From IMG/VR virus record IMGVR_UViG_3300005541_000010, positions 825-64,824 of that record: 64,000 nucleotides of DNA, one strand, 5' to 3'. Source of the DNA: a virus. Lineage: Duplodnaviria > Caudoviricetes. The notes beneath the pieces are model-generated. The model worked only from the letters and a program-made list of their open reading frames with translations. It did not search any database and had not been told where the DNA came from. This document shows positions 1 through 64,000 of this stretch, one piece after another. The translations under genes and the position numbers were made by a program. Positions within the stretch are counted from its first letter, which is position 1, and every line of letters starts with the position of its first letter.

Positions 1-2
1 AC

Positions 3-755
3 ACCGGCCTGTCTTCCCGGATGCCGGCCTCGGTGGCCCTGTTTTCCGCGCCCGCTTACCGGATTGCGGGCGCTGACCAGGCGCTCTTTCAGATGCGGCA
101 GCGCATGAAGGACGCCGATGGTTACTACCTCCTGCACAACCACCCGGCCGGATTCGCTACCCCGTCCACCGCGGATGAAATGATCACCGTCAAACTGGCC
201 GACGAGGTGCCGGGGTTTCTGGGTCACGTGGTCATCGACCACAACGAGTACGCCACCATCAACAAGCGCGGTGAAAGTCGCGTACAGAAATTCGACTTCG
301 GCGGCTACGATCCCGCCAAAAACCCGCGTATCCCGCATGCGCTGTTGCAGTCCACCATCATGTCCACCGGCGACTTAGCGCGTGTGGCGCGGCAACTCCA
401 GGCGCGCTCCGGGTTTACGACGCTCATCAACACCGACAGTCGCGCCCGCATCGTCGGCATCGCGGAGCTGCCGACCGATTCCTTGGTGGACGACAAAGGG
501 ATACCGCGCCGCGATGCCGCCGCGCGTCTGAAGGATATGCGCCTGCGCAGCGGCGGCTATCGCACCTTCGGGGTGAGTGATGATGCGCAGAAGCTTCCCT
601 CGTCGCTATTCGTGGACGCGGCAAACCCTGCCGGCGATACGGTCGGGAGTGGCTACGACGCGACCGAACGTCCACGACCGCGCACCTACCTAGCCCCGGA
701 AGGGCCATCGGCGCTGCGCGCCCTGTCCATGAAGTACGGAGTGGCTCCCCCGTGA
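3..755 (+). CDS. C-terminal part of a large protein with a RadC-like JAB domain (5' partial)
   Basis: Frame is open from the left edge. Motifs HNHPAG, PSTAD and DHVVI match the RadC/JAB HxHPSG..PS..D..DH pattern. Probably the end of the giant ORF that leaves the right edge (inference). Confidence 0.75.
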   Translation, partial: TGLSSRMPASVALFSAPAYRIAGADQALFQMRQRMKDADGYYLLHNHPAGFATPSTADEMITVKLADEVPGFLGHVVIDHNEYATINKRGESRVQKFDFGGYDPAKNPRIPHALLQSTIMSTGDLARVARQLQARSGFTTLINTDSRARIVGIAELPTDSLVDDKGIPRRDAAARLKDMRLRSGGYRTFGVSDDAQKLPSSLFVDAANPAGDTVGSGYDATERPRPRTYLAPEGPSALRALSMKYGVAPP

Positions 756-1054
756 ACAGTACCAGCTTCGGCTCCATCACCACCCCGCAGGGCCTCGACA
801 AAGCTACGCGCGAGCGCCTGGTGCGCAAGTACGCTGGCGGCGGCAAGGTAGAAACGGTCATGCACGAGTGGAAAACCGGCCGGCTCAGGAGTGGCTCGAA
901 GCGCGGTCCGGTGGTCACAAGCCGCAAGCAGGCCATCGCGATCGCGCTGAACGAGAAGCGCCGCTACGGCAAAGCCAAGGGCGGCAGCTGGTGGGCGCAG
1001 TTGCAGCAGGAAATCGCCGATATGGGACAGGCCGGCTCCGGGGGACTGAAGTAA
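752..1054 (+). CDS. DUF6496-like small basic protein
   Basis: KVETVMHEWKTGRLRSGS...SRKQAIAIALNE pattern; GTGA overlap with the upstream stop; carries YAGGG and AKGG motifs. Confidence 0.7.
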   Translation: MNSTSFGSITTPQGLDKATRERLVRKYAGGGKVETVMHEWKTGRLRSGSKRGPVVTSRKQAIAIALNEKRRYGKAKGGSWWAQLQQEIADMGQAGSGGLK

Positions 1055-1348
1055 ATGGAGCACGAACTGCCAATGATTCTGGTTTCTGTTGGTTCGTCCT
1101 TGGCGGTGGGCATTGCCTCCTCCTATTTGACGTTCCGATTGCAACTCTCAGCTTTTATGGCGATGGACAAGGAACGAGAAAAGCACTGGTCCATTTGGCG
1201 CGATGGGATCACCAAAGATGTCGATGATCTTAAGAAGTCTGCGAGCCTGATTGAACTAGCCCTGCTCTCACAGAAGATGGGGCAGATGGAGCACCGCTTG
1301 GAGTCCATCGAACGCAAACTTTTTGGAGCCGGTGCCGCTCTCCTATGA
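1055..1348 (+). CDS. Membrane protein with coiled-coil tail (holin-like candidate)
   Basis: One N-terminal hydrophobic segment, heptad-like C-terminus, at the head of the lysis cassette. Confidence 0.5.
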   Translation: MEHELPMILVSVGSSLAVGIASSYLTFRLQLSAFMAMDKEREKHWSIWRDGITKDVDDLKKSASLIELALLSQKMGQMEHRLESIERKLFGAGAALL

Positions 1349-1382
1349 CAGACCTAGCCCAGCAACTCGTGGAGGAGTCCGA

Positions 1383-1799
1383 ATGAGCATTCCGCGTGGT
1401 ATTCGCAACTGTAATCCAGGCAACATCCGGCTTGGCCAGTCTTGGCAGGGCATGGCGGCGATGCAGACCGACCCGTCCTTTGTGCAGTTCCTGTCGCCTG
1501 AGTACGGCATCCGGGCGATCGCCAAGATCATGCTGACCTACGCATCCAACGGCATCGACACAATCAGCGGGATCATCAACCGATGGGCGCCCCCCAGTGA
1601 GAACGATACAGGGGCGTACGTGCAAGCGGTGGCCGAACAGTGTAGCGTTGCACCGACCGACGCGGTGGACATGAAAAGTGTATTGCCTGGGCTAGTGAGA
1701 GCGATCATCCAGCACGAGAACGGGGAGCAACCGTACACGGACGAGCAGATCAACGCAGGGATCGCGATGGCGATAGAACCGCAGACCATTTCAACGTAG
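1383..1799 (+). CDS. Putative endolysin / lytic virion protein (RGIRNxNPGNI family)
   Basis: RGIRNCNPGNIR...GIRA...RWAPPSENDT..Y...IIQHENG motifs; GGAGG SD; next to spanins. Confidence 0.75.
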   Translation: MSIPRGIRNCNPGNIRLGQSWQGMAAMQTDPSFVQFLSPEYGIRAIAKIMLTYASNGIDTISGIINRWAPPSENDTGAYVQAVAEQCSVAPTDAVDMKSVLPGLVRAIIQHENGEQPYTDEQINAGIAMAIEPQTIST

Positions 1800-1810
1800 G
1801 AGACAGACCT

Positions 1811-1936
1811 ATGCTTACGATCATCACCCATGTCGTTGCCCTGCTCATCGGCGGCGGCGCCGGCTGGTTCGGCCACAAGAAGTACGGTGTGGTGGTTGCC
1901 ACGGATGCTGCCAAGGTGGCCTCCAAAATCTCGTAA
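1811..1936 (+). CDS. 41-aa single-TM protein
   Basis: MLTIITHVVALLIGGGAGWFGHKK; AGGAG SD; below the ORF-track cutoff. Confidence 0.5.
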   Translation: MLTIITHVVALLIGGGAGWFGHKKYGVVVATDAAKVASKIS

Positions 1937-1954
1937 CGACCCTGGGGGCTCGCC

Positions 1955-2338
1955 GTGGAATGGGAATTTAAGCCATCCGAATGGCTGGATCTTCTCACCC
2001 ACTACCCGGTAGTGATCGTGCTGCTGGTCGGACAAATTGCTGCGGTGGCGTTCACGCAGTTGGTGAAAAAAACTTACCTTGACTGGAGCGCGCGGCCGGA
2101 CACGCCGCCGCGCGTTGCCGACGGACGGTATAAAGCCTCTGTTCGCCTCTTGTCGTGCCTGTCGGCCTTCATCGCTACGAATGCCCTGTGGCTAGTCATC
2201 ATCCCGATACACAACACGGGGCTGCACTGGGTGGCGTCCGTCATTGCCGGGGTCACGAGTCCGTGGCTCTACACGCTCGCACGGGCATTGGTGGCCTGGA
2301 AGTTCCCGGACTTTGCGAAGCGATGGGGAGACACTTAA
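1955..2338 (+). CDS. Multi-TM membrane protein, holin candidate
   Basis: Three hydrophobic segments; lies between the endolysin candidate and the spanins. Confidence 0.5.
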   Translation: MEWEFKPSEWLDLLTHYPVVIVLLVGQIAAVAFTQLVKKTYLDWSARPDTPPRVADGRYKASVRLLSCLSAFIATNALWLVIIPIHNTGLHWVASVIAGVTSPWLYTLARALVAWKFPDFAKRWGDT

Positions 2339-2830
2339 ATGACCCGCATCCTGACTTACCTCGCGATCGTGGTGGCGCTCCTGGTCGGCGGTTACATCGG
2401 CGGCTACGTGATCGCCAGCCACCACTACGAACGCATCCAGGCCGTCAAGGACCTGGCGCAGGAGAAGGCCATCGCCGCCGCACAACAGAGCGTGATCACC
2501 GCCGAAGCTGCCCGTGTTGCGGCTGAGGATCGCGCGGAGAAAGCCCATGAAGTTCTTGTCAAGTCTGACGCTGACGCTCGCAACCGCCTCGCTGGCAGCA
2601 TGCGCGGTATCACCGCCTCGCTCGCCCGGTGTCTGTCCGCCCCAGTGGCACATCCCGGTGCAGTACCAGGGAGCGCCGCTGAGTCCGCAGGCCCTGAAGG
2701 ACCTGCAGGAAGCACAGGACAACTTGAACAGGCTCTTACAACCTACCAATCCGCCTACGTCCACGCCGTCGCCGCCTGCCAAGTTGATTCAGAGCACTTG
2801 GCAGCTATTCTGAGTCTGGAGCCGAAGTGA
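2339..2830 (+). CDS. i-spanin (Rz-like)
   Basis: N-terminal TM, Ala-rich helical periplasmic part, contains a nested lipoprotein ORF. Confidence 0.8.
   Translation: MTRILTYLAIVVALLVGGYIGGYVIASHHYERIQAVKDLAQEKAIAAAQQSVITAEAARVAAEDRAEKAHEVLVKSDADARNRLAGSMRGITASLARCLSAPVAHPGAVPGSAAESAGPEGPAGSTGQLEQALTTYQSAYVHAVAACQVDSEHLAAILSLEPK
2547..2813 (+). CDS. o-spanin (Rz1-like lipoprotein) embedded in the i-spanin gene
   Basis: MKFLSSLTLTLATASLAAC lipobox, Pro-rich mature part, different frame inside Rz. Confidence 0.8.
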   Translation: MKFLSSLTLTLATASLAACAVSPPRSPGVCPPQWHIPVQYQGAPLSPQALKDLQEAQDNLNRLLQPTNPPTSTPSPPAKLIQSTWQLF

Positions 2831-3129
2831 GCCTCGCCAGCTTCATCGCCAGCACCGGCGAGAACGAAAATTTCGTCGCTTTCATGGCGCATTCCGGCTT
2901 CGCCTTCTTCGTGCTCGTGCTGGCGGCTTGCTTCCATCTGCCAATGCTGTTCGTGGCGGGGACGGCCGCGGTGCTCGCCGCGACCAAGGAGTTCATTTTC
3001 GACCCCCAAAACGAGACGGCCCCGCCGCAAAACATATGGCCGGACGGCGCGCTGGACTTCAGCGGCTATGCCACGGGCATCATCGTGGGCTTCGTCATCG
3101 TAAAGGAGTTTTTGCAATGCACGGTCTAA
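2827..3129 (+). CDS. Small membrane protein
   Basis: GTGA overlap; three hydrophobic segments; H...KEF..D pattern. Confidence 0.55.
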   Translation: MSLASFIASTGENENFVAFMAHSGFAFFVLVLAACFHLPMLFVAGTAAVLAATKEFIFDPQNETAPPQNIWPDGALDFSGYATGIIVGFVIVKEFLQCTV

Positions 3130-3305
3130 CACTGCTGTTCCAGATTTTCGCTGCGGTGTCTTTCTTCATTGGCTGGATGAACTGGCAGATACCCAAGCCG
3201 CCACACCCCGCCTGGAACTGGACGACGGGCGGTTTCTTCTGGCTGCTGGTGTCGTTCATGGTCACCGGCGTGGTCGCTTACGTCCATACGGTCCTAGGGT
3301 CGTGA
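3117..3305 (+). CDS. 62-aa two-TM protein
   Basis: MHGLTLLFQIFAAVSFF...; AAGGAG SD upstream. Confidence 0.5.
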   Translation: MHGLTLLFQIFAAVSFFIGWMNWQIPKPPHPAWNWTTGGFFWLLVSFMVTGVVAYVHTVLGS

Positions 3306-3311
3306 AACGAA

Positions 3312-3932
3312 ATGAGAGGCGTTAAAACCAACATCCTTCCGGGAACAAAATTTGGGTTACTGACAGTAATCGGTGGTCCGATATTTCTCGATCATCGAGC
3401 GCATTACGAATGCAAGTGTGATTGTGGGGGCCGCAAACAACCTCGAAGTGACGCCCTCCTAGATGGCAGCGCGCAGTCTTGCGGGTGTTCGCGTGTAGAC
3501 CACGGAGCATGGCGTGGCGGACACCGAACGCCGGAATACACAGCGTGGTCCTCTATGGTGTCTCGCTGCACTAATCCAGCAAACAAACGCTACGCTCAAT
3601 ACGGTGGCCGTGGCATACAAGTTTGCGCTAGATGGCGCCTGTTCCGAAATTTCCTAATTGATCTTGGGGAGCGTCCGAGCAACAAACATTCCCTCGATCG
3701 GATCGACAATGATCGTGGCTATGAGATTGGGAATTGCAGATGGGCGACGCCGCAAGAACAGCAAGGGAACAAGCGCACCACCACTAAAGTGACCATTTGC
3801 GGGGTTACCTTGCATGTAGCCGCGTGGGCCAGAAGAATCGGTATATCGGACGCTGGTTTTTGCTACCGCCTGAAATCCCGCTGGCCTGAAGAAGCGCTGC
3901 TCAGACCTTCCAACAGGGGGAACCGGCCATGA
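3312..3932 (+). CDS. HNH-type homing endonuclease-like protein
   Basis: CKCDCG...SCGC, EYTAWSSMVSRC, YGGRGIQVC, LDRIDNDRGYEIGNCRWAT motifs; more AT-rich than neighbours. Confidence 0.8.
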   Translation: MRGVKTNILPGTKFGLLTVIGGPIFLDHRAHYECKCDCGGRKQPRSDALLDGSAQSCGCSRVDHGAWRGGHRTPEYTAWSSMVSRCTNPANKRYAQYGGRGIQVCARWRLFRNFLIDLGERPSNKHSLDRIDNDRGYEIGNCRWATPQEQQGNKRTTTKVTICGVTLHVAAWARRIGISDAGFCYRLKSRWPEEALLRPSNRGNRP

Positions 3933-4432
3933 AAAAACTACTTTTATGGGCGCGTGGCATTGTGGGAAATTCCCCGACCGTCACGGCGCTCATCGTCATC
4001 TTCATCATCGTCCTGTGCGTCGTGCTGTGGCGACCCGTGCATGCGGCGGAACTCGACCTGCGCCTGGGTGCGTCGCTGAAGTCCGGGGACTCGGGACCCG
4101 TCCTGGGACTGAACGCGCTGTTCCCACAGGGACAGTTCGACCTGTACACCGGCACGCTCCTGTGGGGCACCACCGCGACGACCCCGAACAACTGGTCGTG
4201 GGAGGCCGGCATCCACGGCTGTCGCTGGCATCTGTGCGCCGCCCTGGGTGGCGCGTACCTGCAACGCATCGACCGCTTCAACGGCTCGCACACGAACTTC
4301 AACATCGAGCTGTCGTACCTGTTCGGCGAAGGGCGTATCCGGTCGCTGGACCTCACGCACCTGAGCAACGCCGGCACGGTCGCGCCGAATCCGGGCCGGA
4401 ATGCGGCCCTGTTGAACATCCGCCTGCAGTAG
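3929..4432 (+). CDS. PagL-like lipid A 3-O-deacylase / acyloxyacyl hydrolase beta-barrel
   Basis: Signal peptide ending VHA-A, alternating beta-strand pattern, C-terminal HLSNAG..PNPG.N catalytic motif. Confidence 0.7.
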   Translation: MKKLLLWARGIVGNSPTVTALIVIFIIVLCVVLWRPVHAAELDLRLGASLKSGDSGPVLGLNALFPQGQFDLYTGTLLWGTTATTPNNWSWEAGIHGCRWHLCAALGGAYLQRIDRFNGSHTNFNIELSYLFGEGRIRSLDLTHLSNAGTVAPNPGRNAALLNIRLQ

Positions 4433-4441
4433 GTTTATACT
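4412..4441 (+). promoter_or_regulatory. Sigma70-like promoter for the tRNA array transcript
   Basis: TTGAAC (4412-4417), N18, TATACT (4436-4441). Confidence 0.5.
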
Positions 4442-4444
4442 CGC

Positions 4445-4699
4445 AGCCGTCATGAGGACCATCAGAAATACTGATACCTGCGCCGCGACACGGCTATATA
4501 GCCCGTCGTGGTTGCACTCGTTCGTCGGGCAATCAAAGCCCGGTACGCGCGAACAGTTCTGATCCAGCTTGCCCCTCGGCGCAGGCCGGGGGAAGCCCAA
4601 GCAAAGACCTCTCCCGCCCAAAGACCGAGCGCACCCGAAGACCCGGCGCATGGAGCCGGTGAGGCGTAAAGCGAAACACGAAGCCGAATGGCTTTTCGA
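4445..4699 (+). ncRNA. Structured non-coding leader of the tRNA array (unclassified)
   Basis: No credible ORF. Hairpins AGCCGT/ACGGCT, ATCAG/CTGAT, 4567-4596, CCGGC/GCCGG. Segments complementary to the 3' flank of the array. Confidence 0.45.
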
Positions 4700-4770
4700 G
4701 CAGGTGCCGCCGTGGGGCGTAACGGCCTTCCAAGCCGGCATTGCGAGTTCGACTCTCGTCGCCTGCTCCA
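4700..4770 (+). tRNA. tRNA-Gly(TCC), compact D arm
   Basis: GCAGGTG/CGCCTGC, loop CTTCCAA, TTCGA T loop, U73-CCA. Confidence 0.85.
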
Positions 4771-4794
4771 ATTTCTTTCTGTAATCTGTGCGCT

Positions 4795-5139
4795 ATGGTT
4801 ACTAAGGCTGGCGGCAGCCAACATAAGGTTAACGGAGAGACGCATTACTGTCGTAATCAAACACGGTATGTTCTATACGTTCGAAATAGAATCAAGCGTC
4901 TTGAGGCGCTGATAAGGGAATTCAAAAATCGACCGTGTTTCGACTGCGGCAATCCGTTTCCGTTTTACGTCATGCAGCTAGATCATGCCCGTGGCGTGAA
5001 ATTGTGTAATCCATCACGACTGGCTAGGTTAGGCTGGTCTATAGCAAGAATTCAGGCAGAGTTAGAAAAGTGCGATGCGGTGTGTGCGAATTGTCACGCC
5101 ATTCGCACTTACAAGCGCAGACAGAATATTCCGGTCTAG
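4795..5139 (+). CDS. HNH endonuclease inside the tRNA array
   Basis: CFDCG...LDH...CDAVCANCHAIRT; last codons and stop overlap tRNA-Asn. Confidence 0.85.
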   Translation: MVTKAGGSQHKVNGETHYCRNQTRYVLYVRNRIKRLEALIREFKNRPCFDCGNPFPFYVMQLDHARGVKLCNPSRLARLGWSIARIQAELEKCDAVCANCHAIRTYKRRQNIPV

Positions 5140-5207
5140 CACTCATGGCGAGCGCGCTCCGCTGTTAACGGAGAATGAGAGTGGTTCGATCCCACTGGCC
5201 GGAGCCA
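5130..5207 (+). tRNA. tRNA-Asn(GTT)
   Basis: TCCGGTC/GGCCGGA, CTCCG-CTGTTAA-CGGAG, G73-CCA. Confidence 0.9.
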
Positions 5208-5213
5208 AATCCA

Positions 5214-5286
5214 GGTTCCACACCGGGAGGTGGAGTAGCACTGTCGATGCTGCGAGCGCGGGGTTCGAGTCCCCGTGGAACCGCCA
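5214..5286 (+). tRNA. tRNA-Asp(GTC), no acceptor-D connector
   Basis: GGTTCCA/TGGAACC, loop CTGTCGA, G73-CCA. Confidence 0.85.
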
Positions 5287-5292
5287 TTCAAT

Positions 5293-5369
5293 CCCCGCTT
5301 AGCTCAGACGTTAAGAGCGCCGCTCCTACAAAGCGGAAGTCGCAGGCAATCAATCTGCAGTGGGGACCA
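5293..5369 (+). tRNA. tRNA-Val(TAC)-like, C33 and degenerate T loop
   Basis: CCCCGCT/AGTGGGG, CCGCT-CCTACAA-AGCGG, T loop CAATCAA, A73-CCA. Confidence 0.65.
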
Positions 5370-5370
5370 T

Positions 5371-5457
5371 CTAGTGTTAGCCAGCTATGGAGGCTGAGCA
5401 GACTGTAAACCTGCTGTCCTTGCGGCCCGTTGGGTTCGATTCCCAAGCACTGGACCA
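5371..5457 (+). tRNA. tRNA-Tyr(GTA)
   Basis: Loop CTGTAAA, long variable arm, TTCGA, A73-CCA. Confidence 0.88.
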
Positions 5458-5461
5458 ATTT

Positions 5462-5536
5462 ACCCCCATAACTTATGCAGTAGAGCCTCGCCTCTTAAGC
5501 GATGGGAACCAGGTGCAAATCCTGGTGGGGGTACCA
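5462..5536 (+). tRNA. tRNA-Lys(CTT)
   Basis: ACCCCCA/TGGGGGT, loop CTCTTAA, CCA. Confidence 0.9.
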
Positions 5537-5613
5537 CACCGTGAAGTTGCCGGCATACGCGGCCAGCGAATGCGAGCCGGACGAGTCGTTGGCGTAACCA
5601 ACCTAACATTTCG

Positions 5614-5685
5614 GGGCGGCGTACTGGGGTACAGGGATGCTTTGCAAGCAACCCGCGTGGAGTTCGATCCTCCGGCTGTCCACCA
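5614..5685 (+). tRNA. tRNA-Ala(TGC), no acceptor-D connector
   Basis: GGGCGGC/GCTGTCC with G3:U70, loop TTTGCAA, A73-CCA. Confidence 0.85.
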
Positions 5686-5689
5686 ACAC

Positions 5690-5766
5690 GATCGTGAATG
5701 CAAAGCGGCGGAGCAGCACGGCTCTCAACCGTGGCCTATCGGGTTCAACTCCCGACACGATCACCA
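5690..5766 (+). tRNA. tRNA-Glu(CTC)
   Basis: GATCGTG/CACGATC, CACGG-CTCTCAA-CCGTG, CCA. Confidence 0.88.
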
Positions 5767-5847
5767 GTTCCCGCGCGATAGGCCGGCAGGCTGCTATGCG
5801 CGCCCCGCTGCCGCGGAAGGCATGAATTAACATGCGGGATAAAATGC

Positions 5848-5923
5848 GATGCCGGTGTAGCCGGACGAACGCCGCGCCTTTCAAGCGTTGGTACTACGGG
5901 TTCGAGTCCCGTCGGCATCTCCA
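5848..5923 (+). tRNA. tRNA-Glu(TTC)
   Basis: GATGCCG/CGGCATC, loop CTTTCAA, TTCGA, CCA. Confidence 0.85.
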
Positions 5924-5924
5924 T

Positions 5925-6010
5925 CCCCTCGTGGTGGAATTTAGCAGACACAGTTGGCTCAGAACCAACCGTCGCGAGGCGTGCGGGTGCAAGTCCTGCC
6001 GAGGGGACCA
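5925..6010 (+). tRNA. tRNA-Leu(CAG)
   Basis: CCCCTCG/CGAGGGG, GTTGG-CTCAGAA-CCAAC, long variable arm. Confidence 0.92.
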
Positions 6011-6016
6011 ATTTTT

Positions 6017-6091
6017 GTGGGCGAAGGCGAAGTAGATAGCCCGCGCGCCGTGACCGCGCTGTAGGTGCTGCAAATGCACCCGCTCACCCCA
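6017..6091 (+). tRNA. tRNA-His(GTG), C33, no encoded G-1
   Basis: GTGGGCG/CGCTCAC, loop CCGTGAC, C73-CCA. Confidence 0.8.
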
Positions 6092-6095
6092 ACAT

Positions 6096-6169
6096 CACGA
6101 CGTGGCCGAGAGGCGAGGCGGACGGTTGCAACCCGTTCCACGCTGGTTCAACTCCAGTCGTCGTGTCCA
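6096..6169 (+). tRNA. tRNA-Cys(GCA)
   Basis: CACGACG/CGTCGTG, loop TTGCAAC, U73-CCA. Confidence 0.9.
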
Positions 6170-6174
6170 AATAT

Positions 6175-6249
6175 CTGAGTGTGGGATAGCGGCTGTCCAC
6201 CTGCCTTGGGAGCAGGTCCAGGCACGTTCGACTCGTGTCACTCAGACCA
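6175..6249 (+). tRNA. tRNA-Pro(TGG)
   Basis: CTGAGTG/CACTCAG, CCTGC-CTTGGGA-GCAGG. Confidence 0.9.
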
Positions 6250-6253
6250 CTTT

Positions 6254-6331
6254 CGGGATGTAAGTCAGCCTGGTTAGACACCCCGGCCCGGAACCGGGAA
6301 GCCGCAGGTTCAAATCCTGCCGTCCCGACCA
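6254..6331 (+). tRNA. tRNA-Pro(CGG), C33
   Basis: CGGGATG/CGTCCCG, CCCGG-CCCGGAA-CCGGG. Confidence 0.88.
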
Positions 6332-6337
6332 AACAAT

Positions 6338-6411
6338 GCCTCCATCGTCCAATGGCAGCACGGCTGCCTGATTAGCGGCTAATCTACGTTCAAGTCGTAG
6401 TGGAGGTACCA
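6338..6411 (+). tRNA. tRNA-Ile(GAT), U37
   Basis: GCCTCCA/TGGAGGT, GCTGC-CTGATTA-GCGGC, A73-CCA. Confidence 0.78.
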
Positions 6412-6415
6412 ACAC

Positions 6416-6488
6416 GCGGGCGTACTCAGGGCAGTACGCTACCTTGCCAAGGTAGATGGCTGGGATTCGAGTTCCCTCGCCCGCTCCA
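6416..6488 (+). tRNA. tRNA-Gly(GCC), no acceptor-D connector
   Basis: GCGGGCG/CGCCCGC, CTACC-TTGCCAA-GGTAG, U73-CCA. Confidence 0.88.
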
Positions 6489-6492
6489 ATGC

Positions 6493-6563
6493 GCCTTCGC
6501 CGATCGGACGGTAGCGGTCTTCTAAGCCGCCGACTGCAGGTTCGACTCCTGCCGAGGGCGTCA
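6493..6563 (+). tRNA. tRNA-Arg(TCT), compact, ends TCA instead of CCA
   Basis: GCCTTCG/CGAGGGC, loop CTTCTAA, GCAGG-TTCGACT-CCTGC. Confidence 0.82.
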
Positions 6564-6565
6564 CT

Positions 6566-6638
6566 ACCCACGCCGATAGGAACGGCGGTCGCCTCCTAAG
6601 CGGCCATCTTGTCGGTTCGAGTCCGACCGTGGGTGCCA
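6566..6638 (+). tRNA. tRNA-Arg(CCT), compact
   Basis: ACCCACG/CGTGGGT, loop CTCCTAA, G73-CCA. Confidence 0.86.
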
Positions 6639-6642
6639 TTTC

Positions 6643-6721
6643 GCTCCGGTAGCACAACTTGGCAGATGCGCGCCTCTCAAAAGGGTTGATGTTGTGGGTT
6701 CGAATCCCACCCGGAGTACCA
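6643..6721 (+). tRNA. tRNA-Leu(CAA) without long variable arm
   Basis: GCTCCGG/CCGGAGT, loop CTCAAAA, weak anticodon stem, 6-nt variable region. Confidence 0.75.
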
Positions 6722-6722
6722 T

Positions 6723-6808
6723 ACGCCTGTGGTGAAACTGGTAGACGCGCGTGGACTGAGAATCCCGTGCCTTCGGGCGTGTCGGTTCAAATCCGGCCAG
6801 GCGTACCA
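6723..6808 (+). tRNA. tRNA-Leu(GAG)
   Basis: ACGCCTG/CAGGCGT, loop CTGAGAA, variable arm GCC-TTCG-GGC. Confidence 0.9.
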
Positions 6809-6812
6809 ATTC

Positions 6813-6888
6813 GTGGGGAGAGCTAGTGTGGTCATAGCTCCGGTCTGAAAAGCCGGCTAACTTGGTTCGATCCCAAGTCCTCACACCA
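6813..6888 (+). tRNA. tRNA-Phe(GAA)
   Basis: GTGGGGA/TCCTCAC, CCGGT-CTGAAAA-GCCGG. Confidence 0.9.
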
Positions 6889-6893
6889 TTTGC

Positions 6894-6968
6894 AGCGGGT
6901 TAGTTCAGTAGCAGAACAGGGGTCTCATAAGCCTCACGTCACAGGTGCAATTCCTGTACCCGCTACCA
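6894..6968 (+). tRNA. tRNA with CAT anticodon (Met or Ile2)
   Basis: AGCGGGT/ACCCGCT, loop CTCATAA; paired 1:72, so not a typical initiator. Confidence 0.88.
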
Positions 6969-6974
6969 TTTTCC

Positions 6975-7069
6975 TGTAGTCAGCTCCGGCGAGCGGCGCG
7001 GCCTTATAAGCTGCGGAGACCTGGCGGACCGCTGGGAACGGCTGGGCTCGACACCCAGGACTACAATCA
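6975..7069 (+). tRNA. tRNA with TAT anticodon (Ile) and long variable arm
   Basis: TGTAGTC/GACTACA, GCGGC-CTTATAA-GCTGC, about 27-nt extra arm, CTGGG-CTCGACA-CCCAG, ends ATCA. Confidence 0.72.
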
Positions 7070-7073
7070 ACAT

Positions 7074-7149
7074 GGCCATGGCCCGAGGGACTTCGGGCAC
7101 GACGCTACGAACGTCGCTGGCGTAGGTTCGACTCCTACCATGGTCGCCA
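7074..7149 (+). tRNA. tRNA-Arg(ACG)
   Basis: GGCCATG/CATGGTC, 6-bp D stem directly after the acceptor, CGACG-CTACGAA-CGTCG. Confidence 0.88.
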
Positions 7150-7154
7150 ATTCT

Positions 7155-7227
7155 CTCCTCGCCGACGGACTCGGCATGAGCCCTCCGAAGGCTCGTTGCG
7201 TTGGTTCGAATCCAACCGTGGAGGCCA
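7155..7227 (+). tRNA. tRNA-Arg(CCG), compact
   Basis: CTCCTCG/CGTGGAG, GAGCC-CTCCGAA-GGCTC, G73-CCA. Confidence 0.85.
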
Positions 7228-7228
7228 C

Positions 7229-7304
7229 GCCGTTGTAGCACGTCAGGACGTGCAGCTCCTTGGTAAGGAGACGGGAGCTGGTTCGACCCCAGCCTACGGC
7301 ACCA
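7229..7304 (+). tRNA. tRNA-Thr(GGT)
   Basis: GCCGTTG/CTACGGC, loop TTGGTAA, CCA. Confidence 0.88.
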
Positions 7305-7309
7305 TTTTC

Positions 7310-7386
7310 GCCTACCAAGCATAGACAGCGATGTGCGCGGCCTGTATCCGCGCGATGCCGGGTGCAAGTCCACGGGGTAGGCTCCA
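7310..7386 (+). tRNA. tRNA-Thr(TGT), C33
   Basis: GCCTACC/GGTAGGC, GCGCGG-CCTGTAT-CCGCGC, bulged T stem. Confidence 0.8.
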
Positions 7387-7390
7387 ATTT

Positions 7391-7466
7391 GCCCTTCAAG
7401 CTCTGACAGCGGAGCGCCGGATTCGTACCCCGGAGGCGGCTGGTGCAATTCCAGCGTGGGGCTCCA
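7391..7466 (+). tRNA. tRNA-Thr(CGT)
   Basis: GCCCTTC/GTGGGGC, loop TTCGTAC, U73-CCA. Confidence 0.85.
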
Positions 7467-7473
7467 CTTTCTC

Positions 7474-7550
7474 CCCTCCATAACTCAACCTGGCTAGAGC
7501 TCCGCCTTTTAAGCGGTAGGGTCGAGGTTCGATGCCTCGTGGAGGGACCA
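7474..7550 (+). tRNA. tRNA-Lys(TTT)
   Basis: CCCTCCA/TGGAGGG, loop CTTTTAA. Confidence 0.92.
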
Positions 7551-7554
7551 TCTT

Positions 7555-7643
7555 GGAGAGTTAACCGAGCGGGCGCTCGGGCTGGTTTGCTAAACCAAGG
7601 GCATCCTCACGGGTGTGTGAATCGTGCTCACAGCTCTCCGCCA
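7555..7643 (+). tRNA. tRNA-Ser(GCT), 8/4 fold
   Basis: GGAGAGTT/AGCTCTCC, GTGA/TCAC T stem, loop TTGCTAA, G73-CCA. Confidence 0.85.
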
Positions 7644-7648
7644 AACCT

Positions 7649-7738
7649 GGACGATGAAGCGCGCAGGCGCGCGCCGCCGGCTTGAACCCGGCTGGTACCG
7701 GCAGCGGTATGTGGATCGAGACCGACCGTCGTCCGCCA
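7649..7738 (+). tRNA. tRNA-Ser(TGA), 8/4 fold
   Basis: GGACGATG/CGTCGTCC, 6-bp D stem, GCCGG-CTTGAAC-CCGGC, long variable arm. Confidence 0.85.
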
Positions 7739-7745
7739 ATTCAAT

Positions 7746-7835
7746 GGAAGGTGAAGCAGACAAGCGCGCTGCGCCTGCCTCGAAAACAGGTCGTGTCCTC
7801 ACGGGCATGTGACGCAAGTTCACCGCCTTCCGCCA
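7746..7835 (+). tRNA. tRNA-Ser(CGA), 8/4 fold
   Basis: GGAAGGTG/CGCCTTCC, loop CTCGAAA, GTGA-CGCAAGT-TCAC. Confidence 0.85.
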
Positions 7836-7840
7836 TCTTT

Positions 7841-7931
7841 GGACGATAAACCGGACAGGCGCGCCGGGAGCGGTTGGAAGCCGTATCGTGTCACGACGTG
7901 GCATCTGCATCGTCTGCAGTGTCGTCCGCCA
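7841..7931 (+). tRNA. tRNA-Ser(GGA), 8/4 fold
   Basis: GGACGATA/TGTCGTCC, loop TTGGAAG, CTGC-ATCGTCT-GCAG. Confidence 0.82.
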
Positions 7932-7936
7932 ATTTC

Positions 7937-8006
7937 GGCCGGTGCTCCGGGAGCAAGGTGAACTCCAAATCCACCGAGCAAGTTTCGACTACTTGACTGG
8001 CCGCCA
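7937..8006 (+). tRNA. tRNA-Trp(CCA), 70-nt compact fold
   Basis: GGCCGGT/ACTGGCC, GCTC-CGG-GAGC, 6-bp anticodon stem, loop CTCCAAA, 3-nt variable loop, G73-CCA. Confidence 0.82.
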
Positions 8007-8007
8007 T

Positions 8008-8083
8008 TCAGGTGTGGGTTGCCGGAATCCCCTCGTGGCTCTGAACCACGACCACGCACGTTCGACTCGTGCCGCCTGATCCA
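8008..8083 (+). tRNA. tRNA-Gln(CTG)
   Basis: TCAGGTG/CGCCTGA, CGTGG-CTCTGAA-CCACG. Confidence 0.88.
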
Positions 8084-8088
8084 CTTTC

Positions 8089-8164
8089 ACACGAGCGGGT
8101 TGCTGGTATCCCAACTGCGCTTTGAACGCAGTTCACGCTGGTTCGATCCCAGCCTCGTGTTCCA
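8089..8164 (+). tRNA. tRNA-Gln(TTG)
   Basis: ACACGAG/CTCGTGT, AACTGCG-CTTTGAA-CGCAGTT. Confidence 0.86.
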
Positions 8165-8330
8165 CTCAGCCATTCGGCTTTTCGGGAGGCTTCGGCGCCC
8201 CGAGTTTCAGGGCGGCTTTGTTACGACGTGGCTCTGCAATACGGTTCGAGCGCTTTGCACGCCAGTTGCCCCACTCTGCTTTCGGGCCACGCGCAACACC
8301 TTTAAGGAGGAGGATTAAGCAGGTCGCTCG
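8165..8330 (+). ncRNA. Structured trailer of the tRNA array (unclassified)
   Basis: 8168-8180 is the exact reverse complement of 4681-4693; further complementary blocks and local hairpins; lies in the convergence zone with the leftward operon. Confidence 0.4.
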
Positions 8331-8342
8331 GCGATTTACGTG

Positions 8343-8540
8343 TCATGGTTCTTTCCTCGCGCTCGGCATCACGCCCTGCGGCTGATGGGTGAGGTGCCAC
8401 TCCCTGCACCACGGGCACTTGTATACCCGCAACTTCTCCTGGACGTGGCCAGCCTTCATTATGCGCGCCGCCATCATCTTGGCGATCGCCTTGGTGCGAT
8501 AGGGACGCTTCTTCTGCGGCCCGCAGCGTGTGACTTTCAT
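8343..8540 (-). CDS. Small basic protein with YxCxxCxxWHLT motif
   Basis: VYKCPWCREWHLTH; last gene of the leftward operon. Confidence 0.65.
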   Translation of the reverse strand: MKVTRCGPQKKRPYRTKAIAKMMAARIMKAGHVQEKLRVYKCPWCREWHLTHQPQGVMPSARKEP

Positions 8541-8546
8541 GCTGCC

Positions 8547-8711
8547 TTACCATATGCCGTCTTTAATCTCAGCCGCCGTGCGCTTGCCGCGACGTGGCGT
8601 GTGCGCCTGGACGTGAACCCGCAGGCGTGCGGCGCCGCGGTCCAGCACCGCGGCCAGCCACAACAGCCGATCGCGGTAGCCCTTGGGATAAGGCCGCTTG
8701 CGGACGATCAT
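8547..8711 (-). CDS. 54-aa hypothetical protein
   Basis: MIVRKRPYPKGYRDRLLWLAAVLDRG...; ATGA coupling to the upstream gene. Confidence 0.5.
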   Translation of the reverse strand: MIVRKRPYPKGYRDRLLWLAAVLDRGAARLRVHVQAHTPRRGKRTAAEIKDGIW

Positions 8712-8959
8712 GTGCCGCTCGCCAAAAGCCGCTGCTGGTCATTGATGACTTCGGCCGTCAGGTCGCGCGCGACCGCCTTGGTCGCCTCCACGATACCGTC
8801 CGCCACTATGGCCAGCACCTTCTTGGCGGTCTCCTCGTTCAGGTACAGGACGATTTCGCTGTGGTCGTCGCCTCGGAACTTGATCTTGCCGACGAGCGGC
8901 TTCGCGGCGTCGAAAAAGTAGTCCGAGCCGCGGTTGATGTGTATGTATTCCAGGATCAT
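8708..8959 (-). CDS. 83-aa hypothetical protein
   Basis: AGGAG SD then MILEYIHINRGSDYFF; high GC3. Confidence 0.6.
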   Translation of the reverse strand: MILEYIHINRGSDYFFDAAKPLVGKIKFRGDDHSEIVLYLNEETAKKVLAIVADGIVEATKAVARDLTAEVINDQQRLLASGT

Positions 8960-8969
8960 GCAATTCTCC

Positions 8970-9251
8970 TCACCATTGGACCAGTAAATCCTGCACCAGC
9001 GCGGCGATCGTGCGGAACACGCCGTGCGCGAACGCGAGCTGCGTCTCAGGGTCTTTGTGCGTGTCCACCCAAGCGTGGCACGCGGAACAACACCAGGCGG
9101 CAATCAGGTCCGGGGACTTCATCCCCATGCCACTGATGCCGATAACACGGAAATGCGCCAGCACTACGGTCTCGGGGTTGTGGTTGCAGATATTCGGAAG
9201 GCGCACCTGGCACATCTGCCCCTTGGCGTATTTGCGTAGGTTCATGTCCAC
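8970..9251 (-). CDS. DUF1364 (YbcO-like) nuclease-domain protein
   Basis: AKGQMCQVRLPNICNHNPETVVLAH...GMGMKSPDLIAAWCCSACH. Confidence 0.9.
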   Translation of the reverse strand: MDMNLRKYAKGQMCQVRLPNICNHNPETVVLAHFRVIGISGMGMKSPDLIAAWCCSACHAWVDTHKDPETQLAFAHGVFRTIAALVQDLLVQW

Positions 9252-9427
9252 GGTGTCCTGAGAGCCGCCAAGACTTCTTCTTTCACGACCTCTCTCACGA
9301 TGCGCCGGATCGTCTCGGCGGTGACGTGGCTATCGCACCAGTGGGCTTTGCGCTGCTCCGGTGGCAGTTCTCGAAACTCCTCATCGCTCGGAACCGGCTT
9401 GCCGCAATTCGGGCAATCGTAGCTCAT
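9242..9427 (-). CDS. Small CxxC protein
   Basis: MSYDCPNCGKP; coupled overlaps with neighbours. Confidence 0.5.
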   Translation of the reverse strand: MSYDCPNCGKPVPSDEEFRELPPEQRKAHWCDSHVTAETIRRIVREVVKEEVLAALRTPWT

Positions 9428-9909
9428 GCGACATGCTTCCAAGTTTTGCGATTCAGGATGGCATGGATGGCTTGCCGCGAGACGCCGTACCGATCTGCGA
9501 GAACCGGAGGCGATGATTCTGATGCACGGATAACAGGGATGTCGGTTGCCTCGAGCCGCGCGTGTCGGTTCCTCTCTCCAATCGGCGGATTAGATCGGCC
9601 GCGCGCCGCCTTGTCGCGCATGTTGTCAGTGTGCGTGCCGGCATAAAGATGGTTTGGATTAACGCAGCGTGGATTGTCACAGGTATGGCAAAGGCTCATG
9701 CCTGCGGGGATCGGTCCTCGGGTCAATTCCCATGCCCACCGGTGAGCCAATTGCGTTCCGCTGCGAGCGGCTCCGAATAGACCGTAGCCGAACTTGTTAA
9801 CGGCTCCCCGCCAGAACCAGCAAAAGTCTGTGCGCCGAACGGCGGCCCAAAACAATCGACTCCTGCGCTCCGGTATGGTGAACACTGTCTTAATTCCCGT
9901 AATGCTCAT
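9424..9909 (-). CDS. HNH endonuclease with C-terminal HTH
   Basis: CWFWRG...GYG...AHRWAWE...CHTCDNPRCVNPNHL..GT..DN. Confidence 0.9.
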   Translation of the reverse strand: MSITGIKTVFTIPERRSRLFWAAVRRTDFCWFWRGAVNKFGYGLFGAARSGTQLAHRWAWELTRGPIPAGMSLCHTCDNPRCVNPNHLYAGTHTDNMRDKAARGRSNPPIGERNRHARLEATDIPVIRASESSPPVLADRYGVSRQAIHAILNRKTWKHVA

Positions 9910-10327
9910 CGGCGTATTTTGCAACCTCGGCCTCCAATTCGCCCAAGTCCATGTCGTGGAGCAGGTGCGCACACACCGTCATCATCGAGGAAATGACGCG
10001 CCCAAAGGCCACGTCGTCAGGGATGGAGTCGTAGGAAAGCGAGCCCGCTTCTTCGCGGATGACTCCATCAAGATCCGGGTAGCTCGTGGTGTAGCCCGAA
10101 GCAAACGCGATGGCCTTGCGAAAGGTGGTGAAGTCCGTATAGCGCTCCTGGTTGTCGTAGGTGAGCTGCAGGAGTGCCATTGCCAGCTTGTGATGCTGGT
10201 AGCTGCGCGGCTTCACGACGTCGGCACGATATACCTCGCCGAGCTTGTACTTGCGGGCGATCTCGGCACTCGGCTCGTCGGCCGGCTCAAAGCCGCCGAG
10301 GGTCTTCTTCAGATACAGGCGAGCCAT
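9890..10327 (-). CDS. DUF1367-family protein
   Basis: LYLKKTLGGFEPAD...KLGEVYRADVVKPRSYQHH...SLSYDS pattern. Confidence 0.75.
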   Translation of the reverse strand: MARLYLKKTLGGFEPADEPSAEIARKYKLGEVYRADVVKPRSYQHHKLAMALLQLTYDNQERYTDFTTFRKAIAFASGYTTSYPDLDGVIREEAGSLSYDSIPDDVAFGRVISSMMTVCAHLLHDMDLGELEAEVAKYADEHYGN

Positions 10328-10945
10328 TTAGGCCAGCCCCTTGATGTGCGCCAGGTACGTACGCAATTCGGCGTTGAACAGCGCGACCTCTTTGGCCAGC
10401 CGCTCAATGTACGCCTCATCGCGATACAGGCGCTTGATGAACAGCGGCATCTTCGGCCAGTAACTGACGAAATCGACCCATTTCCGACCGCTCACCCATA
10501 GCTCGCCCTGACACTGCGCGATGTGCTCGGACGGCACCTTGTCGGCCAGCAGCACCTCGGCCTGGATATGCGGGAGTTTGGTCTTGATCTCGACAAGGCC
10601 ATCATCACCGACCAGGCTGTCGGGGCTGCAGCCAGCTGCGCCCCACTCGTCGGTGCGGCGGATGAAGCCAACTGGCGTGTGGACCCAGTTCGTGCGGAAG
10701 GCGTACAGGTCACGCGCCTCAATCTCCATTTCCTTGCCGCGCTCCATATGCTCGTTGCTGTAGGAATCGTAGCCTTCACCAGTCACCTGCTCGCCGATCA
10801 GGGTCATCATGTACTTGCGGCGGGTTTTTCCCTCACCCTTTGCCAGGACTGCGGCGAAGGCGCTGGCGGTGGGGATGCCCAGGCGACATTGCCACCACTC
10901 CGAACTGTACTGCTCGCAGTCGAATACTTCGATTACTTCGATCAT
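10328..10945 (-). CDS. YqaJ/lambda-exonuclease-family recombination nuclease
   Basis: EQYSSEWWQCRLGIPTAS, MERGKEME, GCSPDSLV..DGLVEIK, QCQGELWVSGRKWVDFVSY. Confidence 0.92.
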   Translation of the reverse strand: MIEVIEVFDCEQYSSEWWQCRLGIPTASAFAAVLAKGEGKTRRKYMMTLIGEQVTGEGYDSYSNEHMERGKEMEIEARDLYAFRTNWVHTPVGFIRRTDEWGAAGCSPDSLVGDDGLVEIKTKLPHIQAEVLLADKVPSEHIAQCQGELWVSGRKWVDFVSYWPKMPLFIKRLYRDEAYIERLAKEVALFNAELRTYLAHIKGLA

Positions 10946-11682
10946 CGCTGCCTGTCCCGTGCGCGGGCGCGCACTTCCTTGCACACGTAGTCGAAGTTTT
11001 TGGCCAGAATCTGGCTCAGGTCCTTGACCTTGGCCCACTTCTTGAACTGACCCACGTCAGCGTTCGTTTCCGTCAGGAGCGCCAGCAGATCCGCCGCCTG
11101 GGTCTCGGTCAGGGTCGGCAGCGTGGTGTTGCCGTCATTGTCATCCTCACCGATCGCCACGTTGAATATGCCTTTGAGCAGGTAGCGCATCGCGTAGGTC
11201 ATGGCCGCGCCCGCCGCGTGGGTGAGCGTCATCACGTTGCCGCCTTTGGCGCCCTTGCCGTCCGCCGGCAGTTCCTTGCTGTAGATCCGGGTGTGTCCGC
11301 CCTGGTGCGAGACGTGGCACAGCACATGGACGTTCCCAGGCGTGACCGGGGGCGCCTCATCGAAGGACAGCGCGAAGCCGTGCTTGACGTAGATCGGGCG
11401 CAACACCTTGTCGAGCTTGCCGTACGTCGCGTACTTGCTGTGCGTGTCGGGGTTGGTTGCGTCGGTGGAGATACGAGTCATTTCCGACTGCGCGCGCGTC
11501 ATCGCGGCGTTGAAGTCGGCCTCGGCATTGCGGGCCAGGATGCGCTCCTGCATCCCTAAGAGCTTGTCGAGCTTGGATACATCGCAATTTGGATCGGTCG
11601 CAAGTCTCTCAATCATCGCTATCGTTTGGCTGGCTGGATCAGCCGGCTTTGTAACAGCGACTTCGGTTTTTTCTGTATTCAC
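10942..11682 (-). CDS. erf: ERF-family single-strand annealing protein
   Basis: NPDTHSKYATY...PIYVKHGFALSF...HQGGH...GAAMTYAMRY.L..IFNV..GEDDNDG. Confidence 0.85.
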   Translation of the reverse strand: MNTEKTEVAVTKPADPASQTIAMIERLATDPNCDVSKLDKLLGMQERILARNAEADFNAAMTRAQSEMTRISTDATNPDTHSKYATYGKLDKVLRPIYVKHGFALSFDEAPPVTPGNVHVLCHVSHQGGHTRIYSKELPADGKGAKGGNVMTLTHAAGAAMTYAMRYLLKGIFNVAIGEDDNDGNTTLPTLTETQAADLLALLTETNADVGQFKKWAKVKDLSQILAKNFDYVCKEVRARARDRQR

Positions 11683-12167
11683 GATCTTACCTCTGGATTG
11701 AACGTGTGTAGGCGCCGCTTCGCGGCGCAATAAGCTGCGTGCGCTTCTTGCGGAGTGTGAAAATATCCAATGTAAATCTGTCGGCCGTTTAGCCGAATGG
11801 CTGCTTGCCAGCCTGCACCATGTCGATAGGCACCTAGCGGTTCCTCTTTCCCACTGTTGCGGCGACGATTTTGCATGTTTTGGGCTTGGGTGCAGGCTCG
11901 CAGATTCGCCCATGCGTTGTTGGCTCGATCGCCGTCTATGTGATCTACCGCCTTCGGCGGAAACGCGCCTGTCTGCATCGCCCAAATAATCCGATGAGCG
12001 GCGTGCAGTTTGCGGCCTATGACCCGTACATAAATCGCGCCGCTTCCACTGAGTGCTCCGGCGACTGAGCCGACAGGCGCGTTCGGCCGTGCGATCTTGC
12101 GGATAAGGTGCCCGGTCACTCGATCGTAGAAGAACAGTTCGCGCGCCCGCGTGATGACAGGGTTCAT
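11679..12167 (-). CDS. HNH endonuclease with AP2 domain
   Basis: YDRVTG...AHRIIWAM...VDHIDGDRANNAWANLR...WQAAI...IGYFHTPQEAHAAY. Confidence 0.9.
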   Translation of the reverse strand: MNPVITRARELFFYDRVTGHLIRKIARPNAPVGSVAGALSGSGAIYVRVIGRKLHAAHRIIWAMQTGAFPPKAVDHIDGDRANNAWANLRACTQAQNMQNRRRNSGKEEPLGAYRHGAGWQAAIRLNGRQIYIGYFHTPQEAHAAYCAAKRRLHTFNPEVRS

Positions 12168-12697
12168 CACTTGCTCCTCAAGGATTTCATGTAGGCATCG
12201 GACCACGAGCGGGCGTCGGGACGCCGCGCTTCCGGGTGAAAGACTTCGCTGTGGAACCGGCGCAGGTACTTAGCCTTGCGGTTGCGCTTGCGCCAGTTCA
12301 GGAAGGCGACCAGCAGGCGGTCAACGGCGCGCATTGTGGCCGTACTCTGATTCGGAGCGTTGGAACGCGGCCTCGGCTTCCGCTTCTTCTTCAACCTCGG
12401 CAGTGTAGTCATCCTCGCCATACTCGTCCGGGTCCGGTCCGAAGTGCGGGTCGTTGTCCGTCACGCCTGGCGGTAAGTTGCCTGGGCCGCTCATGGCAGG
12501 CGCTCCTTGAGCGTGGTGCGGTGAGCAAGCACCGCTGCGGCGTGCAGCGCATCGTGTTCTGCCTGGTGCGGCGCGCACATGCCTAGCTTGCCCTCGTCAG
12601 CCTTGTACGGCGAGACGTAGCTGCGGCCGTCGTGCCGGCAGCCGCATGGTTCGTTGATGACGAGCGCGCCGCGGTGGGTATAGACCGCGCGGCTCAC
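12167..12697 (-). CDS. Three short coupled hypothetical ORFs (12167-12334, 12321-12494, 12491-12697)
   Basis: Head-to-tail overlaps typical of phage early operons; one is strongly acidic, one has CGC/H residues. Confidence 0.45.
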
Positions 12698-12852
12698 TTG
12701 GTGTCTCCAGACCAGTAGTCGAGCCGGATGCGGTGCGCGCAGCATCCCGGCCCGTACATCTGCTGGCCGCGCGCCTGCTTCTCGGCATAACGCGAGCGCT
12801 TGCCGCGTGCCTTGTGGTGCGCCTGGCGCACGGTTGACTGATTGCGTTTCAT
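12694..12852 (-). CDS. 52-aa basic protein
   Basis: MKRNQSTVRQAHHKARGKRSRY...GCCAHR; coupled on both sides. Confidence 0.5.
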   Translation of the reverse strand: MKRNQSTVRQAHHKARGKRSRYAEKQARGQQMYGPGCCAHRIRLDYWSGDTK

Positions 12853-13643
12853 TCAGCTTGCCTCGCGAAAAGTTGCCCGTTCATTGGTGGTAGTGCAGCG
12901 ACCGGCTCGTCGTCGCGGTCATGCACGCTACCCTGGTGGTCCTTGTCGTCGTCCGGGACCACGACCGGCGTAATGCCCTTCTCCGCCAAGGCGTCCATCT
13001 CCGCGTCATCGGCCGCCTGGGACTCGGTGACGATCTTCTCGATCGCTGTGGGCTTGAACAGCGTGATGATGCCCTTGCGCGTCACCTGGATCGGCTGATG
13101 ATCCGGTACGTAGCGGTCGGTCCACCCGCCGGCTTCGAGCTGCGCGCGGTGCGTCGCTTGCTCGTCATCGCTTGCCTCCCCCCACGTGATCGTGCGGGTG
13201 ACCGCCTTCGGGTGCGCGATCAGCACCCAATGCTCGCCGAGCTTAAAACCGCGCGGAACCGCCGAGATACGCCGACTGACGCCCAGCTTCGATGCCTCGC
13301 GCATGAAGTCGTCGGCCGTCGGGTAGAATCCCTCGCCGATCCAAATAAGGCCGGTCTTCTCACCGAGTTTCGCCAGGTTCACGGGCGAGGCCGGGCAGGT
13401 CGTGCAGTATTCCGAGCCGACCGACAGCGCGGACGGTGCGCGCGAGCACGCTTGGGTGTCCTTCAGCAGCGCCGCGGCATTCACCCACGTCCAGCCGCGC
13501 GATTGCTTGATGCCGCCCTTGCAGGTCGGGCAGACGTGCAACTCGAGCGGCAGGCGCCCGCAGGGGGACGTGAGCTGTCCGCTCACCAGGTATAATCCGC
13601 CGACTTTTCTGTAGCCGCAGCCACGTTTGGATTCAACTGCCAT
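12849..13643 (-). CDS. Cys-rich phage protein of unknown function
   Basis: KRGCGYRKVGGLYLV...CGRLP...CPTC...LIWIGEGFYPT...GVSRRI. Confidence 0.7.
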   Translation of the reverse strand: MAVESKRGCGYRKVGGLYLVSGQLTSPCGRLPLELHVCPTCKGGIKQSRGWTWVNAAALLKDTQACSRAPSALSVGSEYCTTCPASPVNLAKLGEKTGLIWIGEGFYPTADDFMREASKLGVSRRISAVPRGFKLGEHWVLIAHPKAVTRTITWGEASDDEQATHRAQLEAGGWTDRYVPDHQPIQVTRKGIITLFKPTAIEKIVTESQAADDAEMDALAEKGITPVVVPDDDKDHQGSVHDRDDEPVAALPPMNGQLFARQAE

Positions 13644-13679
13644 CTTCGCTTCTCCTCATGTAATTTTCAGCCATTGCCC

Positions 13680-13958
13680 TCACAGGCCGCTCCAGGCGGA
13701 GAACGAGCCTTCGGGGCACCCATCTTCCTGCCACTGCAGCCGCAGGTCAGCACGACGCTGGTCGAAGCTCTCCTCGTCTTCCTGCGTGACCTTGCCGCTG
13801 CCGCCGCACTCCTCGCACGGCCGGTCGTACTTGCCGGCGATGTAGTCCTCCTGGAACTCCGGCCCCTCCTCGTTCATTTCGTCGGCCGTGTACGTGCCCA
13901 GGTAGGCGGATGATTGGCCCTCGCCGTCGCAGCGCGGGCAGATTCTCCACTTGCTCAT
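13680..13958 (-). CDS. DnaJ-type zinc-finger small protein
   Basis: CPRCDGEG and CEECGGSG repeats. Confidence 0.75.
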   Translation of the reverse strand: MSKWRICPRCDGEGQSSAYLGTYTADEMNEEGPEFQEDYIAGKYDRPCEECGGSGKVTQEDEESFDQRRADLRLQWQEDGCPEGSFSAWSGL

Positions 13959-14320
13959 ACGCCCTCCAGCAGCGCCTGAGCGGCCGCGGTGATGGCGACC
14001 CCGTAGTAGTCCGGGTTGATGCGCTGGTAGCCGACGATCGCCGCGGCCGCGTCCTTGACCTGGGCGGCGGTGAAGCGCTCCGGGAAGGCGCAGGGAATCA
14101 GCGCCTGGTCGCAGTCCTCCTCGTAGTAGCCGGGACCGGCGAAGGTCTTGAAGGACCTGTAGGGTTCCGGCATCTGCTCAAGCTTCGCCTGCTCGATGAC
14201 GAAGCCGCCGTGTGACGGAGTGCTCACAAAGGCGATGTCGGGACCGTGATGGGTGATTTGATCGGCGTTGCCCCACGGCGTGCTACGCAGCGCGCTCAGG
14301 GACAGTCGTTTTGCATTCAT
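13955..14320 (-). CDS. DUF7007-like protein
   Basis: TPWG...VSTPSHGGF...YEEDC motifs; GAGGT SD. Confidence 0.75.
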   Translation of the reverse strand: MNAKRLSLSALRSTPWGNADQITHHGPDIAFVSTPSHGGFVIEQAKLEQMPEPYRSFKTFAGPGYYEEDCDQALIPCAFPERFTAAQVKDAAAAIVGYQRINPDYYGVAITAAAQALLEGV

Positions 14321-14343
14321 GGGTTACCTCGCTTTCGACTCCT

Positions 14344-14371
14344 ATTCTACCCGTATGCGAGTATAAGTCAA
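14344..14371 (-). promoter_or_regulatory. Sigma70-like early promoter
   Basis: Minus strand TTGACT-N16-TAGAAT upstream of the 14320 start. Confidence 0.65.
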
Positions 14372-15345
14372 CTACCGGAACCAGACGCCCAGGCGGCACT
14401 CGGGAAGCGCACGGGGCCGGTGAATGCGTCGCTCTTGAGGCGGGCGGTAAAGAGCGTGCGGATGCGCTGGTAGGCCGGCGAGCGGTCGCGGTCGCTCAGG
14501 CTGCGCCCGACCAGCCAGTCCGCGTACAACTCGTTCGCGGCCAGGGACATCAGGCACTTCTGGAACTGCCCCGGCTTCAGGACCATCGCCCGCTTCTGGC
14601 CGGAGCGATCGGTGTCGAGCACGATACGGCGCCATAGCCACGCGGATAGGCCCAGGTTCAGGGCGGCCCACATGCGCTGGACATCTTCTCCGCGCCCCCA
14701 GGCGGCGAAGGCGACGTTCAGGAAGGTACACATACGGGTCGCCTCGTCCGTGGTGAAGGACTGCGCCACGTGCAGGGAGGACGTGGACCCGCACACGGGG
14801 GTGTCCATGCCGCTGCCCGCCCACACCCGCAGCATCATACTCATGCTCAGGATGGGGTTCGAGGGTCCACGGCGGATGTTGTCGTAGCCGACGTACGGAC
14901 AGCTGCCGCGAATCTGCTGCAGGATCGGCATGGACCCCTCGATACCGCGCAGCACATCGTCCGGGCGCATGCGCACAATCTGCGAGTTCAGCTCCACGAA
15001 CTCCTGGCCCATCTCCGCCAGGTTGTCGAACTCGACAATGCGCACGTCAGCGTAGGCGTGGTCGATCTGACTCATGTCCAGGGCGTGCATGCGGTGCTGA
15101 CCGTCGATGATGTAGGTGCCGGCGGTGGGGCCGCTCTTGATCACCCCGATGGTGATGACGCCCGGCACCACGCCGCTCACCTTAATGTCGTCGGCGATCG
15201 CCCGGACCTTCTCGTTCACCCGCAGCGGGCGCTGAAAGGGCGGCAGGAGCCAGGTGCGCAGCATGCGCTGGTTGAGCTCCAGCGTATCCATCGTGGAGCG
15301 CTTGGCGACCGGGGCGCGCTTGATCGGCAGGACGTTGGCTGTCAT
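14368..15345 (-). CDS. DGQHR-domain (ParB/DndB superfamily) protein
   Basis: PPFQRPL...YIIDGQHRMHAL...QEFVELN. Confidence 0.8.
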   Translation of the reverse strand: MTANVLPIKRAPVAKRSTMDTLELNQRMLRTWLLPPFQRPLRVNEKVRAIADDIKVSGVVPGVITIGVIKSGPTAGTYIIDGQHRMHALDMSQIDHAYADVRIVEFDNLAEMGQEFVELNSQIVRMRPDDVLRGIEGSMPILQQIRGSCPYVGYDNIRRGPSNPILSMSMMLRVWAGSGMDTPVCGSTSSLHVAQSFTTDEATRMCTFLNVAFAAWGRGEDVQRMWAALNLGLSAWLWRRIVLDTDRSGQKRAMVLKPGQFQKCLMSLAANELYADWLVGRSLSDRDRSPAYQRIRTLFTARLKSDAFTGPVRFPSAAWASGSGS

Positions 15346-15378
15346 GGTCTCGGCTTCCGCAGAATAGTAAGTCGCTGG

Positions 15379-15443
15379 ACTGTACTCTGCGGAAGGTAGC
15401 GACGCAATTCTTTTCTTGACCGCTCCACTCAGGCGGGTAGAAT
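15379..15443. promoter_or_regulatory. Divergent promoter pair with inverted repeat
   Basis: Leftward TTGCGT-N17-TACAGT (15407 to 15379); rightward TTGACC-N16-TAGAAT (15416-15443); CTTCCGCAGA/TCTGCGGAAG inverted repeat at 15354-15395. Confidence 0.65.
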
Positions 15444-15451
15444 CCGCCGCC

Positions 15452-15775
15452 ATGCACATCCTACGCAATCACTCCCTCGTCATGAAGGTTTTCAGAAACC
15501 GCCTGCGCCGCATGTCCCAAAGCGACGCGGCGCGCAAGTCCGGCGCCTCGGTGCAGAAGGTCAGTGATGTGGTGAACGGACGCTGCCCACCAGGTGGGAA
15601 GTTGCTGTGGTGGCTGGGATTTGAGGTGGCGTACGTGCCGCGACGCAAAAGAGCCCGGCGCCTGACGGCCTATCAGGCACCGGATTCCGCCGGCATTGGC
15701 CCACAAGGTGTACCGGACTTGGGCCGACATGGTAATGTCACGGAGCAATCACGTCAATCACCCGTGACGGAGTGA
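15452..15775 (+). CDS. Cro-like HTH regulator
   Basis: MSQSDAARKSGASVQKVSDVVNGRCPPG HTH; ATG only 8 nt after the -10 box. Confidence 0.7.
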   Translation: MHILRNHSLVMKVFRNRLRRMSQSDAARKSGASVQKVSDVVNGRCPPGGKLLWWLGFEVAYVPRRKRARRLTAYQAPDSAGIGPQGVPDLGRHGNVTEQSRQSPVTE

Positions 15776-15779
15776 CTAA

Positions 15780-16595
15780 GTGCCATTCGTGAAGCTCGAT
15801 TGCGGGATGCTTGATTCCACGCTTTGGATGGACAGGAACTCGCGCGAGGTATTCATCACAGCCCTACTGATGGCAGAGCCAGTGGAAGTACCTGAGCCGC
15901 TGAAACAAATCGCTGTCCGCACTCTCGAAAACACGGATTTTGTCGTGCCTCCTGGATGGTACGGATTCGTTCCTGCTGCCGGCGTGGGCATTATCGGGCG
16001 CGCACGGCTGGAACAAGAAGCAGGATTAGCAGCGCTTGAGCGACTCGGCGCAGCAGACCCTGAAAGCAGATCACGTGAGTTTGAAGGTCGGCGTCTTGTC
16101 CGCGTAAATGGCGGTTACTTGGTGCTGAACTACATGCGTTATAGGGAAAAGGATCACAGCGGCGCCGAACGTGCTGCTCGTTACCGGGCTCGTCGCAAGC
16201 ACTTGACGAACGTCACGCGTGACGGAGTTACAGTCACGCGTGACATCACGCATGCAGATGCAGATGCAGATGCAGATGCAGATAAGAAACAGACACAGAA
16301 CGCGGCTGCGCCGCTTAACGGTGCGCGACGGTCTTCACGGCGTTGTCCTAAGGATTGGAACCCGGAGGCGGCCGACCTGGAGAAACTGCAGGTCGAGCAC
16401 CCCAAGCTCAACCTGCAGCGTGAGTTGGAGAAGTTCCGGGACAACACCTTCGGGGTGGCGCGGTCCGATTGGGACGCCACGTTCCGCAACTGGATTCGCA
16501 GAGCCGGAGAGTTCCGCGGTGCCGGCACCAAGCCGCATACCCCGGCGATGACTACGGCCGAGGCCGAGGCGGCGGAAGCCGCGCGCGGACGATAA
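15780..16595 (+). CDS. Phage replication initiator protein
   Basis: N-terminal FVKLD...STLW, central repeat region, C-terminal DWDATFRNWIRRA. Confidence 0.8.
   Translation: MPFVKLDCGMLDSTLWMDRNSREVFITALLMAEPVEVPEPLKQIAVRTLENTDFVVPPGWYGFVPAAGVGIIGRARLEQEAGLAALERLGAADPESRSREFEGRRLVRVNGGYLVLNYMRYREKDHSGAERAARYRARRKHLTNVTRDGVTVTRDITHADADADADADKKQTQNAAAPLNGARRSSRRCPKDWNPEAADLEKLQVEHPKLNLQRELEKFRDNTFGVARSDWDATFRNWIRRAGEFRGAGTKPHTPAMTTAEAEAAEAARGR
16212..16283. repeat. Iteron-like palindromes and hexamer repeat, likely origin
   Basis: GTCACGCGTGAC at 16212-16223 and 16233-16244; GCAGAT x5 at 16254-16283. Confidence 0.6.
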
Positions 16596-16618
16596 TTTTT
16601 AACCAAGGAGAATCTTAA

Positions 16619-16933
16619 GTGCAAAAGCTCAACGAGAAAATCATCAGGCAGGGCGACGTGCTTCTGGTGCAGGTTAATACCGCTCCAAAGGTAAAGCCGT
16701 CAGCGACTGCTGTCGTGCTGCGGCACGGGGAAGCGACCGGGCATAGTCATCAATTCATGGCCGAATCTCGTGTCAGTTTCTTGGGCCGCGATGGAGCACA
16801 GGTAAAGGTCGGCGCAGTGGCAAAACTCCTGCACGAAGAACACGCGCCGGCAACCGTGTTGCCTGGGATCTACGACATGCCGACTCAGGTTGAGTGGACG
16901 GACGCGAACGAGCCGCGCGTGGTTCAAGATTAA
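16619..16933 (+). CDS. Conserved phage protein (RQGDV...GEATGHSH...HEEH)
   Basis: His-rich motifs typical of the partner gene of DUF6745 proteins; AAGGAG SD. Confidence 0.75.
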   Translation: MQKLNEKIIRQGDVLLVQVNTAPKVKPSATAVVLRHGEATGHSHQFMAESRVSFLGRDGAQVKVGAVAKLLHEEHAPATVLPGIYDMPTQVEWTDANEPRVVQD

Positions 16934-16943
16934 GGGGAAGGAA

Positions 16944-17952
16944 ATGCCTACGGAAATGGAGCAGTTCGTCGCGGCTTGCGATTACCCAGGATTGCTGGAC
17001 GTGCCGGCTGTAGAAGCGGCACTCGGTCAATACTGCAAAGCGCTCGGCGTAGAGCGTAAGATCGTACGACTGGAGCAAGGATGGGAACTTCAAGATCACC
17101 CATCGCTCGCCCGATATGTGGACCGTGTATTGAAGGATTTCGGTAAACGAAATCCTGAAGCCGCCCTCGCCGCCCTCGACGCCCTCGACGCCCGCGCCGC
17201 CCTTACTTCATTGCATCGCTTCGCGGCCTGGTGCGTACAGGCTTACGGCTGGTGGTGGTGGAGATTTGATCTCTCCTACTTGTCGTGCACGCACTTTGGA
17301 GCCATTCAAAACAATAAGCCGGACGTTCTGAAGTGGACGCAGCCGGTGCTTCACGCTTATCTCTCAGGATGTTGGATGCTGCATTGGACAGACGACACGC
17401 TGTATTGGGTTTCAAAACCAACAGTGCATGTCGAGCGCGTGAACGGAGCCAAAAGACTACACAACGAGCAGTACGCCGCGCTCGAGTCTGACGTGGAGAA
17501 TATTTACTTCTGGCATGGCGTAATGGTGCCGGCATTTGTGGTGGTGCGGCCGGATTGGATCACCGTCAGTCAAACACATCGAGACGGAAGACAACGCCGA
17601 AGTGCGGCGCGTGATGATTCAGCGCTACGGCACCGCGCGCTACATCAAGGATTCAGGAGCTGAAGTCGTTCACGAATTGCCGGAGAATTATTACGTGAAA
17701 GGGCTGCAGGGCGCGAAGCTCTACCGCAAGCCGCGTCCGCAGGACACCGACATCATTGTGATTGCCGTGAAGAATTCTACGCCGGAGACTGACGATACGG
17801 TGAAAGAATACATGCTGCGGATTCAGCCTGACGCCTATGGCGGCGCAGCGTCTAAGGACTGTCACGCCGCGATGGCTTCTACCTGGCGCAAAGCTGACGG
17901 TAGCCTGTACTTCGCAAAGCCACAGGACTATCGACCAGGATTCGAGAGTTAA
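16944..17952 (+). pseudogene. DUF6745-like gene split by a 4-bp duplication
   Basis: YFWHGVMVP...PDWITV continues as KHIETEDNAEVRRVMIQRYG only after removing one GTCA copy at 17565-17572. Confidence 0.75.
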
Positions 17953-17964
17953 GCTGGGGCAGAC

Positions 17965-18144
17965 ATGGCAAAAGCTAAACCTCTATCGAATGAGGCGCTG
18001 GATTTGATGCGCGCGCTTACCGAATGGAAGGATGCCGGCGGCAACGTCGCCGACGTGATGCTAGCCATCGAGTTCTTCATGCAGGCGAGGATACCGGTGA
18101 TCGTCAGCGCTGCGCTTTCCAAAGGGGTCCGGAGTGGACGTTAG
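17965..18144 (+). CDS. 59-aa hypothetical protein
   Basis: MAKAKPLSNEALDLMRAL...; fills the gap between genes. Confidence 0.5.
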   Translation: MAKAKPLSNEALDLMRALTEWKDAGGNVADVMLAIEFFMQARIPVIVSAALSKGVRSGR

Positions 18145-18478
18145 CCGCGAACAGTTCGACCTAGCGCTCGAGGAGTTGTTCGCGGCGCTGGACAAGCCGC
18201 TGGGGGATGCCAAAAAGCAAGCCTTCTGGAACGGACTTGAGCACATGACGTTCGTGCAGTTCTGTCGCGCGCGCGATCGAGTGATCGCGGAGCTCAGGGA
18301 GGGCGAGACGCCGAAAACGTTCGGGGTCGGCGCGGTGTGGGCAGCCTACAAGCGCACGCGGGCCAGGGGGCCGATGCCGACGGTCGCGGAAGTGCTGCAG
18401 GACCGCGAGCACGTCACCGGGCGCCAGCCGACATTCGAGGCGGAGTTTCGGGCGCGCTTTGGGAGCGACCCGCCATGA
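18134..18478 (+). CDS. Possible helicase-loader / replication accessory protein
   Basis: Helical 114-aa protein downstream of the initiator; GGAG SD; function inferred from position only. Confidence 0.45.
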   Translation: MDVSREQFDLALEELFAALDKPLGDAKKQAFWNGLEHMTFVQFCRARDRVIAELREGETPKTFGVGAVWAAYKRTRARGPMPTVAEVLQDREHVTGRQPTFEAEFRARFGSDPP

Positions 18479-18666
18479 CACCAGCTTTCGGTGTGACGGT
18501 GGTACTGAAAGCCTTGGCAGAGCGGGTCAATGCTCAGCACGCCGCTGATTATCCTGAGCGTCGGTACTGTACAGACGTTCCAGGCTACGTTTGTTTCGTC
18601 GCTCAGGGAACTACCAACGCAGAGTTCAAAAACTGGCTCATGGAGCATCAATATGACCCAAGCTGA
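18475..18666 (+). CDS. 63-aa hypothetical protein
   Basis: ATGA coupling. Confidence 0.45.
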   Translation: MTPAFGVTVVLKALAERVNAQHAADYPERRYCTDVPGYVCFVAQGTTNAEFKNWLMEHQYDPS

Positions 18667-18847
18667 AATGATTCTCGGCTACTTGCAGTCGGGGCGCGCG
18701 CTCACGCCTTTGGTGGCGCTCGACCGATTTGGCTGCTTCCGGCTGGCCGCGCGGATCAAGAACCTACGCGATCAGGGGCGCGACATCAGGACCACCCATG
18801 TGCCGGTGGGTCGCAAAAAGATCGCGAGTTACCGTCTTTCAACCTAA
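18653..18847 (+). CDS. Winged helix-turn-helix protein
   Basis: MTQAEMILGYLQSGRALTPLVALDRFGCFRLAARIKNLRDQG. Confidence 0.85.
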   Translation: MTQAEMILGYLQSGRALTPLVALDRFGCFRLAARIKNLRDQGRDIRTTHVPVGRKKIASYRLST

Positions 18848-18860
18848 CAGGAGCAACGCA

Positions 18861-19142
18861 ATGTCCTATTCTTTCAGCGTAAAGGCCGCCACCAAGGCCG
18901 AGGCCAAAACCCGCGTCACTGAGGAGTTCGATAAGGTTGTGGCCGCGCAGCCCGACCACAAGCACGATAGCAAGCAGGCGCAGGATGCCGCTGAGGTGTT
19001 CATCGACCTCTTGGCCGATGACGACACGAAGCACGTTTCGGTGAGCGTCACGGGGTCTTTATCGTGGAAGTGGGACGCGAAGCAGGCGAAGGTCTACACC
19101 GGGACCAGCGTCAGCATCTACGCATCGCTTCTGGTCCCCTGA
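18861..19142 (+). CDS. 93-aa hypothetical protein
   Basis: AGGAG SD, MSYSFSVKAATKAEAK, high GC3. Confidence 0.65.
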   Translation: MSYSFSVKAATKAEAKTRVTEEFDKVVAAQPDHKHDSKQAQDAAEVFIDLLADDDTKHVSVSVTGSLSWKWDAKQAKVYTGTSVSIYASLLVP

Positions 19143-19351
19143 TGCTGTCTGACGAACTGGCCTTGCGGACCAAACTCTCCGCGCTCGACATCGCGGTGCC
19201 GTTCAGCGGTGTCACGATGTCGCTTGCGGAGCGCCGCGAGAGTCTGCGGGCCGGCGTCAAGAAAGTACCCGATGTGATCTACACCGTTCGCGAAGGCAAG
19301 CGTATCCTGATGCGTCATCAGTTCGAGGCGGTGTACGGAGAGGCACTGTGA
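19142..19351 (+). CDS. 69-aa hypothetical protein
   Basis: TGATG coupling. Confidence 0.55.
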   Translation: MLSDELALRTKLSALDIAVPFSGVTMSLAERRESLRAGVKKVPDVIYTVREGKRILMRHQFEAVYGEAL

Positions 19352-19363
19352 TTCCGTTCATAG

Positions 19364-19386
19364 GCCAAGCAGGGTATTGGCTTTTT
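19364..19386 (+). terminator. Weak intrinsic terminator
   Basis: GCCAA-N8-TTGGC followed by TTTTT. Confidence 0.35.
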
Positions 19387-19471
19387 CTGAAGCCATCGGC
19401 GCAGCAGCGCTACAATCTCGGCAAGCACGTCAACGATCGCGACCTGGCTTTTTTACATTGGAGAGAACGCA

Positions 19472-19831
19472 ATGGCTAACGTCCAGAACCCCAAGAACTT
19501 CGTCATCACCCCCGGCGCGGGCGTCGAGGGCGCCGCGGTCAGCGACTACACGATCGCCTACGCCGCCGCGCCCGGCAACTCACCGCCCGCGGGCTTCCCG
19601 GTCGGCGCGCCGCAGGTGCTGGTGCCGGCGAAGGATCTGACTCCGCAGGCGGACGGCACGATATTGGTGCCGATCCCGGACATCGTGACGAACACCCTGG
19701 CGCCGGGGACCTACGCCGCCGACTGTGCGGCCAACTCAACGGCAGCTGGCACGGAGTCCGCGTTCACCGCGCCGGTGTTCTTCGACATCACCGCGCCGGT
19801 GCCGGCCGTTCCTGGTTTTGGGGTCGCCTGA
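19472..19831 (+). CDS. Ig/FN3-like beta protein
   Basis: Pro/Ala/Thr-rich beta pattern, GGAG SD, high GC3. Confidence 0.55.
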   Translation: MANVQNPKNFVITPGAGVEGAAVSDYTIAYAAAPGNSPPAGFPVGAPQVLVPAKDLTPQADGTILVPIPDIVTNTLAPGTYAADCAANSTAAGTESAFTAPVFFDITAPVPAVPGFGVA

Positions 19832-19874
19832 TCGCCGTTCTTCGGTGGCTATTAGGCATAGGACCTAAACCGAA

Positions 19875-20380
19875 ATGGTAAAGCGTCTCGCCCATTGGTT
19901 GCGTGCGCTCGCGCAACGGCTGGACCCACCGCCGGCCGCGGCCGTTCCGCAGGCGCCGGCTCCGCCGGAGCGCATCGGGATGTTCCTGGACGGGCGCGTG
20001 TGGAATTTATCGCGCGCCGAGGCGGAGGCGTTGATGGAGCAGGTGAACCAATGGAACTACAAACTTGGGCACCGACAGTTGGTGCAGTGCATGCCGCTGC
20101 CGGACCAGGAGCGCATGCAATGAGCTGTGTACACCAGACAATCATCTCGCACCTCCAATCGGCAGGCGACGGATTGTTGCGCCACACCTACGACACCTGC
20201 GAGAAGTGCGGCAAGATTCTGATGGGCGCCCCATTGGGGGAGGAATACCGAAGCGAGGAATGGCTGCAGCATTTTGGCCCTGACCCTTGGTACTTGAAAG
20301 CGTGGAAGTGGACTGGACTGTGGCGCCCAACGCTATGGGGCTTCGGAGATGAGCCCGGCAATGAACCTTTAAACAAGTAA
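19875..20380 (+). CDS. Two small coupled ORFs (19875-20123, 20120-20380)
   Basis: ATGA overlap; second has CxH...CEKC. Confidence 0.5.
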
Positions 20381-20392
20381 GGAGTAACGCAA

Positions 20393-21160
20393 GTGAAGAC
20401 CATGATTTGCCTGATTCTGGATCGTTCCGGCTCGATGCAGGGCCGCGAAGGGGACGTGATTGGTGGCGTCAACAAGTTCATCGCCGAACAGCAGGCGCTG
20501 CCTGACCCGGCGAGTCTCGCGATGGTGCGCTTCGACAGCGAAGGCATCGAGCGCTTCCGCCCGATGTGCGCGCTCGCCGACGTGAAGCCACTGAAGCCGG
20601 CCGACTTCGTGCCGCGCAGCCTGACGCCTCTCCTGGATGCCGTGGGACAGACGATCACGGCGCTCGATGAGGACTGGAAGAAGGAAAAGCCCGAGCGGTG
20701 CATCGTGATGATCGTCACGGACGGCCAGGAGAATAACTCACGCGAGTACACCAAGGCGAAAGTCGCCGCGCTGATCAAGGCGCGCCAGGACAGTAACCTG
20801 TGGGCGTTCCTGTACCTCGGCGCCGATGTCGATGCCTTCGCCGAAGCGGGCGCCATGGGTATCGCCTCCGCGAACACCGCGGGGTACACCAAGTCTGCCA
20901 AGGGCGTAGAGAAACTGTACGCCTCCACCTCGCACACCGTGCGCCGCATGCGCGCAACCGGCAGCACGCTCGCGCACAATCTCGGGGTCGCAAACCTCGG
21001 CGAGGATGATGACGATACCGACGCGCCGACCACGCCGCCGCCTGCCAGCCCCGCGAGCGCGGCATGGACGCCACCGGCGGGAACCGCGAGCGCGCCATGG
21101 ACGCCACCGGCGGGAACCGCGAGCGCGCCTCCATCCAGCGCCTGGACGCCACCCGTCTAG
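20393..21160 (+). CDS. vWA-domain protein with Pro-rich repeat tail
   Basis: ILDRSGSM MIDAS, TPLLDA, VTDGQEN.S, FLYLGAD. Confidence 0.9.
   Translation: MKTMICLILDRSGSMQGREGDVIGGVNKFIAEQQALPDPASLAMVRFDSEGIERFRPMCALADVKPLKPADFVPRSLTPLLDAVGQTITALDEDWKKEKPERCIVMIVTDGQENNSREYTKAKVAALIKARQDSNLWAFLYLGADVDAFAEAGAMGIASANTAGYTKSAKGVEKLYASTSHTVRRMRATGSTLAHNLGVANLGEDDDDTDAPTTPPPASPASAAWTPPAGTASAPWTPPAGTASAPPSSAWTPPV
21051..21128 (+). repeat. 33-bp tandem repeat (about 2.4 copies) encoding ASAxWTPPAGT
   Basis: CCGCGAGCGCG(G/C)CATGGACGCCACCGGCGGGAA repeated. Confidence 0.85.
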
Positions 21161-21346
21161 GGTGCCCGGTGAGTCTCGAGCGCGTGCAGCATAAGTTTGA
21201 GCACGGCCGGTGCGTGCGCTGTCACGCGCTCGAATGGGCGATAGAGGATGGATTCGTGAATGTCTTATGCGCAGGGAGGCCGATTGTGAGCCACCGCTTC
21301 TGGTGGCTGGCGAAAGTGACGACTCAACCAAAACGAGGGCAACGCA

Positions 21347-21850
21347 ATGTCAACCAATGATGTACCCGGCGCACGCGCCGGCAACCGGGACGAGCTGGCG
21401 ATGGGGTGCTGGGCGGAGCACGACGACGGCTCTTTGATTCTCGTCGAGTCCACAGAGGGAGGCCGAGTTGTCTACTCGATCTTCGATATGGACATGGACC
21501 CAATCACGGAGTACAGGGATTCGATGGCGGAGGGCGCGTTCAAGAGAGCGTTTTCTTGGGTGCCGGCCGACAAGAAGTCAGAAAAATGGACTTGGCACGA
21601 TAAAAGTCCGTTCGATTTTGACCGCGTTATCAAGCGTGGTGCGCGAGACGGTACGCGCCATGCTTCCGCAGACGACCTACTGAACGCGGCGCAGCGTGTC
21701 CGGCGATCACGCGAGATTCATCGCGGGCAGGACGTTGACCTGCGGGCAATGGCTACGCGGATCGACCAAGTCGGGGAAAAAGCCGAGGGGATCATCAAGA
21801 GATTGCAGCGCGCCATTAGCAAGCTGCCACAGGGCAGGGCGAAACGATGA
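21347..21850 (+). CDS. Hypothetical protein (GCWAEH...WTWHDK)
   Basis: Long ORF with SD, coupled to the next gene. Confidence 0.65.
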   Translation: MSTNDVPGARAGNRDELAMGCWAEHDDGSLILVESTEGGRVVYSIFDMDMDPITEYRDSMAEGAFKRAFSWVPADKKSEKWTWHDKSPFDFDRVIKRGARDGTRHASADDLLNAAQRVRRSREIHRGQDVDLRAMATRIDQVGEKAEGIIKRLQRAISKLPQGRAKR

Positions 21851-22338
21851 TTCGCAAGGCAATCCCTGGGCATCCCGGCTATGAAGCAGACTCAGCAGGG
21901 AATATCTGGTCGGTGGCCAGTAATTGGCGCGGTTACGGAAAGCGAATCCTGACAGCCAAGATTTGGCGTGACGAGTACGTCGTCGTCACCGTGGGTCGTA
22001 GCCTGTATACCGTACATGGATTGGTGTGTCGCGCATTCCACGGACCGAAGCCGCGCGGCAAACAGGTTCGGCATCTTGATGGCGTGCGTGCCAATAATCG
22101 GCCCGAGAACCTTCAGTGGGGGACAGCGAAGGAGAATGCCGATGATCGTCGGCGCCACGGCCGCACCCGCTACGGTACACGCCTTCCGTGGGCCAAACTT
22201 GATCCCGCAGCAGTGCGGGGTATTCGCCACTGGTTGGGACAGGGACGCGAACAGCAGGACGTTGCCGATCTATATGGGATTCATCCGAGCACTGTCAGCC
22301 AGATTAAGAGGCAAGTTACGTGGCGGGAGGTCCCATGA
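21847..22338 (+). CDS. NUMOD4-HNH homing endonuclease
   Basis: IPGHPGYEADSAGNIWS, VHGLVCRAF, RHLDGVRANN..ENL.WGT..EN. Confidence 0.9.
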   Translation: MIRKAIPGHPGYEADSAGNIWSVASNWRGYGKRILTAKIWRDEYVVVTVGRSLYTVHGLVCRAFHGPKPRGKQVRHLDGVRANNRPENLQWGTAKENADDRRRHGRTRYGTRLPWAKLDPAAVRGIRHWLGQGREQQDVADLYGIHPSTVSQIKRQVTWREVP

Positions 22339-22649
22339 AGAACCTCACGGACGGCTTCGTGTACGCCGAGGGGGTCGTACGCACGAGTGTGGACTGCACG
22401 TCGTGCGGCAAGGTCTTCATCGCCAAGATCAACCACGACCTGGACGGCAATCACAAGATTTGCTGTCCGTACTGCGGGCACGAACACTGGCGAGTCGTCA
22501 AAAAGGGCTGCGTCACGGGGGATCGCTGGGGGTCGCAGAACGGACCCAACCGCGATGTGCAGACCGAACGCATGTGGAGCGATCGCACGCTCGGGGTGGA
22601 GACGAACACCGCGGCCGAGCACATCAGGAAGCAGTGGCTGGATCGGTAA
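22335..22649 (+). CDS. Zinc-ribbon protein
   Basis: CTSC and CPYCGHEH. Confidence 0.7.
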   Translation: MKNLTDGFVYAEGVVRTSVDCTSCGKVFIAKINHDLDGNHKICCPYCGHEHWRVVKKGCVTGDRWGSQNGPNRDVQTERMWSDRTLGVETNTAAEHIRKQWLDR

Positions 22650-22763
22650 GTCGTGTGGAAAGCTCATTCCTCGAAGGCGTATCTTAGCGGCCTGGCGGCC
22701 AGCAACCTTGAGAAGGCCGCCAGGTTGTCTAAGTTGATTGCGGTGGTCAAGAAAGGCGGCGTG

Positions 22764-23507
22764 ATGTCAGTTAGCAGCGCTCCGTGGATGACGACGATTG
22801 TGAATACCTCCCCGACCACGGCTGCAACCTTTTACACGGGGATGGCGAACACTGTCACCACCACCACCGGGAACACCCTGGGCTACGGCGGCGGTGGCGG
22901 CGCGCAGCAAAACTGCGGACAGATGAACGCGCAGCAGATGCAGCAGGTTTACGGCCAGATGCAGGCGCAGCAGCAGCAATACGCGCAGACGCCGTACGTC
23001 GCACCCGCGCCGGTCGATCACGTCGCCCAGGTGCGCGCCCAGGGCCACGTCGTGCTCAAGAAGATGCAGCGCGTTGTCCACACCCGGTTCCTGCCGCATC
23101 CAATGGCCAATCACGATGTGGCCAAGCTGATTACCCGCCATGTGGACGGCTACGAGCTCCCGGCCGAAGTCGGTGAATACATCATGCCCGACGGTAGCAT
23201 CCTGATCGTGGACGATGTGGGCAACTACCGCGTCGAAGACCACGACGCGAAGGTGACCTACAAGGCGAACCGCACGCGCGAGTTCAATCCGTACATCAAC
23301 GCTTCCGACCTGCTCGAGGCGTTCGTCGCCGCGGTCGGCAAGCATCCGGCCGTGGACCAGGGGAACGTCCTGCGCCTGCCGCTGGAGGCTTTTGTCAACT
23401 GGCTTATCTGTGAGGCCGCGAAGCGTGACGGCGATAGCATGGAAGGCTTGCCGAAGGTTGAGGACGCGCTGCCGCAGTTGGCGGCGCCGCAGAAGGTGGC
23501 CGCATGA
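22764..23507 (+). CDS. Hypothetical protein with Thr/Gly/Gln-rich N-terminus
   Basis: High-GC3 ORF; QQNCGQMNAQQMQQ tract; globular C-terminus. Confidence 0.6.
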   Translation: MSVSSAPWMTTIVNTSPTTAATFYTGMANTVTTTTGNTLGYGGGGGAQQNCGQMNAQQMQQVYGQMQAQQQQYAQTPYVAPAPVDHVAQVRAQGHVVLKKMQRVVHTRFLPHPMANHDVAKLITRHVDGYELPAEVGEYIMPDGSILIVDDVGNYRVEDHDAKVTYKANRTREFNPYINASDLLEAFVAAVGKHPAVDQGNVLRLPLEAFVNWLICEAAKRDGDSMEGLPKVEDALPQLAAPQKVAA

Positions 23508-23629
23508 GCGGCTTCGAGTGGACGGTGCTGATCATCTTCGCGCCCGCGGCCTATTGGGTGCTCAAGAGGTTGGATAACCTCAACGAATCGCTTGACGCGA
23601 TCAAAGACATTCTGAAAAATGGACGCTGA
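23504..23629 (+). CDS. 41-aa single-TM protein
   Basis: MSGFEWTVLIIFAPAAYWVLKRL; ATGA coupling. Confidence 0.5.
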   Translation: MSGFEWTVLIIFAPAAYWVLKRLDNLNESLDAIKDILKNGR

Positions 23630-23701
23630 AACTGCGCTTCACTTCACCTGAGGAATCCCGCCATGACGCATTAGGTACCACTCACGAGAGGGCCGAGCGT
23701 C

Positions 23702-24007
23702 ATGGATCGTTCACTGCGTCGCTACCGCAATCGGGTCGCCAAAGCCCATCGCGCGCGCATTCTGTGCCACCACTGGGGGTGGACCTATCTGGTTCGTCCC
23801 AGTTGGCGCGGATCGTTCCGCCACCACTGGCAGCCGATCGCAAAAGTCGTGATGAGCGAACGCGGACACAAATGGTGGCGCAAGCTGATGATGACGCGAC
23901 CGGATCGCTCCGTGGAACATCACCACCTGCGGCTGATCGCCCTGGGACGCGACCCGGATTCATTGTGGTTGCCCACGCACCGCGATCACTGGGATTACTA
24001 CTGGTGA
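23702..24007 (+). CDS. Basic His/Trp-rich 101-aa protein
   Basis: MDRSLRRYRNR...KWWRKLMMTRPDRS...DYYW. Confidence 0.6.
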   Translation: MDRSLRRYRNRVAKAHRARILCHHWGWTYLVRPSWRGSFRHHWQPIAKVVMSERGHKWWRKLMMTRPDRSVEHHHLRLIALGRDPDSLWLPTHRDHWDYYW

Positions 24008-24293
24008 CTTGACACTCCGTAGCACCGCACTGTAAAACGTCGCGCTTAGAGCTGCCCGCACCGGGCGGCGAGTTGGAAAACATGGTTCCTACGTCCCCAC
24101 AGGAGGGGACGGGCCTTCCACTCGCCGCATCCCCTCCTCAAGTCTCACCCCACGTGCCTGCACGATCACGCCCATTGATTGCTGGCGCGGTCTCGCACGC
24201 GATCCACCTCGCTCGCTTCGAAGCCGCACAGGCCGAAGGTATCGAACGCGCACGGTGGAAAGCCTACTGTCGTATGCGTGGGCTGAGCCGTTC

Positions 24294-24866
24294 ATGAGTG
24301 TTCCACGTGGAACCATCGAAGGCGCGCTCGGACAGGAGGAGACCAGTCCCGCCGTGTCCCCCGGTCCTGGACGCCCAAGCGAGTATAAAGTCGAGTTCTG
24401 CGAAGTAGCCGCCAAGATGTGCGCACATGGCGCCACAGACATGGAAGTTGCTGAAGAACTTGGCTGTCACCTCAGCACTCTCTATCGCTGGCAAGCGAAA
24501 CACCCGGAATTGCGCGAGTCCATGCGGCTCGGAAAAGAACCAGCGGATGAACGGGTTACGCGCTCGCTCTACCACCGTGCCGTTGGCTACAGCTACAACG
24601 CTGTGAAGATCATGCAGGACAAGGGATTCCCGGTCGTGGTGCCGTACATCGAACACGTCCCGCCGGACCCTGCCTGCGCCAGCCTATGGCTGACGAACCG
24701 CCTGCCACGCGAGTGGAAGCACACCAAGACCGTCGAGGTGAAGGACGATTCGAAGATGCTGGAGGCGGTGAACTCGATCATCGACCGCTTCAAGAAGCTC
24801 AAGTACGGGGATGTGGTGGAAGGCGAGGTCGTGCCGGCGGCGGCCATCACGAATGGGCACGGTTGA
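24294..24866 (+). CDS. terS: Terminase small subunit
   Basis: GRPSEY...GATDMEVAEELG...TLYRWQAKHPE HTH, HVPPD...WLTNR; directly upstream of terL. Confidence 0.88.
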   Translation: MSVPRGTIEGALGQEETSPAVSPGPGRPSEYKVEFCEVAAKMCAHGATDMEVAEELGCHLSTLYRWQAKHPELRESMRLGKEPADERVTRSLYHRAVGYSYNAVKIMQDKGFPVVVPYIEHVPPDPACASLWLTNRLPREWKHTKTVEVKDDSKMLEAVNSIIDRFKKLKYGDVVEGEVVPAAAITNGHG

Positions 24867-26361
24867 TGAGCTACGGGCCGAACTGGATGGCCTCCCGAAC
24901 GACCAGGCCCGTGCGCTGGTTGAGTGGCGCCTGCGCTTCCTGGACGCGGCACGACCGAAGCAGGTCATCGACTTCAGCGCCGATCCGCGCAACACCATCT
25001 TCGCCCATCCCGGCCGCGGCTGGGGCAAGAACGTCACCGGTGTCAACTGGATCTGTTGGGACCTGGCCTGCGAGCCGATGTTCGGCCACGTCATCGCGCC
25101 CACGCACAACGACCTGCGGTTCGTCATCTTCGAGGGTGAGAGCGGGATCATGCGCTGGGTGCCCCCCGTGCTCATCAAGCACTACAACTCCTCCGACATG
25201 GTGCTGGAGTTCTACAACGGCTCGATCCTGCGCGGGTTCAGCGCGGAGAAGCCGGAGCGGCTGCGCGGCCCGCAGTGCGCGCGCCTGTGGTCAGACGAGC
25301 TCGCCGCCTGGCTGCGCATGCGTGAGACCTACGACCAGGCACTGCTTGGCTTACGCTTGGGTAAGCGCTCCATGCACCTGATCACCTCCACTCCGCAGCC
25401 GAAGGAACTGATCCGCGAGCTGATCAACGACCCGAACGTCATCAAGATCGCCGGCCACCAGCGCGAGAATCGCGCGAACCTGTCCGCATCGTACCTGGAG
25501 CGCAATGCGCGCCTGGAGGGCACGCGCTTAGGCCGTCAGGAGTTGGCCGGCACGCTGCTTGATGCCGAGGAACTGGGCGTGGTGCGCCGCTCCCAGTGGG
25601 GCCGCTGGCCGCACGACAAGCCGATGCCGGCCTTCGAAATCATCGTCATGTCCCTCGACACCGCAATGTCCGAGGACAACATCGACGTGAAGAAGCAGAA
25701 GACCGACTACACCGCCTGCACGGTATGGGGCGGTTTCCGCGACAAGCCCAAGCTGGACGAGAAGCGCGAGCGCGACCTCGACAAGCCGCCGGTCGTCTCG
25801 AGCGCGAAGTCACGCGCGAAGATCCTGCTGCTGGACGCCTGGCAGGAACGCCTCGGCTTCCCGGACCTGATCGCGCGCATCACGAAGGAGAAGGATCGGC
25901 GCTACGGCGACGACACCACCATCCTGCGCCCGGTGTACGGGGACTACATGCCGACCGGCATGGGCCGCAAGCCCGACATCATCATCATCGAGGACAAGAA
26001 CTCAGGCCGCAGCGCCCGCCAGCAGCTGCGCGTCGAGAACATCCCGGTGGTGCCGTACAACCCCTGCGACGACAAGTACATGCGTCTGAACCTGGTGGCG
26101 CCGCTCTTTACCGAAGGCTACGTCTATGCAGTAACCAGCGAGACACGCCCCGGCGAGTTCAAGAACTGGGCCGAGCAGGTCGTCATCAGCCAGGTCTGCT
26201 CGTACTCCGGTGAGGGTTCGCTTGAGCACGACGATGGGCTGGACTCCGCCACGCAGGCGCTACTGTGGCTGGAACGAAACTGGTTGCGCCTCGAGCCGCC
26301 CGTTTATCAGCGCCGCGGCATCACGCGCACACCGGAAGGGCAGAATCCCTATGCGAGCTGA
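24853..26361 (+). CDS. terL: Terminase large subunit
   Basis: GRGWGK Walker A, LRGPQ...WSDE Walker B, ITSTP, RQEL.G, SLDTA and HDDGLDSATQAL nuclease motifs. Confidence 0.95.
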   Translation: MGTVDELRAELDGLPNDQARALVEWRLRFLDAARPKQVIDFSADPRNTIFAHPGRGWGKNVTGVNWICWDLACEPMFGHVIAPTHNDLRFVIFEGESGIMRWVPPVLIKHYNSSDMVLEFYNGSILRGFSAEKPERLRGPQCARLWSDELAAWLRMRETYDQALLGLRLGKRSMHLITSTPQPKELIRELINDPNVIKIAGHQRENRANLSASYLERNARLEGTRLGRQELAGTLLDAEELGVVRRSQWGRWPHDKPMPAFEIIVMSLDTAMSEDNIDVKKQKTDYTACTVWGGFRDKPKLDEKRERDLDKPPVVSSAKSRAKILLLDAWQERLGFPDLIARITKEKDRRYGDDTTILRPVYGDYMPTGMGRKPDIIIIEDKNSGRSARQQLRVENIPVVPYNPCDDKYMRLNLVAPLFTEGYVYAVTSETRPGEFKNWAEQVVISQVCSYSGEGSLEHDDGLDSATQALLWLERNWLRLEPPVYQRRGITRTPEGQNPYAS

Positions 26362-27285
26362 AGTCAAAGTAGACGACCACCTGCTCGAGCAGGCACTCAT
26401 CGACATCGCGAACGCCACCGATGCCAGCGGTCTCAAGATCATGCTGCACGGCGGCGGGATCACGCCGCGCGACTTCCGCCGCTCAATTATCCGCCTTGTG
26501 AACACCATGCACGACGAGGCGGTCTGGCTGCATCCAGACGGTGAGCGCACATGCGCCCGCAACCTCGGCTTGCTCGTGCGCGGCTGGCGCCTGAGCCTCG
26601 GCCGCGAAGACATCGACGGCTTCTTTGACCTGGCGGCTCTGCGCAATGTGCGCAAAGGCGCTGGGTACTAACCACAGGAGATGACCATGTACGGCAACAC
26701 CACGGCGTCGCAGAGCGGCGCAATCACCGGCCCAGTAAACACGATAAACGCCCCCGATAGCGCGCCGAACACGGAGATCGAGGATCACATCGACGGTCTG
26801 AGCGAGTTGGTGGGACGCCTTCAGACGGCAGTCACGCGGACTCGCCGCTGCGCGGATCGGCTGATCGGTGAGGAGCCGACACCGGTCGGAAACAAGGAAG
26901 GGGTTGGCCAGCCGACGCCCACGAAGATCCCGCTCATGGTGCGCGTCCGCGATCACGGACACTCGATCGCCGCGCTCGTTAGCGAGCTCTACCGCCAGAT
27001 CGAGCGCCTGGAGCGCGTGTGATGGGCGAGCGTACGCAGAAGCGCATCGAGGAGCTGGAGCGCAAAGTCCGCGAACTCGAAGCGCGCCCGATCGCCTATC
27101 CGCCGGTGTACGTGCCGTATCCGGTGCCGTACATCCCACCGTATCAGCCGCTTATGCCGGCACCGTGGGTGCCTTGGTACATCGGTGACACAGTTCGCGT
27201 CGGCGACGCGGTGCCGGTCACGACCACCGGTGGGGCCATCGGCATCGCTGGCTTCCCTGGTACCGCGGTAGCGATGAATGGCTGA
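26351..27285 (+). CDS. Three small genes between terL and portal (26351-26671, 26681-27022, 27019-27285)
   Basis: Coupled ORFs with SDs; third has a coiled coil plus a Pro/Tyr-rich tract. Confidence 0.55.
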
Positions 27286-29881
27286 TCCGCGCGATCGCCA
27301 AGACGACGAGGCGCAGGTTCTCCAGAACCTGATCGACCAAGGCACGGCACCGACCGAGCCTGATTCGCCGGCCGAGGACGAGACCGTCACGGAGAACGCC
27401 GACGGCTCCGCCACCATCACCAAGAACGGTGACGGTGGGGACGGCAAGCGCAAGAAGTTCTACCGCAACCTGGCGGCGGAACTACCGGAATCGGAACTGC
27501 AGCGCATCTCGGAAACGCTGCTGCGCCTGATCGAGGACGACAAGAAGGCACGCGAGGAGCGCGACAAGCAGTACGAGGAGGGCCTGAAGCGCATGGGCCT
27601 GTCCAAGGACACGATCGGCGGCGCGAACTTCATCGGTGCCTCGATCGTCGCGCACCCGATGTATACCCAAGCGTGCATCGACTTCGAGGCGCGTGCCATC
27701 AAGGAACTGCTGCCGCCGTCTGGTCCGGCGCGCGAGTTCGTACCCGGTACGATCACCACCGAAAAGTCCGATCGCGCGCGGCGCAAGGCGAAGTGGTTCA
27801 ACTACCTGTTTCTCAACAAGATGCCAAATTTCCGGCCCGACATGGAGCAGCTCCTGATGCAGCTGCCGATGTCCGGGGACCAGTACCTGAAGTTCCTGCC
27901 GCCCACGAACAAGTTCCGCGTCGAGCATGAGTGGGTGCCGGTGGACGAGATGCTGCTGCCCGAAGCCGCCTCGAGCTTCTACGCGGCCGAGCGGCGCACG
28001 CACGTGCAGTCGCTCACCTCGATGCAGTTCGGCGCGCGTGTGAAAAACGGCATGTACCGCGACGTGCCGGCGATGCCGCCGACGCCGGAGGCGAAGACCG
28101 AGACCCAGGAAGCGGCCGCGAAGATCGAGGGCAAGGAAGGCACCGAGGAGAACATCGACAAGTCGCGCACCGTGTACGAGTGCGACTGCCTGTTCCAGAT
28201 CCCGGTCGAGGACAACCCGCAGATGGCGAGCGAGATTGAGGGACTACCGTACCTCATCTCGCTGGACCCAGGCACGCGGCAGACGCTCGCGGTCTACCGC
28301 AATTGGGACGAGAAGGATGACGATGCGGACCGCCTGGAGTGGACCGCAGACTTTGGCTTCATCCCCTTCCGCGGCGCCTATCACATCGGCTTCCCGCACA
28401 TCATCGGGGGGCTGGCGATCGCGGCGACGGGTTCGCTGCGCGCGCTGCTCGACTCCGCGCACATCAACAACCTTGCGGCACTCCTGAAACTCAAGGGGCC
28501 TGCGGGCACCGGCCAATCCATTCAGCTGACGCCAGTCGGGGTGACAGAGATTGAAGGCACGAGCGAGGTGGACGACATCCGCAAGCTCGTGATGGCGCTG
28601 CCGTTCAACCCGCCGTCCGAGGTGCTGTTCCAGCTCTTAGGGTTCCTCGACACCAAGGGCGCCCAGGTGGTGAAGACCACGCTGGATGAGTCGAACGACA
28701 ACGCCAACATGCCGGTCGGCACGCAGATGATGCGCATTGAGCAGGGCATGGTGGTCTTCAGCGCGATCCACCAGCGCCTGCACGGCGCGATGGACAAGGT
28801 GCTGCGCATCATTCATCGCCTGTGCGGCACGTACCTGAACGACGCGGATGTGATGAACGAGCTGGGTGAGCAACTCGTCACACGCAGCGATTTCCAGGGC
28901 GTCTCGGATGTGCTGCCGGCGTCCGACCCGAACATCTTCTGCGAATTACAGCGCTACGCGCAGGTGCAGACGGTCGCACAGCGCTCGCAGCTGCTGCCGC
29001 AGGTGTACGACCTGCGCAAGGTCGAGGAACTGATCCTCAAGCAGATGCGGCTGCCGAACGATGGCAAGGACCTCCTGGTGCCGAAGCCGGAAGCGATGCA
29101 GATGAATCCGGTGAATGAGAACGTTGCGCTCGCGATGGCGCGTCCGATCGTCGCCTTCCCGGAGCAGGATCATGACGCGCACATCCAGGCGCACTGTGAG
29201 TTCCTGCAGAACCCGATGTTCGCGATGATCGTCGGCTCCACGCCGCAATCCGCGTCCGCGCTGATCCAGCACCTGAAGGAACACATGTCCTTCTGGTACG
29301 CGATGCAGGTCCACAAACTCGCAAGCGACGCCGCGACCAAAGTCGCAAAGGAGAAAGACCCGAAGTCCGGGCGCGTAGACATCGGCACGCTGCCGCAGCA
29401 CTCCCCACAGGACCCGGAAGTCGGCCAGCTCTACGACCAGATGCTGGTGAAGGCGTCCACCCAGGTCATGCAGCAGGCATCCCAAGACACCGGCATCAAG
29501 ATGGCCGTCGAGGTCATCCAGAAGCTCCAGCAGGCGCTGCAGCAGATGCAGCCGCCACCGCCGATGGACCCCGGCCAAGCCGCGATGGCCGAGACGCAGC
29601 GCAAAGCTGCCAAGGACAAGTCGGACGCCGCGCTCAAGGGCCAGGAGCTGCAGCAGGACGGCCAGCAGGGACAGGCCGACAACGCCGCGAAGCTGCAGCA
29701 GACCGCGCTCGAGAACCAGGGCCGTCAGCAGACGCAGGATATGGCCGACCAGACCAAGCTCACGACCACCGCGCTCGACAACACCACGGCCGAGAGCATC
29801 GCCACCGAGAAGGCCCTCACCGGCGCCTCCACCAACCTGAAGGACGGAGAAGCGGTCGGCAAGGGCACACCGAAACCGTAA
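27278..29881 (+). CDS. Portal protein, P22-like
   Basis: 867 aa after terL; DKKAREERDKQYEEGL, HP...ACIDF.ARAIKEL, LLDSAHINN, Gln-rich helical barrel tail. Confidence 0.9.
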   Translation: MADPRDRQDDEAQVLQNLIDQGTAPTEPDSPAEDETVTENADGSATITKNGDGGDGKRKKFYRNLAAELPESELQRISETLLRLIEDDKKAREERDKQYEEGLKRMGLSKDTIGGANFIGASIVAHPMYTQACIDFEARAIKELLPPSGPAREFVPGTITTEKSDRARRKAKWFNYLFLNKMPNFRPDMEQLLMQLPMSGDQYLKFLPPTNKFRVEHEWVPVDEMLLPEAASSFYAAERRTHVQSLTSMQFGARVKNGMYRDVPAMPPTPEAKTETQEAAAKIEGKEGTEENIDKSRTVYECDCLFQIPVEDNPQMASEIEGLPYLISLDPGTRQTLAVYRNWDEKDDDADRLEWTADFGFIPFRGAYHIGFPHIIGGLAIAATGSLRALLDSAHINNLAALLKLKGPAGTGQSIQLTPVGVTEIEGTSEVDDIRKLVMALPFNPPSEVLFQLLGFLDTKGAQVVKTTLDESNDNANMPVGTQMMRIEQGMVVFSAIHQRLHGAMDKVLRIIHRLCGTYLNDADVMNELGEQLVTRSDFQGVSDVLPASDPNIFCELQRYAQVQTVAQRSQLLPQVYDLRKVEELILKQMRLPNDGKDLLVPKPEAMQMNPVNENVALAMARPIVAFPEQDHDAHIQAHCEFLQNPMFAMIVGSTPQSASALIQHLKEHMSFWYAMQVHKLASDAATKVAKEKDPKSGRVDIGTLPQHSPQDPEVGQLYDQMLVKASTQVMQQASQDTGIKMAVEVIQKLQQALQQMQPPPPMDPGQAAMAETQRKAAKDKSDAALKGQELQQDGQQGQADNAAKLQQTALENQGRQQTQDMADQTKLTTTALDNTTAESIATEKALTGASTNLKDGEAVGKGTPKP

Positions 29882-29897
29882 CCAGGAGTTCACTGAC

Positions 29898-30062
29898 ATG
29901 GCATCGAAGAAAGAGCAATCGGGTCAGACCCGCCAGCACTACGACTACGCGCGCACCGGCTCCGTGCCGGGCGTCGGCAGCATCGGTGGTGCGTCGCTAC
30001 CGAAATCTCAAGAACACAGCCGCGGCGGCAAGGTGAAGAAGCCGCACGGCCGGGGACGCTGA
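29898..30062 (+). CDS. 54-aa basic protein with SRGG motif
   Basis: AGGAG SD; MASKKEQSGQTRQHYDYARTG...HSRGGKVKK; not in the ORF track. Confidence 0.65.
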   Translation: MASKKEQSGQTRQHYDYARTGSVPGVGSIGGASLPKSQEHSRGGKVKKPHGRGR

Positions 30063-30063
30063 C

Positions 30064-30282
30064 ATGGACGAGCTCCTCGCGCGCCTGCAGAAGGCGCTGG
30101 AAGTCGCCGAGCACGCCTGTTGCGTGACGCGCCCGAATGCCGGTGACGACCTCGGCTACCACCTCGGGCGTCTCCAAGGCAAGGTCGCCGGCCTCACTGA
30201 CGCGCTCGCGATGGTCACTGACTTTGCCCAGGAGGATCAGGGCGACTTCGGTGATGACAACGAGCAGCAGCGGGTAGCGTGA
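30064..30282 (+). CDS. 72-aa hypothetical protein
   Basis: MDELLARLQKAL...YHLGRLQGKVAGL. Confidence 0.65.
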   Translation: MDELLARLQKALEVAEHACCVTRPNAGDDLGYHLGRLQGKVAGLTDALAMVTDFAQEDQGDFGDDNEQQRVA

Positions 30283-30761
30283 TGCAGCAGAACTTCGCCA
30301 GCGGCGCCACGTTCGAGTTCCAGACGCTTGAGGAGGCGTTCCCTGGGCCAGCGGAGGGATGCGACCCGCTCACGGAACCGTTGCCGCACCTGGTGCTCCT
30401 GCAGATCCGGCGCGCGAAGAACGTGACGGCCGGCGGCATCGCGCTGCCCGAGGAAGTGCAGCAGGCAGAAGCCGGCAACACCCAGGTCGCGAAGGTTATC
30501 GCGATCGGGCGCAACTGCTTCAAGCATCCCGACAGCGGCAAGGACTGGCCGGAGGGCGCATGGTTCAAGGAGGGGGATTACCTGCGCATCCCGAAGTTTA
30601 ACGGCTTCCGCTTCTCGGTGAAGTGGGTGGTGCCGAAGAAGTGGGACTCGCGGCGTGACAACGGCAAGTCGATCGAGGACGTGGTGTTCGTCATGTTCGA
30701 GCCCATCCAGCTGACCGGAAAGGTGCGCGGCGATCCGCGCGCGATCACGGCTTACGTTTAA
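30279..30761 (+). CDS. GroES/Cpn10-like protein
   Basis: VLLQI...TAGGIALPE...AKVIAIG...W.KEGD...PK..G pattern. Confidence 0.8.
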   Translation: MMQQNFASGATFEFQTLEEAFPGPAEGCDPLTEPLPHLVLLQIRRAKNVTAGGIALPEEVQQAEAGNTQVAKVIAIGRNCFKHPDSGKDWPEGAWFKEGDYLRIPKFNGFRFSVKWVVPKKWDSRRDNGKSIEDVVFVMFEPIQLTGKVRGDPRAITAYV

Positions 30762-30769
30762 GGTGATTT

Positions 30770-31897
30770 ATGCCCAAGACTACATTCGCTGAAGCCCTCG
30801 ACGGGGACGACGAGAACCGCCAGACCAACGAAGGCGGCCCGGTCACCGACGACGAAACGCCCGAAACCCCGGAGACGCCGGAGGGCGAGACGCGCGAGGA
30901 GACGCAGGTCGAGGAACGCGAAGACACGCGCGTCGGCCGCAGTGAAGACGGCGAGCGCACCGAGGCGGACGACACGCCGGACGCACGCGACACACCCGAG
31001 CAGGCGCGTCACAAGCGCACTTCACGCGAGCGCCGCGACGCCCGCAAGCGCTATCAGCAATCGCTGCGCGCGGAGAACCAACAGCTGCACGGCGAGGTGC
31101 AGTCGCTCATGCAGCGACTGGCGGCGGTGGAGACCGGCCAGGGCGATTCGCGCCTCGCACTACTTGACAGCGACCTCAAACGGTGTTCCGATGAGCTGGC
31201 AACGGCTGATCGCGTCTATGAGAACGCCCTCAAAGCGGCGGGAGCAGGAGTAGAAGGGGCGGCTGGAGATGTAGTCCAGGCCACCCGACTCCGCGAAGAA
31301 GCTCGGGACCGACAGCGGCAGTTGCAGTTTGATCGCCAGCGGTTGACCGATGCGTTGACCCAGGCACGCAACCAGCCCACTCCCACGCTGCCCGCTCCGG
31401 GTAGCGCTCAAGCCGACCGACTCGAGGCCCAGTTCCGGGCCGACCGTCCGTGGCTCCAATTCGATCGCCAAGGCGCCCCGCTGAATATCGAAAGCGGTGT
31501 CGCACGCACCATCGGAGTCGCCATGCGGGCCCAGGGCCTGGATTCCTCCAAGCCCGCGTACTGGGCAGAAATGGACCGCCGCCTGCGCGGGGCCCTGCCG
31601 CAGATGTTCGATGACGATGTGACCGAGGATGAAGGCCACGACGATGAGGACGAGACGGGCGACGACGAGCAGCAAGGGGAGCGAGGCAACACGCAGCAGC
31701 AAGGTCGGCAGCAGCCGACGAACCGCGACCGGGGGCCGCCAGTAGGGCGCTCGGGGCGCAACTCCGGGGCGAACCGCAACACGGCGGTAATCCCGAAGGA
31801 AATTGTCGAAGCCTTGAAAGAGGCGGGGATGTGGGACGACCCGAAGGAACGCAAAGAGGCACTGGCCTACTACCGCGCCGCCGGGACGATCAAGTGA
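30770..31897 (+). CDS. Scaffolding protein
   Basis: Acidic N-terminus, long coiled coil, WF-type domain, C-terminal AL..AG.WDDP. Confidence 0.75.
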   Translation: MPKTTFAEALDGDDENRQTNEGGPVTDDETPETPETPEGETREETQVEEREDTRVGRSEDGERTEADDTPDARDTPEQARHKRTSRERRDARKRYQQSLRAENQQLHGEVQSLMQRLAAVETGQGDSRLALLDSDLKRCSDELATADRVYENALKAAGAGVEGAAGDVVQATRLREEARDRQRQLQFDRQRLTDALTQARNQPTPTLPAPGSAQADRLEAQFRADRPWLQFDRQGAPLNIESGVARTIGVAMRAQGLDSSKPAYWAEMDRRLRGALPQMFDDDVTEDEGHDDEDETGDDEQQGERGNTQQQGRQQPTNRDRGPPVGRSGRNSGANRNTAVIPKEIVEALKEAGMWDDPKERKEALAYYRAAGTIK

Positions 31898-31908
31898 GGA
31901 GTGATGCG

Positions 31909-32439
31909 ATGACTGCCACTGAAGACGGACGCCTGGGACACGAATCCCGCGAGACCGACCGCCCCACGCGCCTCTCGGCCACCGACACGCGCGGCCTGTC
32001 CTTCGAGGAACGCATGTCCGCCTTCCGGGGCGAGATGTACTCCAATGTGCTACCGACGCTCCCGAAGATTGACGGCCACCACGTGTGCTGGGTGTCCACC
32101 ACCAGCCAGAACGATACGGTCCAGCGGCGCGAGTCGCAGGGATACGTGCGTATCTCGCCTGCGGAAGTTCCGGGGTTTGAGCACGTCACCGTGACCTCCG
32201 GTCCTTATGCCGGGTGCATCACGTTGAACGAGATGATCGCGATGAAGATTCCGCTGCGCCTGTACTACGGCTACATGCAGATCGCACACGCGGAGCGCCC
32301 GATGGAGCACCAGAACAAGATGGGCTCCACGTTGCAGAACATGCGCCACAACGGCGACGGCGTGAAGATCGAACTCGCCGACGGCAGCCAGTCATTCATG
32401 AAGGCGTCGGCCGAGCCGCGCCCGCAGTTCACCGAGTAA
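31909..32439 (+). CDS. Conserved head-module protein
   Basis: LPKIDGHHVCWVSTT...GY..I..E....M.MK.P pattern; between scaffold and capsid genes. Confidence 0.65.
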   Translation: MTATEDGRLGHESRETDRPTRLSATDTRGLSFEERMSAFRGEMYSNVLPTLPKIDGHHVCWVSTTSQNDTVQRRESQGYVRISPAEVPGFEHVTVTSGPYAGCITLNEMIAMKIPLRLYYGYMQIAHAERPMEHQNKMGSTLQNMRHNGDGVKIELADGSQSFMKASAEPRPQFTE

Positions 32440-32458
32440 CCGGAAAAGGTAACCGCCC

Positions 32459-33130
32459 ATGCCCGCCCTCCAATCCGCGTACGGCCTGCAGCCTGTTTGG
32501 CACCCATCCGGCCAGGTCCGCCGTCTCGCCTTCGACAACGTGCTGTTGTCCACGATGAACGTGCCGATCTATCAGAACACCCCCGTCAAGTTCGTGATCG
32601 GCACGGGCGCGGCCATTGCCGGCGTCACGGTGGCAACCGGACAGATGGTCATTCAGCCGGTCGCCGCAAACACGGACGCCTTCTGCGGCATCTTTGCCGG
32701 CGTTGAGTACCAGGACGCGAACGGCCGCGGCCAGGAGTCGTCCTACTGGGGCGCCTCGACCGCGCTCTACACGAACACCGTGGCGCGCGTGTACCTGATC
32801 GGCACCGAGGACCCGCTCACGGTCTACCAGATCCAGTTTGACGGCGCGCTGAACACGGGTTCGAACCTGTATTCCTTCGCCGGCAAGCAGGCGAACTTCA
32901 ACTCCACCGACATCTCCGCCACCGCGCCCGCCGGCAGCACCGGCGCGGGTGGATTGTCGGCCTGTCGCGCCTCCGCGTCGCTCGTGGCGACCGGCTCGCA
33001 GGGGCAGCTGCGTCTGTGCAGCAACCCGCAGGGGTCACCCGTCAACGCGCCGAACGATGCCTTCCCGAACATGTACGTGCAGATCGCGAAGCACCAGTTC
33101 GGGTTCGGCAGCGTCATCACCTCGCTGTAA
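32459..33130 (+). CDS. Capsid decoration/cement protein
   Basis: YGLQPV...GIFAGVEY...DP..VY.IQ; directly before the MCP. Confidence 0.65.
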   Translation: MPALQSAYGLQPVWHPSGQVRRLAFDNVLLSTMNVPIYQNTPVKFVIGTGAAIAGVTVATGQMVIQPVAANTDAFCGIFAGVEYQDANGRGQESSYWGASTALYTNTVARVYLIGTEDPLTVYQIQFDGALNTGSNLYSFAGKQANFNSTDISATAPAGSTGAGGLSACRASASLVATGSQGQLRLCSNPQGSPVNAPNDAFPNMYVQIAKHQFGFGSVITSL

Positions 33131-33142
33131 TCAGGAGCCAAC

Positions 33143-34060
33143 ATGGCCGTCCCTCTGCAATCCAGTCTGTTCAAGAGCGTCGTTGAGCCGATCATCAACA
33201 AGGTCTTCGACGGCATCTTCAAGCAGCGCACGCCTGAGTGGAACCAGGTCTTCACTCAGATCACGGGTACGCCACGCTCCTACCACGAGGAGCCGGTGCT
33301 GTACGGCTTCGGGGCCGCTCCCGAGGTGCCGGACGGCCAGCCGGTCACCTACGGCCTGGGCGGCACGAACTTCATCAAGCGCTACCCGTATTACGTGTAC
33401 GGACTCGCGTTTGCCATCACCAAGGTGCTGGCGGAGGACGGCGACCACATCCGCATCGGCAAGACCTACGGGGAGCACCTGGGCCAGTCGATGATCGAGA
33501 CAAAGGAACTCCTGCCGGCGAACGTGCTGAACCGCTCATTCAATGGCGCGTACCCGATGGGCGATGGCGTGTCGCTGATCAACCCCGCCCACCCGATCCC
33601 TGGAGGCGGCTCGTACTCGAACCAGCTCACGACCGCGGCCGCCCTCTCGCAGACTTCGCTCGAGCAGGCGCTCATTCAGGTGCGTTCGGCGACGGACGAC
33701 ACCGGCAAGCGCATTCAGCTGGAGCCGCGCAAGATCGTCTGTGCCCCGTCGAACGTCATGCAGGCGGAAGTTCTGCTCAAGAGCGTCTTGCGCACCGGCA
33801 CCACGAATAACGACGTGAACCCGGTGAAGTCGCTGGCGCTCCTGAAAGGCGGCCAGGCGAACCTGTCACGCCTCACGTCCAACACCGCCTGGTGGATTCT
33901 CACCGACGCGCCACACGGCTTGCAGCTCGTCATGCGCCGGCCGCTGCAACGCTCGGGCGAAGGCGACTTCGAGACCGACAGCGCACGCTACAAGTGCATG
34001 GAGCGGTACGCGGTCGGGGCGACTCAGCCGCGCGCGCTGTACGGAACGCCTGGTCAGTGA
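33143..34060 (+). CDS. Major capsid protein (Mu gpT-like, HK97 fold)
   Basis: 305 aa; YHEEPVLYGFG.AP...G, YGLAFAITK, NVLNRSF, GDFETD..RYKC.ERY..G...PRALYGTPG. Confidence 0.9.
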   Translation: MAVPLQSSLFKSVVEPIINKVFDGIFKQRTPEWNQVFTQITGTPRSYHEEPVLYGFGAAPEVPDGQPVTYGLGGTNFIKRYPYYVYGLAFAITKVLAEDGDHIRIGKTYGEHLGQSMIETKELLPANVLNRSFNGAYPMGDGVSLINPAHPIPGGGSYSNQLTTAAALSQTSLEQALIQVRSATDDTGKRIQLEPRKIVCAPSNVMQAEVLLKSVLRTGTTNNDVNPVKSLALLKGGQANLSRLTSNTAWWILTDAPHGLQLVMRRPLQRSGEGDFETDSARYKCMERYAVGATQPRALYGTPGQ

Positions 34061-34073
34061 CAGGAGCATCCTG

Positions 34074-35477
34074 ATGTCTGTTTCCATCGACAGCGGACCG
34101 TGCATCATCTCCGGGTTCCAGAACCCGCAGCAGAACGACAACCCGGAAGCGGGCCCGAGCTTCAACTTTGCCGGCGAGGGCCTGCTCGACCCGCGCTTCG
34201 AGTTGTCGATCGGCCAGGCGCCGAACTACGGTAAGGTCTTCGGACTCTATTCGAACCCGCAGATCACGCTCCTGGACGCCTTCCCGCAGGCGCCGAACGC
34301 CTCCGGTATCGCCACGCTCGCCTCCGGAGCGGTGGTGCCTACGCCGGCATCCGGCGGCTTGGCTGTCACGCTGTCCACGACCAACGCGCTGGGCTTCGCG
34401 ATCGCGGTGCCCGTATGCCCGTGGACGACCACGCGCAACACCGCCAATCCCACCGGAGACGGCAAGGTGTCCGGCTACGGCCTGTCGTCCACCCCGCCGG
34501 CCTTCGTGGCGGCGAACGTCGTGACCGCGACCGCGCTGGACTTCGGCGCGGCGATCTTCACCTTGCCGGCGACCGGCACGACCACCCCGACCACGCTGTC
34601 GAACAACACCAGCTCCCCCGGAGCTGTGGCACCCGGCACGCAGTCCGCGCAAGCCTTCCCGGCCAACCAGATCCTGACCGTGCTCGCGCAGTCGGTCACG
34701 AACTGGAAGAATCCGCTGAAGTTCTACCTGCCAGGCACCTTCGTGATCGTGCCTGGGGCCGGCAATGCTGCGGGCACGTCGTGCCTCGTCGCGCAGATCG
34801 TCGCGCTCGACTACGTGAACAACTACATGGTCATCAACACCCCGGTGCTGAACACCGCCGCGAACAACACCGGCGTCGGCGTCGGCACCGCGGACCCGCT
34901 GGGTGTGGCCGCGTGGCCGTGGCAACGCCTGGGCGCCTGCGCCGCCGCGGACCCAGCGCAGATGGTCGCGCGCACGATTACGGTGACTACCTCCAACGCC
35001 GGTGACGCCAACATCGTCTGCACCATCCAGGGCTTCGACATTTGGGGCCAGCCGATGACCGAGCAGATCACGACTGCTTCGGCGGCTGCGCAGGCCGGGG
35101 TGAAGGCGTGGAAGTACATCACCGCCATCACCGTCTCCAAGGCCGGTGGCGTGACCACGACCGCGAACATCACCTTCGGCACGGGCCTGACCACCACGGG
35201 CGCTTTCGGCTTCCCGGTGCGCATCGACCAGTTCGAGTACCTGTCCTTGTTCGTGAACGCGGCCTATGTGACGGCGAACACCGGCTTTACCGCAGGACTC
35301 GCCTTTACGACCAACCCGGCCACCTACACCTCGGCGGACAACCGCGGCACGTACGCGATGCAGACGGCCCCCTCGGGTGCGGTCCACCTGGCGGTCTACG
35401 CGAATATCCCGTCCTATCAGGGCGCGGGATCGAACCTCCTGAACTACGCGCAGCTCTTTGGGCTGACGCAGACGTAG
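34074..35477 (+). CDS. Structural protein (T/A/G-rich)
   Basis: 467 aa, beta-rich, follows the MCP. Confidence 0.6.
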   Translation: MSVSIDSGPCIISGFQNPQQNDNPEAGPSFNFAGEGLLDPRFELSIGQAPNYGKVFGLYSNPQITLLDAFPQAPNASGIATLASGAVVPTPASGGLAVTLSTTNALGFAIAVPVCPWTTTRNTANPTGDGKVSGYGLSSTPPAFVAANVVTATALDFGAAIFTLPATGTTTPTTLSNNTSSPGAVAPGTQSAQAFPANQILTVLAQSVTNWKNPLKFYLPGTFVIVPGAGNAAGTSCLVAQIVALDYVNNYMVINTPVLNTAANNTGVGVGTADPLGVAAWPWQRLGACAAADPAQMVARTITVTTSNAGDANIVCTIQGFDIWGQPMTEQITTASAAAQAGVKAWKYITAITVSKAGGVTTTANITFGTGLTTTGAFGFPVRIDQFEYLSLFVNAAYVTANTGFTAGLAFTTNPATYTSADNRGTYAMQTAPSGAVHLAVYANIPSYQGAGSNLLNYAQLFGLTQT

Positions 35478-35492
35478 GAGGCGCGCCAGAGC

Positions 35493-36128
35493 ATGCGCCC
35501 AGTCATCTTCTCGCGGGCGCTCGTCGCCGGGGCGACTGGCGCCATTTGCGCGTCCCAAACCACCGCTGGGGCTGGCCCCCTGCTGATCAACGGCACGCTC
35601 GCCAGCGGGGGCGTGGCGACACTGGATGTGCAGCGCACCATCGCCATCACCTCCGGCGGCAACGACGCGGCCGTCATCTTCACGGTCAAGGGCACCGACC
35701 AGCAGGGCCGTCCGATTGGCGAAACGATCACCGGCGTGAGCACGAATACCGTTTCTTCGGTGCTGAATTACCTGACTGTCACCTCGATCACCGCCTCCGC
35801 GGCCGTCGTGAACGCAGTCACCGTCGATACAGTGGGCACTGGGGCGTCCCAGGAAGTAGTGCTCGATTTGTACCTGACGCCGCTGAACGCCGCGATCACC
35901 TGCACGCTGGTGTCGGGCGCGGCGAACGTCACGATGCAGTACACTACGGACAACATCTTCGACGGCACGAACGGCCCCTACGGCTGGACGACGGTCACGG
36001 GCCTATCCGGCATCTCCGCGACCACCTACGGGTCGATCACGACTCCGGCCACGGCGCTGCGGCTCCTGACCAACTCCGGCACGGGGACCTTCCGCGTGGC
36101 CGTCGCACAGGCCGGTATCTTCGGATAA
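35493..36128 (+). CDS. Structural protein
   Basis: 211 aa, beta-rich, AGGAGG SD. Confidence 0.6.
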   Translation: MRPVIFSRALVAGATGAICASQTTAGAGPLLINGTLASGGVATLDVQRTIAITSGGNDAAVIFTVKGTDQQGRPIGETITGVSTNTVSSVLNYLTVTSITASAAVVNAVTVDTVGTGASQEVVLDLYLTPLNAAITCTLVSGAANVTMQYTTDNIFDGTNGPYGWTTVTGLSGISATTYGSITTPATALRLLTNSGTGTFRVAVAQAGIFG

Positions 36129-36137
36129 GGAACGAAC

Positions 36138-37088
36138 ATGGGCACCAAACTCACGCACGGCAACGAGTTCCACTTCCCCAGTGAGCACGGCTTCAGCGGC
36201 TCCTGCGGGGGCTCGGCCGTCAAGGGCTACATGCGCGGCGGACATATCAAGTCTGGCACACGCACCGCTGACCCGAAGAAATTCCCGGCCGGCACGCCGC
36301 CAAAGGCGACCGTTAGCAAGAAGACCACCCCGCACGCCTACGCGAAGGGCGGTAAGACGCGCGACGAGCACAAGGACTACGACGACCGTAACGACGGACC
36401 AGACAAGGCCGACTACCCGGAGGCTGGCACCCGAACGCACCCGGAGGGATACGCGAAGGGCGGCATGCACATCAACCCCGAGCACCGCGGCAAGTTCACG
36501 CGCCGCATGGGCGAGAAGCCTGGGCACCTGACCGGCAAAGCGGTCGAGCGCGGATTGCACGCCAAGTCCGGCGAGGTGCGCAAGGAAGCCAACTTCGCGC
36601 GTATGGCGCGGCGCGGGTTCAAGCCGCTGGCCAAGGGCGGCGAGATTGAGCGCGAGGAACTGCACGAGCCAGGCGGCACCAAGAGCGAACCGTATGAGGC
36701 TGCGGCGCGCGGTGGACGCATCGGCAAAGCGCGCGGTGGACAGCCGGAGATTCGTGCCGGTCACATCAGCATGAAGTCCGAGCGACGCGAGACCGAGCAC
36801 GACCACAAGGGTGTCCGTAAGGAGCACCAGATCCACAAGGAGCACCATGGCAAGGCGGAGAAGCGCGGCGGCCACTCGACCCCGCATCCCTTCGCGTATG
36901 GCGGTCGCATGCCCGGTCCCGTAATGGGCGCCAAACACCGCAGCCGCGGCATGAATCCGATGGTCAGTGCAGCCGCGCCGGGCGTCCTGCGCGCACCGAT
37001 GGCCGTCCCACCGCCTGGTCTCGGGGCCTTGGGTGGGGGCGCACCCGGTGGTGGTATGCCTGGCATGAAGCGCGGGGGACGCCGGTAA
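36138..37088 (+). CDS. Basic low-complexity protein with nine xx(K/R/Y)GG motifs
   Basis: YMRGG, YAKGG x2, LAKGG, AARGG, KARGG, EKRGG, FAYGG, MKRGG; also an INPEHRGKF...RKEANFAR module. Confidence 0.75.
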   Translation: MGTKLTHGNEFHFPSEHGFSGSCGGSAVKGYMRGGHIKSGTRTADPKKFPAGTPPKATVSKKTTPHAYAKGGKTRDEHKDYDDRNDGPDKADYPEAGTRTHPEGYAKGGMHINPEHRGKFTRRMGEKPGHLTGKAVERGLHAKSGEVRKEANFARMARRGFKPLAKGGEIEREELHEPGGTKSEPYEAAARGGRIGKARGGQPEIRAGHISMKSERRETEHDHKGVRKEHQIHKEHHGKAEKRGGHSTPHPFAYGGRMPGPVMGAKHRSRGMNPMVSAAAPGVLRAPMAVPPPGLGALGGGAPGGGMPGMKRGGRR

Positions 37089-38354
37089 ATGGCTTCCTTC
37101 GCCAGCGGCACCCAATCGAGCATCCTGCAGCTGCTGTTCCAGGCGGTGACCTGGACCAGCATCGCGCAGAACACATCTGTGTCGCCCGCGACAAACCTGT
37201 ACATCTCACTGCACAACGCGGACCCCGGCGAGAACGGCAACCAGGGCACGAACGAGACGGTGTACTCCAGCTACGCGCGCGTGGCCGTCGTGCGCACGAA
37301 CACCGGCTTCACGGTCAGTGGCACCGCGCCCGCGATCGCGACCAACGCCGCGGCCGTGAACTTCTCGCAGTGCGGCGTCACGGGTGACACCATTACGCAC
37401 TTTGGCGTGGGACTGGCCGCCTCCGGCACCGGCACCTTGATTGGCTCCGGTCCGGTCGGCTCCGGTCCCGCGCTCGAGTTCACCGGCACCTCCGCCTCCC
37501 CTGGCGTACTCACCATCCCGAACTCCGCCTACGCGGTCAACAACCGCGTGTCGTGCTACCCGACGCAGACCGGCACCTTGCCATCCGGCATCACCGAAGG
37601 CGTCGTGTACTACGTCGGCACGGTCGCGGGCCAGGCGATCACCCTGTCCACAACGTCCGCGAACGGCAGCCCGGTCAATACGTCATCGGTCGGTGCCGGC
37701 GTCATCATCGGGCAGACCCCGCTCCTCGTCTCGCAGAACATCACGCCATCGTTCGCGATCGGCGCCTTGCAGCTGAAACTCTGGTAGGAAACAACCATGT
37801 CAAGCAACACCTGGTGGCAAACCCTCACGACCGCGCAGGTTGCCGGTAACACACTCACGGCGGCCTCCGCCGCCTCGATGCTGCCGCCGGCCGCGCGCTT
37901 CACCTTCCCCGCGGGGCTCATGAAGATCGGCGACCAGTTCCGCATCACCGCGAGCGGGATCATCTCCTGCGTCGTGACCACGCCTGGCACGGCGCGCTTC
38001 GACATCCGCGTCGGCGCCGCGGTCGTCTTCGACACGCAGGCGATGAACTTGAACACCACCGCGCAGACAACCGTGCCGTGGTGGCTCGATCTTCTCCTCA
38101 CCTGCCGCTCGATCGGCAACTCCACCAATGCCACGCTCATAGGGCAGGGCGCCTGGTCGAGCATCGCCGTCGTCGGCTCGCCCGCGGCTTCCGCAGGCGG
38201 TAACGGCCAGTTCGACGTGCCGGTCTCGGGTGGCGTCGTGGTGGGCGCGGGTTTCGATTCGACCGTCTCGAACGTCTTCGACTCGTTCTTCACGCAGACC
38301 GTGGGCACCGGTTCGATGACGCTGCAGCAGTACAACCTGGCCTACCTGACCTGA
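37089..38354 (+). CDS. Fibre/adsorption cassette A, genes 37089-37787 and 37797-38354
   Basis: LYISLHNADPG...YARVAV family; second gene paralogous to 52097-52687. Confidence 0.65.
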
Positions 38355-38422
38355 TCTAGGTCAGACTGTGTGCTCACCAGGAGCATGCTGACGGACGGCA
38401 ACTTTGCGTTGCTCAAAACCCT

Positions 38423-38451
38423 GTGCCCGCCTTCGCGCGGGCACTTTTTTT
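38423..38451 (+). terminator. Intrinsic terminator
   Basis: GTGCCCGC-CTTCGC-GCGGGCAC followed by T7. Confidence 0.85.
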
Positions 38452-38464
38452 CGTGAGGGCGTAG

Positions 38465-40105
38465 ATGTCCTGGCTCGGTGTATCGAATCGGTCCATTTCG
38501 CCAGTTGGTGGGGGTGGCGGCTACACGTTTGCCGGAGTGCCGCAACCGGCACAGGTGGCGTTGTTCTACGGCGGCTCCCCGCAGCAGGCGGTTCAAAACG
38601 TCACGACGCTCGCCGGTCTGCCGTGTCAGACAGTGCTGCCGCAGTACAATCTGCTGCTGCTTGGTCAGTATTTCGCCGTTGAATCAATTTACGGGTTTAC
38701 CTTCCAGTCGTTGTTCGCTGGCCTTAAGGCTACGGCGTCCAACAATGGCATTGCGCAGAAGTGCTTCCTGTATACGAACGGGATGGGAGCTGCGCTCAAC
38801 AGCACAGCGTCGTGGTGGGACTGGCTCGCGCAGGCGCAGATCGCCGCAAACATGCTGGCATACACGTCGCTGTCCGGCAGTGGGACCACCAACGCGCTGC
38901 CCTACGACGGTTTTCCTGGGGCCGGATGGCAGCAATGGACTTCGTTCAACGTTCAGCAAATGCCGCAGGTGACGATCAGCGGCAACCCCGTTCCGGCTGA
39001 TTTGGTCGGGCTCGACGTTTGGCATCTATATGCAAGATATTGGACTGACAGCTTGGTCAATGGACTCGGTCAATCCAAGTATCACGAAGCACACAATCTC
39101 GCTGCCGACTCCTCGCTCGATGGGATCTATTACGACAACCTGTCTGCCACCCTACAGGCGGTCGGGTCGTCAGCAGCGAACTGGATGGGTTTTACTAATC
39201 CACTGGTGCAGTGGCCGAGCACGCCTAACAGCGGAGTGGTTGCGAGCGCGCACCAGGCGCTGCAACAAGGGCATGCCAATGCGGTGGCTGCGTTCAAGGC
39301 AATAAATCCGAATCTGATGATCATTGCGAATGGCGCGGCCAGCATCCAAGGCACTGCAGGAAACCCTGGGCTATCTAGGATTTACCAATCGGCCGGCTTT
39401 GATGCGTGGGAAGCGCAGTACGCATTCGGGGCGAGTTTTGCATTAGAGTCATTTGACAACAGCCCCCCCGGCGCGTTCATGCAGTGGCTCTCCTACGCGC
39501 GGACGTTTTGCAACCCCGGCGGCGTCATCATCTTCGAGGCCGGCGGCTTCCCCGGTGGTGGAGTCGGCAAGTTAGGCACTGCGCAGTCAAGTTGGTCCGC
39601 TGCGGACTGGAGTGGTCTGCGGATGATGGTGGCCGCTGGCATCATAGGGGACCACTGGTTCGCGCCCAATGTTGTAAACGGCATCGGCCCAGCCAATGCG
39701 CTGCTGTGGGACGAAATGCGGCAGGCGGCAAACAACAACGCTCTCGCTTTCAACTGGCTCGGGACCGCGCTCGACCCGCCGCAGTTGGGTCCTTGGGCGA
39801 CGTTCACGAGTGCCAATGGTAATAACGTCGGCATCTGGCGGCGCCGCTTCATAAATGGTGTCGCGCTGTGGATGCCGCGGCAAGTGAACGGTAACGGGAA
39901 CCTGGACGCCAGCGATTCTGTCGCGGTCACTAACGTAGGGACCGGGCTCTTCTACTGCGCGTCACAAACCCCTGTGGGCGCGACGATGGCCTACGGAGAT
40001 ACCACCGTGAATACAGGAGCTGCGATCAGCTCCGCTAACGGCGGCACGGTCACGATGCAGAATTATGGTTACGGTGCCGGCCTGGTGTTGAGGCAGGGGA
40101 CATGA
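38465..40105 (+). CDS. Putative glycoside hydrolase / depolymerase (GHL15-like)
   Basis: TIM-barrel-like DGIYYDNL...NLMIIANG and C-terminal GIWRRRFINGVALWMP; codon usage less GC-biased. Confidence 0.6.
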   Translation: MSWLGVSNRSISPVGGGGGYTFAGVPQPAQVALFYGGSPQQAVQNVTTLAGLPCQTVLPQYNLLLLGQYFAVESIYGFTFQSLFAGLKATASNNGIAQKCFLYTNGMGAALNSTASWWDWLAQAQIAANMLAYTSLSGSGTTNALPYDGFPGAGWQQWTSFNVQQMPQVTISGNPVPADLVGLDVWHLYARYWTDSLVNGLGQSKYHEAHNLAADSSLDGIYYDNLSATLQAVGSSAANWMGFTNPLVQWPSTPNSGVVASAHQALQQGHANAVAAFKAINPNLMIIANGAASIQGTAGNPGLSRIYQSAGFDAWEAQYAFGASFALESFDNSPPGAFMQWLSYARTFCNPGGVIIFEAGGFPGGGVGKLGTAQSSWSAADWSGLRMMVAAGIIGDHWFAPNVVNGIGPANALLWDEMRQAANNNALAFNWLGTALDPPQLGPWATFTSANGNNVGIWRRRFINGVALWMPRQVNGNGNLDASDSVAVTNVGTGLFYCASQTPVGATMAYGDTTVNTGAAISSANGGTVTMQNYGYGAGLVLRQGT

Positions 40106-42060
40106 AGCCATCCCTGCAGCAAGTCCAACTGCCAACCTCCAACACGACGTTCAACGTCACCGACCCCCTGATTTCCAATGATTGGAAGGGCGCGCTTATG
40201 TGGGGTGGCGCCCCGACGGCAAACGCAACTATCACGGCCGGCATGGGGTTTTGGATCGGGGCCTGCGACTCAGCCGGTGGCAACGTCAATTTTGTGCAAA
40301 ATGCCCAGGACGCGGTGACCGCAGGTCCTGGCGATACTTCTCAGTGGAGCGGGTGCTCCGCGACAACTGCTATCAGGCTTTTGTCCAATACCTTAGGCGC
40401 CGTGAGCCTTTCCGGCGGCTACAACGCCACGCTGCCGAACGGCGTGCAACTGGCGCTGGCCTCGAACGACGGCATCGCCCACGTGGCCAATGTCCTCATG
40501 TTTGCCGGCAGCGACTGGGAATTTCGCGTCAGCAGCACCACCATTTCAGGCTCCAACACGAGTGCCATCGTCACGCACAACCTGACCGGCGTCCCGACCG
40601 GCGTGATGGTGGTGTGGGCCGGCAACAATTCGGTACTGGATGCGGTGGGCCACCACAACTTTTCGATGGCGTTTTTCGATGGCGCCAATTCGGTCGGCAT
40701 GGGGTCGGGGATTGGTTACGAGACCACGCCGACGAAGGTTGCGGCACGGGTCGGCACGGCGGACATGGGGCATGAGATTACCGGCGGCACGTCGGACAAC
40801 ACGACCTACACGATCAGCTCGGTCGGCCCCTCGACACTCACTCTGGCGCGGGGCTCACAGACCGGCGTCGCGACGACTGCGATCATCATTGCATTCCGAA
40901 ACCTGACATCGACAGCCGCGGCCGCCGCCGTTGTCGGCACGACGCCGACCACCACGGGCACGCATGCGGTCAATATCGGCATGCCGGTGGCACCGCAGGT
41001 GTGGCTGAATCTGACGAGCCGGGCCACGGTCACGACGCTGGTCACCAACGACAGCGCCGGGGCCTGGGGCTTCAGTGCCGCGGTCAACAACAACGGCACC
41101 ACGCAGTACGGCGCCAACGTTGGGACGTTTGAAAGCGCCGTCACCACTACGGTCGCCAAGACCCAGTCGAGCAACGCCCAAGCCTCGATGGCGCTCGGGG
41201 ATACGGGCGCGGCGATCTTCACCTCGAGCGTGCAGTCCTGGAATGCGGACGGCGTCTCGGAGAACGTGAGCACGGCCGGGTCCGCCTACGAGCGCATCAG
41301 CCTCGTGTTCGGCGTGCAGCCCACCTCGCAGGCGAGCACCGCCGCTCCCGGCCCCGGCATCTCCCCGGTCGCCCAGGCGCAGTTCCAGTCCTTCCCCTTC
41401 AGCAACGCCAATGCGCTGCAACCGTATTTCCCGCCGCCGACCTCGAATGCGCCGCTTCTGTCACTGCTTTGGGGTCCGGGTAACTCGCCCAATCCGCAAA
41501 CGCAGTTCGAGCGCTTCCCGTTCAGTACGTTGCCGCCGGTTGTCAACATCCAGATCAACGGCCTATTGGTATCCAACTCGACCGCCTTCGGGCCGCTGGG
41601 TCTCGCGGCCTTGCAAGTCGGCCAACCGCTCGGTCAGCCAAGCCCCGGCGTGCAACCGTACGCCGACAGCCAGTTCCGCATGTTTCCCTTTTCGAACAGC
41701 GCGGCGAACACGACTGCCTTCCTGCAAGCCATCCTGCAGTCGAACTCGCTGTTCTACGGCACACTCGTCGGCGCCGGTTCTTTGGGGGCGATCGCTCCGC
41801 CGAACTCGACTTTCTTTGGCTTCCTCACCCCGATCACCCTAGGGCAGATTACGGGACTATGGCAGTCCAACTCCACGGTGTATGCGAACCTCACCGGCAT
41901 CGGCAACATCGCCGGGTTGTCCTTGAGCAACTCGCTCCTGTCGGCACTGAAAATCGGCTCCGGCTTCCAGCCGCTGGTGCCGAATACCCCTGTTCTTGAC
42001 GTGCGTACGGATACCGGGTATGAACCGTGGAGCGTTCGCCCTGGGAAGACCATCGGGTAG
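40102..42060 (+). CDS. Fibre/spike-like structural protein
   Basis: 652 aa, T/S/A/G-rich, repeated QFxxFPFS motifs in the C-terminal part. Confidence 0.55.
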   Translation: MKPSLQQVQLPTSNTTFNVTDPLISNDWKGALMWGGAPTANATITAGMGFWIGACDSAGGNVNFVQNAQDAVTAGPGDTSQWSGCSATTAIRLLSNTLGAVSLSGGYNATLPNGVQLALASNDGIAHVANVLMFAGSDWEFRVSSTTISGSNTSAIVTHNLTGVPTGVMVVWAGNNSVLDAVGHHNFSMAFFDGANSVGMGSGIGYETTPTKVAARVGTADMGHEITGGTSDNTTYTISSVGPSTLTLARGSQTGVATTAIIIAFRNLTSTAAAAAVVGTTPTTTGTHAVNIGMPVAPQVWLNLTSRATVTTLVTNDSAGAWGFSAAVNNNGTTQYGANVGTFESAVTTTVAKTQSSNAQASMALGDTGAAIFTSSVQSWNADGVSENVSTAGSAYERISLVFGVQPTSQASTAAPGPGISPVAQAQFQSFPFSNANALQPYFPPPTSNAPLLSLLWGPGNSPNPQTQFERFPFSTLPPVVNIQINGLLVSNSTAFGPLGLAALQVGQPLGQPSPGVQPYADSQFRMFPFSNSAANTTAFLQAILQSNSLFYGTLVGAGSLGAIAPPNSTFFGFLTPITLGQITGLWQSNSTVYANLTGIGNIAGLSLSNSLLSALKIGSGFQPLVPNTPVLDVRTDTGYEPWSVRPGKTIG

Positions 42061-42071
42061 ACGCGGTAGCT

Positions 42072-42113
42072 GGGCTGCGCGTAACCGCAGCGGCCCTCGT
42101 TCAACCGAGGGCC
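42072..42113 (+). promoter_or_regulatory. 42-nt double-hairpin element, copy 1
   Basis: GCTGCG/CGCAGC plus GGCCCTCG-TTCAAC-CGAGGGCC, covering the SD of 42115. Confidence 0.7.
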
Positions 42114-42114
42114 C

Positions 42115-43503
42115 ATGACACTACTCGTCGGCGACACTAACTTCACCGGATACTCAGGCCCCGGTCCGTCCAATACGGACGGCGCCTACATCGCGGCGTT
42201 GCCGTTCGTCGCCCAAGCCACGGGACTCGCGGTCACGCTGAACGCTTGGATCACGCCCGGCACGGCGTCCACCTTCGTGATGGGCCTCTACGACGGGGTG
42301 CTGCAGCAACTCGCGCTGTCTGCCACGCTCACGCTCCAGACCGCGGGACTGGCCACCTTCCCGATCAGCGCGCCGACGGTCGCCGGGCGCGCCTACCAGA
42401 TCCTCCTGGCGCCGGTCGGCGTGGGCACGTTCCAGTTCGGGGTTGATCTCACAACTCCCACCCAGGCGAACCACGTCGCCAATGGCGCCGCTATCCAGCT
42501 CACCGGACCCGTCCCTACCCCCTATGGCGCGCCGGCCTTCTACGTCGATGGGGACGCGCAGGCGCAGATCATCGCGACCTCCGGCACCATCCAGGACGTT
42601 TTCGACACCGGTAAGATTATCGCGCGCGCCTTCAACCGCTGCCGCGTGCCGTCGGCGAAGATTTCCGACGAACTCGTACACGTGGCCAAGGACGAGCTCT
42701 ACCTGCTCTTGGTGGGCCTCGCGAACGGCCCAACGCCCCTGTGGGCGATCGAGACCGACCTCTTTGGTTTCACGCAAGGTACGGCCGGCGTCGTGATGCC
42801 GTTCTCAACCGTGGACCTGAAGAATGTGAACTACCGGCAGATGTCGGTACTGCAGAGCGGCTCGGCGACTTACGCACCGCCGACGCCCACCCAGGTACCG
42901 ACCATCGGCATCACCTGGTCAGGACCGGCTGGACCCTTCCAAGTGCTGATGAACGGCCAGGCGTTGCTGTCGGAAACGCCGAACGCCTATGCCGGTCAGA
43001 CTACCTTCTACGACCTCGACGGCAGTGTCCCCGCGTCGCAATGGAGCGTGGTGGGCAGCAACATCGGCAGCGTGTCGTTCTTTTCACAGCTCTACGAAAT
43101 CCCGATGTATCCATATTCGCGTGACGAGTGGAGCCAGCTGCCAAATCGCGCCTTCCCCGGCACGCCGCGCCAGTTCTGGTTCGAGCGGTCGATGACGCCA
43201 ACCATTCACCTGTGGCCGGTGCCGCAACTCGCCGACCAGCAAAGCGGGTGCCTGGTGGTCTTCCGCCACCGCCACATCCAGGACGTGGGCACGCTTACGC
43301 AGCGCATCGAAGTCCCGCCGCGCTGGCTGCCGGCCATCATTGACGGACTAGCGGAAAGTCTCGCGCGGCACCCGGAAGCCGACCCCGGCATGCTCGCGGT
43401 CTGTCAGACCTACGCGGCGAAATCCCTCGCAGCCGCCAAGGGCGAGGAACGCGAGAACGCGCCCACCAAGATCGTGCCGCAAATTTGGGGGTACACGCGA
43501 TGA
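42115..43503 (+). CDS. Head-tail adaptor protein with N-terminal extension
   Basis: IIARAFNRC...LANGPTPLWAI...SRDEWSQLPN...GTP.Q.WF.R....LWPVP...EVPPRW..AI..GLA. Confidence 0.7.
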   Translation: MTLLVGDTNFTGYSGPGPSNTDGAYIAALPFVAQATGLAVTLNAWITPGTASTFVMGLYDGVLQQLALSATLTLQTAGLATFPISAPTVAGRAYQILLAPVGVGTFQFGVDLTTPTQANHVANGAAIQLTGPVPTPYGAPAFYVDGDAQAQIIATSGTIQDVFDTGKIIARAFNRCRVPSAKISDELVHVAKDELYLLLVGLANGPTPLWAIETDLFGFTQGTAGVVMPFSTVDLKNVNYRQMSVLQSGSATYAPPTPTQVPTIGITWSGPAGPFQVLMNGQALLSETPNAYAGQTTFYDLDGSVPASQWSVVGSNIGSVSFFSQLYEIPMYPYSRDEWSQLPNRAFPGTPRQFWFERSMTPTIHLWPVPQLADQQSGCLVVFRHRHIQDVGTLTQRIEVPPRWLPAIIDGLAESLARHPEADPGMLAVCQTYAAKSLAAAKGEERENAPTKIVPQIWGYTR

Positions 43504-43811
43504 CGTGGTTCCTCAAGCCGGACGGGCATGCCACCTACGGCATCGGCATCTGTGCGCGCTGCGCGAAGAAGTTCTTCATTGACGAACTCTACGACGATCC
43601 GAACGCGCCGGGCCTGAAGGTGTGCCGTGAGGATATGGACCAGCTCGACCCTTACCGTCTGCCGCCGCGGCCACCCGACCAGATCACGCTGCTATTCACA
43701 CGCCCGGACGTGCCCGTGGATAACCCGAACCCGATCGGGCCTGGCGATCCGGGTTGGCCGCCTGCGGATGCGACCACCACCACCGGCTCAGATACCCTCG
43801 AAGGAACCTAA
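43500..43811 (+). CDS. Conserved small CxxC virion-module protein
   Basis: ICARCAKKF...L..DPNAPGLKVC..D.D..DPY....RPD. Confidence 0.7.
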   Translation: MTWFLKPDGHATYGIGICARCAKKFFIDELYDDPNAPGLKVCREDMDQLDPYRLPPRPPDQITLLFTRPDVPVDNPNPIGPGDPGWPPADATTTTGSDTLEGT

Positions 43812-44752
43812 ATGGCCACCGCAGTCAAGCGCCAATACTCCAAGAGCATCGGCACAACGGCCGTGCAGATCGGTTCGTACGCCGCGCCTTCGGTCACCAC
43901 GGGCGTCTACGTCACCGGCCTCGTCGTGGCCAACACCACCGCCGGCACCGTCTTCGCCTCGGTCGCCATCTACGACGGCACGAACTACGCCTATCTGTGC
44001 CAGAACACGCCCGTGCCGACCGGCGCCAGCATCAACGTCGTCAACAACAACAACCGCCAGGCCCTCAATGCCGGCGACAAGGTGTTCGTGACCTCGAACG
44101 TGGCGCTGTCGCTGGATGTGAACATGAGCGTCGCGGAGATTCAATAATGCTCGGCCCTGACCCGTCTCCAGCCGGCCAAAACGTCTTTGTTGGCACGATC
44201 CTGCTGATCGGCGGCAACGGGCAGATCATCGCCTCACTCTCGTCCGCGGGCCTGCAATTTGGCAACGGCACGGACGTTGCCCCGATCGCCTGGCGCGGGG
44301 AGTGGGACTTCGGCGGCGCGGCCGGTACGCCCGGCCAGGTACTGGTGACGAACGGCCCTGGTCTGACGCCCAACTGGGGGTCCACCGCTACGCTGGCCGA
44401 CAGCGTGAACAACGCCGGCACGGTCAGCACCGGGGTGGTCGCGGCGAACGCCTTCAACAGCAACGTGACGGAAGTCACGCTCGCCGGCTTCATCACGATC
44501 AACATTACCAACATCGCGCTGACCCAAAACACCGCGCAGAACTGCATGCTGGTGCTGATCCAGGACGCCACCGGCAGCCGTCCGTTGCCGACCATCTGGC
44601 TGAACGGCTCCGTGGCCACGGTCAAGTGGGACAACGGCATCACGCCGGTGCTCACGACGACGCCCGGTAAGACTGACATCATTCAGATCACCGCCGTGAA
44701 CATCGCAGGCGTAATCACCCTCTACGGCGCCCAGGTGATTGGAGCCGCGTGA
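43812..44752 (+). CDS. Two structural genes (43812-44147, 44147-44752)
   Basis: Beta-rich; second ends in an LIQDATGSR...W...P.LTTT.GKTDII fibre-type domain. Confidence 0.65.
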
Positions 44753-45717
44753 TGATGCGTTACAAGGCGATGGCGCAGGCCGGCTCGCAGACTTTCAACG
44801 CGAGCGGCAATGCTTTGCTGCCGTGGAACGTCCACAACGTCACTTTCACGGGCGCGGGCGGCCAGGGTAATCCCGGCACTCCAGGCGGCGGTGGCAACCC
44901 TGGCACGGCCGGCCCAGGTGGTGTTGCCGGCAATTCCGGCGGCACGGGTGGTGGTGGTGGCACGGCTGGCAACGGCTCGCCACCGAGTGGTGGCGCGGCG
45001 GGCACGGGTGGCAACCCTGGCACGGCCGGCAGCGCCGGGTCCGGTTTGGCCGGTGGTAGTGGTGGACCGGGCGGCAATCCGAGCGCTGGGAGCGGCGGAG
45101 CAGGGGCGAACGGGAACAACATCGCGCCCGCGAACATCGGCAGCCCCGGCGGCGGTGGTGGCGGCGGCGCGAGTTCACCAGGCGGTAGTGGTGGCGCGGG
45201 CACACCGGGTGCCATCGGCAATTTCGGCAATCCCGGACCGAGCGGCAACCAGGGCAACGCCAGCACGTTCGGCCCGGTGGCAGCCTTCCCCGGTGGCCAC
45301 GGTGGTCCTGGCGGCGGCGCTGGATCGGGTGGCAACGCTGGAGGAGCCGGCAACGCCGGTAACCCCGGCAACCCCGCTGGCGCGGGTGGTGGTGGGGCGG
45401 GCGTGGGGCACAACAGTCCCAGCACCCCAGGCGCAGCCGGGAACCCCGGCAACGTGTCCGGTGCGGTGAACGGCAATGGCGGCACCTCGAACGGCTCGCC
45501 GACTAATCCCGGCAACGCCGGTACACCTGGCTCCGCAGGCAGTGCCGGGAATCCCGGCAACCCCGGCGGTCCCGGTGGTGCGGGCAACCCCGGCACGGCC
45601 GGCAGCCAGCCCATCACCAATGTGAATGCTGCGGTGACGCCGTATACGGTCTATACGGTCGCGATCGGCACGGGAGCGGCGCCTGGTATCGTCAACGCTT
45701 CGTGGGGGCGCCAATGA
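44749..45717 (+). CDS. Glycine-rich (GNPG / G-X-X) fibre or adhesin
   Basis: Long Gly-Asn-Pro-Gly and G-X-X repeats between short globular ends. Confidence 0.75.
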   Translation: MMMRYKAMAQAGSQTFNASGNALLPWNVHNVTFTGAGGQGNPGTPGGGGNPGTAGPGGVAGNSGGTGGGGGTAGNGSPPSGGAAGTGGNPGTAGSAGSGLAGGSGGPGGNPSAGSGGAGANGNNIAPANIGSPGGGGGGGASSPGGSGGAGTPGAIGNFGNPGPSGNQGNASTFGPVAAFPGGHGGPGGGAGSGGNAGGAGNAGNPGNPAGAGGGGAGVGHNSPSTPGAAGNPGNVSGAVNGNGGTSNGSPTNPGNAGTPGSAGSAGNPGNPGGPGGAGNPGTAGSQPITNVNAAVTPYTVYTVAIGTGAAPGIVNASWGRQ

Positions 45718-46049
45718 GCACGCTGGTCAACATCGACAGCGTGTTCCTCTACACCGATGGCGCGCCGGGGGAAGTGGGCGCATCCGCGACCTGCGCGGCC
45801 ATGCGCGCATTTCTTGTCACGCACGCGATCCCGTTTCAGGAGTTGTGGTACGCGGACCCCGCACAGTGGCCATCGGTCCACGCGGCCATCAGTTCCTGGA
45901 CGTTCGCGGGTGGCCCGGTGGCGGTCACACAGTTCCCGTATGTCCACTGGACCGAGCACTACGATGATGGGACGACACAACTGAACATCTGCACTAACCT
46001 CACCGCGCTGCCGACCAGCAACCTAGTGCCGCAGGTGGCCAGTGCGTAG
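45714..46049 (+). CDS. Glutaredoxin/thioredoxin-fold-like protein
   Basis: VFLYT...CAAMRAFL..HAIPFQE...QFPYV; weak resemblance only. Confidence 0.45.
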   Translation: MSTLVNIDSVFLYTDGAPGEVGASATCAAMRAFLVTHAIPFQELWYADPAQWPSVHAAISSWTFAGGPVAVTQFPYVHWTEHYDDGTTQLNICTNLTALPTSNLVPQVASA

Positions 46050-46731
46050 CCCGAAGCTCAAATTTTTGTGCTACGCGCAGGACCGCGGCGTGATCCCGCC
46101 GCCGTACCCGGCGCGTAAATTTGTGCCGGAGTGGTTCAAGGATCTCAAGCCCAAAGTCGGCGGCGACAACAAGCTCGAGAACAGCACGATCAAGCGCTGT
46201 CCGCCGTTCCTGGACGCGCTCACGGCGGGCTGGATCATCCCGCTCGCCGCGGATGTGGAGTTCGTGACCAACGGAGACGCCTCGGGCGTCACGTACAAGT
46301 GGCACTACTACCGCCCGATGGTCGAGAACCATACCGCCGCGCAGGTCGAGGGGCACGAAAGCCTGCCCAAGCCGCCGATGAAGTTCCTGAACTACTGGGC
46401 GATCAAGGCACCGCCCGGCTACAGTGTGCTGTTCGTGCCACCGCTGAACCGGCCGGACCCGCGTTTCCAGTGCCTGAGCGGCTTGGTTGATTGCGACCGT
46501 TACCTCGAGTTCGTGAACTTCCCGTTCTTCTTCCACGAGGCAAACTTCACCGGCGTCATCAAGCAAGGCACCCCATTGGTACAGGCTATTCCTATCCGGC
46601 GCGACGCGCTCTTGAAGGGATACACGGCGGATGTCTTCTGCGCGCGGGAACTGCAGGACCTCGAACTCACGCGTCGCAAGCGCCAGGCGCACGAGAGTCA
46701 CTACCGCGATCACTGCTGGGTACACAAATGA
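46042..46731 (+). CDS. Conserved phage protein often found with 2OG-Fe(II) oxygenases
   Basis: PEWFK...TIKRCPPFLDALTAGW.IP...KF.N.W.IK.PPGYS.LF..P.N...SG.VD.D. Confidence 0.65.
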   Translation: MRSPKLKFLCYAQDRGVIPPPYPARKFVPEWFKDLKPKVGGDNKLENSTIKRCPPFLDALTAGWIIPLAADVEFVTNGDASGVTYKWHYYRPMVENHTAAQVEGHESLPKPPMKFLNYWAIKAPPGYSVLFVPPLNRPDPRFQCLSGLVDCDRYLEFVNFPFFFHEANFTGVIKQGTPLVQAIPIRRDALLKGYTADVFCARELQDLELTRRKRQAHESHYRDHCWVHK

Positions 46732-47321
46732 GCGCTTATCAGTTCGCCCCGGCCCCCGATCTTTCCACCAACGAGCAGACCTATGCGACCTGGGAGAACG
46801 GCTTCACGGACGAGGAGCTGAACCGCATTGTCACACTCGGCGAAAGCCTCACGGCGAATCTGGCGGTCGTGAACGATGCGAAGACTGTGGACCTCGCGCT
46901 GCGCAAGGCGCGTACGGCCTGGATCGCCCTCACCGACAACAGCCAGTGGCTGTACGACCGGCTGACCTTCATCGCCCGCAAGCTCAACGGGCAGTTCTTC
47001 GACTTCGACCTGTATGGGTTTGTCGAGGATTTCCAGTTCACGATCTACGGCAACGACCGGGATCACTACACCTGGCACATGGACAAGGGGGTGTCCAACG
47101 CTCCACCGCGCAAGCTCTCGCTCGTGCTACAGCTATCAGACCCGGCGACCTACGAAGGCGGCGACCTCGAACTCATGTACGGTGCCACGATCACCACGGC
47201 CGCCAAGCAGCGCGGGCTCGTCTACGCCTTCCCGAGCTGGATCATGCACCGCGTCACGCCGGTGACCCGCGGCGTGCGCAAAACGCTGGTGGTGTGGATT
47301 TCCGGGCCGAAGTTCAAGTGA
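46728..47321 (+). CDS. 2OG-Fe(II) oxygenase, prolyl-4-hydroxylase-like
   Basis: HYTWHMD, RKLSLVLQLS, YEGGDL, FPSW..HRVTPVTRGVRKTLVVW. Confidence 0.92.
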   Translation: MSAYQFAPAPDLSTNEQTYATWENGFTDEELNRIVTLGESLTANLAVVNDAKTVDLALRKARTAWIALTDNSQWLYDRLTFIARKLNGQFFDFDLYGFVEDFQFTIYGNDRDHYTWHMDKGVSNAPPRKLSLVLQLSDPATYEGGDLELMYGATITTAAKQRGLVYAFPSWIMHRVTPVTRGVRKTLVVWISGPKFK

Positions 47322-47328
47322 GACGCTG

Positions 47329-48009
47329 ATGGCTACGGCAATGACCTTCAACACGCTGCAAACCGACCTGCAGGCGTACCTCGAGCGCGGGCAGGTCACG
47401 GACACCACCGTGCTGAACCAGCTGCCCCGGCTGATCAACAACGCCGAGCGGCGCATCTCGCGGGAACTGAAGATCCTCGGTTTTCAGCGCCCGATGAATA
47501 ACAGCTTCACCGCCGGCACCCCGATCATGCCCAAGCCCGATCGTTGGCGCGAAACCATCAGCTTCAACTACGGCAACTTCAACCCCGTCACCGGCATGTA
47601 CACGGTGCGTACGCCGATTTTCCAGCGCGCCTACGAGTTCGTGCGTGCCTATAACCCCGACGACAGCGTGACCGACAAGCCGCGCTTCTACGCCGATTAC
47701 GACTATAACAACTGGGTCGTGGCGCCGACCCCGGACCAGGCGTACCCGTTCGAGGTGCTGTACTGGGAAATGCCAGCGTTGCTCGACGCAGTGAACACGC
47801 AGAACTGGATTTCGATTTACGCGCCGGAGGTGCTCCTGTACTCCGCGCTCCTCGAGTGTGCGCCGTTCCTCAAGGACGACCAACGTATCCAGACCTGGGA
47901 AGGCGCCTTCACGACCGGCATGAAAGCGCTATCGAACGAGAACATTCAAGACATGGTGACGCGCAGCGCGCAGACGCATCAGCCCGTCGCCGGAGGCGCC
48001 GCAGCATGA
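47329..48009 (+). CDS. Tail adaptor/connector protein
   Basis: TFNTLQTDLQAYLER...INNAERRISREL, PRFYA.YD...V.PTPD..Y..E..Y, LLYSALLE. Confidence 0.75.
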   Translation: MATAMTFNTLQTDLQAYLERGQVTDTTVLNQLPRLINNAERRISRELKILGFQRPMNNSFTAGTPIMPKPDRWRETISFNYGNFNPVTGMYTVRTPIFQRAYEFVRAYNPDDSVTDKPRFYADYDYNNWVVAPTPDQAYPFEVLYWEMPALLDAVNTQNWISIYAPEVLLYSALLECAPFLKDDQRIQTWEGAFTTGMKALSNENIQDMVTRSAQTHQPVAGGAAA

Positions 48010-49247
48010 GTGGCCAGGGTTACGTATCCCCGCTGAATGCCGGTCTGACGGTGCTCCCGTCGCCGACCACGTTCCAGCAATACTCCGTCCAGGCCGGCGC
48101 AACGGTGCAGCTCGCGTGGCCGGTCGATAACGTCCCCGGCAATTCCACCGTTCTCGCGCTGTTGAACAACCTCAACCCGTTGGGCGCCGGCTGTATCGTG
48201 CAGATGCCCAACGCGCAGAACACCTCACTCGGTGAGAAGGGCCTGATTTTCAACTCCGGGTCGTCGCCCTTCAACGTCATCGACAGCGGCGGCAATGCAA
48301 TCGTCACCATCGCCAGCGGTGCCTGCTACTACCTGGCCCTCACGAACAATCTGACCCCCGGCGGGTCCTGGCTCGCCTTCCAGTTCGGGGCGGCGACGAC
48401 GAGCGCCAATGCCGCAGCCTTGGCCGGTGCGGGACTCGCCGCGCTGGGTCCGATGATCCAGCAGATCATGACCGTGACCACGCTGTCCACCAACTACAAC
48501 GTGGCGGCCACCGATCGCGACAACCTCCTGAACTGGGCCGGGGGCGCCGGCACTTACACGCTCCCCCTGGCGGCGAGCGTCGGCAACAACTTCTACATCC
48601 AGGTGCGCGACTCCGGTACCGGTTCGCTCGTCGTCGCCACCCAGGGCGCGGACCTGATCAATGGCGCGGCGAGTGTGACCTTCAACATCGCCGACTCCGC
48701 CTTTGTGGTCACCGACGGCGTGGGCTGGTTCACGATCGGCTTGGGCACCATCCAGACGAACATTTTCAACTTCCAGGTCGTATCACTGGCCGGACAGTCC
48801 GGCACCTACGTGCTGCCGGCGAATCAGCAAGGCAAGGTCGCCTACCGCTTCACCGGGGCACTCGCCGGTAACACCAACATCCAGGTTCCGACCACCATCC
48901 AGCAATACTGGGTGGACAATGAAACCACTGGCGGCTTCACGCTCGGCATCGGCACCGCTGCGCAGATCGGGGGCGCCACGCAGTTCACGATCACGAACGC
49001 CGCACGCTTCATCCTTTATTGCGACGCTTCGAATGTCCTGAACGCCAGCACCAGCGGCATCGGCGTGCCGATCAGCATTGCGCAGGGTGGGACGGCCGCG
49101 ACCACCGCATCCCAGGCGCTCACGAACCTGGGGGGGACTTCCCTTGGTGTGGCGCTCTTTGAGGCGACGAGCGTGGCCTCCGCACAGGCATCCTTGGCCG
49201 TCCTGTCGGCGTCCGACGCCTGGGCGATCACGTTGGGGGTGGGATGA
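48006..49247 (+). CDS. Tail fibre / needle-like structural protein
   Basis: 413 aa beta-rich, ending in ISIAQGGTAATTA...NLG fibre motif. Confidence 0.65.
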   Translation: MSGQGYVSPLNAGLTVLPSPTTFQQYSVQAGATVQLAWPVDNVPGNSTVLALLNNLNPLGAGCIVQMPNAQNTSLGEKGLIFNSGSSPFNVIDSGGNAIVTIASGACYYLALTNNLTPGGSWLAFQFGAATTSANAAALAGAGLAALGPMIQQIMTVTTLSTNYNVAATDRDNLLNWAGGAGTYTLPLAASVGNNFYIQVRDSGTGSLVVATQGADLINGAASVTFNIADSAFVVTDGVGWFTIGLGTIQTNIFNFQVVSLAGQSGTYVLPANQQGKVAYRFTGALAGNTNIQVPTTIQQYWVDNETTGGFTLGIGTAAQIGGATQFTITNAARFILYCDASNVLNASTSGIGVPISIAQGGTAATTASQALTNLGGTSLGVALFEATSVASAQASLAVLSASDAWAITLGVG

Positions 49248-50794
49248 GCTTTACCCCCTTTGCCCTGCAGTTCGAACCGGGCATTCAACGCGACAGCACG
49301 CTGTACTCAGCGCAGGCGTACACGGATGCACTCTGGTGTCGGTTCCAGTACGGACGCCCGCGCAAGATCGGCGGCTACAAGGCCCTCACGCCGAACCTGA
49401 CTGGCCTCTCACGCGCGCTCTTGGCACAGACGCAAAGCGGGCTGAGTTATGTGCATTCCGGCTTCGCCGCCGGCATCGAGTCAGTGCAGATCGACCAGTA
49501 CGGTACCGCGAGCATCCCGGCCGAGCGGACACCAGCTGGCTTCACGACCGACCCCAACAATGTCTGGCAGCTCGACACCTACTACGACATCGTGTCCGGG
49601 CAGCAGCAACTGCTGGCTTTCGTGGCGCCGGCCCTGTCCGACATCGCCTATGGAACGGCCACCGGGAAACTCTACTCGGGGCCCATCTATGCGACCACCG
49701 CGCTGGTGCTCGACACGGATGCCGCGATCGCCACGGACGCAACGGGCGGTGTGTGTGTGCTGCCGCCCTACACCATTCTGTACGGCTCAAATGGCCTCTT
49801 TCAGTGGTCGTTCCCGGCCAAGCCCTTGGTCTTCACGGATGATGGGTCGGGGAGCGCCGGAGCGGCGCGTGTGACCTCGCAGAAGATCGTGCGCGTGCTG
49901 CCGTTGCGCGGCGGCGGTGGCTTTACGCCGTCGGCGCTGGCGTGGTCACTGGATTCCTTGATCCGCGTGTACTTCATCGGCGCACCGCAGGGCTTCGCCT
50001 TCGACACGCTGAGCACGGACTCGAGCATCCTGTCGCACAACGCGGTGGTGGAGTCCGACGGGACCTTCTATTGGGCCGGCGTGGATCGCTTCTTGATGTT
50101 CAACGGCGTGATGCGCGAGCTCCCCAACACGCGCAACCTCAACTGGTTCTTCGACAATCTGAACCGACAGTACGCACAAAAGGTGTTCGCACTCAAGAAC
50201 TCGCGCTACGGGGAAATCTGGTTCTGTGCGCCGCTTTTTGGCGCCACCGAACCTAGCCACGCCGCGATCTTTAACTACCGTGAAAACACCTGGTACGACA
50301 CTCAGCTTCCCAACGGCGGGCGCTCGTTCGGCATCCAGAACGTCATCGCGGGCGGCAACTTCATGTCTGGTACCGCGCTGTACCAGGGCAGCACTTACCG
50401 CCTATGGCAGCACGAGACGGGCGTGGACGAGGTGGACGTGGGCAACACCAACGCCGTTCACAGTTACCACACCACCCCGGTGATCTCCACCGAGTCCTTC
50501 CAGATGCCGCAGGACCATAACCTGCATATCGACACGATCATCCCGGACATGGTGCAGACGGGCGCGATGACCCTCACCGCCAACGTACGTGGCAATGCGC
50601 GCGCACAATTCGCGCCCTTCACGAATGCCACCTTCCAGGCGCCCCCGGCCACCGGCAGCGCCCAGCAGGTACCGGTTCATGCCTCGGCGCGCCAGATTAC
50701 GCTCACGCTCGACAGTAACGTGCGCGGGGGCACTTACCAGGCCGGCAAACACATCGGTTACATTCAACCCGACCAGGGGCGTCGAACTCAGTAA
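49244..50794 (+). CDS. Tail hub / head-closure protein (P22 gp10-like beta propeller)
   Basis: PGIQRDST...W.RFQYGRPRKIGGY, FAF..LS.D..ILS...VVE.DG..YW.G...F.MFNG, YGEIWF. Confidence 0.8.
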   Translation: MSFTPFALQFEPGIQRDSTLYSAQAYTDALWCRFQYGRPRKIGGYKALTPNLTGLSRALLAQTQSGLSYVHSGFAAGIESVQIDQYGTASIPAERTPAGFTTDPNNVWQLDTYYDIVSGQQQLLAFVAPALSDIAYGTATGKLYSGPIYATTALVLDTDAAIATDATGGVCVLPPYTILYGSNGLFQWSFPAKPLVFTDDGSGSAGAARVTSQKIVRVLPLRGGGGFTPSALAWSLDSLIRVYFIGAPQGFAFDTLSTDSSILSHNAVVESDGTFYWAGVDRFLMFNGVMRELPNTRNLNWFFDNLNRQYAQKVFALKNSRYGEIWFCAPLFGATEPSHAAIFNYRENTWYDTQLPNGGRSFGIQNVIAGGNFMSGTALYQGSTYRLWQHETGVDEVDVGNTNAVHSYHTTPVISTESFQMPQDHNLHIDTIIPDMVQTGAMTLTANVRGNARAQFAPFTNATFQAPPATGSAQQVPVHASARQITLTLDSNVRGGTYQAGKHIGYIQPDQGRRTQ

Positions 50795-53700
50795 TGACCG
50801 CACTCGTCACAGCCGGCAACACCGCGGGCGCACTGCGCATGGTGTACGTCAATTCCGGGCCGTCTACCGCTGTCGTGAATACCGCGGCAGAGACCGTCTT
50901 TGACCAATATTTTACCTACCCCCTGCAATCGCAACGAGCGACGCTACCGACGACGCTTATCAGGCTGCGGACTTTCGGGATCTTTAGTACCGGACTTTTG
51001 AACCTGGGACTCACGTTGCGCCTACGGTGGGGTGGTGTCGCGGGCACGCTTCTGTGTAGCTCCGGGTCCTTATCACTCCAGGCATCAGCCTCCAATATTG
51101 GTTGGTCGGCCGAGGCACAAATCCTCATGCAGGCAGTCGGGCCGATTGGTGTCATCGAGGGGCAAGGTTACGCGGCCTTCGCGGCCGGAGCGTTGGCAAT
51201 CGCCGCACTACCGATGGCCAACGCGGGAACTTTTACTGTGGACACTACCGTCGCTTCTGATCTTGTGCTTACCGCGCAATGGGGAACAGCGGCCGCTGCA
51301 AACAGTATCCAATTACGAACCTGTGTCGTCGAAGTGGACGGCCCATAGAGGACTTCCAATGGCAATCCTTACCTACGCCGATAGCTACGCGGAATTGCAA
51401 GCCTTGTTCACGGCCACCTTCTCCGGTGCCTGGAACACCGTGGCGCAAAATGCCGCGGCCCCAGCCACGAACCTCTACGTGTCCTTGCACAATGCCGATC
51501 CTGGCCCGACCGGCTCGCAGACCACCTCAGAGACCGCGTACACGAACTACGCGCGCATCGCGGTGGCACGCACCACCGGCGGCTGGACAGTCACGCAGGG
51601 ATCGGGTACGACTTTTTCGAACGTCGTCAACGCCGCGACGATCAGTTTCGCCGCGTGCGGCGCGACTGGTGACACGCTCACCAACTGGGGCGTAGGTCTA
51701 TCATCCTCCGGGGCCGGTACTCTGCTCGCCTTCGGCCCCTTGGGTCCGGTAGCCGGTCCGGCGATCCCCTTCACCTGTACCAACGCCTCCCCTGGCGTCC
51801 TGACCGTATACGGCTACACCCCGGCGGCCAACGATCGGGTATGTGTATGGCAGTTGCCGGGCACAGAAGGATTGCCGACTGGACTCACGGAAGGCACCAC
51901 GTACTATGTCGGCACGGCCCCTGGCGGCCAGACGCTGACGCTTTCGACCACCACCGCGAACGGTAACCCGGTTAACACGACCTCCACCGGGTCGGGCATC
52001 CTCTACAAGCAATCTCCACTTATCGTGTCCAACGGCATCACGCCGAGCTTCGCGGCCGGGCAGTTCAGCATTCAGAAGGCATAGGAGCGCTTCGTCATGG
52101 CACAAGGTTTTTGGCAAACACTCGACACCCTGCAGCAGCCCGGCACGGCGATCGCGTCTACGAGCACACGTACCTCGATGACCGTGGGTTCCACACAGGG
52201 GCGTTTCACGCTGCCGGCGAACTCCATCAAGCAACTCGGGGACCAGCTCCTGCTTAAGGCGTCCGGGATAATCACTACCGTGGTCACCACCCCCGGTACG
52301 CTAACGCTTGACTTCGCGATGGCGACCGCGGCGAACGTGAGCACGGGCGCGATGACGCTTAACACGGTCGCGCAGACCAACACGCCCTGGCACTTGGAAA
52401 TCCTGATGACTGCCTTCGTGGTCGGCACGTCCGCGCAGTTCCGCTACACCGGCTACTGGCTGTCGCCGGCTTCGGTGAACGTGGCGTTGGGCGCGACCGG
52501 ACCCGGACCGGGCGGCCAGATCATCCCGTACTCCGGTACGGCGACGGGAGCATCGACCTTGGGCGTGGCGTTCGATTCGACAGTTTCGCAACTTACGGAC
52601 CTGTACTCGACATTCAGCGTGACGACCGCGAACTCAATCCAGCTCCTGGCGTACAGCCTCACGCTGATGACCGCGACCGGCTTCTAAGCCGGCCGGGCAC
52701 ACGCCCGGAGGTTTAAGTGGGCATCGCGTTCAAGTCCACGATCCCGTTCTGGGCGGCGACTTCGCCGGCCGCGAGCGCGGCGTTCACCCCTAATCCCGGC
52801 GACTTCTTCTTCGTCGTCGGCGTTACCGGCACTACCGGCACCGCCACGATCACGCAGGCGGCGAGCACCGGGCCGCCGATGCAGCAGGTATCCGGCGGTG
52901 GGCTGCCGAACTTCAACGACGGCTTCGCCGATACCTGGAGCCTGTGGTATCAGGCATCCGCGGCCGGCTCCTCGACCACCGTCACGCTCACCGCAAGCGG
53001 CGACACGATGCAGGGCATCGGCCTGGACTACGCCGGGGTCGCGGCGCTTAAAAATTCCTCGATCCTCGTCAAGGCCGCCCCCGGTACCGGAGCCGGGGCA
53101 CTCGTCGGCAGTGCGATCACCGTCAAGCCCGGCGACCTGCTCATCGTCGTCGTCGCGGACATTTCCGCGTCCGCCGGCACGATCACCGCCGCCAACGGCA
53201 GTCCGACCACACGCCTGTCCGGTACTGCCGCCGCTGGTCCGCTGACCAACTACGCGATCTTCGAATACGCCGGGACCGGGGCGGCTTTCACGCCCACCTT
53301 CACGGTCTCCGGGGGGTCCACGGATGACTATGTAGTCCTGCAATTCGCGCTGGTCGCCGCCTCAAGTTCGGCTCCTGGTCCGGCCGCGGGACGGCCGACG
53401 CTACGCCTGGGCACGCCGAACAGCCGTCTGCGCGGCAAGACCGAGACCAATAATGTCGGGCAGTTGGTCGCGCTCGCCGCGTCGATCACGGTCGCGACCG
53501 CCACGCTCATCGGCATCCCCGCGCAAGGCACCCAGTCCGTGCAACGGCCGGGGTTGCGGCTCACCACCCCGCTCAGTCTCTTGCGTGGTGTATTGGCCAC
53601 GAGCCAAGTCACCGGGAGCACCGGAACGCTTGCCGCGCTCGGCGCGAGTTCCACCGTCGGGTCCGCGGCGCTCACCGGCGCAGGTTCTTTGGACGCCTTG

Positions 53701-54414
53701 GCAGTCAGTTCAACTGCCGGTGAATCGACACTTACGGGCGTTGGTGCGCTCGCCGCGCTCGGTGCCTCGAGCACGGTCGGTGATGGAGGGGCCGCCGGCA
53801 GCGGTGCGCTCACGACCATCGTCATCACGGCGACCGCTGCCGAGGGAAGTATCACCGGCAGCGGCGCACTCGGGGCACTCGCGGTTAGCGACACGACGGG
53901 CGCTGCGGCCGCTGCCGGCGCCGGAACCTTGGCGACACTCGCGGCAACCGCGACTACGGGTGAGGGAGCACTGAGCGGTGCGGGAATGCTCAGCGCGCTG
54001 GCGACCAGCAGTACCGCAGGACCGGCCGCCGCGGCCGGTAGCGGGTCCCTGGGCACGCTGGCGATCTCGGCGATGGTCGGACACGGGCCACTGGCCACCG
54101 GCAACCCAGGGGCGATGTCGGCGCTGGGTATCTCATCGACTGCCTACGCCAAGCACAAGGCCGCCAAGCGCAAGGGGCGCTGCTGTTACCTGGTATCGCC
54201 AGCTGGGAAGACTCAGCAGGAGTGGACGGAGGCATTCGTGTACGCGAACTTGAGCGTGCTCGCACTCCCGCAACCTGGGCCTTTCGAGCAGTGGGCGGCG
54301 CAGGTGATACAGGAACCGCAACTGCAGCTGCTGCAACTGCCGACACCGGGGACGAACTGGGAGACGTGGGCCGAAGAACTCAACGCGGCGCTTGCGACCA
54401 CGGCGAGCTTCTAA
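50794..54414 (+). CDS. Fibre/adsorption cassette B: 50794-51348, 51359-52084, 52097-52687, 52717-54414
   Basis: 51359 gene has LYVSLHNADPG (paralogue of 37089); 52097 paralogue of 37797; last gene has A/G/S/T repeats and a Trp-rich C-terminal domain. Confidence 0.65.
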
Positions 54415-54483
54415 AGCCTTGACGGATGGGTCGCTAACGGTTATGAACGCGTAATCGTCGGCCCCGTGGGCGGACGTTCCTTT

Positions 54484-54525
54484 GGGCTGCGCCACCGCGC
54501 AGCGGCCCTCACTCAACTGAGGGCC
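54484..54525 (+). promoter_or_regulatory. 42-nt double-hairpin element, copy 2
   Basis: GCTGCG/CGCAGC plus GGCCCTCA-CTCAAC-TGAGGGCC, covering the SD of the TTG start at 54528. Confidence 0.7.
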
Positions 54526-54527
54526 AT

Positions 54528-57500
54528 TTGCCAGACCTGAGCCAAAGCCTCGCATACCTGCAAGCCCTCCAGAGTCTTGCGGGCAGCGTGCCGACGGCGC
54601 CGCCAGGGACTCAGAGTTCCGGTAGCTCTGCTGCCCGTCCATTCGCGCAACCGGGCGCGACGTATGGATTCAGCGGCAGTAACACCCCCGGTGGCAGTTC
54701 CTCTGGTGGTTCGGCGTACACGCCAGCCGGCACCGCCAGCAGTCCGCTTGCCCAGCTCCTGACCGGTGGCACCGCCAGCGCCGCGCTCGCACCACTCATC
54801 GCCGGTCTCGCGAGCAGTCAACCGCAAACACAACCGCAATCCTCCGCACCCAACACACAGATGTTGGGTGGTGGTTTGAACACTCTAGGCCAGTACGCGC
54901 CGACACTCTCGGGTCTCACCGGCGACGCCGGTAACGCGCTCGGCATCGTGGGCGGACTGGAGGCCGGCGGCGCGCGCGGCGATCTTGGTGCCGCGGCAAA
55001 CGCAGCCAAGCTCGCCGGCAACACCACCGGGACATCGAGCCTCACCGGCATCGGCAATGACCTCGGCTCCGCGCTCGGCCTGTACGGTGGCCTGCAAACC
55101 GGCGGCGTGGGCGGGTACGGCCAGGCGTTGGGCAGCGGCTTGAACCTGGCCGGCCAACTCGGTTCGCAGACTGGCGCGCTCTCCGGCGCCACCTCTGGCG
55201 CACTGAGTTCGGCCGGCGGTGAAATTGCTGCCCCGCTTGCCGTCTACAACGCCGTCAATAACTGGCAGTCCGGGAAGACCGGCTCGGACGCCCTGAACGG
55301 CGCTGAAGCCGGGGCTGCGGTCGGGTCGATCGTGCCGGTCATCGGCACCGGCATCGGCGCGCTCGCGGGTGGCGCGATTGGCGCGCTGTCCAGCGCACTG
55401 GGCCCTGGCGCAACCGATCCTGAGCAAGGCACGTGGGGGCAGTTCCTGAACGCCTACGACACGGGCGGTTCCAAGGCGACACAAGCCTACCTCGCAGCGC
55501 ACCCGGAACTACAGGGCGCCAACATATCGGCGTTCAAGAACGCGCACCTGGGTGGCGGCAACGGACCGAGCCCGTATGCGGCCCCTGGTGTCGCCGCCCA
55601 ACAGCAAGGCGAACAAACCGCCGCGACGCAAGGCGCACAGAACGCCGTGTCCGGTGGCAGCGGCGCCGGGGATTTCCAGGCGCTCGCGGGCCTGTTCGAC
55701 ATGCGCTCGAGCGACTTGCCCTTCTACCAGCAGTACGGCCGCATGGGTGAAGGCAAGTTCACCACCGACATGGCGAACCAGATCGACAGTGCGATCAAGG
55801 GCGGGAAGATTTCCGCCAACGCGACGCCGCAGCAAATTTATAGCCAGGTCGTCAACCCCTGGATCAGCGGCATGAACAACAGCGCTTCCAGCACCGGCAA
55901 GGGCTGGGCGGCGCAGGGCACCGGGGCCAGCGGCGGCGACATCGAAGGACAGATGCAGGCACCGGTGCAGCAACTCCTGACGAACCTCATCAGCAATTAC
56001 CAGCAGGGGCAGCCGTTCTACACGGTCGGCGGCTCGCAAGTACAGCTCCCCGCGTACGCGGCCAAAGGTGGATCAATGGACAGGAAGCGGCGCGACATGC
56101 GCGAAATCTACAAGGGCAGCTTCAAGGAGCGCCGCTTCGATAGCGGTGGCAGCGCGTACAACAACTACGCCGGCTACATCTCAAACAACGTCTCACCCGG
56201 CTCGTTGGACTACTTCTCGCCCGCGCTCGGTGGCAACACCACCGACCCTTACCAGCTCGCCAACGGCGCGAACTTGCCGACCAATCCGAATCTCGGTGTA
56301 CCCGGCACCGGACTGGGGGCCACAGGCGAAGGCACCGCGGGACTCACCCCGCAGCAACTGCAGGAGCTTGAGGGTGGGGCAACGGGGGCCGCCAATTCCG
56401 TCGGCCCTGGCGTCAATTCCGGCGCGCTGTCAGGACTACTCGGTAGCGGCGGACTAGGAAATGCCTGGAGTGGACTGAGCACCGGGCAACAGGTCGGCAC
56501 GCTGGGCGCGCTGCTGGCCGGTCTCGGCGCGATCCAGAACAACGGCCAGAACATGACGCAGCAGTACAAGCCCGCGCCGCCGCCGATGTTCGCCAACACC
56601 GGGCCGCGCGGCACCGCGCAAGGTGCTCCGGCTGGCGCGAATATGTACGGCAATTTCTCCACGCAGCCGCGCTCGCGCGTCAACCCCGGCATCACGAACT
56701 ACGCCACCTACGGCCAGGGGCCAGCGGCGATGTTTTACAGCCCGAGCCCCTCGCAGGCACCGGCCGCCGCCGGCGCGCTCAACCAGGCGTCCGCGATCCC
56801 GGCCGCCGCTCCCGCAGCACCACAAGGACAGTCGCTGCAGGCAGTCCTCGCGCAGCTCGCGCAGCAACCGGGCGTGGCGCGCGGAGTTGGGACGCAGAAC
56901 CCGAATGCCTACGCGATGGCGCGCGGCGGGGATGTTGGCCATTACTTTGTCGGCGGTTATGTAGGGCAGCCGCGCCCACCGATGATGGGTCAGCAACCGA
57001 TGGCACAACCCGGACGCATGCAGCAACCGCAAATGCCGTCGCGGCCAATACAACAGCCGTCGCCGATGGGGCCTCAGATGCCACTGCGGCAAGGGCTCCC
57101 GCCGCCGGTAGCCGCGAATCCGGGGGAGATGCCGGGAGGACAGTCAATGGCATCGCGACTCGGAGGCCCAGGTGTGCCAGGAGGAGCACCGCCGATGCCG
57201 CAACAGCCTCTGCGGCCATTTGACGGCAATCCTGTACGACCCATGTTGGCGCATGGCGGGGAGCTCGGCCGCGATCATCCAAGAGGCCACCGCGCGCAGG
57301 GACTGCTGGACGGACCAGGGGACGGCACATCGGACGACATTGTGCCGGCGGCCTTGAGTCAGGGCGAATACGTAATTCCCGCTCATGTTGTGGCTGCCCT
57401 CGGCAACGGCTCCAACAAGGCCGGCGCTGCGCGCCTCGATGAGCTGCAGAAGAACGTGCGTATGAAGACGGGTCAGGCGATGGCTCGCAACCAACATCCA

Positions 57501-57554
57501 ACGGGCAAGAACCGCGCGAAAAGCCCGGCCGCCTACATGCGGGGTGGCAAATGA
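54528..57554 (+). CDS. Ejection / internal virion protein
   Basis: 1008 aa G/A/Q-rich; several xxGG motifs; C-terminal GPGDGTSDDIVPAALSQGEYVIPA module. Confidence 0.7.
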   Translation: MPDLSQSLAYLQALQSLAGSVPTAPPGTQSSGSSAARPFAQPGATYGFSGSNTPGGSSSGGSAYTPAGTASSPLAQLLTGGTASAALAPLIAGLASSQPQTQPQSSAPNTQMLGGGLNTLGQYAPTLSGLTGDAGNALGIVGGLEAGGARGDLGAAANAAKLAGNTTGTSSLTGIGNDLGSALGLYGGLQTGGVGGYGQALGSGLNLAGQLGSQTGALSGATSGALSSAGGEIAAPLAVYNAVNNWQSGKTGSDALNGAEAGAAVGSIVPVIGTGIGALAGGAIGALSSALGPGATDPEQGTWGQFLNAYDTGGSKATQAYLAAHPELQGANISAFKNAHLGGGNGPSPYAAPGVAAQQQGEQTAATQGAQNAVSGGSGAGDFQALAGLFDMRSSDLPFYQQYGRMGEGKFTTDMANQIDSAIKGGKISANATPQQIYSQVVNPWISGMNNSASSTGKGWAAQGTGASGGDIEGQMQAPVQQLLTNLISNYQQGQPFYTVGGSQVQLPAYAAKGGSMDRKRRDMREIYKGSFKERRFDSGGSAYNNYAGYISNNVSPGSLDYFSPALGGNTTDPYQLANGANLPTNPNLGVPGTGLGATGEGTAGLTPQQLQELEGGATGAANSVGPGVNSGALSGLLGSGGLGNAWSGLSTGQQVGTLGALLAGLGAIQNNGQNMTQQYKPAPPPMFANTGPRGTAQGAPAGANMYGNFSTQPRSRVNPGITNYATYGQGPAAMFYSPSPSQAPAAAGALNQASAIPAAAPAAPQGQSLQAVLAQLAQQPGVARGVGTQNPNAYAMARGGDVGHYFVGGYVGQPRPPMMGQQPMAQPGRMQQPQMPSRPIQQPSPMGPQMPLRQGLPPPVAANPGEMPGGQSMASRLGGPGVPGGAPPMPQQPLRPFDGNPVRPMLAHGGELGRDHPRGHRAQGLLDGPGDGTSDDIVPAALSQGEYVIPAHVVAALGNGSNKAGAARLDELQKNVRMKTGQAMARNQHPTGKNRAKSPAAYMRGGK

Positions 57555-58684
57555 GCCTCACATCCTTCCTCAGCTCGGACCCGATGCAGTACACGTCGGC
57601 CACGTCGCAGTCGAGCACGCAACTGCCGGCGTGGTACGGGGACTATACGCAAGGCATCCTGCAAAACGCCGCGCAGTGGGCGAACCAGGGCTATCAGCAG
57701 TACGGCGGCCCGCGCGTAGCGCCACTGTCGGCGGACCAGCAGTCGTCCTACGGCACTGTCGCTGGTGCGCAAGGGTTGGGCCAAGGCATCGCACAGCAAG
57801 GCGTCGGCGCGATCAACAACGCGCTGCAGCAACCGAATGCCTCGCAGGCCGCGCAGCCGTACCTCAATTCCGCGTCCGCGCCCATCTCCTCGCAGATGGG
57901 CCAGTTCATGAATCCCTATAGCCAGCAGGTGGCGCAGACGGGCATGAACCTGATGAACACGCAGTTCAATCAGCAGGTGCTCCCAGGACTACAGAACCAG
58001 TTCACGCAGGCCGGTCAAGTCTATGGTGGCACGAATCAGGGCGTCGCGGCCGCGCAGCTCGGCGCGCAGTTGGGCGGTCAGGAAGCCGCGGCGACCGCGA
58101 ACACGCTCTCGAGCGGCTTCAACACCGCGCTCGGCGGTGCCGAGCAGCAGCAGGGACTCATGGCCGGACTCGGCAGTACGGCTGGGGGACTCGCGAACGC
58201 GGCGCAGAATACCGGTATCGGCGCGGGCTACGGACTCGGGTCGGTGGGCACGATGGCGCAGAACAACGCGCTCAATCAGGCGTCGATGCAAAACCAGATG
58301 GGCCAGCAGCAGCAGGCGCAGACCCAGCAGAACTACAACACCGCCTACCAGGACTTTCTGAACCAGACCAATTACCCGCTCACCGCCTCGCAGGGGATGC
58401 AGGGCGCGCTACAGGGCATCCAGGTCCCGCAGGGGCAGTCGAACTATCAATACTCGCCCTACGGCTTTGGCATGAGTCCGCTGGCGCAGGCCGGGTCCAC
58501 GTACGGTGCGCTGAATTCGATGTTCGGCAACGGCGGCTCGCTCTCCGGTCAGCCGAGCGGCGGTACGGTGAATAACTACTACACCGCCGCGCCGGCTGCG
58601 AAGGGCGGCCAAGTGCGCGCGCAACTGCACCTGCGGCGCAACTTCCCGTCCGCGTACCAGCAGTACAAGGCAGGTCACGCATGA
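57551..58684 (+). CDS. DNA pilot / ejection protein
   Basis: LPAWY..Y.Q, YQQYGGPRVAPLS.DQ, FMNPY, Q-rich, AYQDFLNQ.NYP. Confidence 0.75.
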   Translation: MSLTSFLSSDPMQYTSATSQSSTQLPAWYGDYTQGILQNAAQWANQGYQQYGGPRVAPLSADQQSSYGTVAGAQGLGQGIAQQGVGAINNALQQPNASQAAQPYLNSASAPISSQMGQFMNPYSQQVAQTGMNLMNTQFNQQVLPGLQNQFTQAGQVYGGTNQGVAAAQLGAQLGGQEAAATANTLSSGFNTALGGAEQQQGLMAGLGSTAGGLANAAQNTGIGAGYGLGSVGTMAQNNALNQASMQNQMGQQQQAQTQQNYNTAYQDFLNQTNYPLTASQGMQGALQGIQVPQGQSNYQYSPYGFGMSPLAQAGSTYGALNSMFGNGGSLSGQPSGGTVNNYYTAAPAAKGGQVRAQLHLRRNFPSAYQQYKAGHA

Positions 58685-60330
58685 GCTTGCCACCGGAAGT
58701 GATTCAGCAGTTACTGACGCAGAGTCAGAGCGGCCAGGTGCCCAACCTGGGCGGGGCGCCGATGTCGATACTGCCGCCGCGTCCACAGATGGCGTTCTCA
58801 CAGATACCCCCGGCGGTCGCCGGCAAGCAGATCATCCCAGGGGCCGCGCCACCGACGCCACAAGCGCCGCCATCGCCACTCGGCGGCACGCCACGACCAC
58901 CAGTGCCGTTCTCGCAGAACAACTCCGCGCTCGCGCCCGCGCCGCAGCAGGTCGAGCAGGGGTTACTGGAAACCGCCGCCACGCGCGCCGCGGCGATGCA
59001 TGAGGGGGAGGCATCCGCCTACGAGCGGGCCAGTGAAGGCGCGTCCACCTACAAGGACTTCCTGAACAGCATCGCGCAGCGGCTGACGCAAACCCCGGTC
59101 GGCCCGTCGGACGCCGAACGCTACGGCCGTCTCGCGCAGGCGATGGGCGGCCCGAATCCGACCGGCACCTTCGGCGGTCGTATGGCCAACGTCGGCGGTG
59201 CCTCTGCGGATGTGCTCGCGCAGCAGCGCGAGCAAGACCTGCAGAAGCAAATGCTGATCGCGAAGTATCAAGGCGAAGGCGCGCAGATGGGCATGCAGAT
59301 TCCCATGTTGCAGGCGCAGCGCTTCACGGGCATGGCGAACGCCGCTGACACGCGCGCTGCGCAACTCGCCGCGCGCCTGGGTACGCAGGGCATCCAGCAG
59401 CAGATGGCGGACATGCGCAGCGCGAACGCGCCCGTGATCAACGTCAACGGCGTGCCGCAGACGAACCAGGCGGCGGTGGATGCGCAAAGCCAACTCGCCG
59501 CAGCGAAAGCGGCGTCAGCGCAAAAGGCCAAGATGGACCTATATAAGGGTCTGTTCTCGCCCGAAGCACTCGACCTGGTGGCCGAGCAGGCATACCGCAC
59601 GGGGAAGCCGCCGCAGATCCCCTACGGGATCACGCGCAACGATCCGACCGCTTATGCACGGGCGATGGATATGGTAGCCGCCAAGGCCGCGGCCGACGGT
59701 AATTCAGCCGCCCAGGCGGTGGCGAATCAGCAGACGTACCACGCGGCGGGCGTCGCCATGACCGCGCTCACCAAGCAGGCGACGATCACCACCGCGTACG
59801 AGAAGTCCGCCGAAAAGGCGTTCGACACTGCGCTGCGGGAAAGCGACAACGTGGCCAGGCTCGGCAGCCCCTTCCTCAACCAAGGCATCATCGCGTTCAA
59901 GCGCGGTATCAAGGGCGACACCAACACCGGCCGTATGGTGGATGCGATCACCGCCGCGCAGACCGAGTACGCGCGCGTGTTGTCGGGCGCAATGGGGTCC
60001 GCCGCCATCACGGACAGTGCGCGCGACCAGGCGAAGGACCTGTTCTCGAAGATCGACAGCGCGGACATGCTGCGCGGCATCCTCGGGCAAGGTGGCACGG
60101 GCCGGGAAATCATGCACAACCGCACGAGTTCGTTCAATGACCAGCAGCAGGTGTTGCAGGACCTGATGACACGCCACGGCCCCGGACAAGGACAGATCGC
60201 CGGCAACGTGCCTGGCAGCACCGCGAAGACGGTCACGAAAGCGCAGGTGCAGGACTACGCGACCAAACACAACCTGCCGTACGCCGCCGCGCTCACGCAC
60301 GCAACGACCAACGGTTACACGGTGCAGTAG
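58681..60330 (+). CDS. Ejection protein
   Basis: 549 aa helical Q/A-rich protein in the ejection block. Confidence 0.65.
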   Translation: MSLPPEVIQQLLTQSQSGQVPNLGGAPMSILPPRPQMAFSQIPPAVAGKQIIPGAAPPTPQAPPSPLGGTPRPPVPFSQNNSALAPAPQQVEQGLLETAATRAAAMHEGEASAYERASEGASTYKDFLNSIAQRLTQTPVGPSDAERYGRLAQAMGGPNPTGTFGGRMANVGGASADVLAQQREQDLQKQMLIAKYQGEGAQMGMQIPMLQAQRFTGMANAADTRAAQLAARLGTQGIQQQMADMRSANAPVINVNGVPQTNQAAVDAQSQLAAAKAASAQKAKMDLYKGLFSPEALDLVAEQAYRTGKPPQIPYGITRNDPTAYARAMDMVAAKAAADGNSAAQAVANQQTYHAAGVAMTALTKQATITTAYEKSAEKAFDTALRESDNVARLGSPFLNQGIIAFKRGIKGDTNTGRMVDAITAAQTEYARVLSGAMGSAAITDSARDQAKDLFSKIDSADMLRGILGQGGTGREIMHNRTSSFNDQQQVLQDLMTRHGPGQGQIAGNVPGSTAKTVTKAQVQDYATKHNLPYAAALTHATTNGYTVQ

Positions 60331-63300
60331 GTGGACAACCCGCTCGACAGCCTGGCCCCGCCGTCGGCATCGGGGAATCCGTTGGATTCTCTGCCGCCGC
60401 CGCAGGCGCCGACTACCTGGGGACACTACGCGGGACTCGCCGGCCGCGCGGTCGCCGAAACGCCGATGAACATGATCTACGGTCTGCACGACCTCGGCAC
60501 CATGGCGATCGGTAATCCGCTCTCGCACCTCGCCAATAAGCACCTGGGCACGCACATCCCCGACGAGCCGCTGAAGACGCAACAGTGGTCCCAGGCGCTC
60601 ACCGACCTCGGCGTCCCCACGCCGCAAACGACGCCCGAACGCTACGGACTCGGCATCAGCGAAGGCATGATGGGCGGTCCCTTGGGAACCGCTGGCAAGG
60701 TCAATATGCTCAAGGCCGCCCTGTCTGGTGGCACGGGTGCAGCGTCCATGATGGGCGCAGCCGACATCGGCGCGCCGGAGCCAGTGCAAGCACTTGCGGG
60801 ACTTGCGGGCGCGGCTGCGGTACCGGCCGTAGCTGGCGTGGGGCGCGCGATCGCCCGGACGATGCCCGGCGTGAAGCAGCCGGTCGCGCCGCGCGTCACA
60901 CCACCACCAGACATGCCGCCCGAGAATGCCGTGCCGGTCTCGCTGGGCCTGAAGCTCGCGCCGGAGAAGGCCGGCGGCACGCTCGGCAAGATTGCACAAT
61001 CGGCCACCAATTCCGCGATTACCGAACGCATCCTGTCGCTGCAGAACGCGCCCACCGTGAACGCGCGCGTGGGCGAGGACCTGGGTCTGCCGACAGCCAC
61101 TCCACAGGCGCTCGCACAAGCCAAAGGGGCCGCGACGGTCGCCCACCGCCAGGTGGCGCACCTCGGCATTATTCCTACCGATGATGTGTACCGCGGGGCA
61201 ATCGGGGCCGTGGACGAGGGGGAAGGCACGCTCGGTGGACCGGCATTAGGCACGATCAAGACGCTCAAGGATTTCTATGCGAGCCGCCCGGCCTTCGACG
61301 CCGCGGACGCGCAACTGAAGATTCGCGCGATGCGGCGTATGGGCTTCGCGCAACTGCGCAACTGGCAGGACCCGGAAGGTCAGCAGGTCGGCAGCGCGCG
61401 CTTGCAAATCGCGGGCGCGCTCGAGGACCAGATAGACCGCAACATTGCCACGCGCCCGGATGTGCCGCCGGATCTGATCGACCAATTCCGCGCCGAGCGC
61501 GTGCAACTGGCGAAGATCAATTCCGCTCAGGCGGCACTGCGCGGGCCAAATATCTCCGTCGCCGATCTTGCCCGGCAGTTGAAGGCCAAGGTGCCGTTGA
61601 GCGACAACATGCGCGCGCTCGCGGAAAGCTACGCCACCCACGATCGCGTACTGCAGGACCCTGGCCGGGTACGCTACGCGGGGCCCATCACCTACGGCGA
61701 CATCGGGCTTGGCGCTCTTGGCCACTTCTTTAACCCGCTGGGTATGGCGGCACTCGCCGCGCGGCCACTGGTGCGCGCCGGGATCACGTCTGACCTGTAC
61801 CAGAAGTACGGCATCCAGGGTGGTGGCGGAACGCCGGCCGCGCCTTCCGCCGCGGTCCTGGCGGCGAAGTATCCGGCCCAAGCGCCGATCCAGCCGCAGG
61901 CCGGCGTACCGTTACAACCACTCGGCCAGGGGCCGCTGCAGCAGCTCGCCGCGAAGTACGCGCAGCCGCCGGAGCCACCCGAACCGCCGCCACCAGCCGC
62001 CAAACCGCCCCCGGACTACAGCCCATTGACCACGAAGTTCCGACAGGAACTTGAGAACGACTATGCGGGGGCGAAGGCGCGTTACGCCGCGCTCAATGAT
62101 CCGAAGATCGCAGACACCAAGGGCGGCCGCGTGCTCAACACCGATATGGCGCGCGAACTGTCGCCGGAGTACGCCGCTGACCGCACGCTCTCGCCAGACG
62201 TGCATGAGCCAGCGTCCGAGTTCATCAAGAAGATGTACGCCGAGCGCTTGGCGATGCCTGTGGCCCCAGGATACGACAACGTGGTACTGGGCACGGCCGG
62301 CGGAACGGGGGCCGGCAAGACGACGGCGATTGATTCGATCCCGGCGCTGAAAACAATTTCTGATCGGGCGCACACCATCTACGACACCAACATGGGCACG
62401 CTCAAGAGCGCGCACGCGAAGATCGAACAAGCGCTCGCAGCCGGCAAGCAGTTCCACGTCGCCTTGGTAGACCGCGATCCGGTCGAAGCACTGACCGAAG
62501 GTGCGCTCCCGCGGGCGATGCGGATGGGGCGCACCGTGCCGCTGCAGGACCACGCAGACACGCATGCCGGTGCGCGTGAAACCGTGCAGGCGTTGCAGCA
62601 GATTTACGCGAACAATCCGCGCGTCAAGTTTTCCATAATCAACAACCGCTTAGGCAAGGGAAACGCGCAGCTCACCAGCATGGATTCCCTGGCCGGAACC
62701 CGCTACAATGTACCCGTCAAGGAGTTGCGAGATGCCACCGATCAAGCGTTCCGAAATCGAGAAATTACGCCTGCAGTCTATCAAGGCACAACTGGCGAGG
62801 CCGCCCCTACCTCCTGGGGAACAGGAGCGGGCGGACAAGTTTCACCGGGAGATCGGCCAGAGCCTGGTGGACAACCTGAACCGCAACGTCAAGGCGGAAC
62901 AGACCAACCCGTAGTCACTGCCGCCGGGCGGCAGCTGAACACCCGTTACGAGCTCGTTGAGGCCCCCAGCCTCATCACGTCCGACCACCCCCAGTACCCC
63001 CAGGCGCTACAGCCGCGGCAGCGTACCCGGCTAGCCTCCCGCGCCCAGGTCGAGGGGATCGCCCGCGACCTCAATCCAGAGCTCTTAGGACGCTCTGCAA
63101 CGGCCGATACCGGGGCCCCGATCGTCGGCCCGGACAACGCCGTCGAGAGTGGCAACGGGCGCGTGATGGGCTTGCGGCGTGCTTATGAAGCATTCCCAGA
63201 CCGCGCACAAGCCTACAAGGACTTCCTGGGCACCCAGGGCTTCGATCCGGCCGGGATGACGCACCCGGTCCTCATTCGCCGCCGGCTGACGGACATGACC

Positions 63301-64000
63301 CCGGACGACCGGGCGGCGTTCACCAAGGAAGCGAACACCCCGGCGGTCATGCAGATGTCCGCGGCCGAACAGGCGCTCAGCGATGCCCCAAAGCTCGATG
63401 CCGCCACGCTGCAGCACCTGCACCCCGGAGAGCTCACCAGCACGCAGAACGCGAAGTTCGTCAGCAGCTTCTTCGGCAAGCTCGCGCCGACCGAAAAGAA
63501 CGCCTTCGTGGACCCCGACGGGCAGTTGTCCCAGGGCGGCATCCGGCGCCTGCAGGGGGCGATCCTGGCGAGGGGCTATGGGGGCACCCCGGAAGCGGCC
63601 GCAGTGCTCACGCGCGCCCTTGAATCCGGTGACAACGATGTACGCTCGATCACGGGCGCGTTGACGGATGCAGCGCCCGCCTTCGCGCAACTGCGCCAGG
63701 GGATCGAATCCGGGCACATCCCGCCGAGCCTGGACGTGGGCGACAAGCTCGCGCTGGCGGTTGAAAAGACCGCTCAGGTTCGTGCATCCGGGCGTTCGGT
63801 GGATGAGTACCTGAAACAGCAGGATGCGTTTACCCCGCTGGCCCCCGTGGTGGAAGGGTTCATGCGCGCGTTCTACAACCAGGGACTCACCCGTGCCGCG
63901 GGGCGCGAGGCGATCGCGAAGACCCTGGGGCTGTACGCCGAGCGTGCGCAGGCGCAGCGCCTCGACCAGGGCGACGTGTTCGGCAACAAGCCGGCGACCG
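60331..64000 (+). CDS. Giant polyvalent internal protein (3' partial): zeta-toxin-like kinase plus DdrB/ParB-like domain
   Basis: Frame 1 read by hand with no stop found; missing from the ORF track. GTAGGTGAGKTT P-loop at 62290-62325 with VHEPAS and GRTVP; later YELVEA...LQPRQR...LNPELL...GAPIVGPDNAVESGNGR. Confidence 0.85.
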   Translation, partial: MDNPLDSLAPPSASGNPLDSLPPPQAPTTWGHYAGLAGRAVAETPMNMIYGLHDLGTMAIGNPLSHLANKHLGTHIPDEPLKTQQWSQALTDLGVPTPQTTPERYGLGISEGMMGGPLGTAGKVNMLKAALSGGTGAASMMGAADIGAPEPVQALAGLAGAAAVPAVAGVGRAIARTMPGVKQPVAPRVTPPPDMPPENAVPVSLGLKLAPEKAGGTLGKIAQSATNSAITERILSLQNAPTVNARVGEDLGLPTATPQALAQAKGAATVAHRQVAHLGIIPTDDVYRGAIGAVDEGEGTLGGPALGTIKTLKDFYASRPAFDAADAQLKIRAMRRMGFAQLRNWQDPEGQQVGSARLQIAGALEDQIDRNIATRPDVPPDLIDQFRAERVQLAKINSAQAALRGPNISVADLARQLKAKVPLSDNMRALAESYATHDRVLQDPGRVRYAGPITYGDIGLGALGHFFNPLGMAALAARPLVRAGITSDLYQKYGIQGGGGTPAAPSAAVLAAKYPAQAPIQPQAGVPLQPLGQGPLQQLAAKYAQPPEPPEPPPPAAKPPPDYSPLTTKFRQELENDYAGAKARYAALNDPKIADTKGGRVLNTDMARELSPEYAADRTLSPDVHEPASEFIKKMYAERLAMPVAPGYDNVVLGTAGGTGAGKTTAIDSIPALKTISDRAHTIYDTNMGTLKSAHAKIEQALAAGKQFHVALVDRDPVEALTEGALPRAMRMGRTVPLQDHADTHAGARETVQALQQIYANNPRVKFSIINNRLGKGNAQLTSMDSLAGTRYNVPVKELRDATDQAFRNREITPAVYQGTTGEAAPTSWGTGAGGQVSPGDRPEPGGQPEPQRQGGTDQPVVTAAGRQLNTRYELVEAPSLITSDHPQYPQALQPRQRTRLASRAQVEGIARDLNPELLGRSATADTGAPIVGPDNAVESGNGRVMGLRRAYEAFPDRAQAYKDFLGTQGFDPAGMTHPVLIRRRLTDMTPDDRAAFTKEANTPAVMQMSAAEQALSDAPKLDAATLQHLHPGELTSTQNAKFVSSFFGKLAPTEKNAFVDPDGQLSQGGIRRLQGAILARGYGGTPEAAAVLTRALESGDNDVRSITGALTDAAPAFAQLRQGIESGHIPPSLDVGDKLALAVEKTAQVRASGRSVDEYLKQQDAFTPLAPVVEGFMRAFYNQGLTRAAGREAIAKTLGLYAERAQAQRLDQGDVFGNKPAT
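62732..62914 (+). CDS. 60-aa ORF overprinted in the +1 frame of the giant gene
   Basis: AAGGAG SD 7 nt before the ATG; helical charged product MPPIKRSEIEKLRLQSIKAQL...; frame-1 codon bias collapses over this stretch. Confidence 0.65.
   Translation: MPPIKRSEIEKLRLQSIKAQLARPPLPPGEQERADKFHREIGQSLVDNLNRNVKAEQTNP

Follow-up and report, generated by a model that had tools for sequence, protein, structure and literature searches.

The leader-trailer helices of bacterial and archaeal pre-rRNA, which serve as RNase III stalks of 16S and 23S rRNA, consist of complementary segments just outside the mature RNAs; these segments are separated by kilobases, and their pairing is predicted to close the intervening RNA into a loop (PMC11404451, PMC10250234). 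In Escherichia coli, the 16S leader-trailer helix requires at least 17 bp for function, and efficient cleavage by RNase III requires about 20 bp (PMC11404451). Polycistronic tRNA operons of E. coli are processed by RNase E and RNase P, and full-length polycistronic tRNA transcripts are unseen in the wild type (PMC7049720). Phages commonly carry large tRNA arrays, and there has been hardly any study of how such multi-kilobase untranslated transcripts are delimited, terminated, and cleaved. When the T4 tRNA cluster is processed, RNase III cuts upstream of the first tRNA, and the tRNA region of T5 carries HNH enzymes.

Here we describe an uncultured soil phage in which the same small stem-loop stands, in opposite orientation, at both edges of a 3.5-kb tRNA operon. 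We analyzed a 64-kb stretch of its DNA (the window), and the evidence for the edge elements comes from this one sequence. If the elements pair with each other, the leader-trailer principle, so far one of rRNA, would extend to a tRNA operon and could provide a simple engineered handle for the expression of tRNA arrays; if each acts on its own, they would be unremarkable boundary hairpins with an unusual past. We found no description in the literature of a clamp of this kind for bacterial or phage tRNA operons.

Results

Organization of the tRNA operon

The operon comprises about 35 tRNAs and one HNH endonuclease gene (Table 1). The first tRNA encodes its CCA, its acceptor stem measures 7 bp, and its anticodon loop is of the Gly(UCC) type; the called tRNAs in the array encode CCA, two calls made with relaxed ARAGORN being ambiguous. 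Adjacent calls are separated by AU-rich spacers of 1-7 nt, and some gaps measure 77-105 nt. The stop codon of the HNH gene overlaps the start of tRNA-Asn. Because of this gene, the segment between the two edge elements does not consist only of tRNAs, whereas the initial annotation had described the loop as a tRNA array. The promoter that the same annotation had proposed just upstream of the leader is matched by a putative sigma-70-like sequence, which overlaps the stop codon of a PagL-like gene. On the far side, the operon faces a chain of overlapping minus-strand ORFs (9103-8708, 8711-8547, and 8553-8302), a convergent block that was read from the ORF chain and from AT skew; the last of these ORFs has no family match.

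No boxA-type antitermination element was found in the leader. The terminator scan called no canonical terminator at the 3' end of the operon and neither of the boundary hairpins, and elsewhere in the phage it lists terminators at 15650(-) and 38418(-)/38445(+) of -17 to -26 kcal/mol. The boundary hairpins were considered as intrinsic terminators and rejected: their weak stems of 4-6 bp, followed by 4 U, fall short of a stable GC-rich stem with at least 5-7 U.

Table 1. Coordinates of features in and around the tRNA operon (positions in the window)
Feature	Position	Strand	Remarks
Sigma-70-like promoter match	4412..4441	+	TTGAAC-18-TATACT; 9/12 consensus positions; consensus match only
Untranslated leader	4445..4679	+	z -1.42, not unusually structured; no Rfam match; similar to no fetched locus
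5' boundary stem-loop	4679..4698	+	Core AAGCC-GAAT-GGCTT, tail TTTCG; arm 4681-4693; hairpin -7.0 kcal/mol
First tRNA	4700..4771	+	RF00005, 30.6 bits vs cut-off 29; relaxed ARAGORN: Gly tcc
HNH endonuclease gene, 114 aa	4795..5139	+	phrog_3106, E 3.7e-22
Main tRNA array body	5130..8164	+	tRNA calls
3' boundary stem-loop	8165..8186	+	Core AGCC-ATTC-GGCT, tail TTTCGGG; arm 8168-8180; hairpin -7.0 kcal/mol
Second trailer hairpin	8183..8204	+	C(UUCG)G tetraloop, then AGUUUC; 3'-flank fold
Last ORF of convergent minus-strand block	8302..8553	-	Outer limit of trailer
Third exact copy of 12-mer AGCCGAATGGCT	11791..11802	.	Inside HNH_3 gene 11679-12206 (-)

Sequence and rarity of the edge elements

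The 5' arm, AAGCCGAATGGCT (4681-4693), is the exact 13-nt reverse complement of the 3' arm, AGCCATTCGGCTT (8168-8180), with 6 nt between the 5' arm and the first tRNA (4700) and 3 nt between the last CCA (8164) and the 3' arm. The sequence check recovered this inverted pair, its positions, and its spacings as originally described, and likewise the local hairpin that each copy is predicted to form, with loops GAAT and ATTC and -7.0 kcal/mol apiece in context. When the copies are aligned in direct orientation, both read AGCC-loop-GGCTTTTCG, and the 4 bases of the loop are their only difference, the loop of one being the reverse complement of the loop of the other. Judging by this alignment, the two arms look like two copies of one palindromic stem-loop, and their mutual complementarity follows from the near-palindromic sequence of the element. 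Further, each copy contains a U-rich bulge and another short stem, the sequence of which differs between them (CG/CG versus CUC/GGG). The motif AGCC-N4-GGCTTTT occurs at two sites only in the window, both at the edges of the array.

We asked how readily a functionless 13-nt inverted match at both edges might arise by coincidence. A single 13-mer inverted repeat would be no great rarity in a 4-kb region, where we estimate that about 0.1-0.2 are expected; perfect 12- and 11-mer inverted repeats also occur inside the array, the feature was chosen post hoc, and ten other phage arrays lack it. However, a complementary block of at least 13 nt was present in only 6/2000 size-matched pairs of native fragments, the location of both arms within 6 nt of the boundaries adds a factor that we estimate at about 1e-3, and the copies, which have a tail in common in direct orientation, are the sole two such motifs in 64 kb. 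We consider coincidence a poor candidate, with only a small chance of being correct.

Predicted folding of the leader-trailer helix

The two arms can form a contiguous leader-trailer helix of 14 bp (13 Watson-Crick pairs and one G-U). The predicted energy of this duplex is -24.8 kcal/mol, whereas each local hairpin reaches -7.0. When the tRNAs were swapped for a linker, the pair probability was 0.88-1.0 over all 13 pairs and that of the local stems was 0. Co-folding of the flanks yielded a gain of -25.6 kcal/mol, which was equalled in 0/150 and 2/150 native controls. The arms are related in sequence, match nonrandomly, are unique in the genome, and thermodynamically prefer the duplex. In these predictions, the short leader-trailer helix is statistically real and dominates thermodynamically when the tRNAs are folded out, which keeps a clamp or stalk reading tenable.

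We tentatively favor the reading that the two stem-loop copies are RNA-level boundary elements that clamp or define the ends of the precursor. The element AGCC-N4-GGCU, followed by UUUCG, would mark both edges, 5' and 3', of one transcription unit made up of the tRNAs and the HNH gene. Each copy would fold first as a weak local hairpin and, once the 3' copy has been transcribed, both hairpins would exchange into the 14-bp helix, with the whole operon as one loop and the first 5' end beside the last 3' end. The clamp could be an entry site for a double-strand-specific host nuclease, could shield both ends from exonucleases, or could supply a strong stem before the UUUU run where a canonical terminator is missing. 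That the two flanks belong to a single transcript, that the duplex exists in vivo, and what it does there are inferences. The exact 13-mer at the edges, its rarity (6/2000), a co-folding gain exceeding 298 of 300 controls, the duplex energy, the two-site motif, the pair probability with the linker, the missing terminator, and the RNase E-like spacings support such a clamp. Against it, 13-14 bp would make a short RNase III stalk or rRNA-type helix (E. coli 16S needs at least 17 bp), and the unconstrained minimum free energy fold of the full-length RNA (3857 nt) picks the local 5' hairpin, the long-range helix being absent. Further, RNase P or RNase E may cut the leader off while the 3' arm, about 3.5 kb downstream, has yet to be transcribed, and a pure long-range helix leaves the self-complementary arms and the direct-orientation TTTCG tails unexplained.

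The flanks beyond the arms

The initial annotation had gone further, proposing that additional blocks in the flanks pair in nested order and that the flanks make up a structured RNA of roughly 400 nt carrying the array in its loop. All four blocks are present where they had been placed, but they give no pairing signal: without the 13-nt arms, the co-fold gain was -15.1 kcal/mol, compared with control means of -11 to -12 (sd 5). Of the proposed closure of the array by flank pairing, one short helix is therefore supported, and the remainder is at control level. The flanks were also said to be ORF-free and hairpin-rich; they contain no convincing ORFs, but they fold no better than shuffles (z -1.42 and +0.18). 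We ran cmscan with all Rfam 15 families, at E<=1 over 3500-9500 and at the gathering score across the whole window; the library presumably includes GOLLD, ROOL, RNase P RNA, tmRNA, and introns. No known large noncoding RNA was detected in the flanks, where the sole match was asX2 (E 0.29), and the array matched only tRNA-type families. A homologue of either flank was found neither in 215 fetched loci nor in exact-motif scans of IMG/VR and metagenome collections.

It is very improbable, in our judgment, that the flanks jointly constitute an ~400-nt structured noncoding RNA, GOLLD/ROOL-like or of a new class, that is left after tRNA excision. The absence of convincing ORFs and the many inter-flank pairs in the co-fold agree with such an RNA, but the inter-flank gain beyond the arms is that of random native pairs, and the z-scores, the lack of an Rfam family and of flank homologues, and the protein gene inside the enclosed segment all argue against it; this part of the annotation is not supported.

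Comparison with other phage arrays

The phage has no sampled close relative, its nearest terminase being 43-44% identical, and relatives that share the genes on either side of the array (PagL, 68-85% identity; YbcO, 71%) lack it. Searches of phages, IMG/VR, JGI metagenomes, a set of 5.8 billion proteins, and SRA revealed no homologous array, and the phage sequence was present in no RNA run. Long-range edge complementarity was seen in 0/10 non-homologous phage tRNA arrays, which also counts against a clamp. Pairing of the 40-nt flanks gave -39.1 kcal/mol in this array compared with -7 to -25 in the ten others, and it is therefore a specific property of this array rather than an effect of composition, which speaks for a clamp. 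A hairpin just before the first tRNA is frequent in other phage arrays (L213, L203, L156, and L146), and a hairpin or terminator often follows the last tRNA without being complementary to the upstream hairpin.

Such edge hairpins without mutual complementarity agree with a different reading, in which the two copies act separately: the upstream one, where the leader ends, as an attenuator or insulator and the downstream one as a 3'-end-forming or protective stem-loop, or both as recognition sites of one nuclease beside a UUUUCG cleavage stretch. In that case, a palindromic hairpin would have been duplicated and one loop then inverted, with mutual complementarity as a side effect; loop inversion is a common type of mutation in hairpins, for example in plastid DNA. 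The AGCC...GGCTTTTCG shared in direct orientation with only the loops differing, and the U-rich bulge with a second stem of unlike sequence, fit this history, and rapid pre-tRNA processing disfavors a long-lived full-length precursor (PMC7049720). On the other hand, stems of 4-6 bp with -7 kcal/mol and 4 U compare poorly with the phage's own terminators, neither hairpin was called by the scan, their equilibrium probability is zero with both copies present, and the occurrence of exactly two copies at the operon edges only is left unexplained. We regard separate action as possible but doubtful, and as nearly as likely as the boundary clamp.

Copies of the 12-mer in the genome

The 12-mer AGCCGAATGGCT has three exact copies in the genome, where 0.03 are expected, and a one-mismatch copy at 1975. 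It might be a 12-bp dyad-symmetric site in double-stranded DNA, of irrelevant orientation, to which a phage or host protein binds (an operator or an insulator), or it might be the scar or substrate of a recombination that brought the accessory tRNA module into the convergent junction. The array does have the character of an accessory module, missing in relatives that share PagL and YbcO, and homing-type HNH genes crowd the region (3312-3932, 4795-5139, 9424-9972, and 11679-12206). However, the third copy and the one-mismatch copy both lie within coding sequence, the arms have no adjoining target-site duplication, a recombinase would have short half-sites here (4-5 bp), no resolvase or tyrosine recombinase is encoded in the genome (100% complete by CheckV), and the contigs of the source run show no joints at the arms that would indicate inversion or excision. 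A role of this element at the DNA level seems unlikely to us.

Two further candidates were rejected. First, for an invertible segment of the Hin/Gin or tyrosine-recombinase type, no PF00239 or PF00589 protein was found in the complete genome and no strand-changing joints at the arms in the contigs. Second, for a cassette bounded by terminal inverted repeats (IS/MITE-like), 13-bp inverted repeats are present, but the outer bases (…CACG / TTCG…) show no direct duplication; no transposase was found among the ORFs examined. We found no evidence for the 13-mer as an HNH cleavage site.

Discussion

Like the rRNA operons, the phage operon has complementary segments on one strand, just outside the mature RNAs and kilobases apart, that are predicted to close a loop. 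It differs in that it encloses tRNAs and an HNH mRNA rather than rRNA, its leader is without boxA, its arms are self-complementary, and its helix of 13-14 bp does not reach about two helical turns (14 pairs). The phage encodes no RNase III gene, and cleavage of a stalk would therefore need a host enzyme.

The spacings of 6 nt and 3 nt correspond in length to the leader and trailer that remain on E. coli pre-tRNAs after RNase E cleavage (PMC7049720). As in E. coli and T4, the multi-tRNA transcript is compact, with AU-rich spacers, whereas those systems have no need of end-to-end pairing of the operon; unlike the phage operon, E. coli tRNA operons end in ordinary terminators that are later removed. 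The stem-loop and U run on either side of an accessory module at a convergent junction also recall intrinsic terminators and moron-type insulated phage modules, but the phage stems (4-6 bp, 4 U) lie below scan criteria and are weaker than the phage's own terminators, and the two stem-loops are one element with its loop inverted. It is conceivable, although we would not count on it, that edge pairing across 3.5 kb closes ~35 tRNAs and the homing-endonuclease mRNA as one precursor, with the stem abutting UUUU acting as a "split terminator" that fires only on transcripts still bearing their own leader, and possibly as a nuclease entry site.

Finally, an HNH gene between tRNA genes is likewise found where free-standing homing endonucleases occupy phage tRNA clusters, a parallel that covers the cargo of the operon and not the bracketing repeats. 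We note that the HNH gene at 4795-5139 has a GC content of 0.46-0.49 compared with about 0.60 around it, and that its relatives lie within large tRNA arrays of many uncultured phages.

A 13-nt inverted pair brackets the tRNA array

The 5' copy of the inverted pair, AAGCCGAATGGCT, is the exact reverse complement of the 3' copy, AGCCATTCGGCTT, as the initial annotation had read, and the start of the first tRNA together with the final CCA of the last one puts the arms at distances of 6 nt and 3 nt from the array edges, so that the proposed edge spacings are also borne out. When fragment pairs of the same sizes as the two flanks were drawn from the window, a complementary block of at least 13 nt was found in 6 of 2000 trials, and a scan of the 64 kb for AGCC-N4-GGCTTTT gave exactly two sites, one at each array edge. 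Co-folding of the two flanks gave a gain of -25.6 kcal/mol, compared with a mean of -11 to -12 kcal/mol (sd 5) for native controls, which reached the observed value in 0/150 and 2/150 cases. We conclude that the pairing of the 13-mers exceeds chance, and regard coincidence as a very unlikely account of it. Contigs of the probable source run, when aligned to the stretch, showed no variants and no joints at the arms. A 19-mer of the 3' copy had 13 matches in bacterial genomes, all unrelated.

Positions of the array, its flanking elements and related features
Feature	Position	Strand	Evidence or remark
One-mismatch copy of the 12-mer	1975-1986		near start of membrane-protein ORF
HNH-type endonuclease gene	3312-3932		
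PagL-like lipid A deacylase gene	3929-4432	+	Pfam PF09411, E 2.1e-08
Predicted promoter	4412-4441		sigma-70-like consensus match
AAGACC words in leader	4602-4643		three, spacing 18-19 nt
5' copy	4681-4693		
First tRNA	starts 4700	+	Rfam 30.6 bits; 7-bp acceptor stem; CCA encoded
Gap after first tRNA	4772-5129		358 nt
HNH endonuclease ORF in array	4795-5139	+	phrog_3106, E 3.7e-22
Last tRNA	ends 8164	+	final CCA
Gap after array	8165-8301		137 nt
3' copy	8168-8180		
Last ORF of opposing block	ends 8302	-	
HNH-type endonuclease gene	9424-9972		
HNH_3 gene (HNH-type endonuclease)	11679-12206	-	
Third exact copy of the 12-mer	11791-11802		inside HNH_3 gene
Canonical terminator	15650	-	strong
Canonical terminators	38418 / 38445	- / +	strong

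Anatomy, energetics and possible roles of the two copies

In the inverted orientation the copies match across 13 contiguous bases. They also align in the direct orientation, as (CAC)..AGCC-[GAAT/ATTC]-GGCTTTTCG, in which the four loop bases alone differ and are mutually reverse-complementary. Each copy is able to fold locally, as had been suggested, at -7.0 kcal/mol in context. A U-rich bulge is present in both, as is a second, short stem, the sequence of which differs between the copies. The simplest history, as far as it can be read from sequence, would be that of a single palindromic stem-loop present in two copies, one of which had its loop inverted.

The duplex between the copies was calculated at -24.8 kcal/mol, and when the array was replaced with a linker, or the flanks were treated as two strands, 13/13 pairs formed at a probability of 0.88-1.0 and the local stems at 0. 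In an unconstrained minimum free energy fold of the 3857-nt precursor, the local 5' hairpin was used, through mispairing of tRNA sequences with each other, so this fold says little. The thermodynamics, the exact positions at the array edges and the missing terminator (described below) lead us to favour, tentatively and short of calling it probable, a reading in which the two copies form an RNA clamp. The edge helix falls short of the length required of rRNA leader-trailer helices (PMC11404451), and we therefore describe it as one that may work like such a helix, without counting it among them. If the copies served purely as arms of a long-range helix, the self-complementarity of each and the tail that they share would be left unexplained.

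That the hairpins function locally only is nearly as likely, though again short of probable; this is favoured by the direct-repeat anatomy of the copies, by the analogy to other phage arrays and by the rapid processing of pre-tRNAs in E. coli (PMC7049720). Duplication of a hairpin would not by itself be expected to give complementary loops unless loop inversion is invoked. Further, the 12-mer AGCCGAATGGCT is present in three exact copies in the genome, compared with 0.03 expected, in addition to the one-mismatch copy. The third copy, and the accessory nature of the module (see below), would favour a site acting at the DNA level or a recombination scar, which we consider unlikely. A search of the genome found no gene for a resolvase, a tyrosine recombinase or RNase III.

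The array lies at a convergent junction, with the PagL-like gene ending the lysis block on one side and a minus-strand block on the other. A terminator scan found no canonical terminator after the array; strong ones are present elsewhere in the phage. The gap of 137 nt holds no canonical terminator for either the plus-strand tRNA operon or the convergent minus-strand block, and transcription might run on into the array in antisense. The PagL-like gene has about 50 metagenomic relatives, many of them on phage-like contigs.

The flanks outside the arms

The initial annotation had placed further complementary blocks in the flanks and proposed that the flanks form a structured RNA of roughly 400 nt. 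The four other blocks do lie at the positions described, but, with the arms deleted, the co-fold gain dropped to -15.1 kcal/mol, which is within the control range, and the nested 6-7-nt blocks are therefore without signal. Neither flank folds better than its dinucleotide shuffles (z = -1.42 for the leader and +0.18 for the trailer), contrary to the view that both are structured, and the Rfam check for a large noncoding RNA returned no family for either flank at E <= 1, nor did a search of the whole window at the gathering score. A 400-nt structured RNA is thus unsupported, and we think it most improbable. The promoter expected just upstream is indeed predicted. No boxA-like element was found in the leader.

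The AAGACC words of the leader are at chance level by our estimate, as are the similar words CAAAGAC and CAAGACC in the leader (17440-17640, minus strand) of the unrelated array at L028, one of the comparison loci; homology between the two leaders was rejected, as their alignment was not significant.

Comparison with other phages and arrays

The virus record (64,824 bp, complete by CheckV) is an assembly from a soil metagenome; the window covers its bases 825-64,824 and has a GC content of about 0.6-0.67. The nearest cultured phages are the Caulobacter phages RW, RLK, KcrB and GB2A (terminase identity 44%), and the closest IMG/VR terminase is 43% identical; the phage is effectively a singleton among current collections. 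Among the sequencing runs searched, the stretch was present in the probable source soil run alone, and no RNA run containing it was listed.

No search route recovered a homologous array or flank. The array with both flanks gave scattered tRNA matches alone against 50,697 phage records (megablast and blastn), and exact-pattern scans of viral and metagenome collections with the edge motifs and the 3' half of the last tRNA gave no true match, the one hit (L044) being a chance match within coding sequence. The array is absent from Caulobacter phage RW, from PagL relatives at 85, 74 and 68% identity and from 80 metagenomic YbcO relatives. The array is also missing from contigs that have PagL (68-85% identity) and the YbcO-like gene (71%) in common with this phage, and is therefore an accessory module. 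Among the exonuclease relatives (L002-L040), L028 alone carries an array; this was rejected as a homologue, being unrelated, with non-complementary flanks and a canonical terminator at its end. Stenotrophomonas phage StenR_269 was rejected as an architectural relative because its tRNAs are merely scattered.

In place of homologous arrays, we compared the 40 nt from the edges of ten phage arrays that are not homologous, namely that of L028 and those of nine HNH-linked loci. Their longest complementary edge blocks were 4-7 nt, and their edge duplexes had energies of -7 to -25 kcal/mol, compared with -39.1 kcal/mol in the window. Several have ordinary terminators at the end, and several have a hairpin right before the first tRNA. 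Edge hairpins are therefore common, and what sets this phage apart is that the two are complementary to each other.

An HNH gene between the arms

The segment between the arms does not consist of tRNAs only, as had been assumed, because an HNH endonuclease ORF lies in the gap after the first tRNA; an earlier count of 36 tRNA genes for 4700-8164 has to be corrected for this gap. This gene has a GC content of 0.46-0.49, compared with about 0.60 in its surroundings. The start of the second tRNA, tRNA-Asn, and the stop codon of the HNH gene overlap. The remaining called tRNAs have an encoded CCA; adjacent calls are separated by AU-rich spacers of 1-7 nt, and some are 77-105 nt apart.

Relatives of the HNH protein in IMG/VR (33-56% identity) lie in tRNA-rich loci (at least three tRNAs within 8 kb) in 18 of 80 cases, nine of which (L137, L140, L143, L146, L156, L171, L172, L203 and L213) hold 22-36 tRNAs each. 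The family thus looks like one associated with, and seemingly specialised on, phage tRNA arrays, and is comparable to SegB of phage T4. With four HNH-type endonuclease genes in 9 kb, homing-type genes are unusually dense around the array.

Follow-up and report, generated by a model that had tools for sequence, protein, structure and literature searches.

About nine of the roughly 36 tRNA genes in the window (the whole 64,000-nucleotide stretch of phage DNA analyzed here) have a shortened fold, one without the U8/N9 linker (0–1 nt stands in its place), with a tiny D hairpin and mostly with a 6-bp anticodon stem. Judging from sequence comparison, we think it quite probable that these compact genes are real elongator tRNAs working in translation and that they form a distinct compact-core structural class. 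We define that class as a 7-bp acceptor, a linker of 0 (or 1) nt, a D stem of 3–5 bp closing a 3–7 nt loop with GG, 1–3 nt, an anticodon stem of 5–7 bp (mostly 6) with a 7-nt loop, a variable loop of 3–5 nt, a 5-7-5 T arm and the 7-nt return strand of the acceptor, for a length of 66–72 nt (mostly 67–70) before CCA.

The array and its compact genes

The array covers all 20 amino acids, encodes CCA on nearly all of its genes and leaves spacers of only 1–8 nt between many of them. The array and the genes at issue are these:

4700–8164, + strand: tRNA gene array, about 36 genes, split by an HNH endonuclease ORF at 4741–5139
4700–4770, + strand: compact tRNA-Gly(UCC); 7-bp acceptor, 1-nt linker (C), D hairpin CGCC GUGG GGCG, UAA, 4-bp anticodon stem plus mismatches, U73 CCA
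5214–5286, + strand: compact tRNA-Asp(GUC); acceptor GGTTCCA, 0-nt linker, D hairpin CACC GGGA GGTG, GA, 6-bp anticodon stem, variable loop 5, T arm 5-7-5, G73 CCA
5614–5685, + strand: compact tRNA-Ala(UGC); acceptor GGGCGGC (G3:U70), 0-nt linker, D hairpin GTAC TGGG GTAC, AG, 6-bp anticodon stem (A.A mismatch), variable loop CGCG, T arm, A73 CCA
6416–6488, + strand: compact tRNA-Gly(GCC); 7-bp acceptor, 0-nt linker, D hairpin TACT CAGGGC AGTA, CG, 5-bp anticodon stem, variable loop 5, T stem with 4/5 pairs, U73 CCA
6493–6560, + strand: compact tRNA-Arg(UCU); 7-bp acceptor, 0-nt linker, D hairpin CCG AUCGGA CGG, UA, 5-bp anticodon stem, variable loop 5, G73
6566–6638, + strand: compact tRNA-Arg(CCU); 7-bp acceptor, 0-nt linker, D hairpin CCG AUAGGAA CGG, C, 6-bp anticodon stem, variable loop 5, G73 CCA
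6975–7066, + strand: tRNA with a UAU anticodon, Ile?(TAT); 1-nt linker, D hairpin GCTC CGGC GAGC, 6-bp anticodon stem
7074–7149, + strand: tRNA-Arg(ACG), borderline; normal length, nt 8/9 can pair to give a 6-bp D stem abutting the acceptor
7155–7227, + strand: compact tRNA-Arg(CCG); acceptor CTCCTCG/CGTGGAG, 0-nt linker, D hairpin CCGA CGGAC TCGG, CA, 6-bp anticodon stem, variable loop 4, G73 CCA
7937–8006, + strand: compact tRNA-Trp(CCA); acceptor GGCCGGT, 0-nt linker, D hairpin GCTC CGG GAGC, AA, 6-bp anticodon stem (A.C mismatch), variable loop 3, G73 CCA, 67 nt before CCA
8008–8164, + strand: tRNA-Gln(CUG) and tRNA-Gln(UUG), borderline; normal length, 6–7 bp anticodon stem, 1-nt linker only when N9 is counted into the D stem

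In seven of these (Asp, Ala, Trp, Gly(GCC), Arg(UCU), Arg(CCU) and Arg(CCG)) ARAGORN, MFE folding and a custom parser agree with the first-pass annotation that the D stem starts directly after the 7-bp acceptor; it has 3–4 bp and a 3–7 nt loop with GG, and after it come 1–2 nt, an anticodon stem of 5–7 bp (mostly 6), a variable loop of 3–5 nt and a normal T arm, for 67–70 nt before CCA. The same three methods place the D hairpin of Arg(ACG) (GCCCGA GGGACT TCGGGC) against its acceptor, and its nt 8/9 can pair, in line with the annotation's claim that this gene, too, lacks a connector. This gene and the two Gln tRNAs, all with the anticodon at position 34, are nevertheless borderline because they are of normal length and also admit a drawing in which the D stem is shorter and the linker has 2 nt. 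The 1-nt connector that had been read in four genes stands for Gly(UCC) and Ile?(TAT), which join the seven in the class on that footing, and is optional in the Gln pair. The compact genes thus carry the anticodons GUC, UGC, CCA, GCC, UCC, UCU, CCU, CCG and, with the borderline case, ACG.

Nearly all compact tRNAs have 7/7 acceptor and 5/5 T-stem pairs, and CCA is encoded in every window member except Arg(UCU), where TCA comes next and the acceptor helix can be extended to 9 bp, and Ile?(TAT), which has a long variable arm and the T loop CTCGACA and resembles the allo-tRNA(UAU) of Mukai et al. (2017). For Arg(CCG) (64.7 bits with model R1) the compact fold requires an acceptor register from 7155, with 6/7 pairs; the ARAGORN start at 7153 gives 5/7. 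The Trp(CCA) build is found again at L051:7831. A few details of these genes speak against working tRNAs: the A.A mismatch of Ala, the A.C mismatch of Trp, the short anticodon stem of Gly(UCC) and the missing CCA of Arg(UCU).

Recurrence and identity elements

We assembled 70 unique compact tRNAs from IMG/VR contigs, cultured alphaproteobacterial phages and alphaproteobacterial chromosomal tRNA arrays. The first-pass annotation had proposed a coherent phage tRNA architecture, and its coherence is upheld: the fold is shared by dozens of further phages and of tRNA arrays in bacteria, among them the cultured phages RcXuper, RpAliso, DSS3_MAL1, DSS3P8, MD18, XM05 and CcrMagneto. What falls is its confinement to phages, as the build also occurs in tRNA arrays on large alphaproteobacterial contigs or chromosomes. 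The distance from the acceptor to the anticodon stem is bimodal, 13–14 nt in one group and 16–23 nt (main peak 18–20) in the other, and the compact tRNAs are therefore a discrete class.

Across the 70, the D loop contains GG in 69, and U33 and R37 are each present in all 70; the identity elements track the anticodon, family by family. Compact Ala tRNAs have G3:U70 (29/29) and A73 (28/29), Arg tRNAs have GGA, which includes A20 (20/21, vs. 5/49 in other families), Gln tRNAs have a weak 1:72 pair and G73 (4/4), and Met tRNAs have A73 (10/10). The window genes themselves, as first noted, retain G3:U70 in Ala (with A73), U73 in Gly and G73 in Asp.

Might these RNAs have the shape of tRNAs but act outside translation, as regulators or as decoys of nucleases or toxins directed at tRNAs, and keep their marks only so far as mimicry demands? 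There is something to be said for it. In Roseobacter phages, compact copies stand alongside canonical Ala(UGC) and Arg(ACG) genes with the same anticodons, which counts against working tRNAs in that the compact copies may be redundant there or serve another purpose; one chromosomal array has an RtcB ligase and a Ro/TROVE gene embedded in it, genes that link the arrays to tRNA damage; and some irregular array tRNAs are charged and yet unused in translation (Mukai et al. 2017, PMC5389517). We nevertheless hold this improbable. This phage, whose set serves all 20 amino acids, has no Asp, Ala, Trp, Gly or Arg genes other than the compact ones, so that together with the rest they would make up a complete, self-sufficient tRNA supply, and a decoy has no need of the synthetase marks that lie away from the anticodon loop (G3:U70, A20, N73 and the weak 1:72 of Gln) and that each family keeps here.

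Pairing, register and standard models

The same fold can be asked whether its helices behave, over evolution, as helices. A gap-free alignment of 15 compact tRNA-Ala from 15 contigs has 96.7% of its cells paired and a covariation score of 0.696 (vs. 0.175 for shuffles, of which 0/500 reach it, and 0.05–0.13 for slid partners), figures to be read with the fact that three of its four D-stem pairs were preset by our own search pattern. The sixth anticodon-stem pair is AU in 8, GC in 5, CG in 1 and UA in 1 of the 15; the D pair 9:18 is CG in 9 and UA in 6; and RNAalifold independently predicts the same cloverleaf. A second test used 14 compact tRNAs that no search pattern had selected and a single fixed geometry: 47 of 56 positions paired (84%), vs. 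30–58% with slid partners and 29.7 ± 3.1 with permuted 3′ strands, of which 0/5000 reached 47. Shuffle tests run on one D region at a time are each weak (p 0.006–0.75), with a combined value of 1.6e-4. Compensatory changes are found across all four helices of the compact set.

These results speak strongly against the thought that we are looking at decaying pseudogenes, in which D-region deletions are tolerated while host tRNAs do the work. The array does have degenerate tRNA-sized remnants (5537–5613 and 5767–5847) and many irregular features (C33, T loops other than TPsiC, and stem mismatches), and five of the compact genes (Asp, Ala, Trp, Arg(CCU) and Arg(CCG)) are rejected by the Rfam tRNA model RF00005, with no match even at E ≤ 10; over the Asp gene there are instead weak mascRNA (28.2 bits) and tRNA-Sec matches. 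Arg(UCU), Gly(GCC), Gly(UCC) and Arg(ACG) pass its gathering score of 29 bits, at 39.7, 35.1, 30.6 and 35.2 bits. Decay, however, would hardly hold 70 unique tRNAs, from phages and bacteria far apart, to one precise geometry, nor would it keep the D-loop GG, U33, R37, G3:U70, A20 and CCA, and we consider it very unlikely.

The annotation had also pointed to homologues as the place where a canonical register with weaker D stems might surface; across the set, canonical pairing (10–13 with 22–25) averages about 1.7 of 4 pairs, no better than chance. A mis-registered fold, whether with U8/N9 and a weak canonical D stem or with the 8/4 acceptor/T split of the array's four Ser tRNAs (7555–7931), is thus hardly credible, even though ARAGORN draws several compact tRNAs with 1–3 linker nt and 1–3 bp D stems, one relative (L021 Arg-CCG) has 4/4 canonical pairs and both Asp and Arg(ACG) can be drawn as 8/4: the slid registers fall short, nt 8 in 52 compact tRNAs is C in 28, G in 16, U in only 4 and A in 4 (C or G in 44 of the 52), and an 8/4 drawing is impossible in the other six of the eight window genes because their nt 8 has no pairing to the last T-stem base. 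The compact fold is either the MFE structure or the drawing with most pairs for the window's genes. For the compact genes, 7/5 is the best-scoring split, and they do not have the 8/4 or 9/3 split of allo-tRNAs. Nor do they have the canonical combination of U8/N9 linker, 7–11 nt D loop and 5-bp anticodon stem; they do have the canonical 7/5 helices, 7-nt anticodon loop with U33/R37, G18G19, N73 and CCA.

Compact genes in RcXuper, RpAliso, DSS3P8, vB_RpoS-V10 and MD18 are unannotated, and one in RcXuper is labelled tRNA-Ser. Standard models thus miss or misname these genes, and phage tRNA inventories are therefore undercounted.

Known relatives and what the compact core may do

A literature search found no published description of the compact-core class. 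The precedents named at the outset, tRNA-Pyl and mitochondrial tRNA-Ser(UCN), are apt, and the closest of them is the deltaN class of tRNA-Pyl (Methanomethylophilus alvus type), in which U8 is absent altogether; on our best reading, the compact genes are working tRNAs with a core like that one. Like the compact tRNAs, deltaN tRNA-Pyl has 0 nt between acceptor and D stem, a shortened D loop, a 6-bp anticodon stem, a 3-nt variable loop and a compact core; the compact genes have a 0–1 nt linker, small D loop and 6-bp anticodon stem to match, with a variable loop of 3–5 rather than strictly 3 nt. It differs in its Pyl features (CUA anticodon, PylRS charging and an anticodon-stem bulge), and no compact gene has the CUA anticodon. 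tRNA-Pyl is not known to carry G18G19 or the T-Psi-C marks; the compact tRNAs have the D-loop GG, mostly TTCGA T loops, sense anticodons and the matching identity elements of eight ordinary amino acids, and their hosts are phages and Proteobacteria. In E. coli, deltaN tRNA-Pyl, with its short D loop, its 6-bp anticodon stem and no U8, is active and works with bacterial EF-Tu and ribosomes (PMC11467909, PMC7609411); a review notes that, when that class was first described, no other tRNA was known to combine loss of U8 with a short D loop (PMC11467909).

Mammalian mitochondrial tRNA-Ser(UCN) and bacterial and Methanosarcina tRNA-Pyl also have a shortened linker (1 nt), a small D loop, a 6-bp anticodon stem and a short variable loop (PMC7609411). 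They and the compact tRNAs have in common that a longer anticodon stem accompanies a shortened core, and in all of them it would offset the lost core layers. They differ in keeping one linker nucleotide and in being organellar or Pyl-specific, single specialized tRNAs rather than a class across many amino acids. Closer in genomic setting are the (8/4) tRNA-Ser, (8/4) tRNA-His and allo-tRNAs of alphaproteobacterial phage clusters (Mukai et al., NAR 2017, PMC5389517), irregular tRNAs from phage tRNA gene clusters; the allo-tRNAs likewise have an extended anticodon stem and a long D stem capped by a tetraloop, but have an 8/4 or 9/3 split and a long variable arm where the compact tRNAs have 7/5 and a 3–5 nt variable loop, and loss of the 8–9 linker in class I tRNAs is absent from that paper's main text. 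Horizontally transferred L-arrays, with up to about 43 dense tRNA genes and homing endonucleases, are known in bacteria and phages, and RtcB has been discussed, together with their tRNAs, in connection with how cells recover from translational stress (Santamaria-Gomez et al., NAR 2021, PMC8421152). The topic there is array expression and role, unlike the structural question here, and a term search of that paper finds no mention of the D arm, D loop or a compact D-arm fold.

How, then, would such an RNA work? As elongator tRNAs, the compact RNAs would have a standard 12-bp acceptor/T-arm helix (7/5), T loop and anticodon loop. With U8 and N9 missing, a D helix of 3–5 bp would abut the acceptor stem, its loop down to 3–7 nt and yet keeping a GG that may dock on the T loop; 1–2 (mostly purine) nucleotides and a 6–7 bp anticodon stem, with a variable loop of 3–5 nt, could make up for the lost core layers, and the outcome would be an L of the usual size around a small core, like the solved structure of tRNA-Pyl. 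Host aminoacyl-tRNA synthetases would presumably charge it by recognizing elements of the acceptor and the anticodon and, for Arg, A20 as well. That would explain why the compact form is confined to Ala, Arg, Asp, Gln, Gly, Met, Pro and Trp, families in which identity would be independent of the core. The compact core might be favoured for resisting tRNA-directed nucleases, for doing without core modifications such as s4U8, or for folding robustly; evasion of s4U8-dependent or shape-dependent host nucleases, the purpose proposed in the first-pass annotation, is a conjecture. We would go further only as a conjecture, and a doubtful one: that this is a horizontally mobile class selected as a poor substrate for the tRNA nucleases or toxins of hosts or competitors, or for independence of host modification enzymes. 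A core with no U8, no 8–14 or 15–48 layers and few modification sites could let phage translation continue while canonical tRNAs are destroyed, a structural counter-defence that would complement the known anticodon-loop escape mutations.

Across many phages and alphaproteobacterial arrays, tRNAs for at least eight ordinary amino acids have the compact build, and several of these systems are culturable. Should the compact tRNAs prove to be aminoacylated and to decode, a second core design would be routinely accepted by bacterial synthetases, EF-Tu, RNase P and ribosomes, the genes would offer natural scaffolds for orthogonal-tRNA engineering, and it would become directly testable whether phages remodel their tRNAs to evade defences that target them.

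Compact tRNAs in the phage array

The tRNA gene array of this phage (4700-8164, + strand) is dense, with ~36 genes that together represent all 20 amino acids, CCA encoded in nearly all of them, and spacing that is often just 1-8 nt; for a 65-kb phage this is an unusually large number of tRNA genes. ARAGORN at its default found 26 (including one spurious minus-strand call) and more at a lower threshold, Rfam contributed Val(TAC), and His(GTG), Thr(TGT) and Ser(CGA) were recognized by eye and by minimum free energy (MFE) folding. Seven to nine of the ~36 genes, an unusually high share, are of a kind that we call compact: the D stem begins directly after the 7-bp acceptor, with the U8/N9 linker gone or, in Gly(TCC) and the UAU tRNA, reduced to 1 nt.

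The first-pass annotation had drawn this fold from the sequence. Our own parser, which holds the acceptor, T arm and anticodon loop fixed and then seeks the best D hairpin, arrives at the same drawings for Asp, Ala, Trp, Gly(GCC), Arg(TCT), Arg(CCT) and Arg(CCG), each with a perfectly paired helix of 3-4 bp starting at nucleotide 8. In these seven, the D loop is 3-7 nt and always contains GG, and 1-2 nt then lead into an anticodon stem that is mostly 6 bp (range 5-7), followed by a variable loop of 3-5 nt; without CCA the molecules measure 67-70 nt, and their anticodon begins at position 29-31 rather than the usual 34-36. MFE folding gives the compact cloverleaf for Asp, Ala, Arg(CCT), Arg(CCG), Arg(ACG) and Trp, and the Arg(CCG) acceptor is better in a register from 7155 than in ARAGORN's from 7153. 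The single linker nucleotide drawn for Gly(TCC) and the UAU tRNA is likewise found by the parser. The zero linker of Arg(ACG) and the 1-nt linker of the two Gln tRNAs can be drawn, but these tRNAs are of normal length, and their linker is short only because nucleotides 8 and/or 9 can lengthen the D stem; we have therefore treated them as borderline members.

Could these genes be ordinary tRNAs, misdrawn? An 8-bp acceptor over a 4-bp T stem (8/4) is feasible for Asp and Arg(ACG) only. The canonical register, with weaker D stems (10-13 with 22-25, N26 and a 5-bp anticodon stem), yields a mean of ~1.7 of 4 pairs across the set, which is the level of chance, and hence is not supported. The Rfam tRNA model has no match to Asp, Ala, Trp, Arg(CCT) or Arg(CCG) even at E<=10, and Asp draws a weak mascRNA match instead. 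No orthologue of this Asp tRNA was found, so its fold rests on class-level evidence; a structural pattern built for it gave one match, an unrelated and poorly paired tRNA-like sequence, which we rejected.

The compact fold is real

That the compact fold is real is shown by four lines of evidence, which establish the secondary structure and also that it is conserved. In a gap-free alignment of 15 compact Ala tRNAs (A3), 96.7% of cells pair on the compact structure. Covariation scores 0.696 there; shuffles give 0.175 (0 of 500 reach the observed value) and slid partners 0.05-0.13. Double changes occur in each of the six anticodon-stem pairs, the extra outer one (AU in 8, GC in 5, CG in 1 and UA in 1) included. 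RNAalifold, given no structural input, returns the identical cloverleaf plus a possible seventh pair.

Three of the four D pairs in A3 were set by our own search pattern, and we therefore made an unbiased test on 14 compact tRNAs (Met, Gln, Trp, Pro, Asp and Arg) found only as neighbours. With a single fixed geometry—nucleotides 8-11 against the four that stop 2 nt short of a 6-bp anticodon stem—pairs form at 47 of 56 positions, compared with 30-58% in slid registers and 29.7+-3.1 pairs when the 3' strands are permuted (0 of 5000 permutations reach 47). The D helices of this set are highly diverse (CAGC/GCUG, CCUC/GAGG, ACUC/GAGU, CCGC/GCGG, CACC/GGUG, GCUC/GAGC and others), and three more (GCGC/GCGC, CCAU/AUGG and CCGU/ACGG) come from compact Ala genes that were picked up independently of the search pattern. 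An alignment of various compact tRNAs made with MAFFT (A1) was of poor structural quality and served only as the seed for a covariance model, R1, which is not class-specific, as canonical tRNAs also score 27-38 bits.

How might such a molecule hold its shape? We suggest that the helix of 7-bp acceptor and 5-bp T stem would be retained, as would the elbow that the D-loop GG makes with the T loop, with the D helix stacked under the elbow right beside the acceptor. The lost layers (8-14, 15-48 and 26-44) may be replaced by the 1-2 linker purines together with a sixth or seventh pair in the anticodon stem, which would preserve the distance from anticodon to CCA. The same logic has been proposed for mitochondrial tRNA-Ser(UCN) and is seen in structures of tRNA-Pyl.

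Signs of function and distribution

Of 70 unique compact members, every one has U33 and a purine at 37, and 69 have the D-loop GG and with it the partners of T-loop positions 55 and 56. The identity elements to which the first-pass annotation had pointed are there in this set: G3:U70 in 29/29 compact Ala (with A73 in 28/29), U73 in Gly and G73 in Asp, as well as G73 in Trp, A73 in Pro and A73 in 10/10 Met. In compact Gln (4/4), the 1:72 pair is weak or missing and position 73 is G. The D loop of compact Arg reads GGA, which places A20, in 20/21 members, against 5/49 in other families; A20 is the main D-loop determinant for ArgRS. The families with compact members are ones in which the synthetase recognizes chiefly the acceptor and anticodon; where recognition relies on core or long-arm features, as in Ser, Leu, Tyr, Cys, Phe and Glu, the tRNAs have canonical or other forms. 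In the phage's full set, moreover, Asp, Ala, Trp, Gly and Arg are represented by compact genes alone. DeltaN tRNA-Pyl, with the same core features as the compact tRNAs here, is active in E. coli (PMC11467909; PMC7609411), and such a fold is therefore usable by bacterial EF-Tu and ribosomes. All of this is consistent with the compact genes being working tRNAs, as we infer them to be.

The phage itself (a record of 64,824 bp, rated complete by CheckV and nearly all within the window) has no close relative in the collections searched. Its terminase relatives in IMG/VR share only 43% identity and lie on fragments of 26-41 kb, 46-69% complete and without tRNAs; its PagL-like neighbour gene has no relatives in IMG/VR; and in a blastn search with the complete array, 50,697 phage records yielded matches to single canonical tRNAs only. 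The host is probably an alphaproteobacterium.

The compact architecture is nonetheless common in phages and bacterial arrays. Among cultured phages of Alphaproteobacteria, RcXuper (a Rhodobacter phage), RpAliso, DSS3P8, DSS3_MAL1 (Ruegeria) and MD18 (Phaeobacter) carry compact Arg(ACG) and Arg(CCG), built as acceptor, CCAG CGGAA CTGG, TG, 6-7 bp and a variable loop of 4, with CCGG/CCGG as a compensated variant of the CCAG/CTGG D stem; the same five phages have compact Ala(UGC) beside canonical copies with the same anticodon. Erythrobacter phage XM05 (acceptor, then CCG ACUGGAA CGG) has the D arm type of the window's Arg tRNAs, and Caulobacter phage CcrMagneto has a compact Ala (GGGGUAU, GCGC AGG GCGC, AG, 6 bp). 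Most of these GenBank records leave the compact genes without annotation, among them the Arg tRNAs of RcXuper, RpAliso, DSS3P8, vB_RpoS-V10 and MD18, and the RcXuper compact tRNA-Ala(UGC), G3:U70 included, is labelled tRNA-Ser(cga); these annotation problems lie at L014:3203-3274 and L014:5010-5082, with equivalents in L015-L017.

Pattern scans of IMG/VR found compact Ala in 14 contigs and compact Arg in 14, with further compact Met, Gln, Pro and Arg tRNAs in their arrays. In the genome collection the Ala pattern matched 20 places, of which 18 are real and all lie within arrays (7-30 tRNA genes each, counted in <=8 kb around the match); the other two lie in Bacillota MAGs (L067 and L070), where the pattern fits by chance and there is no tRNA. 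The 18 come from Xanthobacteraceae, Bradyrhizobium, Hyphomicrobiales, other alphaproteobacterial MAGs and one betaproteobacterium, on contigs of <=1.26 Mb, and the bacterial arrays also hold compact Met and one compact Trp of the window type. One 6.2-Mb genome has strong R1 matches only in its array. The distance from acceptor to anticodon stem in these arrays is bimodal (13-14 nt versus 16-23 nt, with the main peak at 18-20), and the compact form is therefore a discrete class rather than the tail of a continuum.

Irregular neighbours, precedents and setting

Other members of the array are irregular in other ways:

6975-7066 (+): UAU-anticodon tRNA; long variable arm, 4-bp D stem with tetraloop, 6-bp anticodon stem, T loop CTCGACA, no CCA
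5293-5366 (+): Val, C33 for the near-universal U33, anticodon loop CCTACAA
6017-6090 (+): His, C33, anticodon loop CCGTGAC
6254-6328 (+): Pro CGG, C33, anticodon loop CCCGGAA
~7310-7383 (+): Thr UGU, C33, anticodon loop CCTGTAT
5293-5369 (+): Val, T loop CAATCAA
5462-5536, 5925-6010, 6017-6093, 6894-6968, 7391-7466 (+): Lys CUU, Leu CAG, His, Met, Thr CGU; G55 T loops (TGCAAAT, TGCAAGT or TGCAATT)

The five tRNAs with G55 are otherwise canonical. C33 also occurs in Val, Pro and Tyr genes of a chromosomal array (L079), and compact tRNAs of related arrays often have the T loops AGCGTTA, GGCGGTA or ATCGTCA, some with A54/T58 for T54/A58. Two tRNA-sized gaps (5537-5613 and 5767-5847) hold degenerate tRNA-like sequence lacking a proper acceptor or T arm, probably decayed genes. 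Long UAU tRNAs (90-93 nt) stand in the related arrays L024, L028, L052, L059 and L079, the last alone checked in detail; that of the window resembles the allo-tRNA(UAU) whose use in translation Mukai et al. doubted (PMC5389517).

The same authors described in 2017 (8/4) tRNA-Ser and tRNA-His in tRNA clusters of alphaproteobacterial phages (PMC5389517), and the window's Ser tRNAs (GCU, UGA, CGA and GGA; 7555-7931) match the former: all four allow an 8-bp acceptor helix over a ~4 bp T stem, most clearly in Ser-UGA and Ser-GGA, and in Ser-GCU and Ser-UGA a D stem of 6 bp closes a loop of 4 nt. The main text of that paper makes no mention of compact 7/5 class I tRNAs. We found no description of the compact class in the literature, a search that covered subscription journals thinly and so is no proof of absence.

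What, then, surrounds such arrays? The phage has four HNH endonuclease ORFs, three of which flank or interrupt its tRNA array, an arrangement that fits the spread of tRNA arrays by homing endonucleases:

3312-3932, 4741-5139 (+): HNH endonuclease ORFs
9424-9972 (-): HNH endonuclease ORF
21847-22338 (+): HNH endonuclease ORF

Its remaining genes are mostly unannotatable; those that could be assigned comprise a lysis cassette, recombination genes resembling ERF and RecE, a terminase and a virion protein. When ~40 ORFs of the window were scanned against Pfam and PHROG, no enzyme that processes, modifies or cleaves tRNA came up. Elsewhere, a chromosomal array on a 773-kb alphaproteobacterial MAG contig (L053:684-4295) embeds genes for the RNA ligase RtcB and a TROVE (Ro60-like) protein, neighbours that link such tRNA arrays to RNA repair; this array has a gene of the compact-Ala type whose 3' half parsed uncleanly. 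The roseobacter-phage arrays encode peptidyl-tRNA hydrolase, a ribonuclease and a CCA-adding enzyme. Evasion of nucleases, which the first-pass annotation had proposed, is not thereby shown, but RtcB, Ro/TROVE, peptidyl-tRNA hydrolase, the ribonuclease and the CCA-adding enzyme, taken as neighbours, fit a setting in which tRNAs are damaged and replaced.

Follow-up and report, generated by a model that had tools for sequence, protein, structure and literature searches.

A conserved short linear motif, which is not ubiquitin-like, probably punctuates the modular and mostly disordered proteins that short-tailed phages, including the studied one, package in the virion and eject along with their DNA (cargo, core, or ejection proteins), occurring at module joints and at protein ends (our probability for this reading is about 0.8). 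In the form [Y/F/H/M]-A-x-G-G-x-[V/L/I], hereafter the tag, it decorates five proteins of 316, 54, 1008, 377, and 100 aa encoded in the window, i.e., the whole stretch of 64,000 nucleotides of viral DNA that was analyzed (Table 1). The initial annotation, made from the sequence of this window, had described a ubiquitin-like xx(K/R)GG motif in virion-associated proteins and had proposed either a packaging tag or a maturation cleavage site, which is still the right pair of hypotheses. All copies that it named are present in the corresponding genes, including nine in the 316-aa protein; they do separate unrelated segments, and their carriers look like internal or ejection proteins.

Table 1. Features of the window that are relevant to the tag (nucleotide positions refer to the window, residues to the respective protein)
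Feature	Position	Strand	Tag copies (residues)	Remarks
RadC-type JAB domain	3..755	+		Protease candidate of the initial annotation
100-aa protein	752..1054	+	YAGGGKV 27-33; KAKGGSW 74-80	DUF6496 module at aa 30-74
Portal protein	27278..29881	+		49% identical to the portal of Caulobacter phages RW and KcrB
54-aa basic protein	29898..30062	+	HSRGGKV 40-46 (nt 30015-30035)	Just after portal gene
GroES-like (Cpn10) protein	30279..30761	+		Mobile-loop-like VTAGGIALP
375-aa acidic protein	30770..31897	+		Coiled-coil-rich, scaffold position; no protease signature
Major capsid protein (PF25209)	33143..34060	+
316-aa basic protein	36138..37088	+	31-37, 68-74, 105-111, 164-170, 189-195, 197-203, 241-247, 252-258, 310-316	pI 10.2, mostly disordered; nine copies
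Central ~50-aa three-helix module of 316-aa protein	36465..36629	+		Flanked by YAKGG and LAKGG
1008-aa ejection-type protein	54528..57554	+	422-428, 511-517, 797-803, 907-913, C-terminal 1003-1008	Gly/Ala/Gln/Pro-rich
377-aa ejection-type protein	57551..58684	+	AAKGGQV 349-355	Gln-rich
Giant polyvalent ejection protein	60331..63999	+		Zeta_toxin and ddrB-ParB domains

Tag-Bearing Proteins of the Phage

Eight of the nine copies in the 316-aa protein, which is encoded in the head module, contain [KR]GG (residues 33, 70, 107, 166, 191, 199, 243, and 312), and the ninth is of the YGG type (FAYGG at 252-256). Compared with 5000 composition-preserving shuffles, [KR]GG was clearly overrepresented in this protein (8 observed vs. 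a mean of 1.85, P=4e-4), as was the fuller pattern [FYLMAH][AMKS][KR]GG (6 vs. 0.13), and nine metagenomic homologs keep six or seven copies. The AF2 model had a mean pLDDT of 49 with only residues 109-158 folded, and the domain-only model placed the tags in low-confidence flanks of this central module. A Pfam search gave no match for the 316-aa protein, and the portal-binding domain CARG1 (PF25725) was absent from it. Its gene position and homology suggest that it is probably packaged inside the virion.

The other four proteins have few copies, most of which recur at the same place in orthologs. In two syntenic phages, the small protein encoded after the portal gene is tagged at the same place as the 54-aa protein (FKKGG and FAKGG). 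The 1008-aa protein is read from a TTG codon, and the gene call supplied with the collection makes it 897 aa long; it contains AIKGG, AAKGG, FDSGG, MARGG, YFVGG, LAHGG, and a terminal YMRGGK. Its conserved C-terminal domain begins at residue 929 and is preceded by a tag in 40 of the 41 homologs examined, and a tblastn search yielded a match at 2e-8 that spans the last 80 residues. The 377-aa protein has two Lys in total, one of which lies inside AAKGGQV; this AAKGG is present in one relative and missing in Caulobacter phage KcrB. Both proteins are homologs of KcrB gp066c/gp065c, with conservation of the C-terminal domain and an N-terminal region, and their genes are syntenic with those of KcrB, lying between the tail genes and the gene of a large lytic or polyvalent protein. 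In this ejection-protein set, 237 homologs were found, and the two proteins look like putative podovirus ejection-type proteins.

The 100-aa protein matches DUF6496 (PF20106) in Pfam with E=1.8e-10 (41.5 bits vs. a cutoff of 24). Phage-type DUF6496 proteins retain both flanking tags, and stand-alone DUF6496 proteins of 55-70 aa begin right after the tag position; a literature search on DUF6496 found no mention of it. For the 316-, 1008-, 377-, and 54-aa proteins, Pfam and PHROGs provided no family, apart from one weak match to an unknown PHROG. The C-terminal tag copies seen read YMRGGK, YMDGGRV, and KRGGRR.

Sequence Signature of the Tag

The general form of the tag is hydrophobic-Ala-x-Gly-Gly-x-hydrophobic, which in the studied phage is mostly Y/M-A-K/R-G-G. 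A GG-centered logo of 1041 sites from the family of the central module had Y/F/H/M at -3, A at -2, and a single V/L/I at +2 with K/E/T as neighbors, this consensus being set post hoc on data that had already been seen. Directly ahead of GG, E, D, or N was as frequent in the wider family as K or R. The motif of the initial annotation is real but is better described as hydrophobic-A-x-G-G-x-V/L/I than as xx(K/R)GG, the K/R ahead of GG being a local habit of the basic proteins of the studied phage. The same variability at this position disfavors DNA binding as a shared function. Ala at -2 is a steadier feature than the aromatic residue at -3: a regular expression requiring an aromatic residue at -3 misses the copies in crAss001, where it stands at -1 (A-F/Y-G-G).

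Plain GG was not enriched above composition in any protein tested. Enrichment of the motif over other proteins, a check named in the initial annotation, was observed: [AMKS][KR]GG occurs 14 times in the 1855 aa of the five named proteins and twice in 14,817 aa elsewhere in the window (Fisher P=4e-12, for a post hoc contrast based on a crude gene set). It is very improbable that the motif recurs outside the 316-aa protein by chance, in Gly-rich proteins and GC-rich coding sequence. Such an origin would agree with the single copies in the 54-, 100-, and 377-aa proteins, which are individually not significant, with the absence of the 377-aa copy from KcrB, and with the 1008-aa protein, in which [KR]GG alone did not reach significance (4 vs. 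1.56 expected, P=0.07) and the fuller pattern, defined post hoc, was found 3 times vs. 0.13 expected. However, chance is largely refuted because the tag is kept at orthologous positions in other phages, evidence that does not depend on these counts, and it would hardly leave only two matches in the remaining proteome. Gly-rich proteins without tags served as internal controls, such as the fiber-like protein at 44749-45717 with 36 GG and zero tags.

A repeat or recombination site at the DNA level was ruled out for the studied genome, in which codons vary between copies. This variation among conserved copies indicates that selection acts on the peptide. A literature search combining the AKGG string with phage returned nothing relevant, and a scan of IMG/VR viral contigs with the family pattern revealed two related loci only.

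The Central Module and Its Family

The unannotated ~50-aa module of the 316-aa protein occurs in about a thousand protein clusters, 943 of which were matched by its profile. Phi-x-x-GG lies immediately upstream of the domain in 109 of 139 cases and immediately downstream in 97 of 127, compared with 9.8% of random windows from the same proteins; these flank statistics are biased upwards, as the tags were part of the profile used to gather the family. Stand-alone proteins made of this module start with M-(A)-IHI, exactly where the tag ends, and its C-terminal versions stop ahead of the next tag. Many family members have an N-terminal leader of 10-15 aa that ends in a tag directly before the first module, and a tag copy is found at the C-terminus of 30 out of 148. 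One member of 1867 aa is encoded directly after the crAss muzzle gene. Searches with the domain model by Foldseek and VIA-align gave no persuasive structural match, the best values being E=4 for Foldseek and a Z of 4.1.

Two homologs of the 316-aa protein (P0006 and P0012) pass from YAKGG to the following tag without a central domain, so that presence or absence of the module falls exactly between two tags. The tag flanks swappable modules, including the three-helix domain, the DUF6496 module, and the conserved C-terminal domain of the 1008-aa ejection-type protein. It is shared by gut crassviruses and proteobacterial podophages and is found at module borders in roughly a thousand clusters of phage proteins. 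The loss of the module in P0006 and P0012 and the location of the tags in low-confidence, unstructured stretches would also suit a passive joint that has no specific partner, i.e., a Gly-Gly turn or flexible linker which tolerates module insertion and persists because modules are exchanged along with their linkers. Such a joint is improbable, as the aromatic residue at -3, Ala at -2, and V/L/I at +2 are kept across Crassvirales and proteobacterial podophages, the different codons leave no recombination hotspot at the DNA level in the studied genome, and the conserved C-terminal copies have nothing to link.

The crAss001 Cargo Protein gp45

Homology links the central module to residues 377-421 of gp45, the cargo protein 1 of Bacteroides phage crAss001, in which the module precedes the CARG1 domain. 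An HMM search against PDB sequences gave E=2.5e-4 for 7qog_M (gp45), and the domain HMM matched gp45 with an i-Evalue of 3.8e-10. A tblastn search found cr111_1 at 1e-6, and tblastn and HMM matches together extend to cargo protein 1 of crAss001, cr111_1, and DAC15; CARG1 (PF25725) is also present in cr111_1, P0023, and P0050. Seven tag copies are carried by gp45 (their ends lie at residues 210, 264, 333, 374, 428, 563, and 829), one of them near the C-terminus, and in 100 kb of crAss001 it is the sole ORF with at least two tags (4 vs. 0.52 expected). From the entire ORF set of crAss001, the tag thus picks out a small cargo protein whose packaging has been proven by experiment.

Mass spectrometry of one excised whole-lane band had found gp45 in crAss001 virions, and the structures (PDB 7QOG, 7QOI, 7QOJ, 7QOL, and 8CKB) located it on both sides of the portal, with ordered segments at residues 214-245 (tail barrel) and 425-552 (portal-bound) (Bayfield et al. 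2023, PMC10172136). That paper mentions neither the tag nor the shared module. When these residue ranges were compared with the sequence, both segments were found to begin at or just after a tag. The second begins with the tag A425-F426-G427-G428 and continues through it, so this copy is uncut in the virion, as far as can be read for one site in one phage from a residue range in the paper. This speaks against cleavage, which is a live rival reading of the tag. The presence of gp45 on both sides of the portal would be easier to explain by a cut between the two parts, and the tag raises the question of whether gp45 forms one chain through the portal or several pieces.

Like gp45, whose tag-delimited segments are docked to the tail barrel and portal, the 316-aa protein combines a ~50-aa module with tags. 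Unlike gp45, it has no CARG1 domain, predicted transmembrane helix, or post-muzzle gene position, and it is a much smaller and more basic protein that is nearly all disordered.

Docking or Cleavage

The tag may serve as an exposed hinge-plus-docking peptide of packaged ejection proteins, a role to which we give a little less than an even chance. An aromatic anchor, a Gly-Gly turn, and a hydrophobic residue would together fasten each module or C-terminal tail to sites repeated inside the particle (candidates are the portal, tail lumen, core, or DNA end). The intervening stretches of chain would keep the flexibility needed for threading out during ejection, and the tag would stay uncut in the virion. 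Copies at the C-terminus, such as those in the family of the central module, fit a docking tail better than a cut site ahead of a module. The N-terminal leader ending in a tag, which looks like a removable propeptide, weakens the docking role, and so do stand-alone modules that start exactly after GG, which a cleavage code would also predict.

Alternatively, and with clearly lower probability, the tag could be a site at which a phage or host protease cuts after or just before Gly-Gly, which would free the modules, or else basic peptides comparable to adenovirus mu and pVII, either within the prohead or following ejection. Besides the leaders and stand-alone modules, the C-terminal copies trailed by just 1-3 residues and the parts of gp45 on both sides of the crAss001 portal agree with cleavage, although cutting the 316-aa protein at all copies would produce peptides of 8-59 aa. 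Precedents are well established: adenovirus, ASFV, and coronavirus proteases cleave after GG, at (M/I/L)XGG-X for the adenovirus protease, GG-X for ASFV pS273R, and LXGG for coronavirus PLpro. These sites resemble the tag in the hydrophobic residue two or three positions upstream of GG and, in the DNA viruses, in the basic core-type proteins that carry them. However, they differ in that the tag has a conserved hydrophobic residue two positions after GG, which is unusual for GG-directed viral proteases.

The protease searches tend to argue against cleavage. As the initial annotation had reported, no prohead protease is recognizable among the head-module proteins: Pfam and PHROGs found no protease among 29 late proteins scanned, many of which have no annotation at all, and neither a clan CE nor a papain-like protease turned up in the proteins scanned. 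Prohead protease identity was rejected for the 375-aa protein, whose acidic character and coiled coil read as scaffold, and a scaffold-type protein is what protease-free assembly of the P22/T7 type has. The JAB domain, which had been suggested as the peptidase, is of the RadC type, argued to be without a ubiquitin-tail groove (Iyer et al. 2017, PMC5512222), and RadC is absent from the complete tag-bearing genomes of KcrB, crAss001, and cr111_1; it was therefore rejected as the cognate peptidase.

Another parallel comes from T7, which assembles with a scaffold and no protease, as the studied phage appears to do. Its gp6.7 and gp7.3 have FGG and AGGKK elements at the edges of the segments seen bound to gp15, the nozzle, or the DNA end, where they are uncut, and F34-G35-G36 of gp6.7 is intact in both virion states (Zheng et al. 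2024, PMC11784390). This speaks against cleavage. Like the tag proteins, both are small, basic, largely disordered, located at the portal, core, or nozzle, and ejected, and x-F-G-G and A-G-G-K-K also occur at the C-terminus, as the tag does. They differ in gene position, no sequence homology was found, and the likeness consists of a motif of three to five residues, which could be chance.

Short signals directing proteins into the head are also known from T4, whose capsid-targeting sequences on internal proteins occur solely at the N-terminus and are cleaved by a prohead protease at L/I-x-E, and from P22, in the leader of gp7. In contrast to the T4 signals, the tag copies are internal, multiple, and C-terminal. 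According to annotation and sequence, P22 gp7 loses 20 residues ending in YPE just before KGGKGG through host OpdA; this is in line with a host protease acting near such a motif, but the cut precedes KGG and does not follow GG.

The tag could even form a universal, sequence-readable code of addresses or junctions on tailed-phage cargo, with one conserved partner reading it, but we regard this as unlikely. The partner might be the host chaperonin, a site in the portal or tail lumen, or a Gly-Gly-specific protease, and cuts at some copies would then explain the presence of gp45 on both sides of the portal.

Chaperonin and Ubiquitin-Like Interpretations

Mimicry of the GroES mobile loop, by which the tag would recruit host GroEL to each module in order to hold it before packaging or refold it after ejection, is quite improbable. 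GroES-type loops have the form x-x-(A/K)-G-G-I-x-L (VTAGGIALP in the phage, KTKGGII in relatives), and a universal host partner would explain conservation across phages of different phyla. However, in most tags GG is followed by a single hydrophobic residue set between charged ones instead of I-V-L, the nearest approach to this triplet being the GG-I-H-I at the start of the central module, and the aromatic residue and Ala preceding GG are not GroES features. Cpn10-like genes are found in the studied phage, KcrB, G002, and L007, and weakly in crAss001, but cr111_1 is tagged and has no detectable Cpn10, and co-occurrences among relatives of the studied phage are not independent. The co-occurrence of GroES-like genes with the tag is suggestive, not strict.

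The ubiquitin framing was not supported. It had included the idea that the JAB domain frees GG-ended peptides which serve as decoys for bacterial E1/E2 defenses (Bil or CBASS). This idea rests on a superficial resemblance to the LRGG terminus of ubiquitin and on the JAB domain encoded at 3-755, and is extremely improbable. AF2 predicted disorder and a three-helix domain in the 316-aa protein and no beta-grasp fold, GG is internal or followed by basic residues and never the true C-terminus, K/R ahead of GG is not conserved, and the RadC-type JAB has the argued lack of a groove and the absence from three complete tag-bearing genomes noted above. No E1/E2 was found in Pfam scans of the proteins tested, which cover part of the window. 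Pup is a disordered protein ending in GGQ or GGE, whereas the tag-protein C-termini end in GG-K or GG-R-R.

Implications and Relation to Polyvalent Proteins

Injected phage proteins include the first weapons against host defenses and are hard to tell from sequence. If the tag marks cargo and its joints, it would provide a simple sequence predictor of packaged phage proteins, as well as a means of packing foreign proteins into phage heads, and a universal address code, if true, would make injected proteins predictable from sequence alone across very distant phages. Polyvalent proteins, which are packaged or ejected, likewise consist of unrelated modules that are strung together and swapped between relatives, and their description includes no such tag (Iyer et al. 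2017, PMC5512222). Unlike one giant polyvalent array, the tag of the studied phage is spread across five separate, mostly small proteins. The phage's own giant polyvalent protein contains one [KR]GG only, so the tag is not used at its domain joints.

Tag-bearing proteins in the window

A short peptide of the form hydrophobic-A-x-G-G-x-V/L/I, here mostly Y/M-A-K/R-G-G, recurs widely at the junctions and ends of phage proteins that are probably packaged; no published description of it was found in the literature. All copies named in the initial annotation were recovered at their genes, in proteins of 316, 54, 1008, 377, and 100 aa. Tag matches numbered 14 in the 1,855 aa of these five proteins versus 2 in 14,817 aa elsewhere (a post hoc count on a crude gene set), and only the 316-aa and 1008-aa proteins had at least two tags per ORF. 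In the 316-aa protein, [KR]GG was observed 8 times against 1.85 in shuffles (P=4e-4), with FAYGG as the ninth copy. Plain GG showed no excess over composition in any window protein, and a Gly-rich control, a fibre-like protein with 35% Gly, contained 36 GG and 0 tags. The codons vary among tag copies, and thus it is the peptide that is conserved, not a DNA repeat.

The window covers 64,000 of the record's 64,824 bases (G+C 59-68%), and its late region lies on the + strand, running from terminase, portal, and small proteins through the GroES-like, scaffold-position, capsid, and 316-aa genes to fibre/tail genes and large proteins. The giant ORF leaves the window at the right edge and the RadC JAB frame is open at the left edge; because the record exceeds the window by just 824 bases, they may be a single wrapped gene. 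Two paralogues (37089-37787 and 51032-52084) carry the Ralstonia phage GP4 fibre I domain (Gp80, PF23140), and a 322-aa protein (44749-45717; 35% glycine, degenerate G-N-P-G-x-x-G type repeats, zero tag copies) probably forms a fibre or a collagen-like component of the tail.

Features of the window
Feature	Position	Strand	Remark
RadC-type JAB domain	3-755 (frame)		left edge of window
100-aa DUF6496 protein	752-1054		left edge, after JAB
Large terminase	24811-26361	+	
Portal	27278-29881	+	49% identity to Caulobacter phages RW and KcrB
54-aa protein	29898-30062	+	between portal and GroES-like gene
72-aa protein		+	between portal and GroES-like gene
GroES-like protein	30279-30761	+	
Acidic coiled-coil protein	30770-31897	+	scaffold position
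Major capsid protein	33143-34060	+	
316-aa protein	36138-37088	+	
GP4 Gp80-like fibre protein, then adaptor-like and tail genes		+	after 316-aa protein
1008-aa protein	54528-57554	+	first of four large proteins
377-aa protein	57551-58684	+	large protein
549-aa protein		+	large protein
Giant protein (>1223 aa)	60331-63999	+	Zeta_toxin and ddrB-ParB domains

The 1008- and 377-aa proteins are counterparts of gp066c and gp065c of Caulobacter phage KcrB, where the protein encoded next has a transglycosylase-like C-terminus. Such position and make-up are usual for podovirus ejection proteins, and suggest that both belong to this class. The 1008-aa protein has two candidate starts, a TTG at 54528 (1008 aa) and the collection's gene call near 54861 (897 aa). 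In the relative L012 (G002:C1:28332-31679), the ORF holding the homologue of its C-terminal domain spans no more than 204 aa, and the adjoining gene encodes a 377-aa-type protein fused to a longer C-terminal part; therefore, the ejection-protein set has been reshuffled between relatives.

Conservation and wider distribution

In nine homologues of the 316-aa protein from metagenomes, 6 or 7 copies are retained along with the C-terminal K-R-G-G-R; two of these homologues lack the central ~55 residues, the missing part spanning exactly tag to tag. AlphaFold predicted the whole protein as disordered (mean pLDDT 49) with a single folded stretch, and a domain-only model (52 sequences) gave three helices (pLDDT 82-92) with both tags in weak flanks. 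No fold relative of this central module was found by Foldseek or VIA-align. Atlas look-alikes were all viral, some with an NlpC/P60 fusion. The family profile matched 943 clusters in a 1.8-billion-protein library, the majority only over the central ~50 residues. Among the best 150 clusters, hydrophobic-x-x-G-G occurred before the module in 109/139 cases and after it in 97/127, counts inflated by the inclusion of tags in the search profile, versus 9.8% of random windows of the same proteins. A GG-centred logo (1041 sites) had Y/F/H/M at -3, Ala at -2, K/E/D at -1, and V/L/I at +2, and thus K/R before GG is a local colour of these basic proteins rather than the motif core. One family member of 1867 aa is encoded directly 3' of a crAss muzzle gene.

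The 316-aa family also has an invariant G-F-S-G-S-C-G-G close to the N-terminus, and many family members end in Cys right after a basic Gly-Gly tail (...GGGRC, ...GGKAC; sequences P0027, P0028, P0032, P0044, P0054, P0057, P0058, and P0157), which hints at disulfide or metal anchoring.

The 1008-aa protein family had 237 matches, and 40 of 41 examined members carried M/L-x-A-x-G-G-x-L/I/V ~15-35 residues upstream of the conserved C-terminal domain (LAHGGEL in the 1008-aa protein); about one third, including this protein, ended in Y-M-K/R-G-G plus 1-3 basic residues. The tag of the small post-portal protein was retained in two syntenic phages, and both tags around DUF6496 in phage-type homologues of the 100-aa protein; AAKGG of the 377-aa protein was present in one relative and missing in KcrB.

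Possible roles of the tag

Cargo protein 1 of crass-like phages contains a match to the central module, which in gp45 of Bacteroides phage crAss001 falls at residues 377-421. gp45 has seven tags (GG at 209-210, 263-264, 332-333, 373-374, 427-428, 562-563, and 828-829), and was the only ORF with at least two among all those of at least 80 aa in 100 kb of crAss001 (4 vs 0.52 expected). It was detected in virions, where two segments were resolved: residues 214-245 at the wall of the tail barrel and residues 425-552 at the wing of the portal (Bayfield et al., PMC10172136). The former segment starts four residues past a tag, and the latter opens with A-F-G-G and ends seven residues ahead of the next one, so that tags delimit the pieces docking to different virion parts. 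As the resolved segment includes A-F-G-G 425-428, that copy appears uncut, judging by the published residue range for one site in one phage. The most likely role of the tag (probability roughly 0.45) would be that of an exposed hinge and docking peptide, remaining uncut inside the virion, ahead of a processing site.

Cleavage at the tag, the main rival, is less probable but plausible. Many family members carry, ahead of their first module, a leader that ends in a tag, and stand-alone module genes begin directly after GG: free-standing central modules start with M-(A)-I-H-I precisely at the would-be tag end, those at protein C-termini terminate just short of the next tag, and stand-alone DUF6496 proteins (55-70 aa) start directly after the tag position. 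Moreover, a host protease shortens P22 gp7 by a cut immediately upstream of KGGKGG. However, the 425-428 copy of gp45 argues against cutting, and no protease family was detected among 29 late proteins scanned, in agreement with the initial annotation, which had recognised no prohead protease; the protein at the scaffold position is scaffold-like in appearance. In Salmonella phage P22 gene 7 (L016 9369-10058), the 20-residue gp7 leader ends in ...S-Y-P-E with K-G-G-K-G-G immediately next; the database record names host OpdA as the protease that removes this leader.

T7 assembly is scaffold-type and protease-free. T7 gp6.7 contains E-F-G-G-S at residues 33-37 and a C-terminal S-A-F-G-G-K-K, and gp7.3 contains A-R-A-G-G-K-K, a likeness to the tag that extends over very few residues and could be coincidental. 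Residues 34-50 of gp6.7 were resolved on the gp15 wall. The resolved part of gp7.3, residues 84-98, lies at the nozzle, where its K84 and K85, which directly follow GG, sit on the DNA end (Zheng et al., PMC11784390).

The motif had also been considered ubiquitin-like, which is not borne out: a beta-grasp fold is lacking, and no protein actually terminates in GG. The JAB domain, proposed as a diglycine-cutting partner, proved a poor candidate, as RadC JAB is encoded neither in three complete genomes of tag-bearing phages (KcrB, crAss001, and the crass-like cr111_1) nor in two partial relatives, and RadC was argued to lack the ubiquitin-tail groove (Iyer et al., PMC5512222). Fold, GG position, and this lack of co-occurrence likewise leave the suggested ubiquitin decoys unsupported.

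The tag resembles the GroES mobile loop, but a role as its mimic appears very improbable. VTAGGIALP occurs in the window's own GroES-like protein, and Cpn10-like proteins are encoded by several phages that bear the tag; however, the hydrophobic triplet is absent from most tags, and cr111_1 lacks a Cpn10. The window's Cpn10 gene lies in the head module after the portal with this mobile-loop-like segment intact, and Cpn10-like genes are also present in KcrB (gp090c), the relatives L007 and G002, and, weakly, crAss001 (gp15).
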